A stretch of 64,000 nucleotides of DNA from Longimicrobiales bacterium. GTDB lineage: Bacteria; Gemmatimonadota; Gemmatimonadetes; Longimicrobiales; Gaopeijiaceae. The position numbers and the translations under genes are program-made. A model generated the notes under the pieces. The model searched no databases. It was given only the letters and a program-made list of their open reading frames with translations, and was not told the DNA's origin. Within the stretch, counting starts at the first letter, position 1. Each line of letters starts with the position of its first letter. This document shows, in pieces, positions 1 through 64,000 of this stretch. The DNA lies in NCBI GenBank assembly GCA_965238005.1, contig OZ250165.1, positions 1,952,001 through 2,016,000 on the forward strand. The letters run 5' to 3'.

Positions 1-741
1 CTGAAGCAGAGCGACTTCCTGGGCGAGGGTCATCGAAAGGTGAGGGCGCGCCTGAGGCCGAAGGGGATCCATGTGGGCAAGAACCGCGTGCTCAGGCTGA
101 TGCGGGAGAATGGGCTGCTGGCCCCTGTACGACGCGGGAAGCATCCGCATGGGGACCGGAGCCACAGTGGCCGGATCACGACGGACGTGCCGAACGAGCT
201 GTGGGGCACGGACGCGACGCGGTTCTACACGAAGGAGGATGGGTGGTGCTGGTTTTTCGTGGCGGTGGATCACTGCGTCACGGACGTGGTGGGCTGGCAC
301 GTGGCGAAGAAGGGCGATCGGTGGGCAGCGCTCGAGCCGATCCGCCAGGGCGTACGGACCCACATGGACGACTACGCGCCCAAGATCGCTCTGGGGCTCG
401 GCCTACGGCACGACTGGGGACCGCAGTACACGGCGCATCAGTTCCAGGGGGAGCTGGCCTGGCTCGGGATCCGCTCGACGGCCTCGTACGTGGGAGAGCC
501 GGAGTGCAACGGCGTCGCAGAGCGCTTCATGCGGACGCTGAAGGAGGAGTGCTTGTACCTCCACGACTTCAAGAGTCTCGAGGAGGCCAGACAGGAGATC
601 GACGCGTTTATCGAACGCTACAACCGCGGGTGGCTCCTAGAGCGGCATGGGTATCGGACCCCGGCCCAGGTCCGTCAGGAGCTCACCCTGAAGGCGGCTT
701 GATTAGGCCGCCGACTTGTCCAGCAAACCGGAACCGGTACA
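1..741 (+). mobile_element. IS3-family insertion sequence, copy 1 (left part outside window); OrfB DDE transposase ends at 702, IRR 717-741
   Basis: rve/DDE motifs WGTDAT, DHCVTDVVGW, HDWGPQY, NGVAERFMRTLKEE; essentially identical to 14276-15014; IRR TGTCCAGCAAACCGGAACCGGTACA. Confidence 0.93.
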
Positions 742-749
742 GTTTAGCG

Positions 750-1294
750 TCATTGACGGTTTCAACGAGGGTTATGGTGTACTGGAGCGCCGCATTAACG
801 CTCCCGGAAAACGTAATAGTGAGCGGAACGTTCTCCATCGGGTTGTAATCGGCCAGGTCAACATTAGTGACGCTGTTATAGTGTGTGAATGTTCCCAGCT
901 TGAACGATGTTCCATCGGTGGGCATGTTGGTGCCGTAGACTCCTTCAAAACCGAATCCGCTCTGGCCGGCAAAATCAAGACAAGGCGGAGGGTCATCGTT
1001 TACGTCCTGAGCCCCATAACGGATTTGGTTTTCGTCGTTTGTCGCCTGGTTCTGAATGCCCGGGTCGGTGTCGCTGATGGCGCTCGGGCTACCACCCGGC
1101 CCCGTCGCCCAGCGGTCACAGTTGGCGCCTTGTCCATCGGTTCCTTGGTCGGGGATTCCCCAGACGCCGTCAATGTCGACGGCGAGACGGTCTTGGGTGG
1201 CGGCCGATAGCAGGGGCGCCTCGGAATCGCCCTCGCTCGCCGTGGCCACGGCCGCCGACCACACCAGCGCCACGATCAACCACGTTCGTGACAT
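750..1294 (-). pseudogene. Secreted THxN/choice-of-anchor-K-like domain protein, truncated by IS copy 1
   Basis: Signal peptide MSRTWLIVALVWSAAVATA; motifs QIRYG, QSGFGFEG, FKLGTFTHYN; the reading frame runs into the IS end at ~749. Confidence 0.65.
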
Positions 1295-1409
1295 GCGTCT
1301 TCTCCCTGGAAAAAGATGGCGAATCTCAATTTATGAGAGAGTATATGCACTTCTGAATCACGGCAACATTTGTATTTCTGCTGCGGGTACGATGCTAACC
1401 GGGCTAGCG

Positions 1410-2065
1410 CTACGCGAGCCGCCACCGCAAGAGCAAGCCCCCGGGGCGCCCGACTCGGGGGGCCTGACTTTTCTCCACCGATTCGGCTCTTCGCTGAACA
1501 TGCATGGCGTCGTTGCCCCGAACGCAAAGCTTCGTGCCGCCGTCGTAGCGATCGGTCGGCCTGGAGTCGAGAGTCCGGAGGTTGTTGCGGGGGGCGAGAT
1601 GAAGATTCTCGCGTTTCTCACCGACCCGCCTGTCGTTTCGAGAATCCTCCTGCACCTCGACCTGCACCATCTACCCCCGCCCCTCTCGCCCGCGCGAGGG
1701 CCGCCCCGAGGCGACTTCCTGCTGGATCAGACGTCGGGGTTCGATGCGCTGAGGCCGAGCCCGTTCCCGAGTTCGTGTTTGATCAGTCGCTACCCGAGAG
1801 GTTCGAGGACTGAGGCCGCGGACGGCGCAAGAACCCTGATTCGCCTCACGGCGTGACCGAATACGACCCGACACGCCCCGGGAAATTTCCGCCTATCCAC
1901 GCATCTCGGTGGCCCATCCGAAGTATCGCGTCGATTTGAGCCATCACGAGGCGCTCAGGACCTCGGCGCGGGAACCACAGTCACGAGTCTTTCCTCTCCG
2001 GGATCTCACCGCCGGCCCACCCTACCTGGGATGTTGCACCTATAGCGCGATTGGAATACCTATCC
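1410..2065 (+). mobile_element. Internally deleted IS91-family (HUH) transposase remnant with oriIS-like end
   Basis: Fused motifs GGLTFLHRFGSSLNMH / GVVAPNAKLRAAVV / GGEMKILAFLTDPPVVSRILLHL..PARGPP; end GCGCGATTGGAATACCTATCC at 2045-2065. Confidence 0.75.
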
Positions 2066-2129
2066 CTAACGATCCGAAGTGAGATTGCCCGCTGGGCCAG
2101 GCCTGCCCGCCCTGTCCATGGAGATGGCC

Positions 2130-4640
2130 ATGAATGCGATTCGCATTGTCACCCGAGTCGGCTTGAGGACGTGCTCCACTACGTTTATTGCCCTCCTTGT
2201 CCTGTTCGGATGCCGCGGCAACTCTAGTGACGTGGGCATGGGCGAAGTCGTCCTCGCCGAGTACCCCAGCGTGGATGCCAGCTTTCTCTCGGCCCTCGAG
2301 TGGCGGTTCGTGGGGCCGTACCGTGGAGGGCGTGTCGTTGCGGTGGCCGGAGTTCCCGACGACCCCCTCGTCTACTATTTCGGCGCTGCCCACGGCGGAG
2401 TGTGGAAGACCACCGATGCCGGAAGGTATTGGCGGAACGTGTCGGGCGGCTTCTTCAAGTTCCCTTCGGTGGGTGCCCTGGACGTGTCACCCTCCGATCC
2501 CGATGTCATTTTCGCGGGGACGGGTGAGGGGCTTCAACGACAATTCATCTCGCCCGGAGACGGGGTCTACAAATCCACCGACGGAGGAGACACGTGGACC
2601 AACGTGGGCCTTCGGGAGACCCGGCACATCGCCAAGCTCCGTATTCATCCAACCAATCCCGATATCGTGTACGTGGCGGCCATGGGGGACATGTTCGGCC
2701 CAAACCCGGATCGCGGCATCTATCGAACCACGGATGGAGGCGAGACGTGGGAACGCATCCTGTATAAGGGCGAGACTACCGGTGCGGTGGATCTGTCTAT
2801 TGATCCCACGAACCCGAGGGTGATCATCGCATCCCTGAACCACCACGTGACGTACCCGTGGGACGAGGAGAGCGGCGGCCCCACCACCGGCCTTTTCAAG
2901 ACCACAGATGGCGGGGACACCTGGACGGACATCACCCGCAACCCCGGTATGCCAGAGGGGCTGATCGGGAAGATCGGTATATCCATCTCACCGGCGCGCT
3001 CCAACCGGGTGTATGCGTTCATCGAGGCTGACGAAGGCGAAGGCGGGATCTATAGTTCCGATGACGGCGCGTCCACCTGGCAGAGGACGCATCAAGACCC
3101 CGGCGAGATGGAGATCCCCAATTCATACAACCACATCACCGCCGACCCCCAGGATCCCGACGTCGTCTATATCCAGCCCATCACCGGTTTACTGAAGTCC
3201 ACGGACGCGGGCCGGACCTTCAAACGTGTACGCATGGAGAACTGGGACCCTCATGCGTTATGGATCGATCCAAACGACTCTCGCCGAATGATCGAAGGAG
3301 GGGACGGAGGGGCCTCGGTGACGTTGAACGGAGGTGAGTCCTGGTCGAGCCTCGAGAACCAGCCCACCGCAGACCTTCTCAGTCTGGCGGTGGACGACCA
3401 GGAGCCCTACTGGCTCTACGGCTCTCAGAACGACAACAGTCACATCGGGATTCCAAGTCGAACCGACGATCGGTCCATCGGATGGACGCACTACCTTCCC
3501 ATTCCGGCCGGCGAGGGCGGGCAGACGGCGGTGAAGCCCGACGGCAGCGTGGTCTATGCAAATGATAGGTCCAGGATGGTCCGTTTTGACCGGGAAACCG
3601 GGCAGGCTCCGCACATCAGCGTTTGGCCCGAGTGGGTGTTCGGAACGCCCACCAAAGACGTGAAGTACCGTTTCTACTACTCGTTCCCAGTGCTCCTCTC
3701 GCCGCACGATCCTGGCGTTCTCTACACGGCGGCCCAGTTCGTCTTCCGATCCACTGACGAAGGCAGCTCCTGGGACCAGATCAGTTCCGACCTCACGCGG
3801 AACCGCCAGGACGTGATGGGCGAAATATCCGGAGGGCCCATTAGCTCCAATGCGTCCTCGCTCTTTCACGTGAGTCTCATCCGGAGCCTTGCCGAGTCTC
3901 CCCTCCAAGAGGGGGAGCTCTGGGTGGGCACCGACGACAGTACCGTTCAGGTTTCGCGAGATGGTGGCCGCAATTGGCGCGACGTCTCGCCGCCGGATCT
4001 TCCGGAGTGGACCACGATCACGGCCATCGACGTATCTCCCCACCGGCGGGGGACGGTCTACATCTCCGGAGAACGGCACAGAGTGAGCGATCGCACGCCG
4101 TATCTCTACAAGACCACGGACTACGGCAGCACGTGGCAGCGGATCACGAACGGGATTCGGGAAAACGACTACTCGTGGGTCATCCGTGAGGATCCGGTGC
4201 GGCCGGGTCTCCTCTACGCGGGAACAGAAACTGGCGCGTACGTCTCCTTCGACGCCGGGGACTCCTGGCAGTCCCTACAGCGCAACCTGCCGCCGGTGAT
4301 CGTCATGCAGATGCTCGTGAAGGACGACGACCTGGTGGTGGCGACCCATGGGCGGGGCTTTTGGATCATGGATAACATCTCGTCCCTGCGTGGCATCACG
4401 CCCGAAGTCGCCTCGGCCCCGGTGCATCTGTTTGAAGTAGTCCCCGCTCTTCGTCAACTTCGGGGAGGGAGAGGGTCGACACAGACGGGACCTTCGGACG
4501 CAGCGAGGAACCCGCCGAGGGGGGTGATGATCGAATATTTCCTGGCCCAAGCATCCACCGGTGACGTGATGTTCACCATCACGGATGCGGGCGGCGAGAT
4601 CATCCAGCAATTCTCCAGCGGGTCGCAGGAACGCCGTAGC
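2130..4640 (+). pseudogene. VPS10/sortilin-like (BNR-repeat) glycosyl hydrolase lipoprotein, N-terminal 837 codons; C-terminus displaced to 28586-29221 by inversion
   Basis: WRFVGPYRGGRV, repeated KTTDGGxTW BNR motifs, DLVVATHGRGFWI; homology stops at ..QERRS (4640). Confidence 0.9.
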
Positions 4641-4647
4641 TGTACCG

Positions 4648-4957
4648 TTTTCGGAGTAGCCCGCGGCGATCAGAAAGTCGACGTAGCGCTGGCACGCTGG
4701 GTGGAGCTCGGGGCCCAGATCGAGAGACCTGGCCTGGGCGTGCGCCTCGAACCAGTCGAGCTCGACGTCGAGGGCCGAGAGGCCCGCGATCAAGGCGCTC
4801 TGCCCCGGCCTGGGCGTCTTCGCGACCGTCAGGGACGCGAAGACGGCAAACCCTCTCACGAACAGGTAGTCCTGCACGAGCCAGCGGCTGAACGCATCCT
4901 CGGGCAGCGAGCCGTCGCCGACCGCGTTCAGGAACTCCGCGCGTGTACCGAGATCCC
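4648..4957 (-). pseudogene. tenA: TenA/THI-4 family protein, N-terminal half
   Basis: GDGSLPEDAFSRWLVQDYLFV..ELDWFE..ACQRYVDFL; bounded by IS-end fragments; continues at 29242. Confidence 0.85.
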
Positions 4958-4973
4958 GCAAACCGGAACCGGT
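4958..4973 (+). repeat. 16-bp fragment of the IS3 IRR
   Basis: GCAAACCGGAACCGGT identical to 723-738 and 14997-15012. Confidence 0.85.
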
Positions 4974-5008
4974 TTAACTGTTCATGATAGCGTTGAGTCG
5001 ATGGTTAA

Positions 5009-5290
5009 GTGGAGCGGCCACGGCTCAGGCAACGAGGCCGAGGTGAGGGAGGCGAGGTCGAGGTGCCGGCGTACGAAGCGATGAGGAGGCCGGGGCGGCT
5101 GGCGGACCGGATGCTCGAGATCCTGATGGCTGGGGTCAGCACGCGGAAGTACGGCCGGGTGATCCCCGAGATGGCCGACACGGTGGGGGTGAGCAAGTCG
5201 GCGGTGAGCCGAGAGACGATCGAAGCCTCAGAGCGGGTGCTGAAGGAACTGATGGAACGGCGCCTGGACGCGTGGGACCTGCTGGTGATC
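5009..5290 (+). pseudogene. IS256-family transposase fragment
   Basis: ERPRLR..GEVEVPAYE..MLEILMAGVSTRKY..GVSKSAVSR..LMERRLD. Confidence 0.8.
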
Positions 5291-5808
5291 CGGGGCATCG
5301 GAGAGAAGTTCGCGGCGAACCCTGTCGCCTGCAATCGCCGTCTAGGCGCCTTCGGGATTTATTCGGCATCCTGGGTAGGCCGGAGCGTCCTCGTGGCTTA
5401 GAGGGCCGTTATCGTCGCGTCCTTGTCTGGGCGAACGGCAAGCGTGCACATTGGCCTGGCAACGGCCATGGGTTCTTTGTCCCTCCAAGGACAGGAACGA
5501 GATGGATGGAAGTTCAGCAAGAAGGTCGGGTCGGTGAGCGCCGAGGACCTGATCGGCGCGGCGGCGGAGAGAGACGGATCGGCAAGGGACGCCGTATCTG
5601 GAACCGTCGCATCAATGAGGTTCCTGTAGAGGACGACCAGCGTGAGGCGGTTCGCCGTATAGGTTTCGGCCTCCATCCTGCCAGGTACCTGTCAGCCAGA
5701 GCGAACCTGGCACCCCCTCTAGGTAAAGCCGAAGCACGTCTCGGTGTGCCACGCGGCGCTCCCGCAGCCACCCTCCTTCCCAATCAGGACCAAAGCTTCA
5801 TGGATTGA

Positions 5809-5839
5809 CGTTGGAGGGTCCACGGCGAACCCTCCAACC
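5809..5839 (-). terminator. Hairpin downstream of lemA, putative terminator
   Basis: GTTGGAGGGT..ACCCTCCAAC inverted repeat just after the lemA stop. Confidence 0.5.
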
Positions 5840-5851
5840 CGGCTTCTTCAA

Positions 5852-6406
5852 TCACTCAAAACTCACAGTTGGCACGTCTCGCACTTCTTCAGACGTGACT
5901 TCGAAATACTCTCGCGCCTCGGCGCCGGTCGCCTTGGCGGTCAGCACTTGCGGAAATCGCCGAATGAAACCGTTGTAGGTTCGCACAGCGTCATTGTAAT
6001 CCTGCCGCGCCGTTGCAATTCTGTTTTCGGTGCCTTCCAACTGAACTTGCAACTCCATGAAGTTCTGGTTCGAACGCAGTTCCGGGTATGCCTCGGATAT
6101 TACGAGCAGGCGTCCCAGCCCCTGCGTAAGAGACTGATTGGTTTCCGCCATCTGGCCCAGGTCTCCCGATTGGATTGCACCACCCAGGCGGGAACGAGCC
6201 TCGGCGATTGAAGTGAACACTTCCTCTTCTTGATCGGCGAAGCCCCGGACAGTTGCGACGAGATTGGGGATCAGATCAGAACGCCTCTGCAGTTGCACTT
6301 CTATCTGACTCTTGAATGCGTTGATCTCTTCGTCGTAGGTCTGAATGCGGTTGTAGCCGCAACCACTCAACGAGACGAGGGCCAATCCAATTACTACGCG
6401 CTTCAT
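5852..6406 (-). CDS. lemA: LemA family protein
   Basis: LSGCGYN lipobox, QLQRRSDLIPNLV, EAYPELRSNQNF, EGTENRIA. Confidence 0.93.
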   Translation of the reverse strand: MKRVVIGLALVSLSGCGYNRIQTYDEEINAFKSQIEVQLQRRSDLIPNLVATVRGFADQEEEVFTSIAEARSRLGGAIQSGDLGQMAETNQSLTQGLGRLLVISEAYPELRSNQNFMELQVQLEGTENRIATARQDYNDAVRTYNGFIRRFPQVLTAKATGAEAREYFEVTSEEVRDVPTVSFE

Positions 6407-6441
6407 ATAATGATCTCCTTGGTAGAAAACCCCATCGGTCG

Positions 6442-7155
6442 TCATGCCTGGTCTACGTAGTTGGTCAACTTCTGTATTTCATCCACGTAGCGTGCGGCAA
6501 TAGGGTCGTCACTCCGGAGGGCTTTCACCTTGTCTCCCGCAATCTTGTCGACGACCCAACCAAAAGCTCCTACATCGAGGCCCGCGATACTCGCTGCCTG
6601 TTCAACAAGTCTTGCCGGCTTCGCCTCGGGCGTCTGACCTTCGAGACGCACCAGCGCCCTCATCAAAACGAAGAAAGTCGAAGCCGAGTCGATCAACAGT
6701 CGCGTCAAGGCTCTCCCGTTTGGGGCGAAAGCAGCGTGCTGAGCTCGCAGCTGTAGAAGTTTGCCCCGAACCTCCCGCTCCAATTCCTGGCGAAGGTCAT
6801 CCCTGTTAATGACAATCCCCTCGAACGGATCGGTTCCCGCAACGAGTTTGTGTGCTTCCCTCATATCCTCGATTTCGATTGGGAAGACGTCGGTCGATCC
6901 TTCCCATTCCACTCGCTCGAAAATAAGCGGGGCCGCATTTCCTTTCTTGACCCATGCAGCAAGTGATTTCTCGATCGGTCCAATCGCTTCGGTTGACGCG
7001 TCCTCAACCATCACCATGATGTTCACTTCCTGGTGCGCGGGTGCGTAACCGCCACGTATTGCCGTACCGAATAACATCATCGACTTCAGGTTTTCGCCCA
7101 GGTCGGTGGCGATCTGCGCTGCGACTTTTTCTGCCTGCTGTATCTTGTCCGCCAT
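6442..7155 (-). CDS. Nucleotidyltransferase-fold protein typical of lemA-TPM operons
   Basis: SMMLFGT.., STDVFPIEIEDM, LRQELEREVRGKLLQLR. Confidence 0.75.
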   Translation of the reverse strand: MADKIQQAEKVAAQIATDLGENLKSMMLFGTAIRGGYAPAHQEVNIMVMVEDASTEAIGPIEKSLAAWVKKGNAAPLIFERVEWEGSTDVFPIEIEDMREAHKLVAGTDPFEGIVINRDDLRQELEREVRGKLLQLRAQHAAFAPNGRALTRLLIDSASTFFVLMRALVRLEGQTPEAKPARLVEQAASIAGLDVGAFGWVVDKIAGDKVKALRSDDPIAARYVDEIQKLTNYVDQA

Positions 7156-7158
7156 TCT

Positions 7159-7929
7159 CTAAAAGCCCCCTGATGAGCCGCCACCACTGAAGCCACCTCC
7201 GCCTCCGAAACCGCCAAAACCGCCGCCGCCGAAGCCGCCACCGCCGAAGCCGCCACCGCCGTGGTAATGGCCTCCTCTTCCCCCGCTAAGCAACATGCCG
7301 AGCAGGAGCCACCGGCCCGATCCTCGTCCGCCGAATAGGAAGAACACGACAAGTAACAGCAGCCAGGAGTAGCTTACTCCTGTGCGCCCCGACGGCCGTC
7401 CTTGCGGGATCGGTCGAGCGGCCTGGCCCGTCAACGTCACACCGAATTCTTCGGCGTATTCTCGCGCGAGCAGCTGAACACCGACGGCGAGACCCTCGGC
7501 GTAGCTCCCTGATCTCGTCGCGGCTTCCCCAATGGCATCGCGAATCCGCAGGGTTTCAGCGTCCGTTATGAATCCTTCCGCGCCGCGCCCGGTGGATATT
7601 GCGAGATCGGCCGTGCCGTCCCCCGGCCGTTGACCCGGTACCAGCAGCAGAACCACTCCGGCATTGCTCGCCTGCGATCCCGCTCTCCGTTCTGCGCCCA
7701 CGCCCCACTGGCGTCCGATGTCACGAGCGACATCGATCGACGCTCGACCTTCCAGGTCCCGCAGAGTCACCACGGCGATTTCACCGCCTGTTTTCTGTTG
7801 GACCTCGGTTATCAGGGTTGTCATCGCCCCTTCAAGGCGTGAATCAATCAAGCCAGCGAAGTCGTTGACGTAGCCCTGTGGGGCCGGTATCTGCAGCTGA
7901 ACTGCTATGACCAGGACGTTGAGTAGCAT
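7159..7929 (-). CDS. TPM domain (YgcG-like) membrane protein
   Basis: GYVNDFAGLI, GEIAVVT, WGVG, TGRGAEGFITD, TM helix, Gly-rich tail GGGFSGGGSSGGF. Confidence 0.9.
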   Translation of the reverse strand: MLLNVLVIAVQLQIPAPQGYVNDFAGLIDSRLEGAMTTLITEVQQKTGGEIAVVTLRDLEGRASIDVARDIGRQWGVGAERRAGSQASNAGVVLLLVPGQRPGDGTADLAISTGRGAEGFITDAETLRIRDAIGEAATRSGSYAEGLAVGVQLLAREYAEEFGVTLTGQAARPIPQGRPSGRTGVSYSWLLLLVVFFLFGGRGSGRWLLLGMLLSGGRGGHYHGGGGFGGGGFGGGGFGGFGGGGGFSGGGSSGGF

Positions 7930-8067
7930 CCGATAATTATAACCGTCCGTTGAACGCGCATCCTGCAATCCCGGCGTGATGTCGGAATGCAACACACCAC
8001 CTGAGGCCACCAAGTCGACAATACCCTTGTCGAGTCGGCTGATGCGACACCTCAGTCCACGACTTGA

Positions 8068-10273
8068 CTAACTGCCTAGCCATGCCTGCAGAAAGGCCTT
8101 GATCTGGTTCCCCCAAAGCATGCTCAGGAGTGCGACGGTGAGCAGAGCGGCCAGTAGGGAAACCAGGCCCACACGAGTCCAACGAAACGCGCCGTGTCCG
8201 GTCTGGCGTAGAAAGAGGGTGACCAGGTCGCGCCGTTCCTTGCGTACCCCTTCGGGCAAGTGGGGCGTGTGGCTGAAGAGGTAGCCGAGCCGTCGCGTCA
8301 TGTACATGCGGAAATTCACCGCCCAGCCGCACGCCTCCAACAGAGCGCTCATGTCCCGCTTGCGAAGCTTGTTCCAACCCGAAAGTGCACTGAACAGGGC
8401 CACCACCAGCAGCAGGGTCACCAAGACAAGGGCGGCGTTCAGAGGGTTGATCGTGGAAAGTGTGTCGAGCAGGTAGACCAGCGAGGAACCGACGGCTGCG
8501 AAGGCAATGCCGCCGGCCAGCACCAGGTCGCGCATGCCAGAGCCGGAAGGGGGTGCCGCTCCCGCCGACGGCACCTGGGCAGGCTGCTGGAGCGACTCGC
8601 CTTTTTCCATCTTCGTTGTGATCTCGGTGGTGGCCTTTTCCAGGTACCCGGCCCGGGTGCCTGCAAAGGCTTCAAGCTTCTCGGATAATAGCTCTTTGGC
8701 TTTCACAAAAGGCGATTTGATGGCCTCCCACAGGCTGATGGGGTTCTCGACCATATCCACCACTCGTGCGTCCCACTCCTTGCCCTGGAGGTCATAGAAG
8801 ATACCGCGCTTGCCGATTTCGATGGCCCCCTGGCCGCCACCCGTGAGGGCGGCGGCAATCTCGAAACTCCGGCGCTGCTCCTGGGAAACCAGTGATCTCG
8901 GCGTACACCAGGAACATTTTGCTGGCTTGGGCGATCTTCTTGTGCTCGGTGCGGTTTCGGACCTTCATTGTGAAGGCGAGTTCACGGCCGTCAATGATCA
9001 GGTTGCCCAATTCAAACAGGGCACGGCGCCTGGGGTCGTACAGCGCGGAGAAACTCACGAAGTTGTTGGCCAGTTCCAGGAGCCAGCGCTGGTACAGGGT
9101 GAGCTTCTCCAGGGCAGCCACTTGCTTCACCTCATCCTTCACCGCCAGATCCTCCAGCAGGAGCTGGAGAAGTTTTTTCTGAGCCGGACCATACAAATAT
9201 TCTTTCAGCGTGGTCTCACTCAGCTCACCTACGCCATCCGATGGCTTCTCCGCCTGCCACGCACAGTAGGGCTCGAAGATGGCCTTGACCCGCTGCCAGC
9301 CGATCCGCGTGAGAGTTTCGTGGGAGTCCGGCTGGGCACGGGCAAGGACCCGGTTTTGTAATTCGTCCATCTGATCCTGGTAGTACGGATTGACGGGGCC
9401 CTCCAAATTCAGCACGCCTTCAGCATTTGGCGTTTGCAGTGGCGCTTGCGCGAGCTGTCTTTCCGTGGCCCGGAGGTCGGAGCCGTCCAGGTTCTCGAGA
9501 GCTTGTTCACTCAGGCAGAACCGTTCGGCGGTGCGGGCATCGAGCTTGACCAGGTCGCACTGCCAGAAGAACTGATCGATCTTGGCATCGAATTCAGAGG
9601 TGAGCTCCACGGCGGCCGCCGTGTCGTCGCCCCAGGGCAGAATCCCTGCCGCGCCGTCATCTTCGGCGAGTGCCTTCCAGGCCAGATACTTCCTCGCACC
9701 ATCCAGGAATTGGCTCAGGTGACCTTCGTTGATGCCGTCTGCGCCACTTATATCCTTGGTACCGCCCACCTGCTCGAGTACGTCATTCGCCAACTGTGCG
9801 GCAGCCGGATCCGAAACGTGCTGGGGGGGGAGCACGCCGTCGCCGTTGGGGGAGGTCATCCCGTACGTATTTCGAAAGATGCGCACCTGTTCCAGGCCGA
9901 TCTCGTCCAGGTTCTCCACCTGCAGTTGTGCCAGGATATGGATCGCGGCTTCCTTGAGCTGCCGGCCCTCCTCGTGGCTGGTATCCAGGTCCGCGAGCTG
10001 CAGGACGTCTGAGGAAGCCGCCATTCGGTCGCGGTTTGCCATCATACGTAAGATCCATGTCACTGCCGCCCGCAAATGCTCGGCACGGATGGTCCCGCTG
10101 CCGTCCTGATTCAAGTACTCGAGGAACGCAGGATCGCACTGTAGGCTCTCGATCTGCACGCTGGTAGCGGCCCAGCGAGCTGGATGGAGCTGGCGGATGA
10201 AGGCAAGATCCTCCGCGCTCTCGATGCGCAGTTGGTGGATCCCGCCGTATTTTTGGAAGACCATGGGCTTCAT
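8068..10273 (-). pseudogene. Large hypothetical membrane protein, frameshifted near 8880 (ORFs 8792-10282 and 8068-8763 are one gene)
   Basis: WAATS..CDPAFLEYLNQDGSGTIR..NFVSFSALY continues in another frame as IEIGKRGIFYD..ENPISLWEAIKSPF with C-terminal TM helices. Confidence 0.65.
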
Positions 10274-10344
10274 AACGCACATTCTACTCTGTCGCAGGGA
10301 ATGTAAGCCAGCACGAGATCTGAACAGGTCAAAGTTATGGCTCA

Positions 10345-10425
10345 GGATAGGAAGTTGCTTTTCCCTTTCCTAAGTATCCCCTTCGTACTGGAGGCGTCCA
10401 GCCAGTGGGATGAGGGTACCGGTCC
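10345..10425 (-). mobile_element. IS91-type oriIS-like end remnant
   Basis: Minus strand ..GGGAAAAGCAACTTCCTATCC; abuts the truncated amidotransferase. Confidence 0.5.
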
Positions 10426-10427
10426 TG

Positions 10428-10752
10428 TGGCGAAGACCCAGGATCCGTGGTGGAACGGATGCGTGTTCTCGAGCCCGGTGCCTCCGACCGTGGCCCGGCG
10501 GACGTGCGCCACGGCGGTGGTGGCATGCGCCCGTTCGGCGACGCGAGAGAAGTGCTCTCCATAAAAGGCGGGCGAGGCCTGCTTCTCCACCTTGGGAGTG
10601 CCGTTCCGGTAGGTGGCGACGCCCCAGCCGTGGGCGTGCTCCCTTCCCGTGAGGTCTCCCTCCGCCTGAACGATGAGCGCGTTCTGAGCGTGTACCAGTG
10701 TGCACTCGACCTTGGTCTCTTCCGTCGCCCTGAACCCGTATAACCTGCACAT
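10428..10752 (-). pseudogene. Class II glutamine amidotransferase, N-terminal fragment
   Basis: MCRLYG, HAHGWGVA, AHVRRATVG, ENTHPF; truncated after WVFA. Confidence 0.85.
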
Positions 10753-10894
10753 GGATGTCGTCCTATCACTGAGCCACGAGGCATGCTCGAAGCGGCGTTC
10801 CGCGACGATCACGCCGTTGCGCTCAAGCCACCGGACCATCGGATACTCCGAGTTGAACGGCATGTTGACCGCCCGGTAGTGGCGTGTCTCGGAT

Positions 10895-13800
10895 TCAGTA
10901 GCCTACAACGGCGCTTGCGACTGCCCGGGGCTGTGGCTCCAGGGCGTAGACGTTGCGCTCGTAGTCCCGGTTGTAGGGTGAGATGTTCAGGGTCTCGCCG
11001 TCCACGACCAGGGTGGCACTGCCACCGGGGTCGAAGCCCATGGCGGTGCGCATGCCTCGCGCCCGCAGGATCTCCGCCATTTCCACGTGTGTGGCGCCGA
11101 CGGACTCGCGGATCCGGCCGTTGACGACCAGCACGGCGAGGTTTCCTTCGTCGTCGAGACCGATGGCGATCTTCGGCCCCCGCATGTCGAGGTAGTCGAG
11201 GCGTGCCGCCTGAGTCCGAATGGAATTCGACGTGGTCCAGCCCTCACCGTCCATGTCGATGCAGACCTCGCCGCCCGCGAGCAGCATCGGCCCGGCTTCG
11301 ATGGCGCTGGCGACCCCGGACAGGCCGTTGAGTTCGAGCGTGAGCTCCCGACCCTCGGTCCATCCTACGGGCAACTCTCCCTTGGGAAACGAGAACACCA
11401 GACCCACCGGGAGCACGGGCACGGCCTCGCCGGGGTTGGTCGAACGCATCTCCATGATCCGAGTACCCACCAAGCGAACGATGGTCCGACCGTCGCCCGG
11501 AAATGACTCACCGGCGTAGAGAAGATCGTAGAAACAGGGCGCTGGGCCGGGGGATGTCGGGTTGCGGCTCTCGGCGGGGAATTCGACGACGGCGCGGCCG
11601 AACCGGGCGCTCAGGCCCGACGCACAGCTGACCCGGCGGATGCCGAGCGATCGGTCTTCCGACACGACGAACGCCGGCTTGTCGAAGAGTGCCGGGCTGA
11701 GCATACGGCCTTGGGACACGATGAGACCGAGGGGCGAGCCGACGTACGATTCCGGTAGGCCGAGCTTGCCCACCAACTCGGCATTCAGGATATAGCCACC
11801 GTTCCAGGCGATCCGTGCTCGGCGGCGGGGCGATCGGTTGAACTTGCGAACGAACTCGGGAACCGTCTGGCTTCCCGCCTTGGCCGACAGGATCGAATAG
11901 CGCAGTCGACTGTCGGCGGCGACCCGCGCGATCACTCCCGACCAGGGACAACCATCCTCGTACACACCGTTGAGGCCCTCGGATTCGACGGGCCCTCGCC
12001 TCGACCGTTCCGACCGGCTCAGTCGCGAGAACACGACTTCGACGGGGGAGCCGCAATCCTCAGCATCCTCTCGTAGCGCGGTCAGGACCGTGTCTCTGCC
12101 CATCCGCTTGCACAGCCGTCGAAAACGCCGGCTGCGAAGCGTGTCACTCAGGGACTTCGCAGTCTGCACCGGTGTCGGATAGGCCAGGGCGCAGCGGAGT
12201 CCGCCAGGAGCCCACTGCACGAAGCCAGTGCCGATCGGAATGCCGAGGATGTTGGCGGTCAGGGGATCGTCTGCCCGACCGACGTGGAAGCGCTCGAGCG
12301 CGACTCCGTCGGTGGTCATCGCTGCCTGGGCGCACAGGGCGATGACGAATCCCTTCCGCTGACGAATCTCAACAAGGCTCCGAAGTGCGGCCTCGCCGAG
12401 TTGCCTGAAGTCGATCCCTACGGAGAGCTGACTGCTCCCGACGACCCGGCAGATCCCCTTATCGTGTAGCAGCTGGAGTTCCTTGTTGGCACCGCTCTTC
12501 AAGTGTGCCTCGAGGGAGGCGGCGTCCAACCCGCCAGGGAGCGCTTCCTCGCGCTCGATGATGGTGATCGGGGTAAGACGGTCCAGGCGGCTCGGCGGGG
12601 TGGCAGAGAGGTTCTCGTGTATCCCAAGACCAAGACGAATCCGGGCTGTCTGGAGCACGAAGACCTCGAGCTCGTGCTCGGTGCGATCACCCAGGAAGAG
12701 CGCGAACGGCACGTTCTCGCTCAAGCGCGCCAGCATGGGCTTACGGTCATCGATCCTGAGCGGCCCCCCGCAGCACCGGGCGACCATCTGGTTCCAGTTG
12801 GCCAGCTGGTGTGCGATCTCTTCCGTCACCGGGGACGATTCCCACGGACCGAACATCTCGTGATCGAGCAGTACGATCACCGCGGTGAGCTCCTGTGGCG
12901 TCAATTCTCGGTACCGGTAATGCCAGCGATTGCGGTGCCGGTACGCTAGCGAATGATCGATGCGAATCGGCATCTCGCCGGCACGGATCAGAAACAAGCT
13001 GTCGACCCTGTTGAAGAACTCGACTTCATCCAAGGGGTCGAGGCACGTGACGCGGCTCCGACTGGCCACCAACCCGCGAGCGAAGGCGTAGGCCATGCCG
13101 CGATTACGCTGCTCCTCGACGCGGAAGTAGCTGGGGTCGATCAGCGACTTGAGCATCAACATGAAGCCCATGCGCCCAAAGCCAGGGAGATACTCGCGGC
13201 GCCTCGTCGCGAGCAGCCCGGCGAGACTTGGCCCCGGGGCACGGATCCGGTCGGCGAATCTGTCGAAGGCCGCGCCAGCCTTGGCGATCGCGGATTCGCT
13301 CGAACCCAGCTGGTGGTGCAACCGACGCAAGAAGCCTTCCAGATCACGGGCCAGCCCCTGCAAGCTGAATCTTCTCTGGATGACCCTGCGGTTGTGCCGG
13401 TTGACCTCCGAGAGTTTCTCCGGAGCGAGGAGGCACTCCCGCACCTCAGCAATTACCTCGGACTCGAGTCGCCACCCTTTGAACATGCGCACGTCCAGAC
13501 GGTCCTCACGGGCCAGGTTCTCTCCGATGACAGCGGCGAAGACCTCCTCTGGTTCGTAGCGCCGCGTGAGGATCGGGACGCCGCACGCCGCTGACTCGAT
13601 GATCGGCAGGCCACGACCCTCGGCCTCGCTCGGCAACACGACGAGCGTCGAGATGTTGTAGAGCACAGTTTAGCGCCCCCGGTTTCTCTGGACAGTAGAT
13701 TGGCAAAGAGAGCGGGTCCAGAGAGAAAGGGACGTGATGGCCCAGAAGCCGAGGGAAAAGAAGGCGACCGAAGGTCGTGAGAAGGTACCCGAGCGGTGGA

Positions 13801-16393
13801 GCGCACAGCATAAGACGGAGGTGGTGCTGCGCCTGCTGCGGGGGGAGGATCTGGTGGAGGTCAGCCGCGAGGTGCAGGTCTCACCACCGGAGTTGGAGGA
13901 ATGGCGGCGGGTGTTTCTGGAGACCGGTCAGCAGGGGCTGAGGCGCCGGGGCCGGGACCCTGGAGAACGAGAGCTGACCCGGACCCAGGCGAAGCTGGGA
14001 GAGTTGACGATGCGACTGGAGCTTGCGAGAGAGCTCCTGGAAAAAAGGGGGTACGGGGACGAGCTACGGACGCTCTTGAAGCGTGGACGCGAGTGAGTCC
14101 GGGGACCGGGCGGCCCTACCCTCTGACGATGATCTGCGAGGCCTGGCGGGTGGGGCGCTCGACGGTCTATGCGGCCCGGGATCGAGAAGAGAGCGAGGGG
14201 CCGGCAGAGCCGAAGAAACGAGGACCGAAGACGAAGCTGAGCGACGAGGAGTTGGTAGAGGAGATCCGACAGGTGCTGAAGCAGAGCGACTTCCTGGGCG
14301 AGGGTCATCGAAAGGTGAGGGCGCGCCTGAGGCCGAAGGGGATCCATGTGGGCAAGAACCGCGTGCTCAGGCTGATGCGGGAGAATGGGCTGCTGGCCCC
14401 TGTACGACGCGGGAAGCATCCGCATGGGGACCGGAGCCACAGTGGCCGGATCACGACGGACGTGCCGAACGAGCTGTGGGGCACGGACGCGACGCGGTTC
14501 TACACGAAGGAGGATGGGTGGTGCTGGTTTTCGTGGCGGTGGATCACTGCGTCACGGACGTGGTGGGCTGGCACGTGGCGAAGAAGGGCGATCGGTGGGC
14601 AGCGCTCGAGCCGATCCGCCAGGGCGTACGGACCCACATGGACGACTACGCGCCCAAGATCGCTCTGGGGCTCGGCCTACGGCACGACTGGGGACCGCAG
14701 TACACGGCGCATCAGTTCCAGGGGGAGCTGGCCTGGCTCGGGATCCGCTCGACGGCCTCGTACGTGGGAGAGCCGGAGTGCAACGGCGTCGCAGAGCGCT
14801 TCATGCGGACGCTGAAGGAGGAGTGCTTGTACCTCCACGACTTCAAGAGTCTCGAGGAGGCCAGACAGGAGATCGACGCGTTTATCGAACGCTACAACCG
14901 CGGGTGGCTCCTAGAGCGGCATGGGTATCGGACCCCGGCCCAGGTCCGTCAGGAGCTCACCCTGAAGGCGGCTTGATTAGGCCGCCGACTTGTCCAGCAA
15001 ACCGGAACCGGTACTCCGGTATCTCGATCGGTCGGTCGTAGCGTTCTCGATACGAAGGGTGGTCGAATTCGCTGAACAGCAGTGCGAGGTAGATCCGGGA
15101 CCGAATCGACTCGTCGACCTTCTGCACGAGCCGGGCGAAGTCGCGAACCAGCTTCTCGAGGTACTTGTCGTTGCCAGTAGCGACCGGACCGGAGATGAGC
15201 AGCGTGAGCTTCCGCGACTTGTCGGCCCGCAAGGCCGCGGCAAAATCGCTGTCGGCCAACAGGCTGGCGATCAGGGTGAAGTTGAACTCGATTCGTTTCC
15301 GCGCGAGGATCCGTGTCGGCTGCAACAGAACCATGTTGTTGCCGACGAAGTCGACTTGGGACTGATTCTTCGCGGCGATCAGGATCGGGCGGCGGGAGTC
15401 TGGCGCGAGCAGGCCCTTCTCGATAACGTCCGCGGCGGCGACAGCCTGCAGGCGCGTTCGAGTTCCCGTGAGAATCTCACACAACTGGTGCCACACCTCC
15501 TTCGTCTGGCCCCGATCCATGGGCGTGTAGCGATCCACGTCGATACCCGTGCAGATCTCACAGACGTTGGCCGGATTGAGTCCGAATCGTTCGCTGATAG
15601 AGTCCGCCTGTTTGGAGTTGATGCAGACTGTGAGCCAGCTTCGGGCATCCCAGGGGTACAGCACCTCGATCAGTGAAAACACCTCGCCCACGTGGACGTT
15701 GGTGAAGAAGTGATCTCGCGGTCCACGCGGGAGGCCCAGGACCTCGCGATCGATCTCGCTGTGCCCGCTCTCCCAGTAGAAGTCGTGGCAGTTGTTGATC
15801 ACGGGGACGCGGAGGTGCTCGGAGATCAGAACCGTTGCCAGGGCGAGGGCGGGATTGCCCGGGTTGGAGTTCACGTTGACCAGGTAGAGCAGTTGGATGT
15901 CGTTCGCCTCGACAACTCGCCCCAGTCGCTCGCAGAGCTCGAGAACCGCTTCCCAGAACCTCCGGATCAGCTTGTTGTACAGGGGGCTGCCACGTTCGAG
16001 TCTGCGACCGAAGAAGCTGCGATACAGCGGCCAGCGGTCGAAACCGTCCATCGCATCGATCTGGTGCCACGGCGACTCGGGATCGATGATGCTCTCCGTC
16101 AGTTCGGCGAACTCGCCTGCGATGTAGTGGATTCTGGCGCCTCGTAGCAACGCGGCGAACGTACGCGCGTACTTGGCGACCTCCATCGTCACCCCATCGA
16201 CTCCGTAGTTGAACGTCACGAACGCGACCCCTCGTGCGACACGACGCTTGAACTCCGCGAAGTCGCTCTCGACAGCGATGCCCGCCGGCCGATTCTCTCG
16301 CAAGCGGTCGATGAGCAGGCCGAGATCGAACCAGGTCTCGACATTCTCGGCGCGCAGGTCCGAGATCATCCGTTCGGTACGGGGGTGGGCCAT
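10895..16393 (-). pseudogene. ~1382-aa GT4 glycosyltransferase / phosphodiester-glycosidase (NAGPA-like) fusion, interrupted by IS copy 2 (13665-15014)
   Basis: DGVTMEVAKY, NCHDFYWE, LQPTRILARKRIE, LPSEAEGRGLPIIE; C-terminus WNGGYILN, EAGPMLL, GRIRESVGAT, FDPGGSATL; removing the insert restores the frame ..IPE-LYN.. Confidence 0.85.
13669..15014 (+). mobile_element. IS3-family insertion sequence, copy 2 (complete): orfA 13737-14096, orfB 14093-14976 with a 1-nt deletion at ~14528
   Basis: IRL TTTAGCGCCCCCGGTTTCTCTGGACA (13669-13694), IRR 14991-15014; HTH OrfA; GTGA stop/start overlap; T4 here versus T5 in copy 1. Confidence 0.93.
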
Positions 16394-16461
16394 CGTGTTT
16401 TGGAGGCTCGGAGCTGGCAGCCTACCCTGGGGGGTAACTCAGGCGGAGACTAGGGGGTAAC

Positions 16462-17739
16462 TCAGACGGAGAAGAGAACCTCGAGCTTCCTGTGCAGTAC
16501 TTTGTACGAGAAATACTTGCTGCCTAGTTCAAAGTTATGCTCCGTGATCTCGGTCTGCAAATTCTCATCGTGGAGTACTTCGCTGACCCGATCCACGGCT
16601 TCGTCCGTGAGTTCGTTGTCCTCGAGCACGACACACTCGAAGCCCTTGCTGCCAATGTCGGGCCAGAATACGGGCTTGTAGTTGTTGACAAAGATCGGGC
16701 GCTTCGCCAGCACCGCCTCGACGAAGGCGTTGCCGAATCCTTCGAAGGTGCTGAAGTAGGTGCAGGCGACGGCCTGAGCGTAGGCGTCGGACAGCGAGTA
16801 GCGCTTCTGGCCTGTCCGGGTGCGGCCACGGCTGCTGAGAATGCGGCGGTACGCGAATCGCACGCGTTTTCCAAGGCCCCGACTCTCGACGCGATCGACG
16901 AGTTTCTTGTAGTAGCCCTTGCGCGGGTCGTCTGCTGCGCTTCCGGTGATGACGAGCTTAATCTTCGGGTCTTCGAGTCGGCTGACGAGGTCGATCGCCA
17001 CTTCGATTCCCTTGCGCTCGATGATCCGCGTGATCTGGAAGAGGGTGATGTCATCCCGATCGAGTCCGATCTGGCTGAGCAGATCCTTGTTGTAGTCATC
17101 CACCGATCCAAAGGGCTTCTCGAAGTCCATGACGTTCGGCACCACCACCGCGACGATTCCGAATCGCTCCTCGAGCTCGTGGCGGGCATCCGAGTTGATC
17201 ACTGCGTGGCGGAGGTTGGGGATGGACTGCAGGGGAAACGTCTCTTTGATCAGCTTTCGGATCTCGGGGAAGGGCGAGTCGTAGCGATCGCCGCGCTCCC
17301 ACGCGTAGTCGTGGTCGTGGGTCACGACGCGGACGTCCATGTTCTCCACGGCCATCCTGATCCCCAACCCCATGGAGAGGTGACACGGCAGGGCGGCGCA
17401 GTTCTCCAGGAGCAATACCTCGATCTTGTTGCGAATGACCCAGCCGAAGATCGCAGTAGAGATGCGGTGTGCGTTCTCGTCGATCGTCATCACGAGTTCA
17501 TCGGGATCGTCCGGAGGAAAGAAGAAGGCGCGGTTCTGCTCCCACTCGCACTCGGGCGAGAAGAACGACAGGATCGGGAGGTGTGTCTGGCGTTCCGGAG
17601 CGACGATCTGACCCTTGAAGATGCCGGACAGGATGAAGATCTCATGGCCCATGCGCCGAAGGACCTGGATCCACTTCTCTGTCTCGAGCGCGACGCCGTC
17701 CACGTCGCCGATTCGTCCGATGATGATCCCGATGTTCAT
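16462..17739 (-). CDS. GT4 glycosyltransferase, mannosylglucosylglycerate-synthase-like
   Basis: GRIGDVDGVALETEKW, HDHDYAWER, QITRIIERKGIE, YFSTFEGFGNAFVEA. Confidence 0.85.
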   Translation of the reverse strand: MNIGIIIGRIGDVDGVALETEKWIQVLRRMGHEIFILSGIFKGQIVAPERQTHLPILSFFSPECEWEQNRAFFFPPDDPDELVMTIDENAHRISTAIFGWVIRNKIEVLLLENCAALPCHLSMGLGIRMAVENMDVRVVTHDHDYAWERGDRYDSPFPEIRKLIKETFPLQSIPNLRHAVINSDARHELEERFGIVAVVVPNVMDFEKPFGSVDDYNKDLLSQIGLDRDDITLFQITRIIERKGIEVAIDLVSRLEDPKIKLVITGSAADDPRKGYYKKLVDRVESRGLGKRVRFAYRRILSSRGRTRTGQKRYSLSDAYAQAVACTYFSTFEGFGNAFVEAVLAKRPIFVNNYKPVFWPDIGSKGFECVVLEDNELTDEAVDRVSEVLHDENLQTEITEHNFELGSKYFSYKVLHRKLEVLFSV

Positions 17740-17912
17740 TCTGCTTGAAACCCCCTCAGTGGCACCCTGCCAACTGTCAGCCCTCGCACAGGAGAATTCG
17801 GAAGAACCGGCGTGAATCTGTACGTCTGAGACGCGATCCCCAGGATGCCCATATGGGCTCATCGCTCCTCGGCGTCAATACCTGCGGCTGGGTCGGTTAT
17901 GGCCGGAAGATG

Positions 17913-17928
17913 TGCCTAACTTGCGCCA
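17913..17928 (-). promoter_or_regulatory. Possible sigma-54 promoter for the glycosyltransferase operon
   Basis: TGGCGCAAGTTAGGCA (GG-N10-GC) ~175 bp upstream of the start codon. Confidence 0.3.
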
Positions 17929-18264
17929 GGCCACAAGCATTGCCCGCTCCCATCTGCTTCTTTGGCCCGGCAGCATAGTGGGCATCGAGTTGAGAACTCT
18001 CGCTGGTACTGGCGATTCAGCCAGCCGGTGCCTCGCTGTCGAGGAGAAGTGGTCCTTCGTGCGGGGTGGCACCAATAGCGCACCGTTCGGTTCGGTGTTG
18101 GGGCTGTTGTAGCTGGCTCCGGGACACGAAGCGGACACAGCGATCCTCCCCAAAGGCCCACAACGCCAGCAGCGGGCGAGGCTTCTCAAGGGTCTCGACC
18201 TCTGCCCCCCCGGGGGATTGTGGCCCCCCCCCGAAGAAGAAAACTGTGGGAGGGGGCGCCACCG

Positions 18265-19725
18265 TCACATGTAGATCGTCTGGACGGAACCCGTGTTGCG
18301 GCGCATGTGCCCCATCGAGTGCGCGAGTCCGATCACTACAGCGTCGAGGCGATCTGGAGACCGCCCGAGCTGTCCGCGGATCAGGTCCTTCGAAAGAATC
18401 TGGATCTTGCCGGCGTGATTGAGCGCCCACTCGATCGCCAGCGCTTCTTCCTCGAGGAGGGGGTCCCGTGGGAGGGCGACCTTGCCCTCCTCGAGGAGCG
18501 TGCGGAGAATCCAGTGTGAGTGCGAGCGAGCGTTGGCGAACCTGGTCTCGTCCGCGGGCCTCGATGCTCCGTTGAAGCCGTGCGTGTTCCACCCTTTGGC
18601 CTTGAGCAGGTCGACGACTCCGCCCCCGAGTCCCGGTTCGTCCACGTAGATCATGGGACTCCGTCCCCTCGGGGCCGTCGCCCGCACGCGGTTAGCGTGC
18701 TCGATCGTGCGCTCGACGGTCTCGACGGTCGAGGCTCCCCTCCACGACACGAGCTCTTGGACGATGGGGCCACGGACGACGGCGAGCACGCTTTCGTCCG
18801 GTCCGTAGCGCGCGGGATCGAGGGCCAGGATCGGAGTGACCCAAGCGGCCGCGTCGGTGAGGGCTCCCGTCTCGTGGCGCTTGAACGCGGCCCGGAGCCA
18901 ATCCCGGCGAATCAGGCCCTCGATCGAATCCTCGGGGAACTCGGCAAGCACGCGCGAGCGGTAGATCGAGGAGCCGACGCCGTACTCTTCCCGCATCGAT
19001 TCGATCCACTCCCGAGAAACGGCGCCGGGGATCTCCTCGCAGCCGGAGATGACGTTGGGGTGCTCGGACGCGGCGATCCGGAGCCGCGCCCAATTCCCCG
19101 AGTGAGCGACACGGTAAAACGGGCCGGTGGGGCGCGTCGGGTTGCCGTACACGAACACACGGTTCTCCGGGCCCGTCGCGCACGCCTGGAGGGCCTCGTA
19201 GGCGTCCTCAGAGACGCCTTGGCCCTCTGTCACGCAGATGAGCAAGCGCGGATGGTGGAAGCCTGTCAGGCGGTCGGCGTTGTCAGAGGTGAAGGCGAGG
19301 ACGCCGGCCTCGCCTTGCTCATCCACCCGGAGCTCCATCGAGTACAGCTCCCCGGGGAGTTCAGGGGCACGAGCGAACGCCCGACGCACCTCACGCATCA
19401 AGATCTGTTTGACCTGTCTTTCGGTCGGACCCGTGAGGATGACGAGGCCCCGGCGTGCGAAAACCCACCACAGAGCCATGCGGGCCGTTATCCAGTCCTT
19501 GCCGAGGCCGTTGGCAGTCACTACGACGGTGCGCGGGTTGTCTCGCACGAGCTCCGCCATCTCGTGCTGCTTGGCCCAAGGCGCACAGCGGAGAACGTCC
19601 TGGAAGAATCCGCCTGAATCGTCCTCGAACTTCAAGAAATCCGAGATGTCTCGGGCTCGGTCGTGACGGGCTATGACCTCGCCCACCTCGACCCCAAGGC
19701 GTTCGACGACGGCGGTAGAAGTCAT
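18265..19725 (-). CDS. Phage terminase large subunit
   Basis: Walker A TANGLGKD, TGPTERQVK, GFHHPRLL..EGQGV, YGNPT, ALDPARYGPDES, VDEPGLGGGV, LGRSPDRLDA. Confidence 0.9.
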   Translation of the reverse strand: MTSTAVVERLGVEVGEVIARHDRARDISDFLKFEDDSGGFFQDVLRCAPWAKQHEMAELVRDNPRTVVVTANGLGKDWITARMALWWVFARRGLVILTGPTERQVKQILMREVRRAFARAPELPGELYSMELRVDEQGEAGVLAFTSDNADRLTGFHHPRLLICVTEGQGVSEDAYEALQACATGPENRVFVYGNPTRPTGPFYRVAHSGNWARLRIAASEHPNVISGCEEIPGAVSREWIESMREEYGVGSSIYRSRVLAEFPEDSIEGLIRRDWLRAAFKRHETGALTDAAAWVTPILALDPARYGPDESVLAVVRGPIVQELVSWRGASTVETVERTIEHANRVRATAPRGRSPMIYVDEPGLGGGVVDLLKAKGWNTHGFNGASRPADETRFANARSHSHWILRTLLEEGKVALPRDPLLEEEALAIEWALNHAGKIQILSKDLIRGQLGRSPDRLDAVVIGLAHSMGHMRRNTGSVQTIYM

Positions 19726-20153
19726 GCCATCCCCAACCGGCCCGGCCGCTTCTGCGCCTCAGCCAACTCGGCCCGAAGCTCTTGGATCTGGCGCTCGAGG
19801 TCGCGTTTCTCTACCGCAGCCTTGAAAGCATTCACGAGGTAGCCAATCTCGTGGGCGGTCCTAGCGTCGATTCTCCCACACGCCACCCCGTGTATGGCCC
19901 ATGAGCTCCACGTAACAGCGTCCTGGAGGGTACGGGGTGCCGTCGGCACATCGTCGGGGTCGGCGGTCTTCCTGTCCCGCTTGGCCACCGCCGACGCGAC
20001 GCCCCCGGCCTGTGTCACCCGCAAACGCTCCTCTGCTCTCGACGTATCGTGCATGAGACACCGACCTCCGTCGCCGAGGTTGAGCGTGGATCTGCACGGC
20101 GCTCCGGCTTTCGTCAGGCCACCGGCGTCACCGCATGTAGGCTTATCAGTCAT
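19722..20153 (-). CDS. Putative terminase small subunit-like protein
   Basis: CG..TKAGAPC..GRCLMH motif; ATGA overlap with terL. Confidence 0.6.
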   Translation of the reverse strand: MTDKPTCGDAGGLTKAGAPCRSTLNLGDGGRCLMHDTSRAEERLRVTQAGGVASAVAKRDRKTADPDDVPTAPRTLQDAVTWSSWAIHGVACGRIDARTAHEIGYLVNAFKAAVEKRDLERQIQELRAELAEAQKRPGRLGMA

Positions 20154-20260
20154 GATTGCCGCCCTGAGCCCACGGCTCGACCTGTGTGTTTCAGTGAAGT
20201 CCGCATAGGAGCGCCTCTCGCGCTCTTGGGGGCTTTTGGCGTGCACGGAGCTGGACGTCG

Positions 20261-20426
20261 GTGGAGGCGGCGGGAGGCGAAGCCGCGCGGACTTGGGCGA
20301 AGCCCGAGGACGCATCGCGGGGGCGAGCCGAGGAGCACGAGCGGTGTCGAAGACCCTCCCGCTGACCGACGAGACGATCGAGGATTCGCCGAAGGCGAAC
20401 CGCAGATCACTCCCGCCGCCTCCACT
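20261..20426. repeat. Two oppositely oriented copies of the tmRNA 3' end (att-like)
   Basis: 20261-20276 = 37786-37801 (16 bp, direct); 20409-20426 = reverse complement of 37785-37802 (18 bp). Confidence 0.8.
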
Positions 20427-20870
20427 CATGTCGCAGGATGGTATTGGAAGAGTGTCGCATAACTAAGCGGCTTTTCGATATCGGGGTAATTCCGGAAATG
20501 CTATTCCGACCCCGATCCGCACAGACATCGGCCCGTGGCGCGGGGAGCGCGGCGGGCCGATTGTTTTCTCATCGTTGACAATCAAGCGTGCGCTCAGATA
20601 TTCGCAGTGCTCGAATGGGAAGAACGCATGCGTAGATGGGCGGAGGTGGGTGAGCGGGGGTGGACCCTCAAACCAGAGCGACGAAGGCATGGGGGTGTGC
20701 TCTCAGTCTGGCAGCGACTGATCGAATTCGAGGGCACCGCGCGAAGCGTGGTCGGGAATGGGTTCCGGTTCGGTGGGGTCGAACCCGCCGGTCTGATGGA
20801 ACTCGAAGATGCCCGACCACGCTTCGCAAGAAAGATGCTGTTCTATGATTTGTAACTTCCAACACGAGGC

Positions 20871-21842
20871 ATGCCAGTGACAACCGTACTCGAACTCGAT
20901 GAGATCAAGCGTCTACTCGACGTCCCACAGCTGATCCAGGAAATCGAGATTGGATTTGTTCTCTATTCCGACGGCAAGGTGAACGTCCCGCCGGTTGGAT
21001 TCTTGCACTTTGACGACCCTCCAGGCGACGTTCACATCAAGTACGGCTTCGTATCCGGTGGCGAATACTACGTCTTGAAGATGGCATCCGGATTCTACAA
21101 CAACCCCGAGCTCGACCTGCCGGTCGCCGATGGCGTAATCTTGGTTTTCAGTCAGAAGACCGGAGAGCTCAAGCTGATTCTATTGGACAAATGCTGGCTC
21201 ACCGATATGCGCACCGCTGCCGCGGGGGCGGTCGCAGCGAAGCACCTGGCGCCAAAAACTATCCATCACATCGGAATCGTCGGAACTGGCGTGCAGGCGA
21301 GGATGCAACTCGAAATGCTTCGCACTGTCGTCGACTGCGAGAGTTGCTTCATCTGGGGTAGGGATTCGACCAAAGTGCAAGGCATGCTCGACGATCTTCG
21401 AGCGAGCGAGAGCATTCAGGCTTGGGGATTGGATATCCAAGCGGCGGAGACACTAGATGACCTGGTTTCGCAGTGCAATCTCATCGTCACCGCGACCTCG
21501 GCCAAGAGTCCTTTGATCCGGGCCGATCAAGTGAGAAGGGGTACGCATATCACCGCGATGGGGTCCGACGATCTTGGCAAGCAGGAGCTCGAAGCCGAGC
21601 TCTTGGCGAAGGCGGATCTAGTGGTCGCGGACAGCATTTCACAATGTGGCCAATACGGCGAGTGCCTTCATGCGATTCAAGGAGGACTGATCGACGAAGG
21701 TTCCATTCTGGAATTGGGCCAGGTGATCAAGAACCCCGCGATTGGACGAACCAGCGAGGACCAGATCACGGTTGCGGATCTGACCGGCGTCGCGGTCCAA
21801 GACATTCAAATCGCCAAGATGGTCGACCGCGCTCGTCGGTAA
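20871..21842 (+). CDS. Ornithine cyclodeaminase/mu-crystallin family protein
   Basis: GDVHIKYG, LTDMRTAAAGAVAA, GTGVQA, GTHITAMGSD, DLTGVAVQD. Confidence 0.93.
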   Translation: MPVTTVLELDEIKRLLDVPQLIQEIEIGFVLYSDGKVNVPPVGFLHFDDPPGDVHIKYGFVSGGEYYVLKMASGFYNNPELDLPVADGVILVFSQKTGELKLILLDKCWLTDMRTAAAGAVAAKHLAPKTIHHIGIVGTGVQARMQLEMLRTVVDCESCFIWGRDSTKVQGMLDDLRASESIQAWGLDIQAAETLDDLVSQCNLIVTATSAKSPLIRADQVRRGTHITAMGSDDLGKQELEAELLAKADLVVADSISQCGQYGECLHAIQGGLIDEGSILELGQVIKNPAIGRTSEDQITVADLTGVAVQDIQIAKMVDRARR

Positions 21843-21867
21843 GAACAGCACAAGCGAGGCGACACTC

Positions 21868-22845
21868 ATGATTACTGAAGTTCAGCAGCAGCTTGATATA
21901 CCCCAGTTGGTTCTGGAGGCCAGCAAGAGATGCAAGGACCACCTTTCGCCCACACCTCTCGAGTACTCCATGTATCTCAGCGAGCAGATCGATGGCGAAG
22001 TCTGGCTCAAGCTGGACTCGATGCAGCGAACCTCTTCATTCAAATTTCGTGGTGCGATCAATAAGATCCTCTCGCTCACGGAAGCAGAACTCGACCAGGG
22101 GGTGGTCTCGGCCTCGACAGGAAATTACGCCCTGGCGGTTGCCGAGGCCGTGAGAATCAGAGGACACCGCGCCACCATCTACGTGGCCGAGGACATGGAT
22201 CCATCACGCCTGGAACTGTTGAGGTCCCATGGGCTGGATCTGGTGATACATGGCGCCCTTGCGTGGGATGCGGAGAAGGAGGCCCGGCGCGTTGCGGAAG
22301 AAGACGACAAGATCTACGTGTCGCCCTACAACGATCCCATCGTAGTCGGCGGACAGGGGACGTGCGGGTACGAGATCTCCAGGCAACTTCCCGATCTGGA
22401 TGCGGGCTTCTTCGCTTGCGGAGCGGGGGGATTACTCACCGGATCGGCGGGCTGGCTGAAGTCCCACAACCCCGATGTAGAGGCCTTCGGAGTCTCACCG
22501 GAGAACTCTCCCGTGATGTACGAATCCATGCGAACCAACAAGATGGTCGAGATGGAGACTTACCCGACTCTGGCGGACACCTGCGCCGGCGGCGTGGATC
22601 TGGACAGCATCACTCTGGATCTTTGCCGACGATACGTGGATGAGATTCTGCTGCTCACCGAGACCGAGATCGAGGACTCCATCCGCACGCTGTTCGAGCA
22701 ACATCGTCTGGTGGTGGAGGGTTCAGGGGCGCTGGCCGTCGGGGGTCTCCTCAAGCGAAAAGAGCAATTCAAGGGCAAGAAGGTCGTCGCAGTCGTCTGC
22801 GGACGGAACATCGATCTGGAGGTCTTCAAACGAATCATTCGGTAG
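21868..22845 (+). CDS. PLP-dependent threonine/serine dehydratase family protein
   Basis: TSSFKFRGA, SASTGNY, SPYND..GGQGT, GAGGL, VEGSGA, CGRNID. Confidence 0.93.
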   Translation: MITEVQQQLDIPQLVLEASKRCKDHLSPTPLEYSMYLSEQIDGEVWLKLDSMQRTSSFKFRGAINKILSLTEAELDQGVVSASTGNYALAVAEAVRIRGHRATIYVAEDMDPSRLELLRSHGLDLVIHGALAWDAEKEARRVAEEDDKIYVSPYNDPIVVGGQGTCGYEISRQLPDLDAGFFACGAGGLLTGSAGWLKSHNPDVEAFGVSPENSPVMYESMRTNKMVEMETYPTLADTCAGGVDLDSITLDLCRRYVDEILLLTETEIEDSIRTLFEQHRLVVEGSGALAVGGLLKRKEQFKGKKVVAVVCGRNIDLEVFKRIIR

Positions 22846-23086
22846 GGAGGCTGTGGACGACGAGGCAGTGGTGCATGAATCCATTCCCAAAGCTTCCTCA
22901 GCCAACAAGTCCTTCCGATCTCGACTTGAAGTTCTTTGGCGGCGATTGGGCTAGCTGGACATGACGGTGAGATAGACAGACCGATATTCTCCTTATACTC
23001 TCCCGCTGCGAAGAGGGCTAAAGCGGTCCGAGCGGCTCGGGCGCGCCCCGTCCCTGCCATAATGGATAAAGGAGTATGATGGGAGG

Positions 23087-24454
23087 ATGACGAAAGACGA
23101 CTTAGCTCAAAAACGAACACAATGGGAATTTCTTATCCTCGGTTGCATGTTTATAGGCTACATGGGATTCATTCTCTCTAGGACAGCTCTCCCAGTTGCA
23201 AGCCCGGAAATGTTAAAAGATCCGACGCTCGGACTTGACGAAGCCAGCTACGGGGATATTGCAGCCTGGGGAATGGCGGGAATGATTACGGGAAAACTCC
23301 TTACCGGAGTGATCGCAGATTGGCTCGGTGGACGGAGAGTATTCTTAGTGGCTCTCTCTATCACAGCCCTGCTCACAGTTACCTTTAGCTGGGGCACCTC
23401 TGCTACCATCTTTGCCAGTATAAACTTCCTTTTGCTGTTCGCAATGGCAGCAAGCTGGCCCTCCATGGCAAGTATCATTTCGGTATGGTATCCCTCGACA
23501 AAATATGGAAGAGTGTGGGGAATGCTTTCAGTCAGTTCTCGTCTTGGTGCTTCCTTATCAATGATATTGTTGGGAACGCTGCTCACAGTGTTCTCCTGGC
23601 AAAATGTATTTCGTACTGCTGGAGTCGTGGGTCTTTCCGTAGTAGCATGTATCTCTTTCTATCTAAGAGCGAACCCAAAGGATGTTGGGCTTCCAGCTTT
23701 AGAGGATCAAGTCGCGCCAGAAGGTTCTGATAGACAAGATGAACCAAATACTGAACAGAAGGCACCTCACTTTCTAGACGACAAGAATCCAGCCGAAGCA
23801 CTATGGGCTTTCGCAGGAAGCGGACGTTTCTGGCTAATATGCTCGAGTCTTATGTGTACGACCATATTAATGGACTTTATCCTTTTTCTGCCGCTTTATC
23901 TTACTTCTTTTGAAGGAGTATCGTCTGCTCAGGCCGGTTCTTGGGCCTCCGCATTTCCAATCGGATGTTTGGTTGCCTTGGTTGGGGCAGGATTCATGTA
24001 TGACAGCGTCTCACGAAAGGGAAGAGTCGGTCTCTTGGGTGGACTATTGGGAGCTACCTGCGTTTGCGTTGCAGCACTGTGGAGTTTGAAGGGACTGCCG
24101 ATGATTCCGGATTCTTTCAAATTTCCGCTTGCGATTATAATCCTGTTCTTTTACGGATTCACACTTGCTCCAGCATACTATCTGCCAGCGAGTGTCTTTT
24201 CTAATGAATTTGGTGGAAAACACTGCGCTCTCTTAGTAGGGCTGGTAGATGTTGCTGCCTACTCCGCTTCAATGCTATATCTCATTGCAGGGGGTAGAAT
24301 GGTTATGAATTGGGGTTGGCAGAGTATGATTCAGTTATTCTTGGTGATAGCTGTATTGGCAACCCTGATTACAATCTGGTTCGCCTTCGAAGATTACAGA
24401 CGTTTCGTACCAACCGTCGGGGAAGGTCAGCGTCTAAGTTTCGTTAGCACCTGA
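23087..24454 (+). CDS. MFS transporter (GlpT/UhpC-like)
   Basis: ~12 hydrophobic helices, GKLLTGVIADWLGGRR, WYPSTKYGRVWG. Confidence 0.9.
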   Translation: MTKDDLAQKRTQWEFLILGCMFIGYMGFILSRTALPVASPEMLKDPTLGLDEASYGDIAAWGMAGMITGKLLTGVIADWLGGRRVFLVALSITALLTVTFSWGTSATIFASINFLLLFAMAASWPSMASIISVWYPSTKYGRVWGMLSVSSRLGASLSMILLGTLLTVFSWQNVFRTAGVVGLSVVACISFYLRANPKDVGLPALEDQVAPEGSDRQDEPNTEQKAPHFLDDKNPAEALWAFAGSGRFWLICSSLMCTTILMDFILFLPLYLTSFEGVSSAQAGSWASAFPIGCLVALVGAGFMYDSVSRKGRVGLLGGLLGATCVCVAALWSLKGLPMIPDSFKFPLAIIILFFYGFTLAPAYYLPASVFSNEFGGKHCALLVGLVDVAAYSASMLYLIAGGRMVMNWGWQSMIQLFLVIAVLATLITIWFAFEDYRRFVPTVGEGQRLSFVST

Positions 24455-24525
24455 ACGCGTCCAGGGGAGCCGATGCTTGGCTTCCCACCCCTCATTCGGA
24501 CTTCCCGGTGGGAACCGACGCAAAC

Positions 24526-25284
24526 TCAATGGCCAGCAGTCGAGCCACCATCAATCGGTAACGCGGCACCAGTAACGAAACGTGCCGCGAATGAAGCCAG
24601 ATAGAGGACCGCCTGGCTGATCTCGGCTGGCGTTGCAATGCGCTTCAGCGGTGCATAGTCGATCATCCTCTGCTCTGCGGCGGCTGGGTCGTCTTTCTTG
24701 TCGATATGGTCGCGGCGGATCATGTCGGTATCGACATAACCCGGGCATACGCAATTGACCCGTACGTCCGGCGCTACTTCCAACGCCATGGCCCGGGTCA
24801 TGTTTACGACCCCACCCTTTGAAGCGCAGTATACGGTGATCCCTGGCACCCCTATCAGCCCGGCATCCGAGGCGATGTTGACGATGTTGCCATCGGATTT
24901 GCGCAACGCAGGTAACGCCGCACGACAACAGAAGAATGTGCCTTTCAGATTGACGTCGACGTGAGCGTCCCACATCGCCTCGTCAGAATCTTCAATGGGT
25001 CTACCAGCACCGACACCGGCGCTGTTCACCAGGATGTCGAGGCCGCCGAAGGCGTCGATCGCAGTCTCTACCACTGACTCGCAGCCGGGAACCGTTCCAA
25101 TATCGCCGGGCGCCGCGACCACGTGCTCACCACCGCCCAGTCTATCGATGGCGGCGCTCACGGATTGCTCTGTTCTGCCGTTGAGGGCGACACGAGCGCC
25201 AGCGTCGACAAAGGCTTCTGCAATGGCAAAACCGATACCCCGACTGCTGCCCGTCACCAGGACCCGCTTGTCCGTGAAGTCCAT
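24526..25284 (-). CDS. Short-chain dehydrogenase/reductase
   Basis: TGSSRGIG, LVNSAG, YCASKGG, VRVNCVCPG. Confidence 0.95.
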   Translation of the reverse strand: MDFTDKRVLVTGSSRGIGFAIAEAFVDAGARVALNGRTEQSVSAAIDRLGGGEHVVAAPGDIGTVPGCESVVETAIDAFGGLDILVNSAGVGAGRPIEDSDEAMWDAHVDVNLKGTFFCCRAALPALRKSDGNIVNIASDAGLIGVPGITVYCASKGGVVNMTRAMALEVAPDVRVNCVCPGYVDTDMIRRDHIDKKDDPAAAEQRMIDYAPLKRIATPAEISQAVLYLASFAARFVTGAALPIDGGSTAGH

Positions 25285-25449
25285 GTCGTTCCCTCCGCTT
25301 CTATTGAATGACTCACTTGAACACTTCGCCAGCGCAGATCAGCGAACAGGCGACGGCGCGACCCTGGGCGGCCCCGTCAGCACCCTTCCCACCGCGCGTG
25401 GACCGGAGCGGGCCGCGGACTGGGGGCACCAGCTCAAGATGTACAGGTC

Positions 25450-26414
25450 GTGAGCTTCGCTGCGCCCACGCCGAACTCTACCGCTGTGCGGTCTGGGCTC
25501 ATCCGGGCGATGATGGCCATGATCAATGTGAGACCGACGAAGACTCCTTGCATCTCGACCAGATACCAGCGCCACTGGCTCAGCCCGTAGACAAGGAGGA
25601 CCATAGCGATGCCAACGGCGGCTAGGACCAGCTTGTGCGTGGTCGTCATCGGAGGATGGTCTACCCCGGCCTCTCCATCTCCGCCACTGGAGATCGACAC
25701 GCCTTCGGGCGCGCTCACGTCGGCCACCAGGCTCGCCGCCGGATCCCGCCCCACCTTCTTCGCATATGACCAGACGTGGTGAATGCCAATCGGCAGGAAG
25801 ACGACCATGAGCGCCACGCGGTACCAGAGCCCCGATGCGGGTTGGAGTCCTGCGATGTCCTGGGCGATAAGAACGGTGAAGGGGTTGATGAGGGCAGCGC
25901 CGTAACCAACGCCGTACCCAACCATGATGATCCCCACAGCCGTGATCCTGTCGTATCCAAGGGCGAGAGCCAGGGTGATGAGGACGGGTACGAAGGGAAA
26001 ATACTCTTCGCCGAATCCGATGGTGCTCGACCCAACAGCGAACAGGAGAGTTCCGCCGGCCACCAACCAGAAGGGTCGGTCCCCCCAGCGCCTGAGGAGG
26101 GCTCCCATACCGGCATCCACGGCCCCCGTGGCCCGAAGAACGGCGAATGCACCCCCTATGATGAAGACGAAGAAGATGATCTCGTGTGCTCCGCTGAAAC
26201 CCTTGGGAATGGCTGTCAGGCTGGCCGCAGGCGACAACGCCGGAGCATCCGGGGTGAAGTGGAAGCTGCCGGGCACCACCTGGAGTCGTCCGGCGGCATT
26301 CTCCACCCGCTCGAACGACCCGGCGGGAAGCAGGTATGAGAAGACCTGGGCCAGGATCACCATCCCGAAGAGGAGAACCAGAGTGTGTGGGACCTTGAAT
26401 CTGCCTTTCGTCAC
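25450..26414 (-). pseudogene. YfcC/C4-dicarboxylate anaerobic carrier family transporter, C-terminally truncated
   Basis: KVPHTLVLLF, PAGSFER, FFVFIIGGAF, INPFTV; homology ends at ~320 aa. Confidence 0.8.
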
Positions 26415-26498
26415 AATGGAATCTTTCTTCCCACACTTGCGGCCATCCTTTGACGGAACGGGCACGCAACCGTTCGCAGGGCGCTATGAACCGGAATG

Positions 26499-28511
26499 TC
26501 AGCCCTTCACGTATTTGTCGAACCAGGCGAGAAAGCGCTCGAGCAGGTCCTGGTGATAGATGGGCCGACGGATGCCGTGGTGTGCGTCGGGGTAGACCAC
26601 GAGCAGGGTCTCGCGGCCCAACCGCTTCATCGCCTGGTACATCTGCTCGGAGTTGATGATCGGGACGTTCCAGTCCTTCTCCCCTCCTATCCAGAGCGTT
26701 GGCGTGGTGATGTTCTGGACCTTGTTGAAAGGCGAAACACTCTCCCAGACCTCGCGGCTCTCCCAGGGCAGGCCGAGCTCCGCCTCGTACCAGTCCTGGT
26801 AGACGTCGTGGCCGTAGTTGGTGATCCACAGCCCGTTGCCGGCCCCGGAGACGGCGCCCGCGAAGCGATCCGTGGAGGTGATCACGTAGTTCGTGAGGAT
26901 GCCTCCGTACGACCAGCCGCCAATGCCGAGCCGTTCGGGGTCGGCGTAGCCCAGCTCCACGACGTGGTCGGTGGCGACGAGCACGTCCTCGGCGTCGTGG
27001 GTGCCCCAGGCGCCCCAGTTCGAGAGTGTGAAGTCGAGCCCCCTGCCTCCGGATCCTCGAACGTTCGGCATCACGACCACATAGCCGTTGGCCGCGAAGA
27101 GCTGCACCCGGAAGTTGAAACCATAGTCGTACTGCGCCTCCTGGCCGCCGTGAAGCCAGAGCAGGGTCGGGTAACGGAGATTCGGGTCGAAGGACGGCGG
27201 CTTGTAGACGAAGGCCTGGATCTGAGTTCCGTCAAGGGTGGGGAAGCGCTCCTCCTCCGCGTCCGCCAGCGCGATCGTCTTCAGCAGCTCCTGGTTGACG
27301 TGCGTGAGGCGGCGTAGCCCCGAGGAGGCGGAGGGCTCGGCATCGAGGACGAACAGCTCGGCCGGCAACCGGGGCTCGCTGACGAGGGCGACGACGGCGC
27401 CGTCGGGTGCCACCGTGGCCGCCTCCACCCGGCGTCGTCCGGCGATCGGCCGGCTCAGGCTGCCGCCGTCGACCGACACGGCGGCCAGATGGACCTGGCC
27501 CCAATCCTCGAGCAGGACGTAGACGCTGCCCCCGTCGGGCGCGAAATGCGGTTGGTAGACCTTCCGGTCGAGGGACTCCGTGAGAAGCACGGGCCCGTCC
27601 TCACCGACACGGATGAGCGCTAGTTTCGTCTGCAGGTAGCCCTGGGGGATCTCGGGCCGGGTCGTCGTGATGTAGGCGAGCCGCTCGCCGTCGGGGTGCC
27701 AGACTGGCCCGTCGTCAGACCCGGGGTTAGAGGTGACCCGGACCGGCTTCTGCCTGTCGTGGGGGATGTCGGGCTTCACCAGCCAGATGTCGCTGTTGTA
27801 GTTGGCGTCTGGCTCGTCGGTGCGGTTGCTGGTGAAGGCGATCAGGCTCCCATCCGGAGACCAGGCCGGACCGGAGTCCTCATAGTCCCCGGAGGTGATC
27901 TGCACGGTGGCCTTCGTCTCGACGTCAAAGACATAAAGATGGGCACGCAGACGATTCAGATAACCCACATAGTCTGCCTTGAACTGCAAGCGGTCGACCA
28001 CCCAGGGCCCTGGGCCCTCCTCCTGGCTCTGATCGCGGATCAGGAGCACGAGTCGTTTCCCGTCGGGCGACCACTCGTAGCCCTCGACTCCCTGCTTGAC
28101 ACTGGTGAGCTGAACGCGCTCCCCGCCGCGTAGGTCCAGGGTGAAGACCTGCGAGCCCTGGTCCCCGCTGCTCGCCATGAAGGTCAGGTACTCGCCGTCC
28201 GGGCTCCACCTGGGCCGCCCGGCGGAGCTGCCCTTGGCCGTCATGGGGAGGGCCTCGCCACCGGCGGTCGGGACCATCCATAGCCGCGTTTCGGAGCGGT
28301 CATTCTCGAGGTCTTTGGAAGCGACCGTGTAAGCGACCCAGGCGCCGTCTGGGCTGATGCGCGGGCCGCCCACGCTCTTCAGGGCGAAGTAGTCATCGAC
28401 CTGGAGATGACGGAGAGCGCCGGCATCCTGGGCCAAGGCCTGGGACCCCGCGTTCGCGTCTAGCAGCAGGAACGCGAGCAAAGTGAGCTTGATCAACGAA
28501 CGCGCTCTCAT
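26499..28511 (-). CDS. S9 family peptidase (acylaminoacyl/dipeptidyl peptidase-like)
   Basis: WSPDG repeats, LHGG, GWSYGG nucleophile motif, GEKD, YPDAHHG. Confidence 0.95.
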   Translation of the reverse strand: MRARSLIKLTLLAFLLLDANAGSQALAQDAGALRHLQVDDYFALKSVGGPRISPDGAWVAYTVASKDLENDRSETRLWMVPTAGGEALPMTAKGSSAGRPRWSPDGEYLTFMASSGDQGSQVFTLDLRGGERVQLTSVKQGVEGYEWSPDGKRLVLLIRDQSQEEGPGPWVVDRLQFKADYVGYLNRLRAHLYVFDVETKATVQITSGDYEDSGPAWSPDGSLIAFTSNRTDEPDANYNSDIWLVKPDIPHDRQKPVRVTSNPGSDDGPVWHPDGERLAYITTTRPEIPQGYLQTKLALIRVGEDGPVLLTESLDRKVYQPHFAPDGGSVYVLLEDWGQVHLAAVSVDGGSLSRPIAGRRRVEAATVAPDGAVVALVSEPRLPAELFVLDAEPSASSGLRRLTHVNQELLKTIALADAEEERFPTLDGTQIQAFVYKPPSFDPNLRYPTLLWLHGGQEAQYDYGFNFRVQLFAANGYVVVMPNVRGSGGRGLDFTLSNWGAWGTHDAEDVLVATDHVVELGYADPERLGIGGWSYGGILTNYVITSTDRFAGAVSGAGNGLWITNYGHDVYQDWYEAELGLPWESREVWESVSPFNKVQNITTPTLWIGGEKDWNVPIINSEQMYQAMKRLGRETLLVVYPDAHHGIRRPIYHQDLLERFLAWFDKYVKG

Positions 28512-28560
28512 GGCAACTGGCCTCTCTAGTTAGTGTGACGAGTCACGCCAGCACCTGCGG

Positions 28561-28580
28561 GGCCCTTGAATTGCCTATCC
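28561..28580 (+). mobile_element. oriIS-like IS91 end stub
   Basis: GGCCCTTGAATTGCCTATCC resembles 2045-2065. Confidence 0.4.
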
Positions 28581-28585
28581 CTCCC

Positions 28586-29226
28586 TCAGGGGGACAGCAG
28601 AGGTTGAACCTCTTGCTCAATGACCTGGTTCAACCGGTTCCGTTGGACCTCGAAGCGTTCCGAGAGGTTCTCGAATACCGCGTACATCGATTCCGTGGGT
28701 CTGGCATCGGCCGCGCCGACAGCCCTTGAGAGCGAGCTCAGCTTTTCGGTCAACCCCGGGGGGCTCCACATCATGGGGTGAGCCTGGGACCCCATCCATA
28801 TCGTGAGAATGCCCTCGATCTCCCTCAACTGCTTTAGGATCCCGTCGGCCTCGACCCTAGAATTCTCTGGTAGCTCAGCCTGACGCCCGTCAACCTGGGC
28901 TCGGACTTCTCTGATCCTGATCACGGCGTCGGCCACTTCCGAAAACCGATCCCGGAGGTCAACCATGAGCTCGAACTGGGCCCTGAGATCGGCGTCGCTG
29001 GCCTTTACTCTCGGGTCTTTCCGAATCTCGAAAGGCTGCTCGTAAGCCTGTCCGCCCACAGAGAGTCGGACGATGTATCGTCCGGGAGGCGCAGTCGGCG
29101 ATGCGGGCGGTGAGTAATCGATGCTCAGGAAACCGTCCAATGCTCCAGGGGACGGGGGCATCTGGGTACCCGGATATCGCATGTCCCAGAAGAATCGGCT
29201 CATTCCTGCCCTGGTGGAGGGGCTAC
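28586..29226 (-). pseudogene. C-terminal part of the VPS10-type glycosyl hydrolase that begins at 2130
   Basis: GMSRFFWDMRYP..PPGRYIVRL..KDPR..DLRAQF; joins 4640 in frame. Confidence 0.88.
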
Positions 29227-29244
29227 TTTAGCGCCCCCGGTTTC
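29227..29244 (+). repeat. 18-bp IS3 IRL tip at the right inversion breakpoint
   Basis: TTTAGCGCCCCCGGTTTC identical to 13669-13686. Confidence 0.9.
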
Positions 29245-29484
29245 CAGGTGCTGCTGGCACTCTTCTACGGCGTCGAGGTGGCCTATACGGTCGCGTGGGG
29301 TCGTCTTGAGGCCCAGGGGCCGTACGCCGAGTTTATCGCCCGGTGGACCCATGAGGACTTCCAAGCCTACGTGCGTGTCTTGTCGAGGCTCGTGGACGAG
29401 CATCCCCATCCCCGTCAGCAAGCGATGTTCAACGAGGTGATGCGCCATGAGCGGGATTTTTGGCGCATGACTTGGGAAGGCTGA
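29242..29484 (+). pseudogene. tenA: TenA family protein, C-terminal half of the gene at 4648-4957
   Basis: FQVLLALFYGVEVAY..YAEFIARWTHEDF..HERDFWRM. Confidence 0.85.
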
Positions 29485-29491
29485 ACCGATC

Positions 29492-30132
29492 ATGGCGGCC
29501 GAACCGCTCCACAAGACGTTATGGCAGGGAAACCAGGCACTAGCCGAAGAATGTTTGGCCCATCCGTTCGTCCGCGGCTTGGGAGACGGTAGCTTGGATC
29601 CCGAGGTCTTCAAGCACTATCTGGCTCAGGACGCTTTCTTTCTGCAGGCCCTTTTCAGCGCCTACGCCCTGGGCGCCGTTCGAGCAGTGGAGAGACGGGA
29701 GGTCGTACAGAGGCTCCACGGGCTCATGCGCGGCGTACTGGATGAGCTGAAGCTCTCCACGAAGGCTACGCTAAGAGTCTTGCAATCGATTTGGGGAACG
29801 TCCGACCCCATCCGGCCACCCGCGCTTATACCGATTTCTTGCTTCGGACCGCGTGGACGGCCGAGGTCGGTGAGATTATGGCGGCGATGACCCCCTGCAT
29901 GCGCCTCTATGCATACTTAGGACAGGAGTTGGCCCGAGAGGATCACTCCCAGAACCCCTATCGGGAGTGGATCGAGACCTACTCGAGCGAGGAGTTCGAG
30001 GCGCTGGCAGCCGAGCTCGAGTCGCTGCTCGACCAGCTAGCCGAGGGCACGCACACGGTCTCTCTGGCCTACCGTTACGCGATGCGCTGTGAGCTCGGCT
30101 TCTTCTCCGCCTCGCTTGACGAGGGGAGGTGA
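29492..30132 (+). pseudogene. tenA: Second TenA (thiaminase II-like), frameshift near 29755
   Basis: HPFVRGLGDGSL..YLAQDAFFL; then TRAYTDFL, MTPCMRLY, YREWIETYS in another frame. Confidence 0.85.
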
Positions 30133-30198
30133 ACGCTAACTCCATCGCATCGGTGAAATGTCTACGATGGCGCGGCAGCACTGCCCAAAGCTGCACCG

Positions 30199-31215
30199 TC
30201 AACCACCCCGCGTGTGCATCTCCCGGTGCGGATCTTTACGTAGAGCCTTGATCTGATAGAGAGGGCCTCGCACGCCCAGCGCCTTCCGATCTTCGGCCCC
30301 ACGATCGGCACGATTTGTCCACCCGCGCACGATCAGCGACCTGATCTCGTCTTGGGAGGCCCCCTCTCGCAGAGGCCGCCGAAGGTCGATCCCGTGGGCT
30401 CCGTACAGGCACAGGAACCACATCCCATCGGCAGTGAGCCGGCTCCGGTCGCAGGCACGGCAGAATGGTTCGGTTGTCGAGGCGATGATGCCGAAGGTCG
30501 TCCCGTCGGGCAGCGCATAGCGGTTCGCCGGAGCCGAGCCATTGTCGCGAAGCGGCTCGATCGGTCCATGGTGCCTCGCCAGCCGGCTCAGTATCTCCCT
30601 ACTCGAAACGACCAAGTCCATCGTCCACCGCATCGCGCCGCCCACGTCCATGTATTCGATGAACCGGACTTCTGCGCCCCTATCTCTAGCGAAGTCGATC
30701 AAGTCGGTGAGCTCGTCGTCGTTGTACCCGCGCATGACCACGGTATTGATCTTGAGGGGTTTCAACCCGCCCTCCGCGGCGGCATCGATCCCTTCGAGCA
30801 CGTCGGGGAGACGGTTGCGGCGTGTGAGCTGCTCGAACCGCTGCGGCCGTAGCGTATCCAGGCTCACGCTGACCCGGTCCAGTCCCGCGCTCCGGAGCGA
30901 CTCCGCCTGCTTCGCCAGCAACACACCATTGGTGGTCATGCTCAGGTCACGAACGTCCGGGTTTGCCGCTAGCCGCTCCACCACATCCACAACTTCGCGG
31001 CGGAGCAGCGGCTCGCCGCCTGTGAGCCGCACCTTGTCCACTCCAAGCTCGCTGAAGACATCGACGAGATCGCCGATCTCTTCGACGGTGAGGATGTCGT
31101 CGCGGGGCAACCAGACATACTCCTCCTCGGGCATACAGTACTGGCAACGCAGGTTGCATTTGTCGATCAGTGAGACCCGGAGGCTCTTAAGAGGCCGGCC
31201 GAACGTGTCCAGCAC
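30199..31215 (-). CDS. moaA: GTP 3',8-cyclase MoaA
   Basis: CNLRCQYC, RLTGGEPL, FIEYM, FCRACDRSRLTADG, C-terminal GG. Confidence 0.95.
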   Translation of the reverse strand: MLDTFGRPLKSLRVSLIDKCNLRCQYCMPEEEYVWLPRDDILTVEEIGDLVDVFSELGVDKVRLTGGEPLLRREVVDVVERLAANPDVRDLSMTTNGVLLAKQAESLRSAGLDRVSVSLDTLRPQRFEQLTRRNRLPDVLEGIDAAAEGGLKPLKINTVVMRGYNDDELTDLIDFARDRGAEVRFIEYMDVGGAMRWTMDLVVSSREILSRLARHHGPIEPLRDNGSAPANRYALPDGTTFGIIASTTEPFCRACDRSRLTADGMWFLCLYGAHGIDLRRPLREGASQDEIRSLIVRGWTNRADRGAEDRKALGVRGPLYQIKALRKDPHREMHTRGG

Positions 31216-31262
31216 TGTGCGCCTTCTCCTCGGTCTCAGCTGCCTGGCGGCGAAACTTGAAA

Positions 31263-31553
31263 TCAAACGCCGCCGTGCTTCGTGGACGGTGAATCTTCGA
31301 GATTGGGACCCGGGTTCAGCGCATGGAGTGCTTGCAGCACCCGGTCTAGAATATCCGACGGTTGCTCGCTTCCCATGTTCTCTTCGTCCGCGACTTGAAG
31401 TTGTAGCGCGTCGAATTTCCACCGACGCAAGACTTCGATCTTCTGTTCCCGAGTCAACTCGTCCCGTTTAAGCACATCCTCGGGACCAAGGAATACAAGC
31501 GCCGGGTTCAGCAGTGCTTTCCTGAGATCGATCCGCTGTTCGCTGTTTGCCAC
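31263..31553 (-). CDS. Hypothetical protein
   Basis: 96-aa ORF with GAGG Shine-Dalgarno and protein-like composition (PEDVL..LTREQKIEVLRRW..EENM). Confidence 0.65.
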   Translation of the reverse strand: MANSEQRIDLRKALLNPALVFLGPEDVLKRDELTREQKIEVLRRWKFDALQLQVADEENMGSEQPSDILDRVLQALHALNPGPNLEDSPSTKHGGV

Positions 31554-31878
31554 CTCGCAACGCTCCGATCTTATGGAAATTCGATTTTCTTACGTTATCT
31601 ATTTCTCATACCCAGCACGAATTGGGAAAGTTATGGCACTCCTGGGGCGTTGTGGGTATTCTTCGGCGCTCCCCGCCCCGAACGCCTTCACCAGTCGTCC
31701 ATGAACTTCGACCGTACAGAACAAGACCCGGGCGCCAGGCTCCTGTTCGTCCTGGCGTGCCCGGTCGTCGTAGTGTACGGGCTCGCGATCATCATCCCGG
31801 TCATCATGAACGTCGCCGCGGTCGGCCTGCTCATTCTGTTCGCGAGCCAGTCGGCGTCCGAGCCGGGAGGGGGCTGAC

Positions 31879-32391
31879 GTGTCACGAGTACCGTTCGAAG
31901 TGCTGCCGGGCCATGGCCGCCTCTGGGTCTTTCCGGCGAGCCGGACCCTGACGGACGTCGAGGCCCGAGCGTGCCTGGAGGCGGTCGACGAGTTTCTGGC
32001 GTCTTGGGCGGCACATGGCGTGCCCCTGAAATCGGGTCGGGAGCTGCGCGAAGGCCGCTTCTTGCTCGTGGGTGTGGACGTCGATGCGGAGGCGCCCTCA
32101 GGTTGTTCGATCGACGCGCTCGTGAATCGCCTGGAGGATTTCGGCGGAGAGATCGGCGTCACGCTGGTCGACCATGCGCCCGTCCGGTTCCGCGACGGGA
32201 CCGAGATCCTGACTCTGTCGCGCGCCGAGTTCCGAGCTCTCGCGGCGGATGGAGGAATCGGACCCGACGCGCCCGTGTTCGACACGAGCCTGACGCGTGT
32301 GGAGCAAGCTCGGGCGGGCGCGCTCGAGCGGCCGGCAACCGAGACCTGGCACGGTCAGGCTTTCTTCAAGGACCTGAGCGCAGGCCCCTAG
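31879..32391 (+). CDS. Conserved hypothetical protein
   Basis: RLWVF, WAAHG, SGCSID motifs; good Shine-Dalgarno. Confidence 0.75.
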   Translation: MSRVPFEVLPGHGRLWVFPASRTLTDVEARACLEAVDEFLASWAAHGVPLKSGRELREGRFLLVGVDVDAEAPSGCSIDALVNRLEDFGGEIGVTLVDHAPVRFRDGTEILTLSRAEFRALAADGGIGPDAPVFDTSLTRVEQARAGALERPATETWHGQAFFKDLSAGP

Positions 32392-32571
32392 GTCACTGGA
32401 GCCCGGGGGCGAACACCATTGTGTCGGCCGCTGCCCGCAGATACGTCACCGTCCCCCGGCTTCCCGCACGCACAGGGACCCGCGACGTCCGGGTGGTAGG
32501 CATGGATGAGCTGCTCGGCGAAGAACGGCGATGCCCGTCGGACACGGTCATCCCTTGCGCCCGACAATGCC

Positions 32572-32871
32572 TCACAGACCTAGAGATGCACGGATCAGCG
32601 GGCTGATACGCTCGGGAGTCCAGGGCGGGGAGAAGGTGAGCTCGACCTCGCAGCTCTCCACACCCTCCACCCCCTCCACGGCAGCCTGCGCGTCCAAGAC
32701 GAGCTGGTCGGCGACAGGACACATCGGCGAGGTCAGCGACATGACCACATGTACGTCCCCACCATCGACCTCGATGTCGTAGACGAGCCCGAGGACGACG
32801 AGGTCGAGATCCAGCTCAGGGTCCTTCACGCCCTTGAGGGCGTCGCGAACGGTCTTATCCGTTACTGCCAT
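32572..32871 (-). CDS. DUF59 metal-sulfur cluster assembly factor (SufT/PaaD-like)
   Basis: VKDPEL..LGLVY..LTSPMCP..PPWTPE. Confidence 0.93.
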   Translation of the reverse strand: MAVTDKTVRDALKGVKDPELDLDLVVLGLVYDIEVDGGDVHVVMSLTSPMCPVADQLVLDAQAAVEGVEGVESCEVELTFSPPWTPERISPLIRASLGL

Positions 32872-32987
32872 CGCCTTCCTCGACTGCCGTGATCCTACCC
32901 GAGTCGGAGCGACTCGAGCGTTGAAGATAACGATGCCGACCGGCTCAGGTCAGAGCGCCGAGTCCGTTCGTCAGCCCCGGCGGGGCG

Positions 32988-33314
32988 TCAAACCGTGAAT
33001 GAGCTGCCGCACCCGCAGCCGCCGCTCGCCTTGGGATTCTGGAAAGTGAAGCCCTGACCCATCATGCTCGTCACGTAGTCGATCTCGACACCTTCCAAGT
33101 ACTGCGCGCTGAACGGGTCCACGAACACCTTCACGCCGTTGACGTCGAGCACTTCGTCGTCCGCCTCGGGACCGTCCTCGACGTTCAAACCGTACTGAAA
33201 GCCGGAGCACCCACCGGGTAGCACCGCAACGCGGAGTCCAACGTCACCCTCGACGCCATACTCCTGTATGAAGTCCTGGACCTTCTCGGTCGCCGAACTC
33301 GTCATCGTGACCAT
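32988..33314 (-). CDS. iscA: HesB/IscA A-type Fe-S carrier
   Basis: GGCSGFQY, GFTFQNP, CGCGSSF. Confidence 0.93.
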   Translation of the reverse strand: MVTMTSSATEKVQDFIQEYGVEGDVGLRVAVLPGGCSGFQYGLNVEDGPEADDEVLDVNGVKVFVDPFSAQYLEGVEIDYVTSMMGQGFTFQNPKASGGCGCGSSFTV

Positions 33315-33465
33315 GGCGCCGACATCCTCCTGATATCTCGATCTGCCTGCCGTGGAGCCTCTGGGTCCGTCCCCACAGCTCTGAATACCCACCCCGCGGG
33401 CGGGGTTTCTCGCGGGAAAAGCTACCCGAGGCGACAAACCGGGTCAACGCCGCGAATCCGACAGG

Positions 33466-34455
33466 ATGAGGTTCGCCGCGCCCCTCAGATCGTCGGCGAC
33501 CCACACCCCTTCGAGCAGCCATAGAGGCGCTTCTCGCCGATGCTGCTTGCGCTTCAGGACCAAACCGACCCGCGACTGGACCGGCACGAAGCGAATGTTT
33601 TCTTCCCCCCATGGTCTGGATTCGTTCGATCAGTACCTGCAAGACGTAGAGAAATACCCGCTCATTCAGGACCCGTTGGAGGAGCGTGAGCTCGCGCGAC
33701 GGGCGCGCGCTGGGGACAAGGAGGCCGCCGAGCGGCTCGTGACCGCGAACCTCCGGTTCGTGATCTCCTTTGTGAGGAAGTACCAGGGCCGAGGTCTCGA
33801 GTTCAGCGAGCTCGTGTGCCTCGGCAACGAGGGGCTCCTCAAGGCAGTCGAGAAGTTCGATCCGGACAGGGGAGTGAAGTTCATCTCATACGCCGTGTGG
33901 TGGATCCGCCAGACTGTCCTCCAGGCGCTGGCCGCGCAGACCCGCCCGGTGCGCATCCCGCTGAATCAGAACTCGAACCTCGCGAAGGTCGCGCGCACCA
34001 ACACACAGCTCACGCAGTCGCTCGGCCGCACGCCGACCGACGCCGAGATCGCCAGTGAGATGGAAGAGCCGGTGGGGACGATTCGGGCTCTTCGTCGTGT
34101 CGCGGCCGCAGAGCTCAGCCTGGACGCTCCCATCGGCCGGAGGGATGGGGACGGCGCGAGCTTCGGTGAGCGGTTCTCGGGGGCCGAGGCGTCGGATATC
34201 GAGGGAAACGTCGACGCGATCGCCTGCAGGGACTTCCTCGAGACGATGTTCGAGCAGTACCTGACGGAGCGCGAGCGGAAGATCCTCTCCCTGTACTACG
34301 GCCTCGACGACGGAGAGGAGAGGACCCTGGAAGTGATCGGATCGCTTCTCGGCGTCACACGCGAGCGCATCAGGCAGATCCGGGACCGAGCGTTCGAGAA
34401 GCTCCTCGAGAGCCCGCACGGCGAATCCCTCTCAGGATTCTGGAATGCCAACTGA
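33466..34455 (+). CDS. Sigma-70 family group 1/2-like sigma factor (start uncertain, possibly 33595)
   Basis: LVTANLRFV, GNEGLLKAVEKFDP, KFISYAVWWIRQ, TLEVIG..VTRERIRQI. Confidence 0.92.
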   Translation: MRFAAPLRSSATHTPSSSHRGASRRCCLRFRTKPTRDWTGTKRMFSSPHGLDSFDQYLQDVEKYPLIQDPLEERELARRARAGDKEAAERLVTANLRFVISFVRKYQGRGLEFSELVCLGNEGLLKAVEKFDPDRGVKFISYAVWWIRQTVLQALAAQTRPVRIPLNQNSNLAKVARTNTQLTQSLGRTPTDAEIASEMEEPVGTIRALRRVAAAELSLDAPIGRRDGDGASFGERFSGAEASDIEGNVDAIACRDFLETMFEQYLTERERKILSLYYGLDDGEERTLEVIGSLLGVTRERIRQIRDRAFEKLLESPHGESLSGFWNAN

Positions 34456-34539
34456 CGCAGCGCCAGCCAGGGCGGTGGCGCCCGCCAGTAACGTGCAAGA
34501 GAGTGCCGCCAGACACCCGAAGGCGAAGACGACTCGGCC

Positions 34540-34631
34540 GTCGGCCACGTAGACCGGTCCGCCATACCGCCCTCATCCAACTCACGCTCTACGCGGTAGC
34601 GGCCCTTCAGGGCTGCCACGGTTTCACCCAC
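34540..34631 (-). pseudogene. Degenerate Ser/Thr kinase N-terminal stub
   Basis: VAALKGRYRVERELDEGGMA then frameshift. Confidence 0.7.
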
Positions 34632-34856
34632 CGTCCCCTGGACGGTTGACGAGAAGTGCCTCTTCCATGAGCTTTACGGCGAATAGAGCAACATTGAGTA
34701 GGCTAGAAGCAGCGGTATCGATGCGGGGGCCTCCACAGGCTGCCCGCTTTTTTCGTGGCAAGTGCCGCGGCCCAGCGCGGGGGAGTTCCCGCGCGAGTCA
34801 TGTAGTCGGAAGGTGCGGTTCATCCGGACTCCGACAATGACCACCAAAGGAGCAGG

Positions 34857-35066
34857 ATGATGCGTACCAGAGGGACAGTGAAGTGGTTCAACGATCAGAA
34901 GGGCTTCGGCTTTATCACGCCCGAGGACAATAGCAAAGACTGCTTTGTCCACCATTCCGCCATTCAGGCCGAGGGCTTCAAGTCTCTGGCCGAAGGCGAG
35001 AGCGTCGAGTTCGACGTGGTAGAGGGTCAGAAGGGCCCCGCCGCGGAGAACGTCCAGAAGGTCTAA
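34857..35066 (+). CDS. cspA: Cold-shock protein
   Basis: [29 protein letters not shown]. Confidence 0.97.
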
Positions 35067-35098
35067 AGCCGTTCGGGTCGAGTGGCCCCCAGCAGGTA

Positions 35099-35137
35099 GC
35101 GGGCCGCCCTGAGCATCGGGGTGGCCCGCTTGTTTTG
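35099..35137 (+). terminator. Intrinsic terminator of cspA
   Basis: GCGGGCCGCCC..GGGTGGCCCGC followed by TTGTTTT. Confidence 0.7.
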
Positions 35138-35283
35138 TCCCCTCACCGCTGCCCAGATACCTATGTGGTACCTGGAACGCGAAAACGGCCACCCAACCAC
35201 AGAGTGACCGTTCGCCCGCCGAGTGCGGAGTCGCGTCGTGGGTGAGGCGCGGGCTGCCGGTTAGGCGAGGCCTGCTACATCCC

Positions 35284-35412
35284 CTACAGGTTCTGCTCGT
35301 GCCTGATGTCCTCGGCCAAGTAGACCGTGGCCATCCCGCCTTCACCCAGCTCGCGCTCGATGGCGTAGCGGCCTTCGAGGGCCGCCTTGAGGCGGGCGAC
35401 GGTGTCGGACAT
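35284..35412 (-). pseudogene. Ser/Thr kinase N-terminal stub (42 aa)
   Basis: MSDTVARLKAALEGRYAIERELGEGGMATVYLAEDIRHEQNL*. Confidence 0.8.
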
Positions 35413-35540
35413 GGCGGACAAGATGCGTCTGATGCGTACGCGGCAGCAAGCACCATATCCTACAACCTCAGCAGTAATCGAAGTCTTACGACGGCCGATT
35501 CAGATCTTGTCGGGCCCCGATGCGGAGGCGAGCTTTGGTC

Positions 35541-35756
35541 ATGGCTTCACGAATCGATTTTTCCGAGCTGACTCCCGCCGAACGGCTCTCGCTAATCGAC
35601 GATCTTTGGGAGAGCCTGTCCGACGAGGTGGCCCTCCCGATTTCGCCGTCACTCGGACGTGCACTGGATCGTCGGGTGGAAGAAGCGCAGCGAAGTCCTG
35701 AAGAAGGGCGGTCGTGGGAAACGATCCGTTCAGACCTCGAGGAGCCCAGCGGCTGA
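35541..35756 (+). CDS. Addiction-module antitoxin component (TIGR02574-like)
   Basis: LTPAERLSLIDDLWESL..LDRR..SWETIR. Confidence 0.85.
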   Translation: MASRIDFSELTPAERLSLIDDLWESLSDEVALPISPSLGRALDRRVEEAQRSPEEGRSWETIRSDLEEPSG

Positions 35757-35812
35757 GTGCGACGGCTCGTCGTCCGGTCTCTTGCCGAGGCCGAGATTGA
35801 ACAAGCCTACCT
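35757..35812 (+). pseudogene. RelE/ParE toxin N-terminal stub
   Basis: VRRLVVRSLAEAEIEQAY directly after the antitoxin, then unrelated sequence. Confidence 0.65.
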
Positions 35813-36532
35813 ATGTGAAGCCGATCCTCTTTCTCAGGTTCTTAGGAAAAAAGATCGAAGCCGGATCGAGGATTACAGTTCAATCTGTGATCGAGCCACC
35901 AGATTGGTTTGTCCGTCTTACCCGTTGGTTTCCAACACAGTGGTTTAGCCTCGCCTGGCTGCCCAAGCGATATCGGGTCGGAGTCAGTGTGTTGGGCGGC
36001 TTGCTCTTTTGGCTGGTTGTCTATCTGGGTCAGTTGTTCAATCCATCCTACTCGTTCTTGGATCAACTCTCTCAATTGGGGGGCCAGGGAGCAGTTGCAG
36101 CCTGGATTTTCAATGCTGGAGTGATTACTGCGGGGGGACTAGCCATCGCGTATTGCTACTTATTGATGTTACAGGTGCGCACTCTCCCTTCTGCGGTTGG
36201 CCTGCTTTTTTTTCTCGTCGCATTCGTTTTCTTGATTCTGATCGGGTCTTTTACGTGGCCATCCACTATGCATCTTCTCTCCCTGATCCTTTTCCTGAGT
36301 TTTGCCCTGAGTGGTGGGGCGCTCATGGGCGTCGGATTGCGTCTGGAAAGGATACCCTCGTCGTGGCTGGGTGATTATCGGAATGTCGTTCTTGGGTGGG
36401 GCTGTCTCGCTTCTCCTCCCATGGCTCTCGGAAGGTCCGCTTGAGATCATTGGAATCAGTCTGATCATGGCGATTCTGCTTACGGTCAGAAATGATATCA
36501 GGCATCAGTCTGAAGAGGAGGAAGCAGGTTGA
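35812..36532 (+). pseudogene. DUF998-like membrane protein fragment, frameshifted near 36345
   Basis: PSYSFLDQLSQLG..AWIFNAG, several TM helices; no clear start; tail GPLEII in another frame. Confidence 0.55.
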
Positions 36533-36633
36533 CATCACGGCGAGAGCCATCCGGGTCGCGATTGCGAGGCGCCGAGCTCGGCGGCACTTTCGTCCTCCTC
36601 GATCCGACGAAGTCCCTCACGGAGAAGCGAAGA

Positions 36634-37436
36634 ATGCAGAGATCGCCTGGAATTCCGGCGCTCGGCCTTGTCCTGCTCCTGTCCTCACGACCTTCCTGGG
36701 TTCGTGCGCGGGGGCTGACGACGGTGACACAACACGCGCGAGCGATCCCGGCGGTGAGGTTCCCACGTTTACGGTCGACCCGTCGTGGCCTCTCGAGATG
36801 CCAAACAAGTGGATCATGGGCGCCGTGACCGCGGTCTTCGTAGACGCGCAGGATCACGTTTGGGTCACTCATCTCCCCGAGACGCTCACGCCCGAGGAGA
36901 TCTCGGCCGTCCAGGATCCGCCGCTCGGAACGTGCTGCGTGCCGGCTCCCGTCGTGATCGAGTTCGACGCCGAGGGCAGCGTGGTCCAGGGGTGGGGTGA
37001 CCCTGCTACCCAGGACATCTCAGAGTTCCCGCGCAACGCGCACGGGCTGTTCATCGACCACAACGACTTCGTGTGGATCGGGACGTTTCGGCATCACCGC
37101 GTGATGAAGTTCACGCGTAGCGGAGAGCTGGTGATGCAGATAGGGGAATACGAGGTGAGCGGGGGCAGCAACGACGAGAGTCTTCTCGGGGGGCCGGCGG
37201 GGATCTGGGTCGATCCTTCGACGAACGAGGTCTTCATCGCGGACGGGTACAGGAATCGCCGCGTGATCGTGTTCGACGGCGAGACGGGGGCCTACCTACG
37301 TCACTGGGGTGCGTATGGGGAACGGCCCGACGACACGTACCGGTACGGCGATCGCGATCCGGCTGGCCCACCGCCGCGTCAGTTTTCCACCGTTCACGGC
37401 CTCGTGGGCTCGAAGGATGGACTCATCTATGTGGCC
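36634..37436 (+). pseudogene. NHL-repeat lipoprotein, frameshifted near the start and truncated
   Basis: VDPSWP, VFVDAQDHVWV, HGLFIDH, VFIADGYRNRRV, DGLIYVA then junction. Confidence 0.8.
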
Positions 37437-37666
37437 GCGATGAGGTTCGCGGTTTTCGCGGTGCTGGCCGAGTCTTTCGATGCCTCCGCCGAGTCCACCG
37501 CAGCATTGATCGCCCGGTCCTCTCGTTTGATCTTCTGCTCGCGGAGCCACGACTGAGCCCAGCCCATCTCGGTGCTGTTGGTCCAGTGCCCCATGTACAC
37601 GTACCGGTCCACCGTGGCCTCGCCCAACTCATCCAACTCCTCGTAGAACTCTTCTCGTTCAGCCAC
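37437..37666 (-). pseudogene. Truncated hypothetical protein adjacent to ssrA
   Basis: VAEREEFYEELDELGEATV..AQSWLREQK.. collides head-on with the NHL fragment. Confidence 0.4.
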
Positions 37667-37728
37667 AAGCACTCCGAAAAGTTGACCCCAACCTGCACAC
37701 AAACCCGCACACTCGCTCTAGAAAGAGA

Positions 37729-37759
37729 ACGGGGCACCGAGCGTAACCCGGTGCCCCGT
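37729..37759 (-). terminator. Intrinsic terminator of tmRNA
   Basis: ACGGGGCACCG..CGGTGCCCCGT hairpin followed on the minus strand by TCTCTTTCT. Confidence 0.8.
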
Positions 37760-37785
37760 CACAACTCGCGCGATTCTCTCGCGCA

Positions 37786-38140
37786 GTGGAGGCGGCGGGA
37801 GTCGAACCCGCGTCCGCGAATCGATCCTACAGAGCCTCTACGTGCGTAGCGTCACTCGAGAATTCGCATGGGGCGGTGAGCGAGCAACCGGCCCCCAAGC
37901 TAGCTACCTGATCGTCTCATCCCCCACCAGGACAGCACTGGCGTGGGACCAGCCCGACTCATCGACGTCTCGGAGACCCGCCTCGGGCGGGCAGATCAGG
38001 AGACGGGCTACGAACCGTAGTTACGCAGCCAATGCCAGATCATTGTTGGCAATTGTGATTCCCCCAGGTTTTAACGAGGTCCCAGGAACCTCGGCACGCA
38101 ACTCCATGTTCACCAAACGCGTCGAAGCCGTGACGCCCCC
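37786..38140 (-). ncRNA. ssrA: tmRNA, tag peptide ANNDLALAA (38050-38021)
   Basis: 5' GGGGGCGTCACGGCTTCGAC; 3' GACGCGGGTTCGACTCCCGCCGCCTCCA; tag ORF ending LAA*; full CCA not encoded. Confidence 0.97.
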
Positions 38141-38269
38141 GGTTTCCTGCGGCCTTTCGGCCGGTACTTCAGTATCGGTCACCCGATGACTACCCTTACC
38201 CCGGCCTGGAAGGCCAGGATCCCCCTCATGGCGCGTCAGGCGCCCCGCCGGACCATCGGCGGCCGGCCC

Positions 38270-39271
38270 TCAGGCCGCTTCGGCCCCTTCCAGGTGACGG
38301 TCCAGATAGCCCTGCAGCAGCATCTCGACCTGCTCGAGGGTCGTCACCTGGAAGAGCTCGGTCCGGAGAGATCGTCCGTCCGGAAGTCCCTTCGTATACC
38401 ACCCGAGGTGCTTCCGGAAGTCGATGAGGGTGCGATCCGCATCGTGTCCGAACTCGATTCCGTTCCGGATGTGCTCCAGGCACACCCGGAAGCGCTCTTC
38501 CACACCGGGATCCGCCGGCACGGACCGGCCGTCCAACGCTGCCCGGGCCTGCTCAAAGATCCACGGATAGCCGTGGCCTCCCCGGGCAATCATGACGCCG
38601 GCGCAGTTTGTCGCGTCCTTCATGCGACGCGCGTCGGCCCCCACGTGGACGTCACCGTTTCCGACCACAGGAACGTCCAAGGCGTCCACGAGGGCTGCGA
38701 TCTCATCCCAGCGGGCCTCCCCGGAGTACATGTCCGTCCTGGCGCGGGGGTGGAGCGTGACCATCCGCGATCCGGCGTCCTGGCACCGGAGGCCGATCCC
38801 TACGGGATCCCGCGACGGCTCGTCGTAGCCACTCCGGATCTTGGTCGTCACGGGCAGGTGCGTGTTCGCCGCCACGGCCTTGATGATGCGCTCGACCAGG
38901 TCCATGTCCCGGAGGCATCCCGAGCCCCCGTTCCGCTTCACGATCTTCTTCACCGGACACCCGAAGTTGATGTCGATGAAGTTCGGCCCGAACAGGTCCG
39001 TCACGAGGGCCGAGGCCTCCCCCATGGTCCTGGCGTCCGACCCGAAGATCTGGATGCCGACGGGCCGCTCGTCCTCGTCGAACCGCAGGTGATCCCGCGT
39101 CTGGCGGTTGCCCTGCATGATGCCGTCGGCGCTCACGAACTCGGTGGAGACGATATCCGCTCCGAAGCGGCGGCAAAGCCGCCTGAACGGCGACTCGCTC
39201 ACGCCCGCCTGGGGCGCGAGGAAAAGCGGAGTCCGGTCGCTCGCGAGGAGCTCGAAGAGATCGTCGGCCAT
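38270..39271 (-). CDS. dusB: tRNA dihydrouridine synthase DusB
   Basis: LAPQAGVS, IDINFGCP, TTKIRSG, VVGNGDV, RKHLGWY. Confidence 0.93.
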   Translation of the reverse strand: MADDLFELLASDRTPLFLAPQAGVSESPFRRLCRRFGADIVSTEFVSADGIMQGNRQTRDHLRFDEDERPVGIQIFGSDARTMGEASALVTDLFGPNFIDINFGCPVKKIVKRNGGSGCLRDMDLVERIIKAVAANTHLPVTTKIRSGYDEPSRDPVGIGLRCQDAGSRMVTLHPRARTDMYSGEARWDEIAALVDALDVPVVGNGDVHVGADARRMKDATNCAGVMIARGGHGYPWIFEQARAALDGRSVPADPGVEERFRVCLEHIRNGIEFGHDADRTLIDFRKHLGWYTKGLPDGRSLRTELFQVTTLEQVEMLLQGYLDRHLEGAEAA

Positions 39272-39407
39272 ATGAGGAAAGGTATGATCCGCGTCGAAAA
39301 GGGTGAAGTGCAGCGCTTTACAGCCCCCACCATCCTGAGGAATATTGCAGGCTCATACCAGACGAACCAACATGCTCGCGAAGGATCGCTCCTTCGGAGG
39401 AATAGAT

Positions 39408-39860
39408 ATGAAGCTCAGGGAGCTGTTCACGGGCGACGTCGTCAATCTCAACCTCGCGGCGGAATCGAAGGACGAGACCCTCAAGCAGCTGGTCTCGCTC
39501 CTGCACCTGGATGAGAAGTCCGAAAGCATCCTCTACAAGACCCTGAAACGCCGGGAGAATCTCGGCTCCACCGGAATCGGCAGGGGGATCGCCATCCCGC
39601 ACTGTCGCTCCCTCGTAGTGAGCCGCCTCCGCCTCGCATACGGGCGGAAGCTGGATGGCGTGGAGTTCAAGGCCATCGACGACCAGCCCGTCCACAACTT
39701 CTTCCTCATCGTCGCTCCACCCCTCGAGGTCTCCAACCTATACCTTCCTGTTCTCGGCAAGATCGCCCAGTTCGCCAAAGACGACGACGTCCCGAGGCTC
39801 TTGGAGGAGCTCGAGGAGCCGGAGGAGTTCCTCAGGCTGCTTGAAGAGCGGGCTCCCTAG
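39408..39860 (+). CDS. PTS EIIA (fructose/Ntr type)
   Basis: RENLGSTGIGRGIAIPH. Confidence 0.9.
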   Translation: MKLRELFTGDVVNLNLAAESKDETLKQLVSLLHLDEKSESILYKTLKRRENLGSTGIGRGIAIPHCRSLVVSRLRLAYGRKLDGVEFKAIDDQPVHNFFLIVAPPLEVSNLYLPVLGKIAQFAKDDDVPRLLEELEEPEEFLRLLEERAP

Positions 39861-39942
39861 GGGCCCCTTGAGTGCACCCGAGACAAAAAAACGCCCCTCA
39901 GGGACGTCGGCTTGAGACAGGTCCACTCCTAGCGGACGGATC

Positions 39943-40374
39943 CTATTTGGTGACGTACATCCTGATGACCGCTCGCTCCCCGTTCACGGTCAGCTGAACG
40001 AAGTAGATGCCCGACGCCACCTGCCGTCCCGCCTGATCGAGGCCGTCCCAGTAGGCCTCGTGACGACCTGGCACCGTGTATTCCAGATCGACCAGGGGCG
40101 TCTGACCGTTGGGGTGATTGAGGGCGGTAGGAATGGCCACAAACTGCTGCAGCACGTTGAAGATGCGCACGGATACAACGGCCGTTCTACCATCCTCGAA
40201 TAGCCCCTCGTTGAGTTCGAATGGGATTTTCGTCTCAGGATTGAACGGATTGGGGTAGTTCTGGCCTAATGTGAATCCCCTCTCCGGTCTTTCGGCGGGC
40301 TGCGCAGTAAGGTCAGACGCAATGCCGAAAACCGCGAGAAGCAGGAAGACGCAATATGCGCGTCTCATGTGCAC
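39943..40374 (-). CDS. Secreted FlgD-Ig/T9SS-CTD-like domain protein
   Basis: LGQNYPNPFNPET, WDGLD..VASGIYF. Confidence 0.85.
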   Translation of the reverse strand: MHMRRAYCVFLLLAVFGIASDLTAQPAERPERGFTLGQNYPNPFNPETKIPFELNEGLFEDGRTAVVSVRIFNVLQQFVAIPTALNHPNGQTPLVDLEYTVPGRHEAYWDGLDQAGRQVASGIYFVQLTVNGERAVIRMYVTK

Positions 40375-40531
40375 CTACCCATGCCGTAGCCGTTGGACTA
40401 ATAGCCCTCCAGAGAGTCAGTGCCTGCAATCCTACACTTCTTGTCTCAACTATACCTCTCGGCGAAAACAGTTGCAAGCATATGTTTCCTCCGGGTTCAT
40501 ATAGGCCGGAAGCCACTCGTTGGTTCCCCTT

Positions 40532-42463
40532 CTACCTCCCCGCAGCGTCCGCCCCCCCCTGGGACACCACTTCCCGGCCGTCGCCCTTCCGAAGCGTCAG
40601 CCCCGTCCGGTCGAAGTAGCTCAGGATGGGAATCAGATGTTTCCGCGTAACCGGGAGCACATCCCGGAAGTCTGCTGGCCCCAACCCTTTAGCACCTGCC
40701 ATTTCACTTTTTAACTTACGACCTGCCTCAGCGATCGCCCGTGCATCCGCAAAGATGTCGTCGTCCAGATTCACCAGGTGCCCCTCACGCTCCAGCAGCT
40801 TGAGCACAGGCCATAGGTCGCGGTTGTTCCTCGACGCATCCGGAAGCTCGTCCACCGTCGGCGGCGCCAGTCCCTCCTGCCGATACAGCTCCAGGAGCTC
40901 CTCTCGCAAGGCGACCTGTTGGGGGGTGAGCGACGGCTCATACCCCGGCCGGGAAACCAGGCCCTCCTGCACGCGGATCCGGCCCGAGGCGGCGGCCTCG
41001 TCCAGGAGAAGCTCGGCCAGACGGGCCTCGTCTCCCGTGGGCAGCGTCTGCCGAAGGAGCTCGACTGCGATGCCGGGTCTGAGGGGCTCTTCCCGATGAA
41101 AGGCGTCCACGGCCTCTTCCAGAAGCGTCCTCGCGGCTTCCACCGTGACGGAACCGTAGATCTCGCCGGCCGCCTCCCGGGCTCCGGATTCCAGCACGGT
41201 GGCCTTGGCCGATCCTACCGTGTCCGGTGCCAGTCCGGTGTGGATGGGGACCTCCTGCGCTGCCACCCCCCTCCAGGCAGCGAGGGCGAGGCGCGCGCCC
41301 AGCGACTCGGCGGCGTCCCCGTGGATGATCGTCCGGAGGGCGTCTCCCTCCCCGGCTCGAAGCTTCTTCCGCTTCGGTGCCACCGCCTCGGCGACGATCC
41401 CACCACCGATGGTCGTCACGGGCGAATATGACCGGATCACGAGGCGGTCGCGGGTGCGTGCCAGGAGCGGGTTCTCGAGCCTCAGCTGCACCCAGCCGGA
41501 CTCGCCGGGGGGCACCTCCCCACCCTCCAGCGTGACAACCCGGGCCATGACCTCGCTGGTGCCGAGGTGGACCCGCACGCGCTGTCCATGCTTGACCGTC
41601 CATCCGGCTTCGGGAAGGACGGCGAGAGCCACCGTGAGCATCGAGGTCGGAGACCAACCGGCCTCCAACACGAGCACCTGGCCTCGCTTCACCGTTTCGA
41701 GGTCGATGGCCGCCCCGGTGATTGCGACGGCGGTGCGCTCGCCCGCCTCAGCCCGCTCCACCGGAGCTCCGTGCACCTGCAGACCCCGAATCCGCCCGCC
41801 AATGCCCGAGGGCTGGAGGATGACGCTGTCACCCATGGACAGGCTGCCACTCCACAGCGTCCCCGTCACCACTGTACCGGTGCCTCTCACCGTGAAGGCC
41901 CGGTCGATGGGGAGGCGGGCGATGTCCTCGCTCGAGCGCTCCCCCACCCGCTGGGCCACACCGGCCAATACCTCCACAAGCTCGTCCATGCCCTCTCCGG
42001 TCACCGTGGACGTTCTCACCACGGGAGCGCCGGCGAAGGGGGTCTCGGCCAATGCCTCGGAAACCTCTTCCTCCACGAGGGCGAGCCACTCGTCCTCCAC
42101 GAGATCGGACTTGGTGAGCGCCACCACCATCTGATCGACGCCCAGCAGCCGAACGATGTCGAGATGCTCTCCTGTCTGTGGCATCATGCCCTCGTCGGCG
42201 GCCACGACCATGAGGACCAGATCCATCCCGGTGGCGCCGGCCAGCATATTACGGATGAACCCCTCGTGTCCCGGGACGTCCACGATGCCGAGGTGGAGTC
42301 CTTCCTTCGGTACGAGCTCGGCGAATCCCAGGTCTATGGTGATGCCCCGCGCCTTCTCTTCTTGGAGCCTGTCCGTATCCACGCCTGTAAGGGCCTTCAC
42401 GAGCGCCGTCTTGCCGTGATCGATGTGGCCGGCCGTACCGAGAATGAGCCTCTTCTCCGTCAT
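40532..42463 (-). CDS. selB: Selenocysteine-specific elongation factor
   Basis: GTAGHIDHGKT, EEKARGITIDLGF, DVPGHE, C-terminal TRKHLIPILSYFDR. Confidence 0.96.
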   Translation of the reverse strand: MTEKRLILGTAGHIDHGKTALVKALTGVDTDRLQEEKARGITIDLGFAELVPKEGLHLGIVDVPGHEGFIRNMLAGATGMDLVLMVVAADEGMMPQTGEHLDIVRLLGVDQMVVALTKSDLVEDEWLALVEEEVSEALAETPFAGAPVVRTSTVTGEGMDELVEVLAGVAQRVGERSSEDIARLPIDRAFTVRGTGTVVTGTLWSGSLSMGDSVILQPSGIGGRIRGLQVHGAPVERAEAGERTAVAITGAAIDLETVKRGQVLVLEAGWSPTSMLTVALAVLPEAGWTVKHGQRVRVHLGTSEVMARVVTLEGGEVPPGESGWVQLRLENPLLARTRDRLVIRSYSPVTTIGGGIVAEAVAPKRKKLRAGEGDALRTIIHGDAAESLGARLALAAWRGVAAQEVPIHTGLAPDTVGSAKATVLESGAREAAGEIYGSVTVEAARTLLEEAVDAFHREEPLRPGIAVELLRQTLPTGDEARLAELLLDEAAASGRIRVQEGLVSRPGYEPSLTPQQVALREELLELYRQEGLAPPTVDELPDASRNNRDLWPVLKLLEREGHLVNLDDDIFADARAIAEAGRKLKSEMAGAKGLGPADFRDVLPVTRKHLIPILSYFDRTGLTLRKGDGREVVSQGGADAAGR

Positions 42464-43236
42464 GGCTGGTTCCCGGTGGGCATGTCCAACTCGAGACGGG
42501 CTACCGATGACAGGAACCGGAAGGATTGGAGGGCCTTGGAGCCCGAGACGTGATACACCGTGAAGTCGTGGAGAAGCTGGAGATGGGCCTTCGGCTTCGT
42601 GATGGGCCCGTCGGTGGGACCCTGGAGCAGCGCCTCGAGCTGCTCCCGGGCCCCCGAACCGACCAACGGCCCGGCGATCTCCACCGCGCAGCTAGGGCAG
42701 CGCACTCCCCCGGCCCCGAAGTCGAATCGCCCCAGGTCGGTGTCCGTCAGAGGATTGCCGCAGTGGACGCACGGATCCAGTTGGGGTTGATAACCCAGCG
42801 CCGAGACCAGCATCCATCCTTCGTTCAACAGGGCAGCCACGACGTCGTCTCGCTCCACATCCTCGATGCGCTTCAGCCCTACAGTCAGACGCTCGAAGAC
42901 CTCCGGACTCGCCTCCGATCCTGCGTGGATCAGCACCAGCTCCGCCAGAACCGAAGCCGCAGCGAAGCGCACGACGTCCCGTCCGAGGCCCCGCCCGCTC
43001 TCCCGCAGGGCGAACTCCTTGAAGGTTTGGAGGTCCCGCGTCGGTCTCACGTACAGGGTCAGATCGCCTCGGGAGAAGGTCTCGAGGCCGATCCCCCCCT
43101 GGGCACCTCCCCTCCGGACCCCCTTCGCCATGACCCCCACGAGCCCGAGATCCAGAGTGTACAGCCGGAGAATGCGGCTCGTCTCGCTGTAGTTGAACGA
43201 GCGGAGAAGGACGGCGGGCGTGGTCACGACGGACAC
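42460..43236 (-). CDS. recO: DNA repair protein RecO
   Basis: YSETSRIL..GVMAKGVR, CVHCG..CPSC zinc motif. Confidence 0.93.
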   Translation of the reverse strand: MSVVTTPAVLLRSFNYSETSRILRLYTLDLGLVGVMAKGVRRGGAQGGIGLETFSRGDLTLYVRPTRDLQTFKEFALRESGRGLGRDVVRFAAASVLAELVLIHAGSEASPEVFERLTVGLKRIEDVERDDVVAALLNEGWMLVSALGYQPQLDPCVHCGNPLTDTDLGRFDFGAGGVRCPSCAVEIAGPLVGSGAREQLEALLQGPTDGPITKPKAHLQLLHDFTVYHVSGSKALQSFRFLSSVARLELDMPTGNQP

Positions 43237-43237
43237 G

Positions 43238-43423
43238 CTAGTGTTTCGTTGCCGAAGTTCGCGAGCCACCAAGAGGGTCGGGGCGCCGTGGGATCAAGGC
43301 GGCACGACGCTGCGTAGCGCAAGCGGGCACCGCGCGAAGCGTGGTCGTAAGGAGTCCCAACGCCGAGCCCGCGGATGCACCGTGCCCTCGACTGGCCGAG
43401 ACACTTCGGAAACGGGACACTAG
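43238..43423. mobile_element. 186-bp MITE-like palindromic element bounded by CTAG
   Basis: Terminal inverted repeats match at 18/21 (CTAGTGTTTCGTTGCCGAAGT / ACTTCGGAAACGGGACACTAG); related arm at 62055-62086. Confidence 0.7.
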
Positions 43424-43426
43424 ACC

Positions 43427-44524
43427 TCAGCTCCGGGCCCGAAGCCGGGCCATGAGCGCCGTCCGCTCCTCCGACATCCCCCGGCGCACTTCGGGGTCGG
43501 TCGCGGCGTCCAACGACTCGTCGAGGCGCGCCACCTGGAGGATCAACCCTTCCCGTCCGACGCCGGCCGCCGGCGCGGCCCCAGGAGCGGTTGCGGCTCC
43601 AGAAGCCGAGGCGGCCGAAGAAGCCGTGACCTGCCCCCGCGGCCGCAGATAGGCGAGTAAGCCGGCCCCGCCCAGCAGAGCCGCCAGGATGGCGGCGAAG
43701 ATCCCCATGGAGGGCAGCCGTCTCCCCGACGACTCTTCCAGGGAGATCACCGCGTCACGGAGGCTGGTTCCGGAGTATCGTCGGTACGAGCTCTCGCCGT
43801 CCAACGAGACGACGTCGAGGGGCCGCAGGCCTGCCACGTCGAGCGAGGGGGCCGGCTCCTTCACCAGGAGCTCCAGCGTCTCGGTCGCCCCCGGGGCGGG
43901 AAACTCTGCCTCGATCTCGGGGAGCTCGTAGCGAATGAGGAGCATGCGCTCTCCCGGCGGCAGCGGAGCCCGCACCGAGACCCGGCCGCCCTCGAACGTC
44001 ACCGCGTCCGGCGGGAGGTCTCCCTGACCGAGCTGTGCCGAAGTAGCGCCGGGCGGGAGGGGATAGCTCCAGACCACGCCGCCCTCGACCGCCACCAGGG
44101 TGCGCTCGCCCCCGTTCAGGATCTGGAAGAGGTCCGTGGCCCGCCATCCCTCGCCCCATCGCTCTAGAAAGAGGTTACGGACGCTCAACGGGAGAGGAAG
44201 ACCCTCAGGCGGCGCCTCCTTGGAGCCGAAGACGTTGATCACGTAGAGGCTGTCGAGCTGCTCGGGATCGGAGACGGCCGACCCGAAGTAGAGGACGCCT
44301 TCGTAGCGGACCGACGCGAACAGGATCTCCGCCTGCGTGCTAGCGCTGGGCGGCTGGGGGATCACGAACTCGAAGCCCCCGTCTTGCGCGATGCTCACCG
44401 AGTCGACCTCCCCCGCGACCTCGGGTGACACACGATGCAGCACCACCATCCCCGAACCGACTCCGGCGCCCCCCAACATCACCCTGCCCTGGAGTCGCAG
44501 ATCGTCCTGTTGTCCCATCGCCAC
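43427..44524 (-). CDS. Hypothetical membrane-anchored protein (start may extend to ~44629)
   Basis: Long ORF in the operon with a C-terminal TM helix and coiled tail. Confidence 0.75.
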   Translation of the reverse strand: MAMGQQDDLRLQGRVMLGGAGVGSGMVVLHRVSPEVAGEVDSVSIAQDGGFEFVIPQPPSASTQAEILFASVRYEGVLYFGSAVSDPEQLDSLYVINVFGSKEAPPEGLPLPLSVRNLFLERWGEGWRATDLFQILNGGERTLVAVEGGVVWSYPLPPGATSAQLGQGDLPPDAVTFEGGRVSVRAPLPPGERMLLIRYELPEIEAEFPAPGATETLELLVKEPAPSLDVAGLRPLDVVSLDGESSYRRYSGTSLRDAVISLEESSGRRLPSMGIFAAILAALLGGAGLLAYLRPRGQVTASSAASASGAATAPGAAPAAGVGREGLILQVARLDESLDAATDPEVRRGMSEERTALMARLRARS

Positions 44525-44625
44525 GGACGCTCCCAGGGAGAGCCCGGAACAGGTGATCGTCAGGACGAGATGGAGAGTGCGAATGGGAGACGAACTCTGG
44601 ATGTTGCCTCGGGAACTGCGGATCG

Positions 44626-45159
44626 TCAGGGGGTGAAGCGGCCAAAGTCCTCCGGGGCCAGCTTGCGCAGGTACTCCTTGAGCTCCTCTGCCGCCAACTC
44701 CCGGTCCGGCTCCAGCCCGGGATCTGTCGCATCGAGCTCTATGACCGAATGATCCTCGGAGACCTCGATGGACGTCCGCTCGAGGAGCTCTTCGTGTGCG
44801 AAGATCTGGGCCTCCATACGGAGGGCCACTGCGATGGAGTCGGACGGGCGCGCATCGATGGAGATGACCTCGCCGTTCCGTCGGATGATCATCTCGGCGA
44901 AGTACGTGTTCTCCTCGACACGACTGATGATGACCTTCTGGAGGGCGCCGCCCAGGCCACCGAGCACGGACACAAGGAGGTCGTGGGTCAGCGGACGGGA
45001 GAACTTCATCTGGGCGAGCTCCATGGCGATGGCGCTCGCCTCACCCGGCCCGATCCAGATCGGGAGCACCCGCTCGCCGTCGCTCTCCTGAAGGATCACG
45101 ACCGGTGCGCTGGACGCACGGTCCAACCCGAGACTCTGTACGCAGACCTGAACCAGCAC
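44626..45159 (-). CDS. Bifunctional nuclease (DUF151) family protein
   Basis: LPIWIGPGEA, RPLTHDL, DARPSDSIA. Confidence 0.93.
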   Translation of the reverse strand: MLVQVCVQSLGLDRASSAPVVILQESDGERVLPIWIGPGEASAIAMELAQMKFSRPLTHDLLVSVLGGLGGALQKVIISRVEENTYFAEMIIRRNGEVISIDARPSDSIAVALRMEAQIFAHEELLERTSIEVSEDHSVIELDATDPGLEPDRELAAEELKEYLRKLAPEDFGRFTP

Positions 45160-45264
45160 TGGCGCTCGCCTTGGTCGAGGACTCGGAAACCCATCCGCTT
45201 GCATGTAGGAATACTCCGAAGCCTCTCAGGGGTTCTCTTCCGGGTCCTCGGCTACATTGCGGGC

Positions 45265-46443
45265 TCAGAGACCGACCGCCGTTCGGATGTCTCCGACCCG
45301 GTCCGACCTCTCCCACGTGAAGAGTTCGACCGTCCGGCCGTCCTCGAGGATCTTGCTCTCCGGAGTGCGGCCGAAGTGCCCGTAGGCCGCCGTCGGAAGG
45401 AAGATGGGATCGCGGAGACCCAGCTGCTCGATGATGGCCTGCGGCCGAAAGTCGAAGACCTCATTGAGGGCCGAGGCCACCTGATCGTCCGGACACTTGC
45501 CCGTACCGAAGGTGTCGACCTGGATTGAGACAGGCTGGGCGACACCGATGGCGTACGCCAGCTGAATCTCACAACGAGACGCGACCCCGGCGTCCACGAG
45601 ATTCCGGGCCGCCCAGCGAGCCGCATACGCCGCAGAGCGGTCGACCTTGGTGGCGTCCTTCCCGCTGAACGCCCCACCGCCGTGCGCTCCCATCCCTCCG
45701 TACGTGTCGACGATGATCTTGCGTCCCGTGAGACCTGCATCGCCGTGGGGACCGCCAATGACGAACTGCCCGGTAGGGTTGATGTGGAAGGTGCACGTAT
45801 CGGGATCCAGGAGGTCGGACGGGATCACCGGCAAGATCACCTCGCGGATGATCCCCTCTCGAATCGTGTCGTTGTCTACGTCGGGCGCATGTTGCGTGCT
45901 CACCACTACCGTCTCGACGGACACCGGACGGCTATCCTCGTAGGCCACGCTCACCTGGCACTTTCCGTCGGGGCGCACCCACGGCAACGTGCCGCAGCGT
46001 CGGACTTCCGCCAGCCGATGGGTCAGGGCATGGGCAAATCGGATTGGCGCCGGCATGCGCTCCGGGGTCTCGTCCGTGGCATACCCGAACATCATCCCCT
46101 GGTCCCCAGCCCCACCCGTGTCCACGCCCATGGCGATGTGCGGAGACTGGCGATCGATGGTGGTGAGGACCGCGCAGTGGCGTCCGTCGATGCCGTAGCT
46201 GGAGTCGTCGTATCCGATGTCGACGATGGTCTGCCGAATCACGTCGGGGAGATCGACGATGGAGGTGGTCGTGATCTCACCGGCGACGATGGCCATGCCG
46301 GTGGTCACGAGAGTTTCACACGCCACCCGCGACATGGGATCGTCACGAAGCATGGTGTCCAGAACGGCGTCTGATATCTGGTCTGCAATCTTGTCCGGAT
46401 GTCCTTCGGTCACTGACTCGGACGTAAAGAGAAAACGGCTCAC
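45265..46443 (-). CDS. metK: S-adenosylmethionine synthetase
   Basis: [28 protein letters not shown]. Confidence 0.98.
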
Positions 46444-46515
46444 TGGCGCCCCTGAATTTCGTTGTCCACCGGAACGGAGGGATGGCCTGCCTTTGGGCCC
46501 GCCGAAGCTATTCCT

Positions 46516-48291
46516 TCACTCCGGAAGCGACAAGTTCCACCGCCCTGAGAACGCTGCGAGATCGACGGAGCCGCCGATCCCCTCGACGAGACACTCCACC
46601 ACCTCCCGGCTCGTGGGAGCGTTCACCGCCTGCTTCATAGCTTTGCGCGCGTCCTCGATGCGGAAGCTGCGAAGCATCTTCTTGACCTCGGGCAGCGACG
46701 GCCACGCCACGGAGAGCGTGGTGATGTCCAACCCCAGGAGGAGAAAAGCCCCCAGGGGATTGGCGGCCATCTCACCGCACACGCTCACCTCGATCCCCGC
46801 ACTCTTCCCCACCCGGGACACCTGGGCCAGCTGTCTCACGACGGCCGGGTGGAAGGGATTGAAGAGCTTGGCCAACCGTGCGCTGTTCCGGTCCACGGCG
46901 AGCGTGTACTGCGTGAGGTCGTTGGTTCCGATAGAGAAGAAGTCGCTGTGTCTGGCCAGCTCCACGGCCTCCAACGCCGCGGCCGGGGTCTCCACCAGGA
47001 TTCCGAGCTTATAGCCCGAGTTGAACGGGATGCCCTGTCGGCGCAGACGGTCCTCCTCCTCCTCGACCAGACTACGCACCTGACGAATCTCGTCCACGTC
47101 GTTCACGAGAGGAATCATGATCCGGATGTCGCCGTGAGCGGAGGCGCGCAGGATGGCCCGGAGCTGGGTCCGGAAGAGCTCGGGCTCGTCGAGGCAAACT
47201 CGAATGGCTCGCCATCCAAGGAACGGGTTCTCCTCGGCCGGCATGTGCAGGAACATGGGGAACTTGTCCCCACCGAGGTCGAAGGTCCGGACCGTGACCA
47301 CCTGCTTGGGAAACGTCTCCGCGACCCGGCGATATGCCTCGTATTGGTCGTCTTCGTCGGGCATCTGGTCGCGTCCCACCACCAGGAACTCGGTCCGGAA
47401 TAGGCCGACCCCCTGTGCGCCGTGGTCCCTTGCCCGCTCGGCCTCACCGGGCAGATCGAGGTTCGCCCGCAGAGCGACCGGCTGTTCGTCGGCGGTCACC
47501 GACTCGAGCTGGGCGATGACCTCGATCTCCGTCTCCCACGCCTGGATCTGCGCCTGGCGGATCTTGAAGACTTCCCGGTCGTGGGAGTCCGGATCCAGGA
47601 CGACCCGCCCGATGCGCCCGTCCACGATGGCCTCCTGCCCGGCATCGGCCTGACGCGACACGACGCCCAGCCCGCAGACCGTTGGAATTCCCAGCGATCG
47701 GGCGAGCATGACCCAGTGGGCGGTTCGCGTGCCCAGATCGGCGGCGATCCCCAGAACGAGGTCGGGGTCCATCTGGACCGTGAGGCTCGGAGACAGATTC
47801 CGGGCAACGACGATGGCGCCCTCTAGGCCGGACACGTCCGCGGGATCCGATAGGCCCAGGAGCTCGTGCAACAGCCGGACCTGCAAGTCCTGGAGGTCGT
47901 TGATGCGGTCCAGGACCATGGGATGGGCGGTTCGGCTCCACATCGCCTGGAGCTCGAGCATCCGCCAGTCGAGGGCCCTCGCCGCCGAAAGGCGGTTTTC
48001 ACGGATGTACAGCGCCGCCCCCTCGATGAGCGTGTCGTCCTCCAGCATGAGGAGCTGGGGCTCGAAGATCCGCGCCTCCACGCTCCCCAGACGCCCTTCC
48101 GTCGACTCCTCCAGCTCGCGGAGCCTTCCCTTGGCCCACTCGACCACCGCGTGGAGCTTGTCGACCTCACCCTCGACGGCATCGGGCTCCACGGACCGGT
48201 GGGGGACGTCCGGCACCCCCCACGTAAGGATGTGGACACGGCCCGCCCCGATCCCTTCCGAGGCACCTATGCCGTCAAAGACCTTCGACAC
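46516..48291 (-). CDS. ptsI: PEP-protein phosphotransferase (Enzyme I)
   Basis: GTRTAH, GVGLFRTEF, ENPFLGWRAIR, SIGTNDL, CGEMA. Confidence 0.96.
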   Translation of the reverse strand: MSKVFDGIGASEGIGAGRVHILTWGVPDVPHRSVEPDAVEGEVDKLHAVVEWAKGRLRELEESTEGRLGSVEARIFEPQLLMLEDDTLIEGAALYIRENRLSAARALDWRMLELQAMWSRTAHPMVLDRINDLQDLQVRLLHELLGLSDPADVSGLEGAIVVARNLSPSLTVQMDPDLVLGIAADLGTRTAHWVMLARSLGIPTVCGLGVVSRQADAGQEAIVDGRIGRVVLDPDSHDREVFKIRQAQIQAWETEIEVIAQLESVTADEQPVALRANLDLPGEAERARDHGAQGVGLFRTEFLVVGRDQMPDEDDQYEAYRRVAETFPKQVVTVRTFDLGGDKFPMFLHMPAEENPFLGWRAIRVCLDEPELFRTQLRAILRASAHGDIRIMIPLVNDVDEIRQVRSLVEEEEDRLRRQGIPFNSGYKLGILVETPAAALEAVELARHSDFFSIGTNDLTQYTLAVDRNSARLAKLFNPFHPAVVRQLAQVSRVGKSAGIEVSVCGEMAANPLGAFLLLGLDITTLSVAWPSLPEVKKMLRSFRIEDARKAMKQAVNAPTSREVVECLVEGIGGSVDLAAFSGRWNLSLPE

Positions 48292-48571
48292 CGTACATCT
48301 CCTCGAAGCCTCGGGAAATCAAATCAGCCAGGGCCTCCAACGCCTCCTCCGCGTCGTTGCCATCTGCTCGAATCACCAGTTGCGACCCCCTCTCGGCGGC
48401 CAACATGAGAACGCCCATGATGCTCTTGGCGTTTACCTCGAGGCCGTCCTTCTCCAGCCAGATGTCACACCCGAAGGACCCCGCCAGTTGCACGAACTCG
48501 GCAGCCGGACGCGCGTGGAACCCCAGGAGGTTCACGACCTGGACCGTGCGCTCGAGTCGCCGGTCGGTCAT
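48275..48571 (-). CDS. ptsH: HPr phosphocarrier
   Basis: GFHARPA, VNAKSIMGV. Confidence 0.95.
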   Translation of the reverse strand: MTDRRLERTVQVVNLLGFHARPAAEFVQLAGSFGCDIWLEKDGLEVNAKSIMGVLMLAAERGSQLVIRADGNDAEEALEALADLISRGFEEMYGVEGL

Positions 48572-49317
48572 ACGGCCCCCATGGCTGTGACCATTGCGAT
48601 CGCCAGCACCAAGACAAGCATCGCGACTCGGAGCACTCTTCGACCGAACCGGACCCCGATCAGGAAGCCCGCTATGCCCCCGAGTGACCAGAGCCATCCC
48701 GTTCCTGCCATCGCCAACCGGCTCGCCAGCAGACCCCCGACCAGGATCCCCAGGAGCAGGCTACCGGCGCTGAAGATCCGCTCCGCGATCAGGGACAGAC
48801 CGGCCACCCTGAGTCGGGCGGCCACGTCTCGACCCTCCTCGAGTCCAATCTTGAATCCCCACCAGCGGATCGCCAGATGGCCCGCGTTGTAGAGTCCCAG
48901 GAAAAGAAGCACCGGAACCCACGGTGGTGCACCTGCCCAGGCAACCGCCAGGGCGAGCAGCAGCGTTGCCGGGCGCCACGCACCCCAGATCAAGGTATCA
49001 CCCAATCCCCCCAGCGACCCCTGGATGGCCTCCTTGAATCGGTGGATGGTCTGGGGATCCACCTTCTCCGACTCCATGCGCGCCACTGCCCCCAACGCGA
49101 TCCCGGACAGATAGGGGTGGGCGTTGAAGAACTTCAAGTGCCGACGGGTCGCGCCCGCCAGCTCCTCTCCGGTGAGCCCACATCGTCGCAGGAAAGGGAC
49201 GAGGGCGAAGGCGAACCCCGAGCCGATCATGGACCGGTAGTTCCACGAGCCCTGGATCGCGAAGGATCGCACAAAGCTCCCCATCCAGCCGGCCGGCCAC
49301 TTCGCGGTCGTGCTCAC
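48568..49317 (-). CDS. Mannose-family PTS IID
   Basis: QGSWNYRSM..GF, FFNAHPY, LGGLGD. Confidence 0.9.
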   Translation of the reverse strand: MSTTAKWPAGWMGSFVRSFAIQGSWNYRSMIGSGFAFALVPFLRRCGLTGEELAGATRRHLKFFNAHPYLSGIALGAVARMESEKVDPQTIHRFKEAIQGSLGGLGDTLIWGAWRPATLLLALAVAWAGAPPWVPVLLFLGLYNAGHLAIRWWGFKIGLEEGRDVAARLRVAGLSLIAERIFSAGSLLLGILVGGLLASRLAMAGTGWLWSLGGIAGFLIGVRFGRRVLRVAMLVLVLAIAMVTAMGAV

Positions 49318-49970
49318 GCGAGATAGGCCCCAACGATGCCGGCCACCACGCCCACCATGAACATCACGCGCCGGGACCGCCATCCTCCGAAGCCCTTCAG
49401 GAGCGCCCCGAGATGGATGGACGCGCCGACCAGAACGATTCCCACCGTCGGTCCGTACCCGAGAGTCCACCAGGAACCGAGAGCTCCAGCCAGCCAGGTC
49501 CCGGCCAAGGCGGCAATTGCCGTGACCGCAGCTCCACGGAAGAAGTCCAGCGCCATCACGGCCAGGTGTGCCGCATCGAGGTGGCCGGGCGTGGCGGCGC
49601 CGGCCTCGACTCGGCCGATCAACGCGGCACTCACGTGCCGCTGCACACCGATGGTCATCCCTCCAAGGTTCGACGTCACAAGGCCGACGACAGTGCCCAG
49701 GACGATGCCGGGAGCTCCCCCCGCCGACGCGGCGACCGCAACGGCCGCAACGGCCGCCGGGCCCGCTTCGGGCACCTGTGATCCTCCCGCGGGCATGCCG
49801 CCGATGTGGAAGAGCTCGAGAATCGCGCCCATCTCCAGGCCCAGTACGGGATCGCCGAGAAGCCAGCCCGTGAGGGCTCCCCCCACGAGGGGCCGGGATA
49901 CCATGAACTGACCCAGCGAGGTCGCGTCGAGGGCGAGCACACCCCCGAGGGCCGAGAGGAGCACCGTCAC
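49314..49970 (-). CDS. Mannose-family PTS IIC
   Basis: QFMVSRPLV, GLEMGAILEL. Confidence 0.88.
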   Translation of the reverse strand: MTVLLSALGGVLALDATSLGQFMVSRPLVGGALTGWLLGDPVLGLEMGAILELFHIGGMPAGGSQVPEAGPAAVAAVAVAASAGGAPGIVLGTVVGLVTSNLGGMTIGVQRHVSAALIGRVEAGAATPGHLDAAHLAVMALDFFRGAAVTAIAALAGTWLAGALGSWWTLGYGPTVGIVLVGASIHLGALLKGFGGWRSRRVMFMVGVVAGIVGAYLA

Positions 49971-49974
49971 GACG

Positions 49975-50454
49975 TCAACCCAGCAAAGACGTCAAGTCGA
50001 CGGCCCGGCTGCTCGGCAGGTCGCGAGCGGACACCACAGCCCCCGCGTCTTCCAAGGCCTTCAGGTCCGCCTCGTCCTCGGAGCCGAGAAAGACGTAGGG
50101 CAACCGCTCGGTGCGGCCCGGCGCATGATGGACCCCTCCCACGTTCACTTCCCGTCCTCGGAGGGCTCCTCCAGCCGCCAGGCCCGTCATCGCCGAGACC
50201 GAGCGGGTCAAGACGACAGCATGCCGGGGGTCGGACTCGAGGTCCTCGAGACGAGCTGCGGCCTCGGCCACGGAGAGGAACTCGGCGGTGGCCGTTTCCG
50301 GGAGGCCCAGGCGATACAGATCCTGCTCCCACTCACTGGTGGCCAGCTCGTCGTCGACCACCATGTAGTGCTCCGGCCGCAGCTCGGGCCCCCACCCCAT
50401 GACCACCTGGCCATGGATGAGACGCTCGTCGATACGGTAGAGCACGACGGGCAT
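49975..50454 (-). CDS. Mannose-family PTS IIB
   Basis: RIDERLIHGQV. Confidence 0.93.
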   Translation of the reverse strand: MPVVLYRIDERLIHGQVVMGWGPELRPEHYMVVDDELATSEWEQDLYRLGLPETATAEFLSVAEAAARLEDLESDPRHAVVLTRSVSAMTGLAAGGALRGREVNVGGVHHAPGRTERLPYVFLGSEDEADLKALEDAGAVVSARDLPSSRAVDLTSLLG

Positions 50455-50455
50455 G

Positions 50456-50851
50456 CTACTGGTGTGCCGGGACGCTCTTTACGCTGTCCCTGCCCTTCTC
50501 GAGGAGGCGGGGGACCAACTCGTCCAGGGGGAGATTTCGATGGAACACGAAGTCGAGGAGCATGGGCAGGTTCATCCCGAAGACGACGGCCCGGCGGTCG
50601 TTGTCCCGGCAGGTGAGCTGAGCCGTCAGCGCGCAGCTCCCGGTGCACAGGTCGGTGAACACGACGGCCGGAACGTCGCCCACCAGCTCGTCGACCTGCT
50701 CCGCCAGGCCCTGAGGATCACATCCTTCGTTGCTGAGCGCCACCAGAGCGCCCTCTTGCAGACCGGCGATCTTGCTCACCGCGTCCACAATGCCATCAGC
50801 CATTTTGCCGTGGCTGAGCAGCACACCTCGGACCTGGGGATCCTCACTCAT
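50456..50851 (-). CDS. Mannose-family PTS IIA
   Basis: LLSHG, FTDL..GS, GMNLPMLL. Confidence 0.9.
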   Translation of the reverse strand: MSEDPQVRGVLLSHGKMADGIVDAVSKIAGLQEGALVALSNEGCDPQGLAEQVDELVGDVPAVVFTDLCTGSCALTAQLTCRDNDRRAVVFGMNLPMLLDFVFHRNLPLDELVPRLLEKGRDSVKSVPAHQ

Positions 50852-51836
50852 AATCCTGCTCGAGGTACTCCCGGACGGGACGCATGGCGTCCTGGAGCCG
50901 GTTGTTGAAGGCGGCAGCGGAATCCACTCCCAAGTACTTGAGGAGGTGGTTCATCGCCACCACTTCCGAGATGACCGTGATGTTCTTCCCCGGATTCAGG
51001 GGAATCGTGACCTTGGGCACGCGAACCCCCAGGATCTCCATCTCCTCCGCGTCCAGCCCGGTGCGGCTGTACACGGTCTGCTCGTCCCACGTCTCGAGTT
51101 GGACCACGACCTCGATCCGCTTTTGCTGGCGTGTCGCCCGAATGCCGAACAGGCTCTTGATGTCGATAATGCCGAGCCCGCGGATCTCCATATGGTGGCC
51201 CTGGAGCTCGTGGCCCTCGCCGAGGAGCACGTCGGGTCCCCGCCTCGACACGATGATGAGATCGTCGGCCACCAGCCGGTGCCCGCGCTCCACCAGGTCG
51301 AGCACGCACTCGCTCTTGCCCACGCCGCTGCTGCCGACGAAGAGGAGTCCCACGCCGTACACGTCCGCCAACGAGCCGTGGAGATGAGTGCGCGGGGCGA
51401 GGACGGCGTCGAGGTACGGCTTGATCCGCCAGTAGAACTCCTTGGTGCTCAGGCTCGAGCGGAGAACCGGAATCCCGTGCTCCGTCGCCACGTCGAGGAA
51501 TCCCTCCGAGACCGTGAGCCCCTTGGTCACGAATGCGGCCGGAATGTCAAACCGGAAGACGCGCCCGACCCGCTCGCGCACCTCGTCATCGGCCAGGGAC
51601 TCGAGGTAGGAGATCTCGGTTTCGCCAAAGACCTGCATGCGGCCCTCGGCGAAACGCCGGGTAAACCCGGACAGGGCGATCCCCGGACTCGAGACGTCCG
51701 AGTCCGTGACCTCACGGTCGAGGGAGACGCCGGGGGTCAGCACCTCCAGATGAAGGGATTCCCCCCTATCCTCGAGGAGCCTCTCAACCGTAAGGCTGAC
51801 TTTCGCCTCCGAGAGGTCGACTGAATCCTTGGTCAA
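50844..51836 (-). CDS. hprK: HPr kinase/phosphorylase
   Basis: GSSGVGKSE, GHRLVADD, MEIRGLGII. Confidence 0.96.
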   Translation of the reverse strand: MTKDSVDLSEAKVSLTVERLLEDRGESLHLEVLTPGVSLDREVTDSDVSSPGIALSGFTRRFAEGRMQVFGETEISYLESLADDEVRERVGRVFRFDIPAAFVTKGLTVSEGFLDVATEHGIPVLRSSLSTKEFYWRIKPYLDAVLAPRTHLHGSLADVYGVGLLFVGSSGVGKSECVLDLVERGHRLVADDLIIVSRRGPDVLLGEGHELQGHHMEIRGLGIIDIKSLFGIRATRQQKRIEVVVQLETWDEQTVYSRTGLDAEEMEILGVRVPKVTIPLNPGKNITVISEVVAMNHLLKYLGVDSAAAFNNRLQDAMRPVREYLEQDYE

Positions 51837-51843
51837 ATCCAGC

Positions 51844-52170
51844 CTACTCCTCGACGAGAGAGTCTGAGAGCTTCGGAGCCTGGTGATTCGTGTTCTGCTG
51901 ATGACGCCGTCGGAGCTGACGGGTCAGGCGCTCCATCATCTGATGGAGAGCCGAACGAAAATCGCGCGCCTCGCCCGACGCGACCACTGGGTCACCTCGA
52001 TCGACGTGGATGATGCCCTCGACCATTTTCGAGCGCTTTCCTTCATCGAACACGACCTCGGCTGCAGAGACCCGAGATTCATATTTGGTGAGCTTCATCA
52101 AGACTTCTTCTGTGCGCTCGCGCAGCGCATCCGGAAGGTCGGTGTGACGTGACGTGATTCGAATCTCCAT
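51844..52170 (-). CDS. raiA: Ribosome hibernation factor (RaiA/HPF)
   Basis: MEIRITSRH..ALRE..KLTKY..LTRQLRR. Confidence 0.88.
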   Translation of the reverse strand: MEIRITSRHTDLPDALRERTEEVLMKLTKYESRVSAAEVVFDEGKRSKMVEGIIHVDRGDPVVASGEARDFRSALHQMMERLTRQLRRRHQQNTNHQAPKLSDSLVEE

Positions 52171-52250
52171 GCCACCTCCCTAAGGTGCATCGTCCTGCGG
52201 GTCGAAGCGACCGCAGGGCATTCGGCCGACCGGATAAGGTACCCAGGGCC

Positions 52251-53363
52251 TCATTCCTCAGCTACCCGAGCTTCGAGGAATTGCTCCATGACGCGGACAG
52301 ACGCATCCCAGCTGAATCCCTCCGCAAACTCCCTGCCTCTCTCGCCCATCCGAGATCGAAGCTCCTCGCTTTCCAGGAGCTCTGCGATCCGGTCCGCCAG
52401 ACGGCCTACGTCTCCGTGGGGAACCAGGTACCCGGTCCGCCCGTCGACCACCGAATCGCTCAGTCCGGGCGAGTCGCTGGCCACTGTGGGCGTCCCACAG
52501 GCCGCGGCCTCCAGGTTCGCGATGCCCCACCCTTCCTTGGGTGAGGTCAGGACGTGGACCCAGCTCTGCCTGAGCAGCTCCACCTTCTTGGTCTCGGACA
52601 CGAATCCGAGGAACTCGACCCGATCTTCCAGAGCCAAGGTGGCCCGGAGCGCCTCGAGCCGGTCCCTGTGGTCCCCCTGCCCGGCGACGAGAAGTCGGCA
52701 CGGCACGCTGCGCTCCACAAGGGTCGCCACCGCCTCCATGACGAGGTCGACCCGCTTGTAGCGCTTCAGGCGCCCCAGGTACAGGAGTGTGGGCTCCTCG
52801 AAGCGATCCTCGGGATGGCCCGGTGTCAGCGTCTCCAGGTCGACCCCGTTCGGGATGATCTCCATGAGATCCCTATGCAGCCCCCGCCGCACCAGATCCT
52901 GGGCCGTGCTCTGCGAGACCACCGCCGTAGGGACGTCGCTGAAGACCCGTGGTATGGGCATCTCCAGCAGCCAGGTGGCCGCGGCAACAGGAAGCGACGC
53001 CTCGCGGAAGGCAGTGGTCCCGAAGAGGTGGTGCACCACGAGGACGACGGGGGCGTCGACCCACCACGGAGAGAAAAAGGGCACCTTGTTCAGGTCCTCG
53101 ACCACCACGTCGAACTCCCGGTCCCGCAGATTACGCCTGTAATACGCCGGCGCCGCGAGGGCGAGCGTGTGGCGGCCTCCGGTCCGGTGAACCTCGATCC
53201 CGGCGATATTGGTCGTGGTCGCGGCTCCCGGCCACGCGGAGCAGAGGAGTGTGACGGAATGTCCCCTCTCCACCAGCCTTCTGAAGATCTCCAGAAGGTG
53301 GACTTCCGCGCCGCCCGCCTGGGGATTCTCAGGATCGAGCCAGTTGAGAACGAGAACGTTCAC
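52251..53363 (-). CDS. GT4 glycosyltransferase
   Basis: NPQAGGAEVH, GRLKRYKRVD, EGWGIANLEA. Confidence 0.92.
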   Translation of the reverse strand: MNVLVLNWLDPENPQAGGAEVHLLEIFRRLVERGHSVTLLCSAWPGAATTTNIAGIEVHRTGGRHTLALAAPAYYRRNLRDREFDVVVEDLNKVPFFSPWWVDAPVVLVVHHLFGTTAFREASLPVAAATWLLEMPIPRVFSDVPTAVVSQSTAQDLVRRGLHRDLMEIIPNGVDLETLTPGHPEDRFEEPTLLYLGRLKRYKRVDLVMEAVATLVERSVPCRLLVAGQGDHRDRLEALRATLALEDRVEFLGFVSETKKVELLRQSWVHVLTSPKEGWGIANLEAAACGTPTVASDSPGLSDSVVDGRTGYLVPHGDVGRLADRIAELLESEELRSRMGERGREFAEGFSWDASVRVMEQFLEARVAEE

Positions 53364-53379
53364 GAGCCGAGGCCCCGAG

Positions 53380-53826
53380 TCAGCCGGCGGTTCGCTTGTA
53401 CAGGGCGTCGAGCACGCCGTTGACGAACCGCGGGGAGTCGGCACCGCCGTACCCCTCCGCCAGCCTCACCGCCTCCTGGATCGAAACCTTGGGTGGGACG
53501 TCGTCGAAGTGGGTGATCTCCACAGCGGCGATCCGGAGCACGGCTCGATCGAGGAAGGAGAGCCGGTCGATGCGCCAGTTGTCCAGAGCCTCACTGAGCA
53601 CCGCGTCGACTTCGGGTCCATGTTCGTCCAGCGCGGTCAGCAACCGCCGGATGTAGGGCAGACGAGTCGGCGCAATCCGGCGGGTAGCGACCGTGTCCTC
53701 CAACGTCTGGGCCAGTGTGCCGCTCTTGTCGCCGACCTCCCAACGGTAGTGGATCTGTAGCGCCCAGGCCCGAGCACGGGTCCTGTCGATTCGCCGGGGC
53801 GCGTCGTGGGTGACGGCCCGGCTCAC
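53380..53826 (-). CDS. nusB: Transcription antitermination factor NusB
   Basis: RARAWALQ, WRIDRL..DRAVLR, FVNGVLD. Confidence 0.95.
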   Translation of the reverse strand: MSRAVTHDAPRRIDRTRARAWALQIHYRWEVGDKSGTLAQTLEDTVATRRIAPTRLPYIRRLLTALDEHGPEVDAVLSEALDNWRIDRLSFLDRAVLRIAAVEITHFDDVPPKVSIQEAVRLAEGYGGADSPRFVNGVLDALYKRTAG

Positions 53827-54311
53827 TACTCCTCCAACCCGGCGTACAGGGCCACCATGTGAAGAGCGCTCAGGGCGACCTCACGTCCCTTGTCGTCCTC
53901 GTCCCTGGAGGCCCGTGCCCAGGCCTGCTCGTGCGTGTCCGTCGTGAGCACTCCGAAGAGGAGCGGCACGTCCAGGGTCCGCGCCACGGCTCCGAGCCCC
54001 TGGCTGGCCTCACCGGCCACGAAGTCGAAGTGGGCCGTCTCGCCCCGTATGACGCATCCCAGGGCGATGATGGCGTCGTGCCGGCCCAGGGAGGCCACCT
54101 TTCGGGCGGTTTGGGGGAGCTCCCAGGCGCCGGGCACCCAGTAGACGTCCACGTCGTCGGGGAGCACACCGATTTCGCTGAGGCCGGCCCGGCAGCCCTC
54201 CACCAGCTCCGTGCTGACGTCTCCGTTGAACCGGGCGGCGATTACGGCAATCCGCCGCCCCTCCGCCGGAGGCGGCTCGGGAAGGTGACTCCCGGATTCG
54301 GTGCTCCGCAT
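53826..54311 (-). CDS. ribH: Lumazine synthase
   Basis: ARFN, VPGAWELP, GCVIRGETAHF. Confidence 0.96.
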   Translation of the reverse strand: MRSTESGSHLPEPPPAEGRRIAVIAARFNGDVSTELVEGCRAGLSEIGVLPDDVDVYWVPGAWELPQTARKVASLGRHDAIIALGCVIRGETAHFDFVAGEASQGLGAVARTLDVPLLFGVLTTDTHEQAWARASRDEDDKGREVALSALHMVALYAGLEE

Positions 54312-54340
54312 GCTAGTTATCGGTCACTAAAGGATCCGCA

Positions 54341-55540
54341 TCACAGCAGGTGCCCCAGCTTGGAGCGCTTGGTGTCCAGGTACTCCTGGTTGTGCTCGCC
54401 GGGATTCACGTAGAGCGGCTCTCGGCCCGTGATCTCCAGGTTGTACCCCTCCAGCCCGACGATCTTGCGGGGGTTGTTGGTCAGCAGGCGGATCTTGTTG
54501 AGGCCCAGGTCCAAGAGGATCTGTGCGCCGATACCGTAATCTCGAAGGTCCGGCTTGAAGCCCAGCGCCCGGTTGGCCTCCACCGTGTCGTGGCCCTGAT
54601 CCTGTAGCTCATACGCCCGGATCTTGTTGTGGAGGCCGATCCCCCTCCCTTCCTGCTTGAGGTAGACGATGGCGCCGCGGCCGACCTCGGAGATCTGCCG
54701 CATGGCGGCCTCCAGCTGCTGGCCGCAGTCACACCGGACCGATCCGAACACGTCGCCCGTGAGGCACTCCGAGTGCATACGCACCAGGATGTCGTCCTTC
54801 CCCTCGATGTCGCCCTTCACCAGGGCGACGTGCTCCCGATCGTCGATGGGGCTCTGGTAAGCGATGATACGGAAGTCACCGAATTCGGTGGGCAGCTCCG
54901 CCTCCGCGACCCTCGTGACCAGGCGCTCCTTGGCCAGGCGATACGAGACGAGCTGGGCCACCGTGATGAACCTGAGGCCGTGCTCCTGTGCGTAGAGCTC
55001 GAGCTGGGGCCGACGGGCCATGGTCCCGTCTGGGTTGAGGATCTCGCAGATGACTCCCACAGGCGGAAGGCCCGCCATCCTGGCGAGATCGACGGCGGCT
55101 TCGGTCTGGCCGACCCGACGGAGGACGCCCCCGGGGCGGGCCTTCAGAGGGAATATATGGCCCGGACGTCTCAGGTCTCCGGGACGCGCGTTCGGATCCA
55201 CCAGGACCTGGATGGTCTTGGCCCGATCATGGGCGCTGATGCCGGTGGTCACCCCGAAGCGCTGGTGAGCGTCCACGGAGATCGTGAAGGCGGTCGCCTG
55301 GGGATCGCTGTTCTCGTCGGTCATGAGGGGGAGGCCCAGCTCCTCCGCCCGCGGCGGAGTGAGGGCCACGCAGATCAGGCCCCGCCCGAACTGCGTCATG
55401 AAATTCACCGTCTGGGGCGAAATCAGGGATGCCGCGCAAACCAGGTCTCCCTCGTTTTCGCGGTCCTCGTCGTCGGCGACGATGATGAGCTTGCCCTGTC
55501 GGATGTCCTCCAGGGCCGCTTCGACGCGATCGAACGGCAT
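54341..55540 (-). CDS. ribBA: Bifunctional DHBP synthase / GTP cyclohydrolase II
   Basis: DDEDRENEGD, HSECLTGD..RCDC, QEGRGIG. Confidence 0.97.
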   Translation of the reverse strand: MPFDRVEAALEDIRQGKLIIVADDEDRENEGDLVCAASLISPQTVNFMTQFGRGLICVALTPPRAEELGLPLMTDENSDPQATAFTISVDAHQRFGVTTGISAHDRAKTIQVLVDPNARPGDLRRPGHIFPLKARPGGVLRRVGQTEAAVDLARMAGLPPVGVICEILNPDGTMARRPQLELYAQEHGLRFITVAQLVSYRLAKERLVTRVAEAELPTEFGDFRIIAYQSPIDDREHVALVKGDIEGKDDILVRMHSECLTGDVFGSVRCDCGQQLEAAMRQISEVGRGAIVYLKQEGRGIGLHNKIRAYELQDQGHDTVEANRALGFKPDLRDYGIGAQILLDLGLNKIRLLTNNPRKIVGLEGYNLEITGREPLYVNPGEHNQEYLDTKRSKLGHLL

Positions 55541-55632
55541 CCCAGGCACTCCTCCTTCACGTTGAAACCGCTGGCGACCGATCCGCTATCCATCCAGAGA
55601 AAGCGGCGCGCCAGCACACAGGAAGTATAGTG

Positions 55633-56232
55633 CTACTCGGCGTGTGGGAGCATCCTGCGCACGTATTTTCCGATCATGTCACCCTCGACGTTTACCGGGT
55701 CGCCGAGATCGAGTCCACCGAGGTTGGTGTGCTCCCAGGTGAACGAAATGACGCCCACTTGGCAGACGTGACCGTCGAGAAGAGCGTTCACGGTAAGGCT
55801 CACGCCGTTGATGGCGATGGATCCGTGGAGGATCGTCTGGGCCGCGACCTCGGGCGGAACACGGAAGTCGAGCAGCCGGTACTCCCCTTCCTCGGAGACG
55901 CCGACCAGCTCCCCCACGCCGTCCACGTGACCCTGTACCAGGTGCCCATCCAAACGCCCACCCATGGCGAGTGATCGCTCGAGATTGACCGCGTTGCCCT
56001 CCCGGTAGCTCCCCGACACGGTACGGGACAGGGTCGTACCGATGCTGTGGGCCGTGAACCCGTCCTCCAAAACGGAGACCGCCGTGTGGCAGGCCCCATC
56101 CAGGGAGATGGAAGCGCCGGGAGCCAGATCGTCGAGGATCGCCCTCGCCTCGATGCGGATCTCCCGGGCACCGTCAAGCTCCCGGATGGATCGGACCACA
56201 CCGACTTCTTCGACGATCCCGCTGAACATCAT
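55633..56232 (-). CDS. ribE: Riboflavin synthase alpha chain
   Basis: MFSGIVEE, VNLERS, GHLVQGHVD. Confidence 0.96.
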   Translation of the reverse strand: MMFSGIVEEVGVVRSIRELDGAREIRIEARAILDDLAPGASISLDGACHTAVSVLEDGFTAHSIGTTLSRTVSGSYREGNAVNLERSLAMGGRLDGHLVQGHVDGVGELVGVSEEGEYRLLDFRVPPEVAAQTILHGSIAINGVSLTVNALLDGHVCQVGVISFTWEHTNLGGLDLGDPVNVEGDMIGKYVRRMLPHAE

Positions 56233-57356
56233 GCCTCTCGATCGTACGTGAGAAGGACGTCCGCTCCCAGGCGACGCGGCTCGCCCACAACCCGCCAGCC
56301 CGGCCCATCGGGTGTGCCCGTCGCATCCGGGAATGCCGGGACACCCTGATCTCCGAACGATACGGGTGCTTCGAAAAGGTAAAGCCGCTGCACGAGTCCT
56401 TCACGTATCAAAGCGCTTGCCAGCTTCCCTCCGCCCTCACAGAGAATCGAAGTGAGCCCCAGCTCCCAGCACGAGACCAGGGCTCGCTCCAGGTGGACGC
56501 GCCCACCGTCTTCGGGGACGACTTCCACCCGGGCCCCCGCCCCTTCCAGCTCCCGAATCCGATCCGGCGGAGCCGACGGCGTGACCAGAATCAGGACCGG
56601 CGCCTCAGTGACGGTCCGCAGGAGCTGGGCCTCGGGCGAGATCCGACATCTGGAGTCTACGACGACACGGGTGGGTGTCACTCGCGGCTCGACCCCGTGA
56701 CGAACGGTGAGGAGGGGGTCGTCCACGCAGGCGGTCTCCGCACCGACCAGGATGGCGTCGAACCCACTCCTGAGGTGATGCACCTCCCGGTTCGCCTCCG
56801 CTCCCGTCAGGGCGGTCCGTTCGCCGATTCCGCCGGCGATCCGTCCATCTCGGCTCACGGCCAGCTTCACGGCGAGATAGGTCCGGCCGCGATCCGTCGT
56901 GTGGAAGAACGCCGGATCCACGTCGCGGCCCAGGGCAGGATCGGACGAGGGGCCCGAGACCTCCACGCCGACGTTGGACAGGCGGCGACGGCCCCCGGCC
57001 GCCTCTGCACCCGGGTCGGCGGCGCCGAACACCACACGGCTCACTCCGGCGTCCAAGAGGGCGTCGGTACAGGGCGGCGTCTTTCCGTAGTGGTTACACG
57101 GCTCTAGGGTCACGTAGGCGGTGGCGTCCCGTGCGCCCTCCCCCGCCACCCTCAGTGCGTTCACCTCGGCGTGAGGCCCTCCGAACTCTTCATGCCAGCC
57201 CTCACCGACGATCACCCCATCCTTGACCAGAACGCACCCGACCATGGGGTTCGGGCGCACACGACCCCAGCCCCTCCTCGCCAGTGTGGCAGCTCGGGCC
57301 AGCCACTCCCGCTCCGGATCGACGGGAGACGCGCTCGGTTCGGCGGCGTCCGTCAT
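56229..57356 (-). CDS. ribD: Riboflavin deaminase/reductase
   Basis: PNPMVG, HAE, TLEPCNH..PC, EGGG. Confidence 0.96.
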   Translation of the reverse strand: MTDAAEPSASPVDPEREWLARAATLARRGWGRVRPNPMVGCVLVKDGVIVGEGWHEEFGGPHAEVNALRVAGEGARDATAYVTLEPCNHYGKTPPCTDALLDAGVSRVVFGAADPGAEAAGGRRRLSNVGVEVSGPSSDPALGRDVDPAFFHTTDRGRTYLAVKLAVSRDGRIAGGIGERTALTGAEANREVHHLRSGFDAILVGAETACVDDPLLTVRHGVEPRVTPTRVVVDSRCRISPEAQLLRTVTEAPVLILVTPSAPPDRIRELEGAGARVEVVPEDGGRVHLERALVSCWELGLTSILCEGGGKLASALIREGLVQRLYLFEAPVSFGDQGVPAFPDATGTPDGPGWRVVGEPRRLGADVLLTYDREA

Positions 57357-57389
57357 CGGGTCGCGTCCTTCATCGAGTCGGGCCGGTCG

Positions 57390-58367
57390 TCAGATGGTGA
57401 GCCTGAACGCCAGGTTCACGAATGTGGTGATGCTGCCCGGGTCGTACTCGCCCTGGTAGCCGGTCAGATCATCGAATCCGCCAGCCCAGCCCGCCTCCAG
57501 AGAAAGCTGGAAGATGAGGCGCGTCAGCGACGCCCCCACGTAGTACACCGTACGGCGTGTAGTCAGGTCCTGGGCCACGACGATCCCTTGCCCTCCGGGT
57601 ACTCCCGGATCGGCCACCCGAACGCCGAAGTCACCCTTCTGCCAGTCGAACCCGGCCCCCACCAGAAAAGCGAGGGCGACCAGGTCCTTGCCGATGGTCA
57701 CCCGCACCGACGTGGCGGCGATGTCCGTGTCCAACTGAGCGCCGGTCTCCGTCACCCCACCCCAGCTCAGATCTTCACCGAAGTGCTGCACGAGCGAGAC
57801 GGTAACCCCCGGCATGGTGAACGACTCACGGAGCAGGCCCAACCGGCCGCCGACCGAGATCGACCCCTCGTTCTCGGTGAAGCCGTCGTCCTCCGGAAGG
57901 AACAAGAGGTTCAACGATGCCAGCACATCCAGAGAGAGGAAACCTCCCACAGTGGGCAGGACCGAGAACCCGTCCAGGACGCCCGCCGCCACGGTGGCCT
58001 TCATGCCATACGCCACCACGGTCGTCTTGCCCGGCCGGGCTGCCCCGTCCCCCAGGATGTCGGGGATGTCGAACACGGCCACCTTGAGGCGTGCTGCCAC
58101 GCTGACGCGGGGGGTCCGTCCTAACCGTCGCCCCAGCGTGCTGGACGTTCCCCCGAGCTCGACCCCCATGGCGTCGGCGACGGAGATCCCCCCTCGGATG
58201 GCTTGCGCGGCCAGAATGGTGCTCTGGCACGGTGCCACCAGCGCTGCGGACCCGGCGGCGGCGCACGATGCCACGATCCCACTAAGGTTCTGGGCGGCGG
58301 CCGGTACGCTCGAGCCCAACAGGCCCGCAGCCAACCCGAGGAGCCACCGACCCGAGGTCCGCTTCAC
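57390..58367 (-). CDS. Secreted hypothetical protein, probable outer-membrane beta-barrel
   Basis: Signal peptide ..VPAAAQ, amphipathic strands, C-terminal FRLTI. Confidence 0.7.
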   Translation of the reverse strand: MKRTSGRWLLGLAAGLLGSSVPAAAQNLSGIVASCAAAGSAALVAPCQSTILAAQAIRGGISVADAMGVELGGTSSTLGRRLGRTPRVSVAARLKVAVFDIPDILGDGAARPGKTTVVAYGMKATVAAGVLDGFSVLPTVGGFLSLDVLASLNLLFLPEDDGFTENEGSISVGGRLGLLRESFTMPGVTVSLVQHFGEDLSWGGVTETGAQLDTDIAATSVRVTIGKDLVALAFLVGAGFDWQKGDFGVRVADPGVPGGQGIVVAQDLTTRRTVYYVGASLTRLIFQLSLEAGWAGGFDDLTGYQGEYDPGSITTFVNLAFRLTI

Positions 58368-59398
58368 GCCCACCGTACGCCCTCCCCCTCCTCCACCTCG
58401 CCCATGACCCACGGTGACCATCCTCCCGCTCGCAGGGTGGAGAGCACGCCGTCGGCATCCCCCGGCGAGGTCACGACGATCATGCCGACTCCCATGTTGA
58501 ACACCCGGAGCATCTCGTCCCGCTCGACCTTGCCGGCCTCTTGCAGGACCCGGAACACGTCGGGTGCCTCCCAGGAAGAGAGATCCACTCGGGCGCCGAG
58601 CTCCGTGCCCAGGACGCGCGGGACGTTGCCGGGGATCCCCCCACCCGTGATGTGGGCCAGGCCCCGTATCGTGCCGGTCTCCAGGATGGGCCACAGGGGA
58701 GCCAGGTAGCTCCGGTGGACGTCCAGCAGCACCTCGCCGACGCTCCGCTCCGACCCGGGGAATCTGTCGTCCACTGTGAGGCCCATGGCGTCGAAGATGA
58801 CCTTTCGGGCCAGCGTGTACCCGTTGGTGTGGAGGCCCGAGGACTCCAGTCCGATGAGGACGTCGCCCGCCCGCACCCGGGATCCGTCGAGGATCCTGTC
58901 CCGCCCCACGATCCCCACGATGAAGCCCGCCAGGTCGTACTCGTCGGCGGCGTAGAAGTCGGGCATCTGGGCCGTCTCGCCCCCCAGCAGTGCACACCCG
59001 TTCTCCTTGCACGCCTGGGCCACCCCGGCGACCACGTCGGAGACCACCACCTCGTCCATAGCCCCCGAGGCGAGATAGTCCAGGAAGAAGAGGGGCCGGG
59101 CGCCCTGGACCAGGACGTCGTTCACGCAGTGGTTGACCAGGTCCTGCCCCACGGTGTCGTGGCGACCGGCCAGGAAGGCCACCTTCAGCTTGGTCCCCAC
59201 CCCGTCGGCGCTGGAGACCAGGACCGGGCTCTCCACGTCCCCGGGCACCGAGTACAGGCCACCGAACAGTCCCAGCTCGGAGAGGGTGTTCTCGTCACGA
59301 GTGGACGCCACAAGGGACTTGAGTCGCTCCTTGGCCCGCTCGGCGGCGTCGAGGTCGACCCCCGCCGTGCGGTAGTCCAATCCGGTGCTCTCAGACAT
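58364..59398 (-). CDS. purM: Phosphoribosylaminoimidazole synthetase
   Basis: DGVGTK, GGETAQMP, GLHTNGY, AHITGGG. Confidence 0.97.
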   Translation of the reverse strand: MSESTGLDYRTAGVDLDAAERAKERLKSLVASTRDENTLSELGLFGGLYSVPGDVESPVLVSSADGVGTKLKVAFLAGRHDTVGQDLVNHCVNDVLVQGARPLFFLDYLASGAMDEVVVSDVVAGVAQACKENGCALLGGETAQMPDFYAADEYDLAGFIVGIVGRDRILDGSRVRAGDVLIGLESSGLHTNGYTLARKVIFDAMGLTVDDRFPGSERSVGEVLLDVHRSYLAPLWPILETGTIRGLAHITGGGIPGNVPRVLGTELGARVDLSSWEAPDVFRVLQEAGKVERDEMLRVFNMGVGMIVVTSPGDADGVLSTLRAGGWSPWVMGEVEEGEGVRWA

Positions 59399-60317
59399 GA
59401 GGCTCAGCCAGCTGATGCTCGAATGCCGTCATTTCCTTGAATTCCAGGATCCGTCTCAGGATCTCCCCGTTCTGGAGCGTCTGGAGGCGCTCGACGCTGA
59501 AGCTCTCGACGGCGAAGGAGCCCATGGCCGACCCGTACACCATTGCCCGCCGATAGGCGTCCGCCGTGAGGGATCGGATGGACGCCAGGTATCCCAGGAA
59601 GCCCCCGGCGAAAGCGTCACCGGCTCCCGTGGGATCGAAGACGACCTCCAAGGGAAAGCCCGGCACGAAGAACACCCACTCGGGCCCGTAAAGGATGGCC
59701 CCGTGCTCTCCCTTCTTCACCACTACGAGCTCAGGGCCCCTTTCCTGGATCCAGCGGGCGGCACGGAGAAGGTTGTGGTCGTCGGCGAGCTCCCGGGCCT
59801 CGGCGTCGTTCACCATGAGGATGTCGACGCGCTTCAGGAGCTCGAGCAGCGCCCCGCGGCTCCCCTCGATCCAGTAGTTCATCGTGTCGCAGGCGACGAC
59901 CTCGGGCGAGCGGACCTGATCGAGAACGTCGAGCTGTAGCACCGGATCGATGTTGCCCAGGAAAACGAACCGGGAATCCTTGAACTCATCCGGGATGCGC
60001 GGCTTGAACTCCGCGAACACGCCGAGGCGTGTTTCCAGAGTGTCCCTGGAGTTGAGGTCGTAGGAGTATCGTCCCGCCCAGAAGAAGCTCTCACCCGGAG
60101 CACGCTCGATGCCCGCCAGGTCCACGTCCCGCTCGACGAGAAAATCCAACTTCTCCAGGGGATAGTCCTCGCCCACCACACCCACGACTCGAACCGGACA
60201 AAACAGGCTGGCTGCCGAGCTGAAGAAGACCGCCGAACCCCCGAGTACACGCTTGGCGGTGCCGAAGGGCGTCTCGACGGAGTCGAGAGCCACGCTTCCT
60301 ACCACGAGAATCGACAT
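59391..60317 (-). CDS. PfkB family sugar kinase
   Basis: VGSVALD, DPTGAGDAFAGG. Confidence 0.93.
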   Translation of the reverse strand: MSILVVGSVALDSVETPFGTAKRVLGGSAVFFSSAASLFCPVRVVGVVGEDYPLEKLDFLVERDVDLAGIERAPGESFFWAGRYSYDLNSRDTLETRLGVFAEFKPRIPDEFKDSRFVFLGNIDPVLQLDVLDQVRSPEVVACDTMNYWIEGSRGALLELLKRVDILMVNDAEARELADDHNLLRAARWIQERGPELVVVKKGEHGAILYGPEWVFFVPGFPLEVVFDPTGAGDAFAGGFLGYLASIRSLTADAYRRAMVYGSAMGSFAVESFSVERLQTLQNGEILRRILEFKEMTAFEHQLAEPHV

Positions 60318-62020
60318 CAGCCCTCGGAGCTCGAGGTGGCATCCTCCTCCCGAACCATGCGCTCGGGCGCGAGGATGCCGAGGATCGACAGCCCATTCCG
60401 TAGCACGATCTGAATCGCGCGAGCCAGGGCGAGGCGGGCTCTCCGCAGATCCGGATCGTCGACCAGTACGGCCAGCTCCGGACTGCGGCTCGGATTCCCT
60501 GCATGATACCAAGAATTGACGGCTCCCGCCGTCTGCTCCAGGTAGTCACAGATGAGGTGCGGGGCCCGGAGCTGCGCGGCACGCCGCACCAGCTCGGGGA
60601 ACTGGCCGAGCTGCTTGATGAGCTCACGCTCGGCTGCGGTTTCCAGAACCGAGAGGTCGACGCCCTCGGCCACGACGGTGTCGCGCTCGACGCCCGCCTT
60701 CCTGAAGATGCTGCACATGCGGGCGTGGGCGTACTGGACCTTGCAGACGGGGTTCTTGTCCGACTGGTCCAGGGCCAGGTTCAGGTCGAACACCAGATGC
60801 CCGTCGGGCTTCCGCATCTGGAAGAAGTACCGGGTCACGTCCACGCCCACCTGTGTCATGAGATCCCGCAGCGTTGTGTAGGAGCCTGAGCGCTTCGAGA
60901 ACTTCACCTCCTGGCCGTCCCGCTCCACCCGGACCATCTGGTGCAAGACGTACTCGGGGTACCCCGTGGGCAAGCCGAGGGCCTGCACGCCCGCGTGCAC
61001 CCGTGCCACCGTCCCGTGGTGGTCCGCCCCCTGGACGTTTATGACGTGGTGGAAGCCGCGCTCCCACTTGTCCATGTGGTACGCCACGTCGGGCAGGAAG
61101 TAGGTGGGTGACCCGTCGCTCTTGATCATCACCCGGTCCTTCTGATCTCCGAAGTCCGTGGTCCGGAGCCAGACCGCGTCGTCCCGATCGTAAACGTGGC
61201 CCGTCTTCCGGAGCGCCTTGACCGTGGACTCCACGCGTTCGTCCTCGTAGAGGGACGACTCGAGGAAATACACGTCGAAGTGGATGCGGAAGTCAGCCAG
61301 GTCCCTGTCCTGCTCCCCCCGGAGGACCCGAACGGCGGCGCCCCGCATGAGGGCCAGGGTCTCGGCGCCGTCGTCCCCCCGGAAACGGTCGCCGTGCTCT
61401 CTGGCGAGCTCCTCGGCGATCTCGGCGACGTAGTCACCCTGATATCCGCCCTCGGGGATCTCGGCGTCCTCGCCGAAGTGTTGCTGGTAACGAGCCCAAA
61501 CGCTCTCGGCGAGACGGTCGATCTGGACGCCGGCGTCGTTGTAGTAGTACTCGCGCCCAACCGACCAGCCGGTCCACTCGAGGAGTCCCGCGATGGCGTC
61601 TCCCAAAGCGCCCTGGCGCCCATGGCCCAGATGGAGAGGGCCCGTGGGGTTTGCCGAGACGAACTCCACCATGAACGGCCGACCCTCACCGTCGTCGGAA
61701 CGCCCATACCTGTCGTCCTTCGCAAGAATCTCCATCAACCCCGCCGCCACCTGCTCAGCGCTCAGCCTGAAGTTCAGGAACCCCGGTCCGGCGACCTCGA
61801 CGGCCTGGATGCCGGCCGTGCCTACCTCAATACGGGACGCGATCTCCTCGGCGATGGCGCGGGGCGGCTTGCGCAGGGTCGAGGCGAGGGTAAGCGCCAC
61901 GTTGGTGGCGAGATCACCGTGGCTCGGGTCCTTGGGCTGCTCCAGGCGCACGGCCGCGTCGCTCACCCCCATCTCCTCGAGAACGTCCTCGAGTGCTTTT
62001 CGGATGGCTTCCTGGGACAT
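60317..62020 (-). CDS. argS: Arginine--tRNA ligase
   Basis: EFVSANPTGPLHLGH, GADHHG, FSKRSG, QYAHAR. Confidence 0.97.
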   Translation of the reverse strand: MSQEAIRKALEDVLEEMGVSDAAVRLEQPKDPSHGDLATNVALTLASTLRKPPRAIAEEIASRIEVGTAGIQAVEVAGPGFLNFRLSAEQVAAGLMEILAKDDRYGRSDDGEGRPFMVEFVSANPTGPLHLGHGRQGALGDAIAGLLEWTGWSVGREYYYNDAGVQIDRLAESVWARYQQHFGEDAEIPEGGYQGDYVAEIAEELAREHGDRFRGDDGAETLALMRGAAVRVLRGEQDRDLADFRIHFDVYFLESSLYEDERVESTVKALRKTGHVYDRDDAVWLRTTDFGDQKDRVMIKSDGSPTYFLPDVAYHMDKWERGFHHVINVQGADHHGTVARVHAGVQALGLPTGYPEYVLHQMVRVERDGQEVKFSKRSGSYTTLRDLMTQVGVDVTRYFFQMRKPDGHLVFDLNLALDQSDKNPVCKVQYAHARMCSIFRKAGVERDTVVAEGVDLSVLETAAERELIKQLGQFPELVRRAAQLRAPHLICDYLEQTAGAVNSWYHAGNPSRSPELAVLVDDPDLRRARLALARAIQIVLRNGLSILGILAPERMVREEDATSSSEG

Positions 62021-62037
62021 GTCGTCTGATCTACCCC

Positions 62038-62577
62038 ACTTCTTCAACAGGCCTCTAGTCCCGTTACCAAAGTGTCTCGGCCAGTCAGTCGTCGGAGGAT
62101 GAGGACGTGGCGGACCCTGAGGACGGGGAGGACTCCTTGGAGGAGGAGCGGGAGGCGGAAGGCACCTTCGAAGGCGAGGAAGAATCATCCTTGGACGCGC
62201 CGGATCCCTTGTCGCTCGAAGCAGTGCTCTCCTTCTCCGAGGAGGCGGCTTTCTTGTAGGCGTCACTCCGGTGGTCGGTGATATAGAACCCCTCACCCTT
62301 GAAGATCAGACCCGCCCCGCCCGAGAGAAGGCGCTCGGATACTTCGCCACACTCGGGGCACTCGGCGGAGGGCTCCTCGGACATGCTCTGGAAAAGCTCG
62401 AACTCATGCCCTGTGGGGCACCGGTATTCGTACGTCGGCATCAGCAGGTCTTAATCTGGTTTCGCGATCGATGCGCGGTCGTTGCGCTATCACACAACAG
62501 CCGCCAAAAGTAACGGGTTGGCGGGGTGTGACCAGTGCCGAGGCGGCCGCAGCCCTACTTCTTCAACAGGCCTCTAG
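62038..62577. repeat. 21-bp direct repeats (62038-62058, 62557-62577) flanking the FmdB-like gene, plus a MITE arm at 62055-62086
   Basis: ACTTCTTCAACAGGCCTCTAG occurs twice, identical. Confidence 0.85.
62085..62441 (-). CDS. FmdB-family zinc ribbon protein
   Basis: MPTYEYRC..CPECG..FKGEGFYITD, Ser-rich tail. Confidence 0.92.
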   Translation of the reverse strand: MPTYEYRCPTGHEFELFQSMSEEPSAECPECGEVSERLLSGGAGLIFKGEGFYITDHRSDAYKKAASSEKESTASSDKGSGASKDDSSSPSKVPSASRSSSKESSPSSGSATSSSSDD

Positions 62578-64000
62578 GGGTCGTGCGTGCCCCACTCCTC
62601 CCGGAGGATGTCGCTGACCTCTCCCAACGTGACGGAAGCCTTCACCGCGTCGATAATGGGAGGCATCAGGTTGTCGCCCCCGCGGGCCGCGGATCGGATC
62701 CCCTCCCGGGCCTGTGAGGCACGTTCGGAATCGCGGTTGCTCTTCAGCTCGGCGAGTCGCGCCTTCTGCGCGGCCTCGAGAGCCGAGAAGTCGGGGCTGG
62801 CGATCTCCGGGGGCCGAGCCTCATCCCGGTAGGCGTTCACACCCACCACCAGCCGCTCCTGGGCCTCCACCGCCATCTGATGGGCGTAGGCGGAGCTGTG
62901 GATCTCGTTCTGCATGAACCCCACGGCCTTGGCCGCCCCGCCGAGCTCCGCGATCTGATCGATATAACCCCTGGCCGTGGCCTCGATCTGATCGGTGAGG
63001 GCTTCCACGTAGTGACTCCCGCCCAGGGGATCTGCCGTGCGCGTGACCCCCGACTCGTGCGCCACGATCTGCTGGGTGCGAAGGGCGATCTTCGCCGCCT
63101 CTTCCGTGGGAAGGGCCAGCGCCTCGTCGAAGCCGTTGGTGTGGAGCGACTGGGTCCCGCCCAGGACCGCCGCCAAGGCTTGGATCGCCACCCGAACCAC
63201 GTTGTTCATCGGCTGCTGGGCTGTTAGGGTGGAGCCGGCCGTCTGCGTGTGGAAGCGGAGCCGGCACGACTTGTCGGAGGCGTCGTAGCGCTCCCTCATC
63301 AGCCCAGCCCACAGGCGGCGGGCCGCCCTGAACTTGGCGACCTCTTCCAGCAGGTCGTTGTGGGCCGCGAAGAAGAACGAGAGTCGGGGAGCGAAGTCCT
63401 CCAGGGGAATGCCCGCCGCGAGCGCCCGCTCCACGTACTCGAGGCCGCTGGCCAGGGTGAAGGCGACCTCCTGTGGGGCCGTCGAGCCGGCCTCCCGGAT
63501 ATGGTAGCCGGAGATGGACATGGAATTCCAGCGCGGCACTTCCTTCGTGCAGAACGCCATCACGTCCGACACCAGGCGCAGGCTGGGATCCACCGGGTAG
63601 ATGTACGTGCCCCGTGCCACGTATTCCTTGAGCACGTCGTTCTGTACGGTCCCGGCCAGGGCGTTCCGAGTGACGCCCTTCTCGTCGCCAACGGCGATGT
63701 AGAGGGCTAGGAGGATCGCCGCCGTGGAGTTGATGGTCATGGAGGTGGACACCTGGTCCAGAGAGATGCCGTCGAAGAGCACCCGCATGTCCTCGATGGA
63801 GTCTATGGCCACTCCCACACGGCCGACTTCGCCCTCCGCCATCCAGTGGTCCGAGTCATAACCCATCTGCGTCGGCAAATCGAAGGCCACCGACAGCCCC
63901 GTGGTCCCCTGCTCCAGGAGGTAGTGATAGCGGCGGTTCGCCTCCTGGGCTGTGCCGAACCCGGCGTACTGACGCATGGTCCACAGGCGGCCACGGTACA
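62574..64000 (-). CDS. Methylmalonyl-CoA mutase large-subunit (N-terminal domain) family, 5' end outside window
   Basis: [38 protein letters not shown]. Confidence 0.95.

Follow-up and report, generated by a model that had tools for sequence, protein, structure and literature searches.

A 24.6-kb chromosomal inversion with tips of a lost IS3-family element at both joints

Inversions that carry no insertion sequence (IS) at their breakpoints are usually ascribed to illegitimate recombination. In the window analyzed here, a 64,000-nt stretch of a Longimicrobiales chromosome, a 24.6-kb segment (4641..29226, unstranded) is flipped, and the last bases of a lost IS stand at both joints. How did an element come to invert this segment, and where did its body go? 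The IS origin of the inversion is still legible in tips of 7–18 nt and a 5-bp target duplication.

The inverted segment and its hydrolase-side joints

The inversion splits a Sortilin-Vps10/BNR glycosyl-hydrolase-like gene. Its 5' part lies at 2079..4640 on the + strand (PF15902, E 3e-35; 87–92% nucleotide identity to loci L238–L245) and its 3' part at 28586..29221 on the − strand (86–92% amino acid identity to the same loci), beside an S9 peptidase gene (26499..28511, −; PF00326, E 6e-52) and a YfcC-like antiporter gene (25434..26465, −; NF008611, E 9e-42, under the model's cut-off). An earlier note on this DNA had named these genes and tenA (PF03070) correctly, and had proposed an inversion between IS-tip breakpoints whose reversal gives a continuous 1048-aa hydrolase followed by the S9 and YfcC genes. 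Flipping the segment and removing one 5-mer indeed gives a single open hydrolase frame of 1065 aa (GTG at 2079) or 1048 aa (ATG at 2130). The alignment to homologs that the note had called for was run: the restored gene is colinear with the G015 orthologue (L002), gapless at the joint, with 72% nucleotide identity over 2876 columns. In four relatives (L242, L244, L245, L261) the order is un-inverted, the hydrolase running on into the S9 and YfcC-like genes. Among the 20 metagenomic relatives listed, L238, L243 and L267 have GAACGCCGTAGC followed by CCC and contain the 5-mer once; GTAGC is likewise single in L241 and L242. The GC skew adds a weak sign, being +0.017 inside the segment and between −0.011 and −0.05 in five bins of the flanks. 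Gene order and the single GTAGC confirm, at the level of sequence, that the inversion is real. The hydrolase locus is absent from the same-genus genomes G001 and G002. For the host, whose hydrolase paralogues are many, losing one of them together with a second tenA copy was probably neutral.

The duplication reads GTAGC at 4636..4640 (+) and, in inverted match, GCTAC on the + strand at 29222..29226 (annotated −); it is single-copy in L238, L241, L242, L243 and L267. The inverted 5-bp duplication announced by the note is thus present, but its length is a minority one in this IS family: among 79 IS loci of relatives, of which 11 were unscorable and 68 scored, the duplication measured 4 bp in 45, 3 bp and 5 bp in 3 each, and 0–2 bp in 17. 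The note's caveat that a GTAGCCC microhomology in tenA may have contributed is unnecessary: compared with the empty target in relatives, the duplication is exactly 5 bp.

Both duplication copies abut IS termini. On the right, the IRL tip (29227..29244, +) equals IS bases 1–18 (18/18), as the note had it, with its last three bases (29242–29244, TTC) common to tenA. On the left, the IRR tip (4641..4650, −) holds 7 exact terminal bases plus TTT, matches 12/14 in register and meets tenA at its inner side. The note's IRR tip exists beyond chance (~4-6e-5 at a fixed place), but its exact match is just 7 bases (4641–4647). The left joint is ambiguous at this tip, 2–3 bases being without explanation, and no IS variant with an IRR exactly matching 4641–4652 was found elsewhere in the genome or among the IS loci examined. 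The tips retain 22–28 nt of the IS in total. Since IS terminal bases abut a 5-bp duplication of a target that is single-copy in relatives, the reading of the hydrolase-side joints as paste-in products of an IS3-family transposase is supported.

An assembly or amplification chimera would account for two facts: among the contigs listed for runs X19–X22 over 1500–15600, none crosses 4640/4641 (and none has a loose end there), and homopolymer lengths differ among the assembled IS copies. An exact search of JGI metagenomes with a 21-mer from the left flank gave 0 matches. A chimera would not, however, leave an exact 5-bp duplication of family-compatible size bordered by IS termini on either side, and neither joint lies within a long repeat. 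Moreover, the odd boundary words of the neighbouring IS copy (13665..15014) are unchanged in X19 and X20 contigs, with 29–30 bases on the IS side (under the 31-base rule) and in runs that may include the source sample. We consider a chimera very improbable.

tenA and the two ways of drawing the flip

The other gene at the breakpoints is tenA. Its 5' part, whose own start is also cut, occupies 4651..4957 (−; PF03070; 97% identity to the paralogue at genome 1544310–1544616) and its 3' part 29242..29484 (+; PF03070; 93% to the paralogue, genome 1544305 onward). The paralogue is intact in the same genome, and G002 also has an intact copy. Aligning the two halves to this single intact paralogue, again as the note had advised, upholds its view that the flip rejoins one tenA, but not cleanly: 4 nt are missing and 21 nt are extra.

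Beside the tenA 5' part stands a third naked tip that the earlier note missed, comprising IRR positions 4–19 (4958..4973, +; 16/16 exact) and joined to tenA by its inner side. It is followed by a 35-bp stretch (4974..5008, +; sequence match) identical to genome 1782843–1782877, within an AT-rich gene that we take, from its translation, to encode a formate dehydrogenase, and by an internal fragment of an IS256-family transposase gene (5009..5290, +; 88% to 11 genomic copies).

The tenA-side joints lie away from the IS termini and show a 3-nt microhomology and a 4-nt loss. What they imply depends on where the flip is drawn. Drawn outside the tips, it leaves an abutted IRR–IRL mini-junction in tenA; drawn at the inner tip edges (4651–29241), it restores tenA short of 4 nt and puts a normal IS remnant, flanked by GTAGC in direct repeat, in the hydrolase gene. 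Judged on the letters, the two reconstructions are equally valid, and the abutted junction arises only under the former.

The note had built its mechanism on that junction, a body-less piece of ~25–30 bp in tenA mobilised in trans. The idea formally fits the sequence; short templated patches occur here (the 35-bp copy at 4974–5008), and the 9 of 11 full IS copies that keep an unshifted orfB T-run could supply transposase. Yet the arms are short, and 7–10 nt of IRR with 15–18 nt of IRL would probably make a poor transposase substrate. In IS2, according to the available part of the study (PMC3299598), the outer 11 bp are a cleavage domain only and transposase binds further in; by analogy with these domain limits, the putative arms fall short of an 11-bp outer plus inner binding domain, the IRR arm holding 7 cognate bases. 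A search with one exact degenerate pattern, a narrow one, found no isolated abutted IR junction in 151 family genomes, and the patch itself would still require an origin. We regard this mechanism as not well supported and quite improbable; were it correct, the two-domain model of IS3 ends could not stand.

The donor element and its irregular ends

The donor is a 1.35-kb IS3-family element resident in the genome in 11 near-identical full copies; G001 contains no match to it and G002 fragments only. orfA (HTH) and orfB (rve, DDE) lie in shifted frames (PF13518, PF01527, PF13683; D, D and E motifs visible), near whose overlap is an A6G run that we take to be a slippery site for frameshifting. A 233-aa OrfB fragment best matches NF033516, at 152 bits versus a cut-off of 160. 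The IRR ends in CA, the IRL starts with TT or TA, and the imperfect IR spans ~26 bp by eye. As far as the accessible text of the IS2 study goes (PMC3299598), the orfA HTH, the orfB DDE triad, the A6G run and the imperfect IRs are those of IS2 and other IS3-type copy-out-paste-in elements, as are the short target duplication and the one-base spacer in the junction-like sequence at two integrated, permuted copies (741–749, 13665–13675). Unlike IS2, with 5-bp duplications and IRs of 41–42 bp in that text, the donor mostly duplicates 4 bp and has the shorter IR, and most of its copies in this genome are ragged or permuted.

Both termini are present in 2/11 full copies here versus 65/68 in relatives, and canonical copies (precise ends, 3–5 bp duplication) number 1/11 versus 51/68. 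An IRL word directly past the right end marks 4/11 copies (chance ~0.001 each) versus 1/68 in relatives. The window holds two irregular copies. The full copy in a glycosyltransferase gene (13665..15014, +) has ACAG preceding its IRL, lacks the IRR terminal A and has a frameshifted orfB. The right part of the other (1..749, +) shows an IRR ending at 741, after which come a G and IRL bases 1–7, the very bases that the left end of this copy lacks. Host-wide sloppiness was rejected as a cause, because a 45-copy CTAG element, an IS256-like family and a second IS3 family have precise ends. That second IS3-family element (19/19 precise ends, 9 without a 3-bp duplication) also counts against the explanation that we favor below. 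Two more IRL tips stand alone, one of 15 nt at genome 1670041 and one of 13 nt at 1068668. A comparison with 200 family genomes yielded no orthologous DNA for them, and no Pfam domain was found to be split there, so both remain candidate IS scars.

The permuted class offers a route in which the IS body is still in place when the segment inverts. In it, a circle would have entered tenA by crossover in the IRL, creating a junction of full IRR, spacer and 18-nt IRL tip; this junction would have attacked the hydrolase gene, with paste-in producing the 5-bp duplication and the inversion, and the IRR-bearing body would later have been excised imprecisely. Nothing more would be required to explain the right joint. 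IS30 provides a parallel, within the available part of its description (PMC9333248): attack by junctions on the same replicon, one with a truncated copy, yields inversions with IS ends at the joints, and IR-targeting yields conversion products that resemble the permuted copies here. In those cases, unlike the present one, IS bodies stay attached; here 7–18 nt are left, and no IR-like character was measurable at the tenA site. The route requires an IR-like target, but a pseudo-IR at the tenA break was rejected, as 45% of random 25-mers (n = 5000) reach its score (5.7% for a second tenA site). In addition, measured IRL extensions of the permuted copies are 6–7 nt, not 18, and three events are needed rather than two. 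We judge this route unlikely.

An IS-excision enhancer and loss of the IS body

The genome encodes an intact orthologue of the IS-excision enhancer (IEE), with 45% identity over 772 aa to E. coli ECs1305. Aligned to it, the protein keeps D142, D144, H178, D216 and K451; its domains are PF22548 (AEP, 313 bits), ResIII, DEAD and Helicase_C. This predicted architecture, an N-terminal AEP (DxD, H, D) and an SF2 helicase with its Walker A lysine, is that by which IEE is defined. IEE was found in just 8/150 other family genomes. IEE acts on copy-out IS, which it removes through microhomology; it requires the transposase and slips during synthesis, and its excisions leave scars, some extending into the IS (bioRxiv 2023.06.07.543989; PMC9943667). 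The TTC at the right tenA joint is within the 2–6 nt of IEE-type scars.

Homologous recombination between inverted IS copies leaves the duplication copies inverted at the two breakpoints. Between opposed full copies in the hydrolase gene and tenA, it would have to be followed by imprecise excision of both hybrids, by then lacking matching duplications, each leaving a tip. Every step has precedent, in established knowledge and the IEE papers, and the near-identical copies and the IEE orthologue are at hand. Such recombination should place a full IS at both breakpoints, however, and there is none here; five events are needed, and two independent excisions must keep the hydrolase-side tip while jointly losing just 4 nt of tenA. 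This course of events seems improbable.

We tentatively favor, at somewhat less than even confidence, a normal IS insertion followed by microhomology-joined loss of the body with inversion, perhaps IEE-aided. As the sequence supports, an intact IS circle would first have inserted, reversely oriented, in the hydrolase gene and duplicated GTAGC. The body would then have been lost, the inner sides of the tips being joined by microhomology to a single tenA break 24.6 kb off; the segment would thereby be flipped, one duplication copy carried round so that it reads inverted, and one tip left per breakpoint. The likeliest agent would be an aborted copy-out reaction, aided by the host IEE primase-polymerase/helicase: a strand primed at the IRL flank would copy 15–18 nt of IRL and switch template to tenA at TTC instead of the other flank, and at the reciprocal joint, made with slight inaccuracy, 7–10 nt of IRR would remain. 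At no stage is a naked junction in tenA needed. We infer this order from one genome, in which order is not readable.

Support for insertion followed by body loss comes from the joints, which lie at IS termini on the hydrolase side and at microhomology on the tenA side, from the normal remnant that the inner-edge flip restores, from the third tip (4958–4973), likewise joined to tenA by its inner side, and from the abnormal IS ends here together with the IEE orthologue and ragged copies in IEE-positive genomes. Ragged full copies occur in three of the six other IEE-positive genomes with at least one IS copy showing both ends (G159, G121, G249) and in 0/65 copies from 22 IEE-negative genomes, both counts being partly non-blind. 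Against it, only 1/3 IEE-positive copies in the blind sample was ragged (L060), and full copies were precise in the IEE-positive genomes G077 (6/6, with duplications) and G147 (1/1). The choice of the tenA site is also left without explanation, the break being no more IR-like than chance. Tn6330 scars delete a length near one IS unit (SD 2.4 bp; bioRxiv 2023.06.07.543989), and the length lost here, unlike theirs, is not near one unit. A candidate IEE-type ragged end, L103 (G208/G260), was rejected because, in three copies, one and the same foreign sequence lies beyond the cut.

The locus resembles the E. coli O157 IEE system (PMC9943667; bioRxiv 2023.06.07.543989; PMC9397093) in its orthologue with catalytic residues, microhomology joints, remnants reaching into the IS and IS3-family substrate. 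It differs in its host, a member of Gemmatimonadota, and in its product, those described being excisions and adjacent deletions. The IEE papers searched, with Kusumoto 2011 taken via citing works, describe no inversion product, which counts against the favored explanation, and neither inversion with body loss nor microhomology-joined insertion was found in them; Kusumoto 2011 itself may list inversions. The broader proposition, that IEE redirects the copy-out strand to distant microhomologies, producing large IS-erasing inversions, and also integrates circles via microhomology at both ends, yielding the permuted, ragged copies with overlapping duplications of 1–15 bp observed here and in two other IEE-positive genomes, is possible but doubtful. 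If IEE were the cause, inversion and microhomology-joined insertion would be added to the excisions and deletions known as its output, and a simple comparative test (IS end integrity versus iee presence) and a defined assay substrate would follow. The locus would then be a natural record of IEE activity outside enterobacteria, and IS-tip scars of 7–18 nt would flag such events in other genomes.

Inverted segment between a hydrolase gene and tenA

The genome under study (G000) is a single contig of 4.84 Mb, in which the window spans G000:C1:1952001-2016000. An artefact is a most improbable explanation of the rearrangement. The same 5-mer stands at both breakpoints of segment 4641-29226, as GTAGC up to position 4640 and as GCTAC up to 29226. 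The breakpoints interrupt a Sortilin-Vps10/BNR glycosyl-hydrolase-like gene (5' part 2079..4640, plus strand; 3' part 28586..29221, minus strand) and tenA (5' part 4651..4957, minus strand; 3' part 29242..29484, plus strand). Among nine trial joins, the hydrolase frame was restored by dropping 2, 5 or 8 bases, and of these only the 5-base drop gave a gap-free alignment to the G015 orthologue. The rejoined product has 1065 aa (GTG start at 2079) or 1048 aa (ATG start at 2130); full-length homologues are mostly 1010-1110 aa long.

Among the 20 metagenomic relatives listed, three (L238, L243 and L267) have a left flank matching the window and a single GTAGC followed directly by the hydrolase 3' half; two further relatives, L241 and L242, likewise carry one GTAGC copy. 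The gene order hydrolase, S9 peptidase, YfcC-like gene is kept in the metagenomic relatives L242, L244, L245 and L261. Both window tenA halves lie side by side in an intact paralogue (genome 1.544 Mb) and in another genome, G002, separated by 4 nt that the window lacks. Because of the single GTAGC and gene order in these relatives and the adjacency of the tenA halves in intact copies, sequence comparison shows that the segment is inverted and that the 5-mer is a true target duplication, as an earlier note had claimed. Its statement that flipping rejoins both genes held for the hydrolase; the tenA halves are indeed neighbours elsewhere, but the joint is short of the 4 nt.

The tenA-tenA-moaA block at 29242-31245 is a second copy, 92-97% identical to G000:C1:1542369-1544616; the locus is syntenic in G001 and G002, and the second tenA of the window block looks frameshifted. 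Within the inverted segment, an SDR gene and its neighbours (20267-25294) have three short inverted homologies (82-91%) at G000:C1:1948845-1950994, immediately outside the window on its left side, which may reflect an earlier duplication.

IS tips and alternative reconstructions of the joints

The donor of the tips at the breakpoints is an IS3-family element of 1.35 kb, present in G000 as 11 full copies and 3 partial ones. The left inverted repeat (IRL) tip at 29227-29244 reproduces the first 18 bases of the IS exactly, the last three being also tenA sequence. The right inverted repeat (IRR) tip, starting at 4641, is exact only over the 7 terminal IRR bases, with 12/14 matching in register (chance at a fixed place ~5e-5). 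A third IS piece at 4958-4973 corresponds to IRR positions 4-19, its inner side likewise joined to tenA. Beyond it come first 35 bp that exactly repeat part of a gene 170 kb distant, then an IS256 fragment. This 35-bp piece (4974-5008; source G000:C1:1782843-1782877, an uninterrupted AT-rich gene) has TTAA at either end and looks like a templated patch.

Target duplications were surveyed at 79 loci of IS relatives, 68 scorable and 11 unscorable. Lengths were 4 bp in 45/68, 3 bp in 3/68, 5 bp in 3/68 and 0-2 bp in 17/68; a 5-bp duplication is therefore permitted yet uncommon for this family. The case does not rest on the earlier argument from IS2 for 5 bp.

Flipping at the inner tip edges (4651-29241) leaves the hydrolase with a normal IS remnant, its ends facing outward and flanked by direct GTAGC copies, and a tenA lacking 4 nt. 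This flip is as valid as the one drawn outside the tips in the earlier note, and only because of the latter do the tips abut in tenA. The body-less junction proposed there thus depends on how the flip is drawn. In IS2, cleavage is assigned to the outer 11 bp, and the transposase binds further inward (PMC3299598); by analogy, a naked junction with an IRR arm of 7-10 nt would be an unlikely transposase substrate, and we consider inversion by this route very unlikely. The main rival, the same attack with the IS body present, has a precedent in IS30 (PMC9333248) and is unlikely to a lesser degree; against it, 45% of random sites resemble an IR at least as well as the tenA site does. Recombination between two full IS copies followed by two excisions appears quite unlikely. 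Two kinds of joint occur: on the hydrolase side an IS terminus sits on the duplication, a transposase signature, and on the tenA side the joints are inner ones, made by microhomology or with error, and lack that signature.

Abnormal copies of the donor element

The donor element behaves oddly in G000. Both termini are kept in 2/11 full copies, with a normal duplication in 1, and an IRL word immediately follows the right end in 4/11 (chance ~0.001 each); among relatives, both termini are present in 65/68 and the IRL word in 1/68 (L060). Several G000 copies have duplications of up to 15 bp overlapping the IS ends. The odd ends of copy 13669-15014 were found without differences in contigs of sequencing runs X19 and X20, which may include the source; these contigs have only 29-30 bases on the IS side. 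Other IS families of G000 have clean ends, and a second IS3-family element is precise in 19/19 copies, with a 3-bp duplication in 10 and without it in 9.

The copy at G000:C1:979606-980935 lacks 11 IRL and ~33 IRR bases and lies within a 15-bp duplication; its target is coding and resembles the IRL tip. Lone IRL tips occur at G000:C1:1670041 (plus strand, 15 nt) and 1068668 (minus strand, 13 nt), the latter terminating an integrase-like reading frame; the bases before them, G or CAG, are those of the circle junction. They are possibly further excision scars; a search of 200 family genomes for orthologues of the two sites found none. The IS load is heavy, comprising a CTAG-bounded 1.6-kb element (45 copies), the near-identical copies of the second IS3-family element (19) and an IS256-like element (~11). 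A MITE-like repeat of ~186 bp with inverted ends (43238-43425 and 62049-62086) occupies dozens of genomic sites. The nearest IS relatives are mostly from Longimicrobiales or Gemmatimonadota.

An IS-excision enhancer orthologue and the proposed history

G000 encodes an intact orthologue of the IS-excision enhancer (IEE) at ~19.1-21.6 kb (G000:C1:19085-21604, minus strand; L193), with AEP-TOTE and SF2 helicase domains, 45% identity to E. coli ECs1305 over 772 aa and the catalytic residues kept. Just upstream lie what we take, from their translations, to be PIN-like and excisionase-like ORFs.

A review of IEE proposes that flank-primed copy-out strand switches at microhomology and that scars may extend into the IS (passages of bioRxiv 2023.06.07.543989); microhomology joining and slippage have been shown, with deletions reaching >40 kb (passages of PMC9943667). 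We tentatively favour, at somewhat less than even confidence, a two-event history of insertion followed by copy-out strand switching at microhomology to the distant inverted tenA site. The right joint (flank, IRL 1-18, TTC, tenA) would be the expected product of such a switch to a distant inverted template, and the left joint its reciprocal with a small error. We infer the order of events, and likewise any role of IEE. IS-made inversions and IEE excision are already known; neither an inversion with only IS tips remaining nor an IEE-linked one turned up among listings of open-access papers or in the papers cited here, PMC9397093 included.

IEE is patchily present in 8/150 other genomes of the family and in 24/302 of the order, and is common in one genus (12/51). 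The 25 genomes behind the scored IS loci, selected without regard to IEE, comprise 3 IEE-positive ones, with loci L057 (canonical), L060 (permuted) and L103 (ragged in appearance, but dropped for the reason given below), and 22 negative ones, with ragged copies in 0/65; in the negative set, L079 has one terminal substitution and an intact duplication. In 15 IEE-positive genomes searched deliberately, and so non-blind, ragged copies with both ends visible occurred in G159 (1/1), G121 (1/2) and G249 (1/1, IRR shortened by ~17 nt), and none in G077 (0/6) or G147 (0/1); apart from G260, the others had IS fragments, whose visible ends were mostly precise, or nothing. The association of IEE with ragged IS ends is suggestive and small, partly non-blind and subject to clear counter-examples.

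Locus L103 was dropped as a ragged end, since it is cut by another element, and the G260 copy was left out as the same case. In three G260 copies (L220, L231 and L235), an identical foreign element end, presumably IS110-like, follows the identical IRR position, suggesting that the element may target the IS3 end. In G000, a relative (80%) lies at 2825364-2825516.
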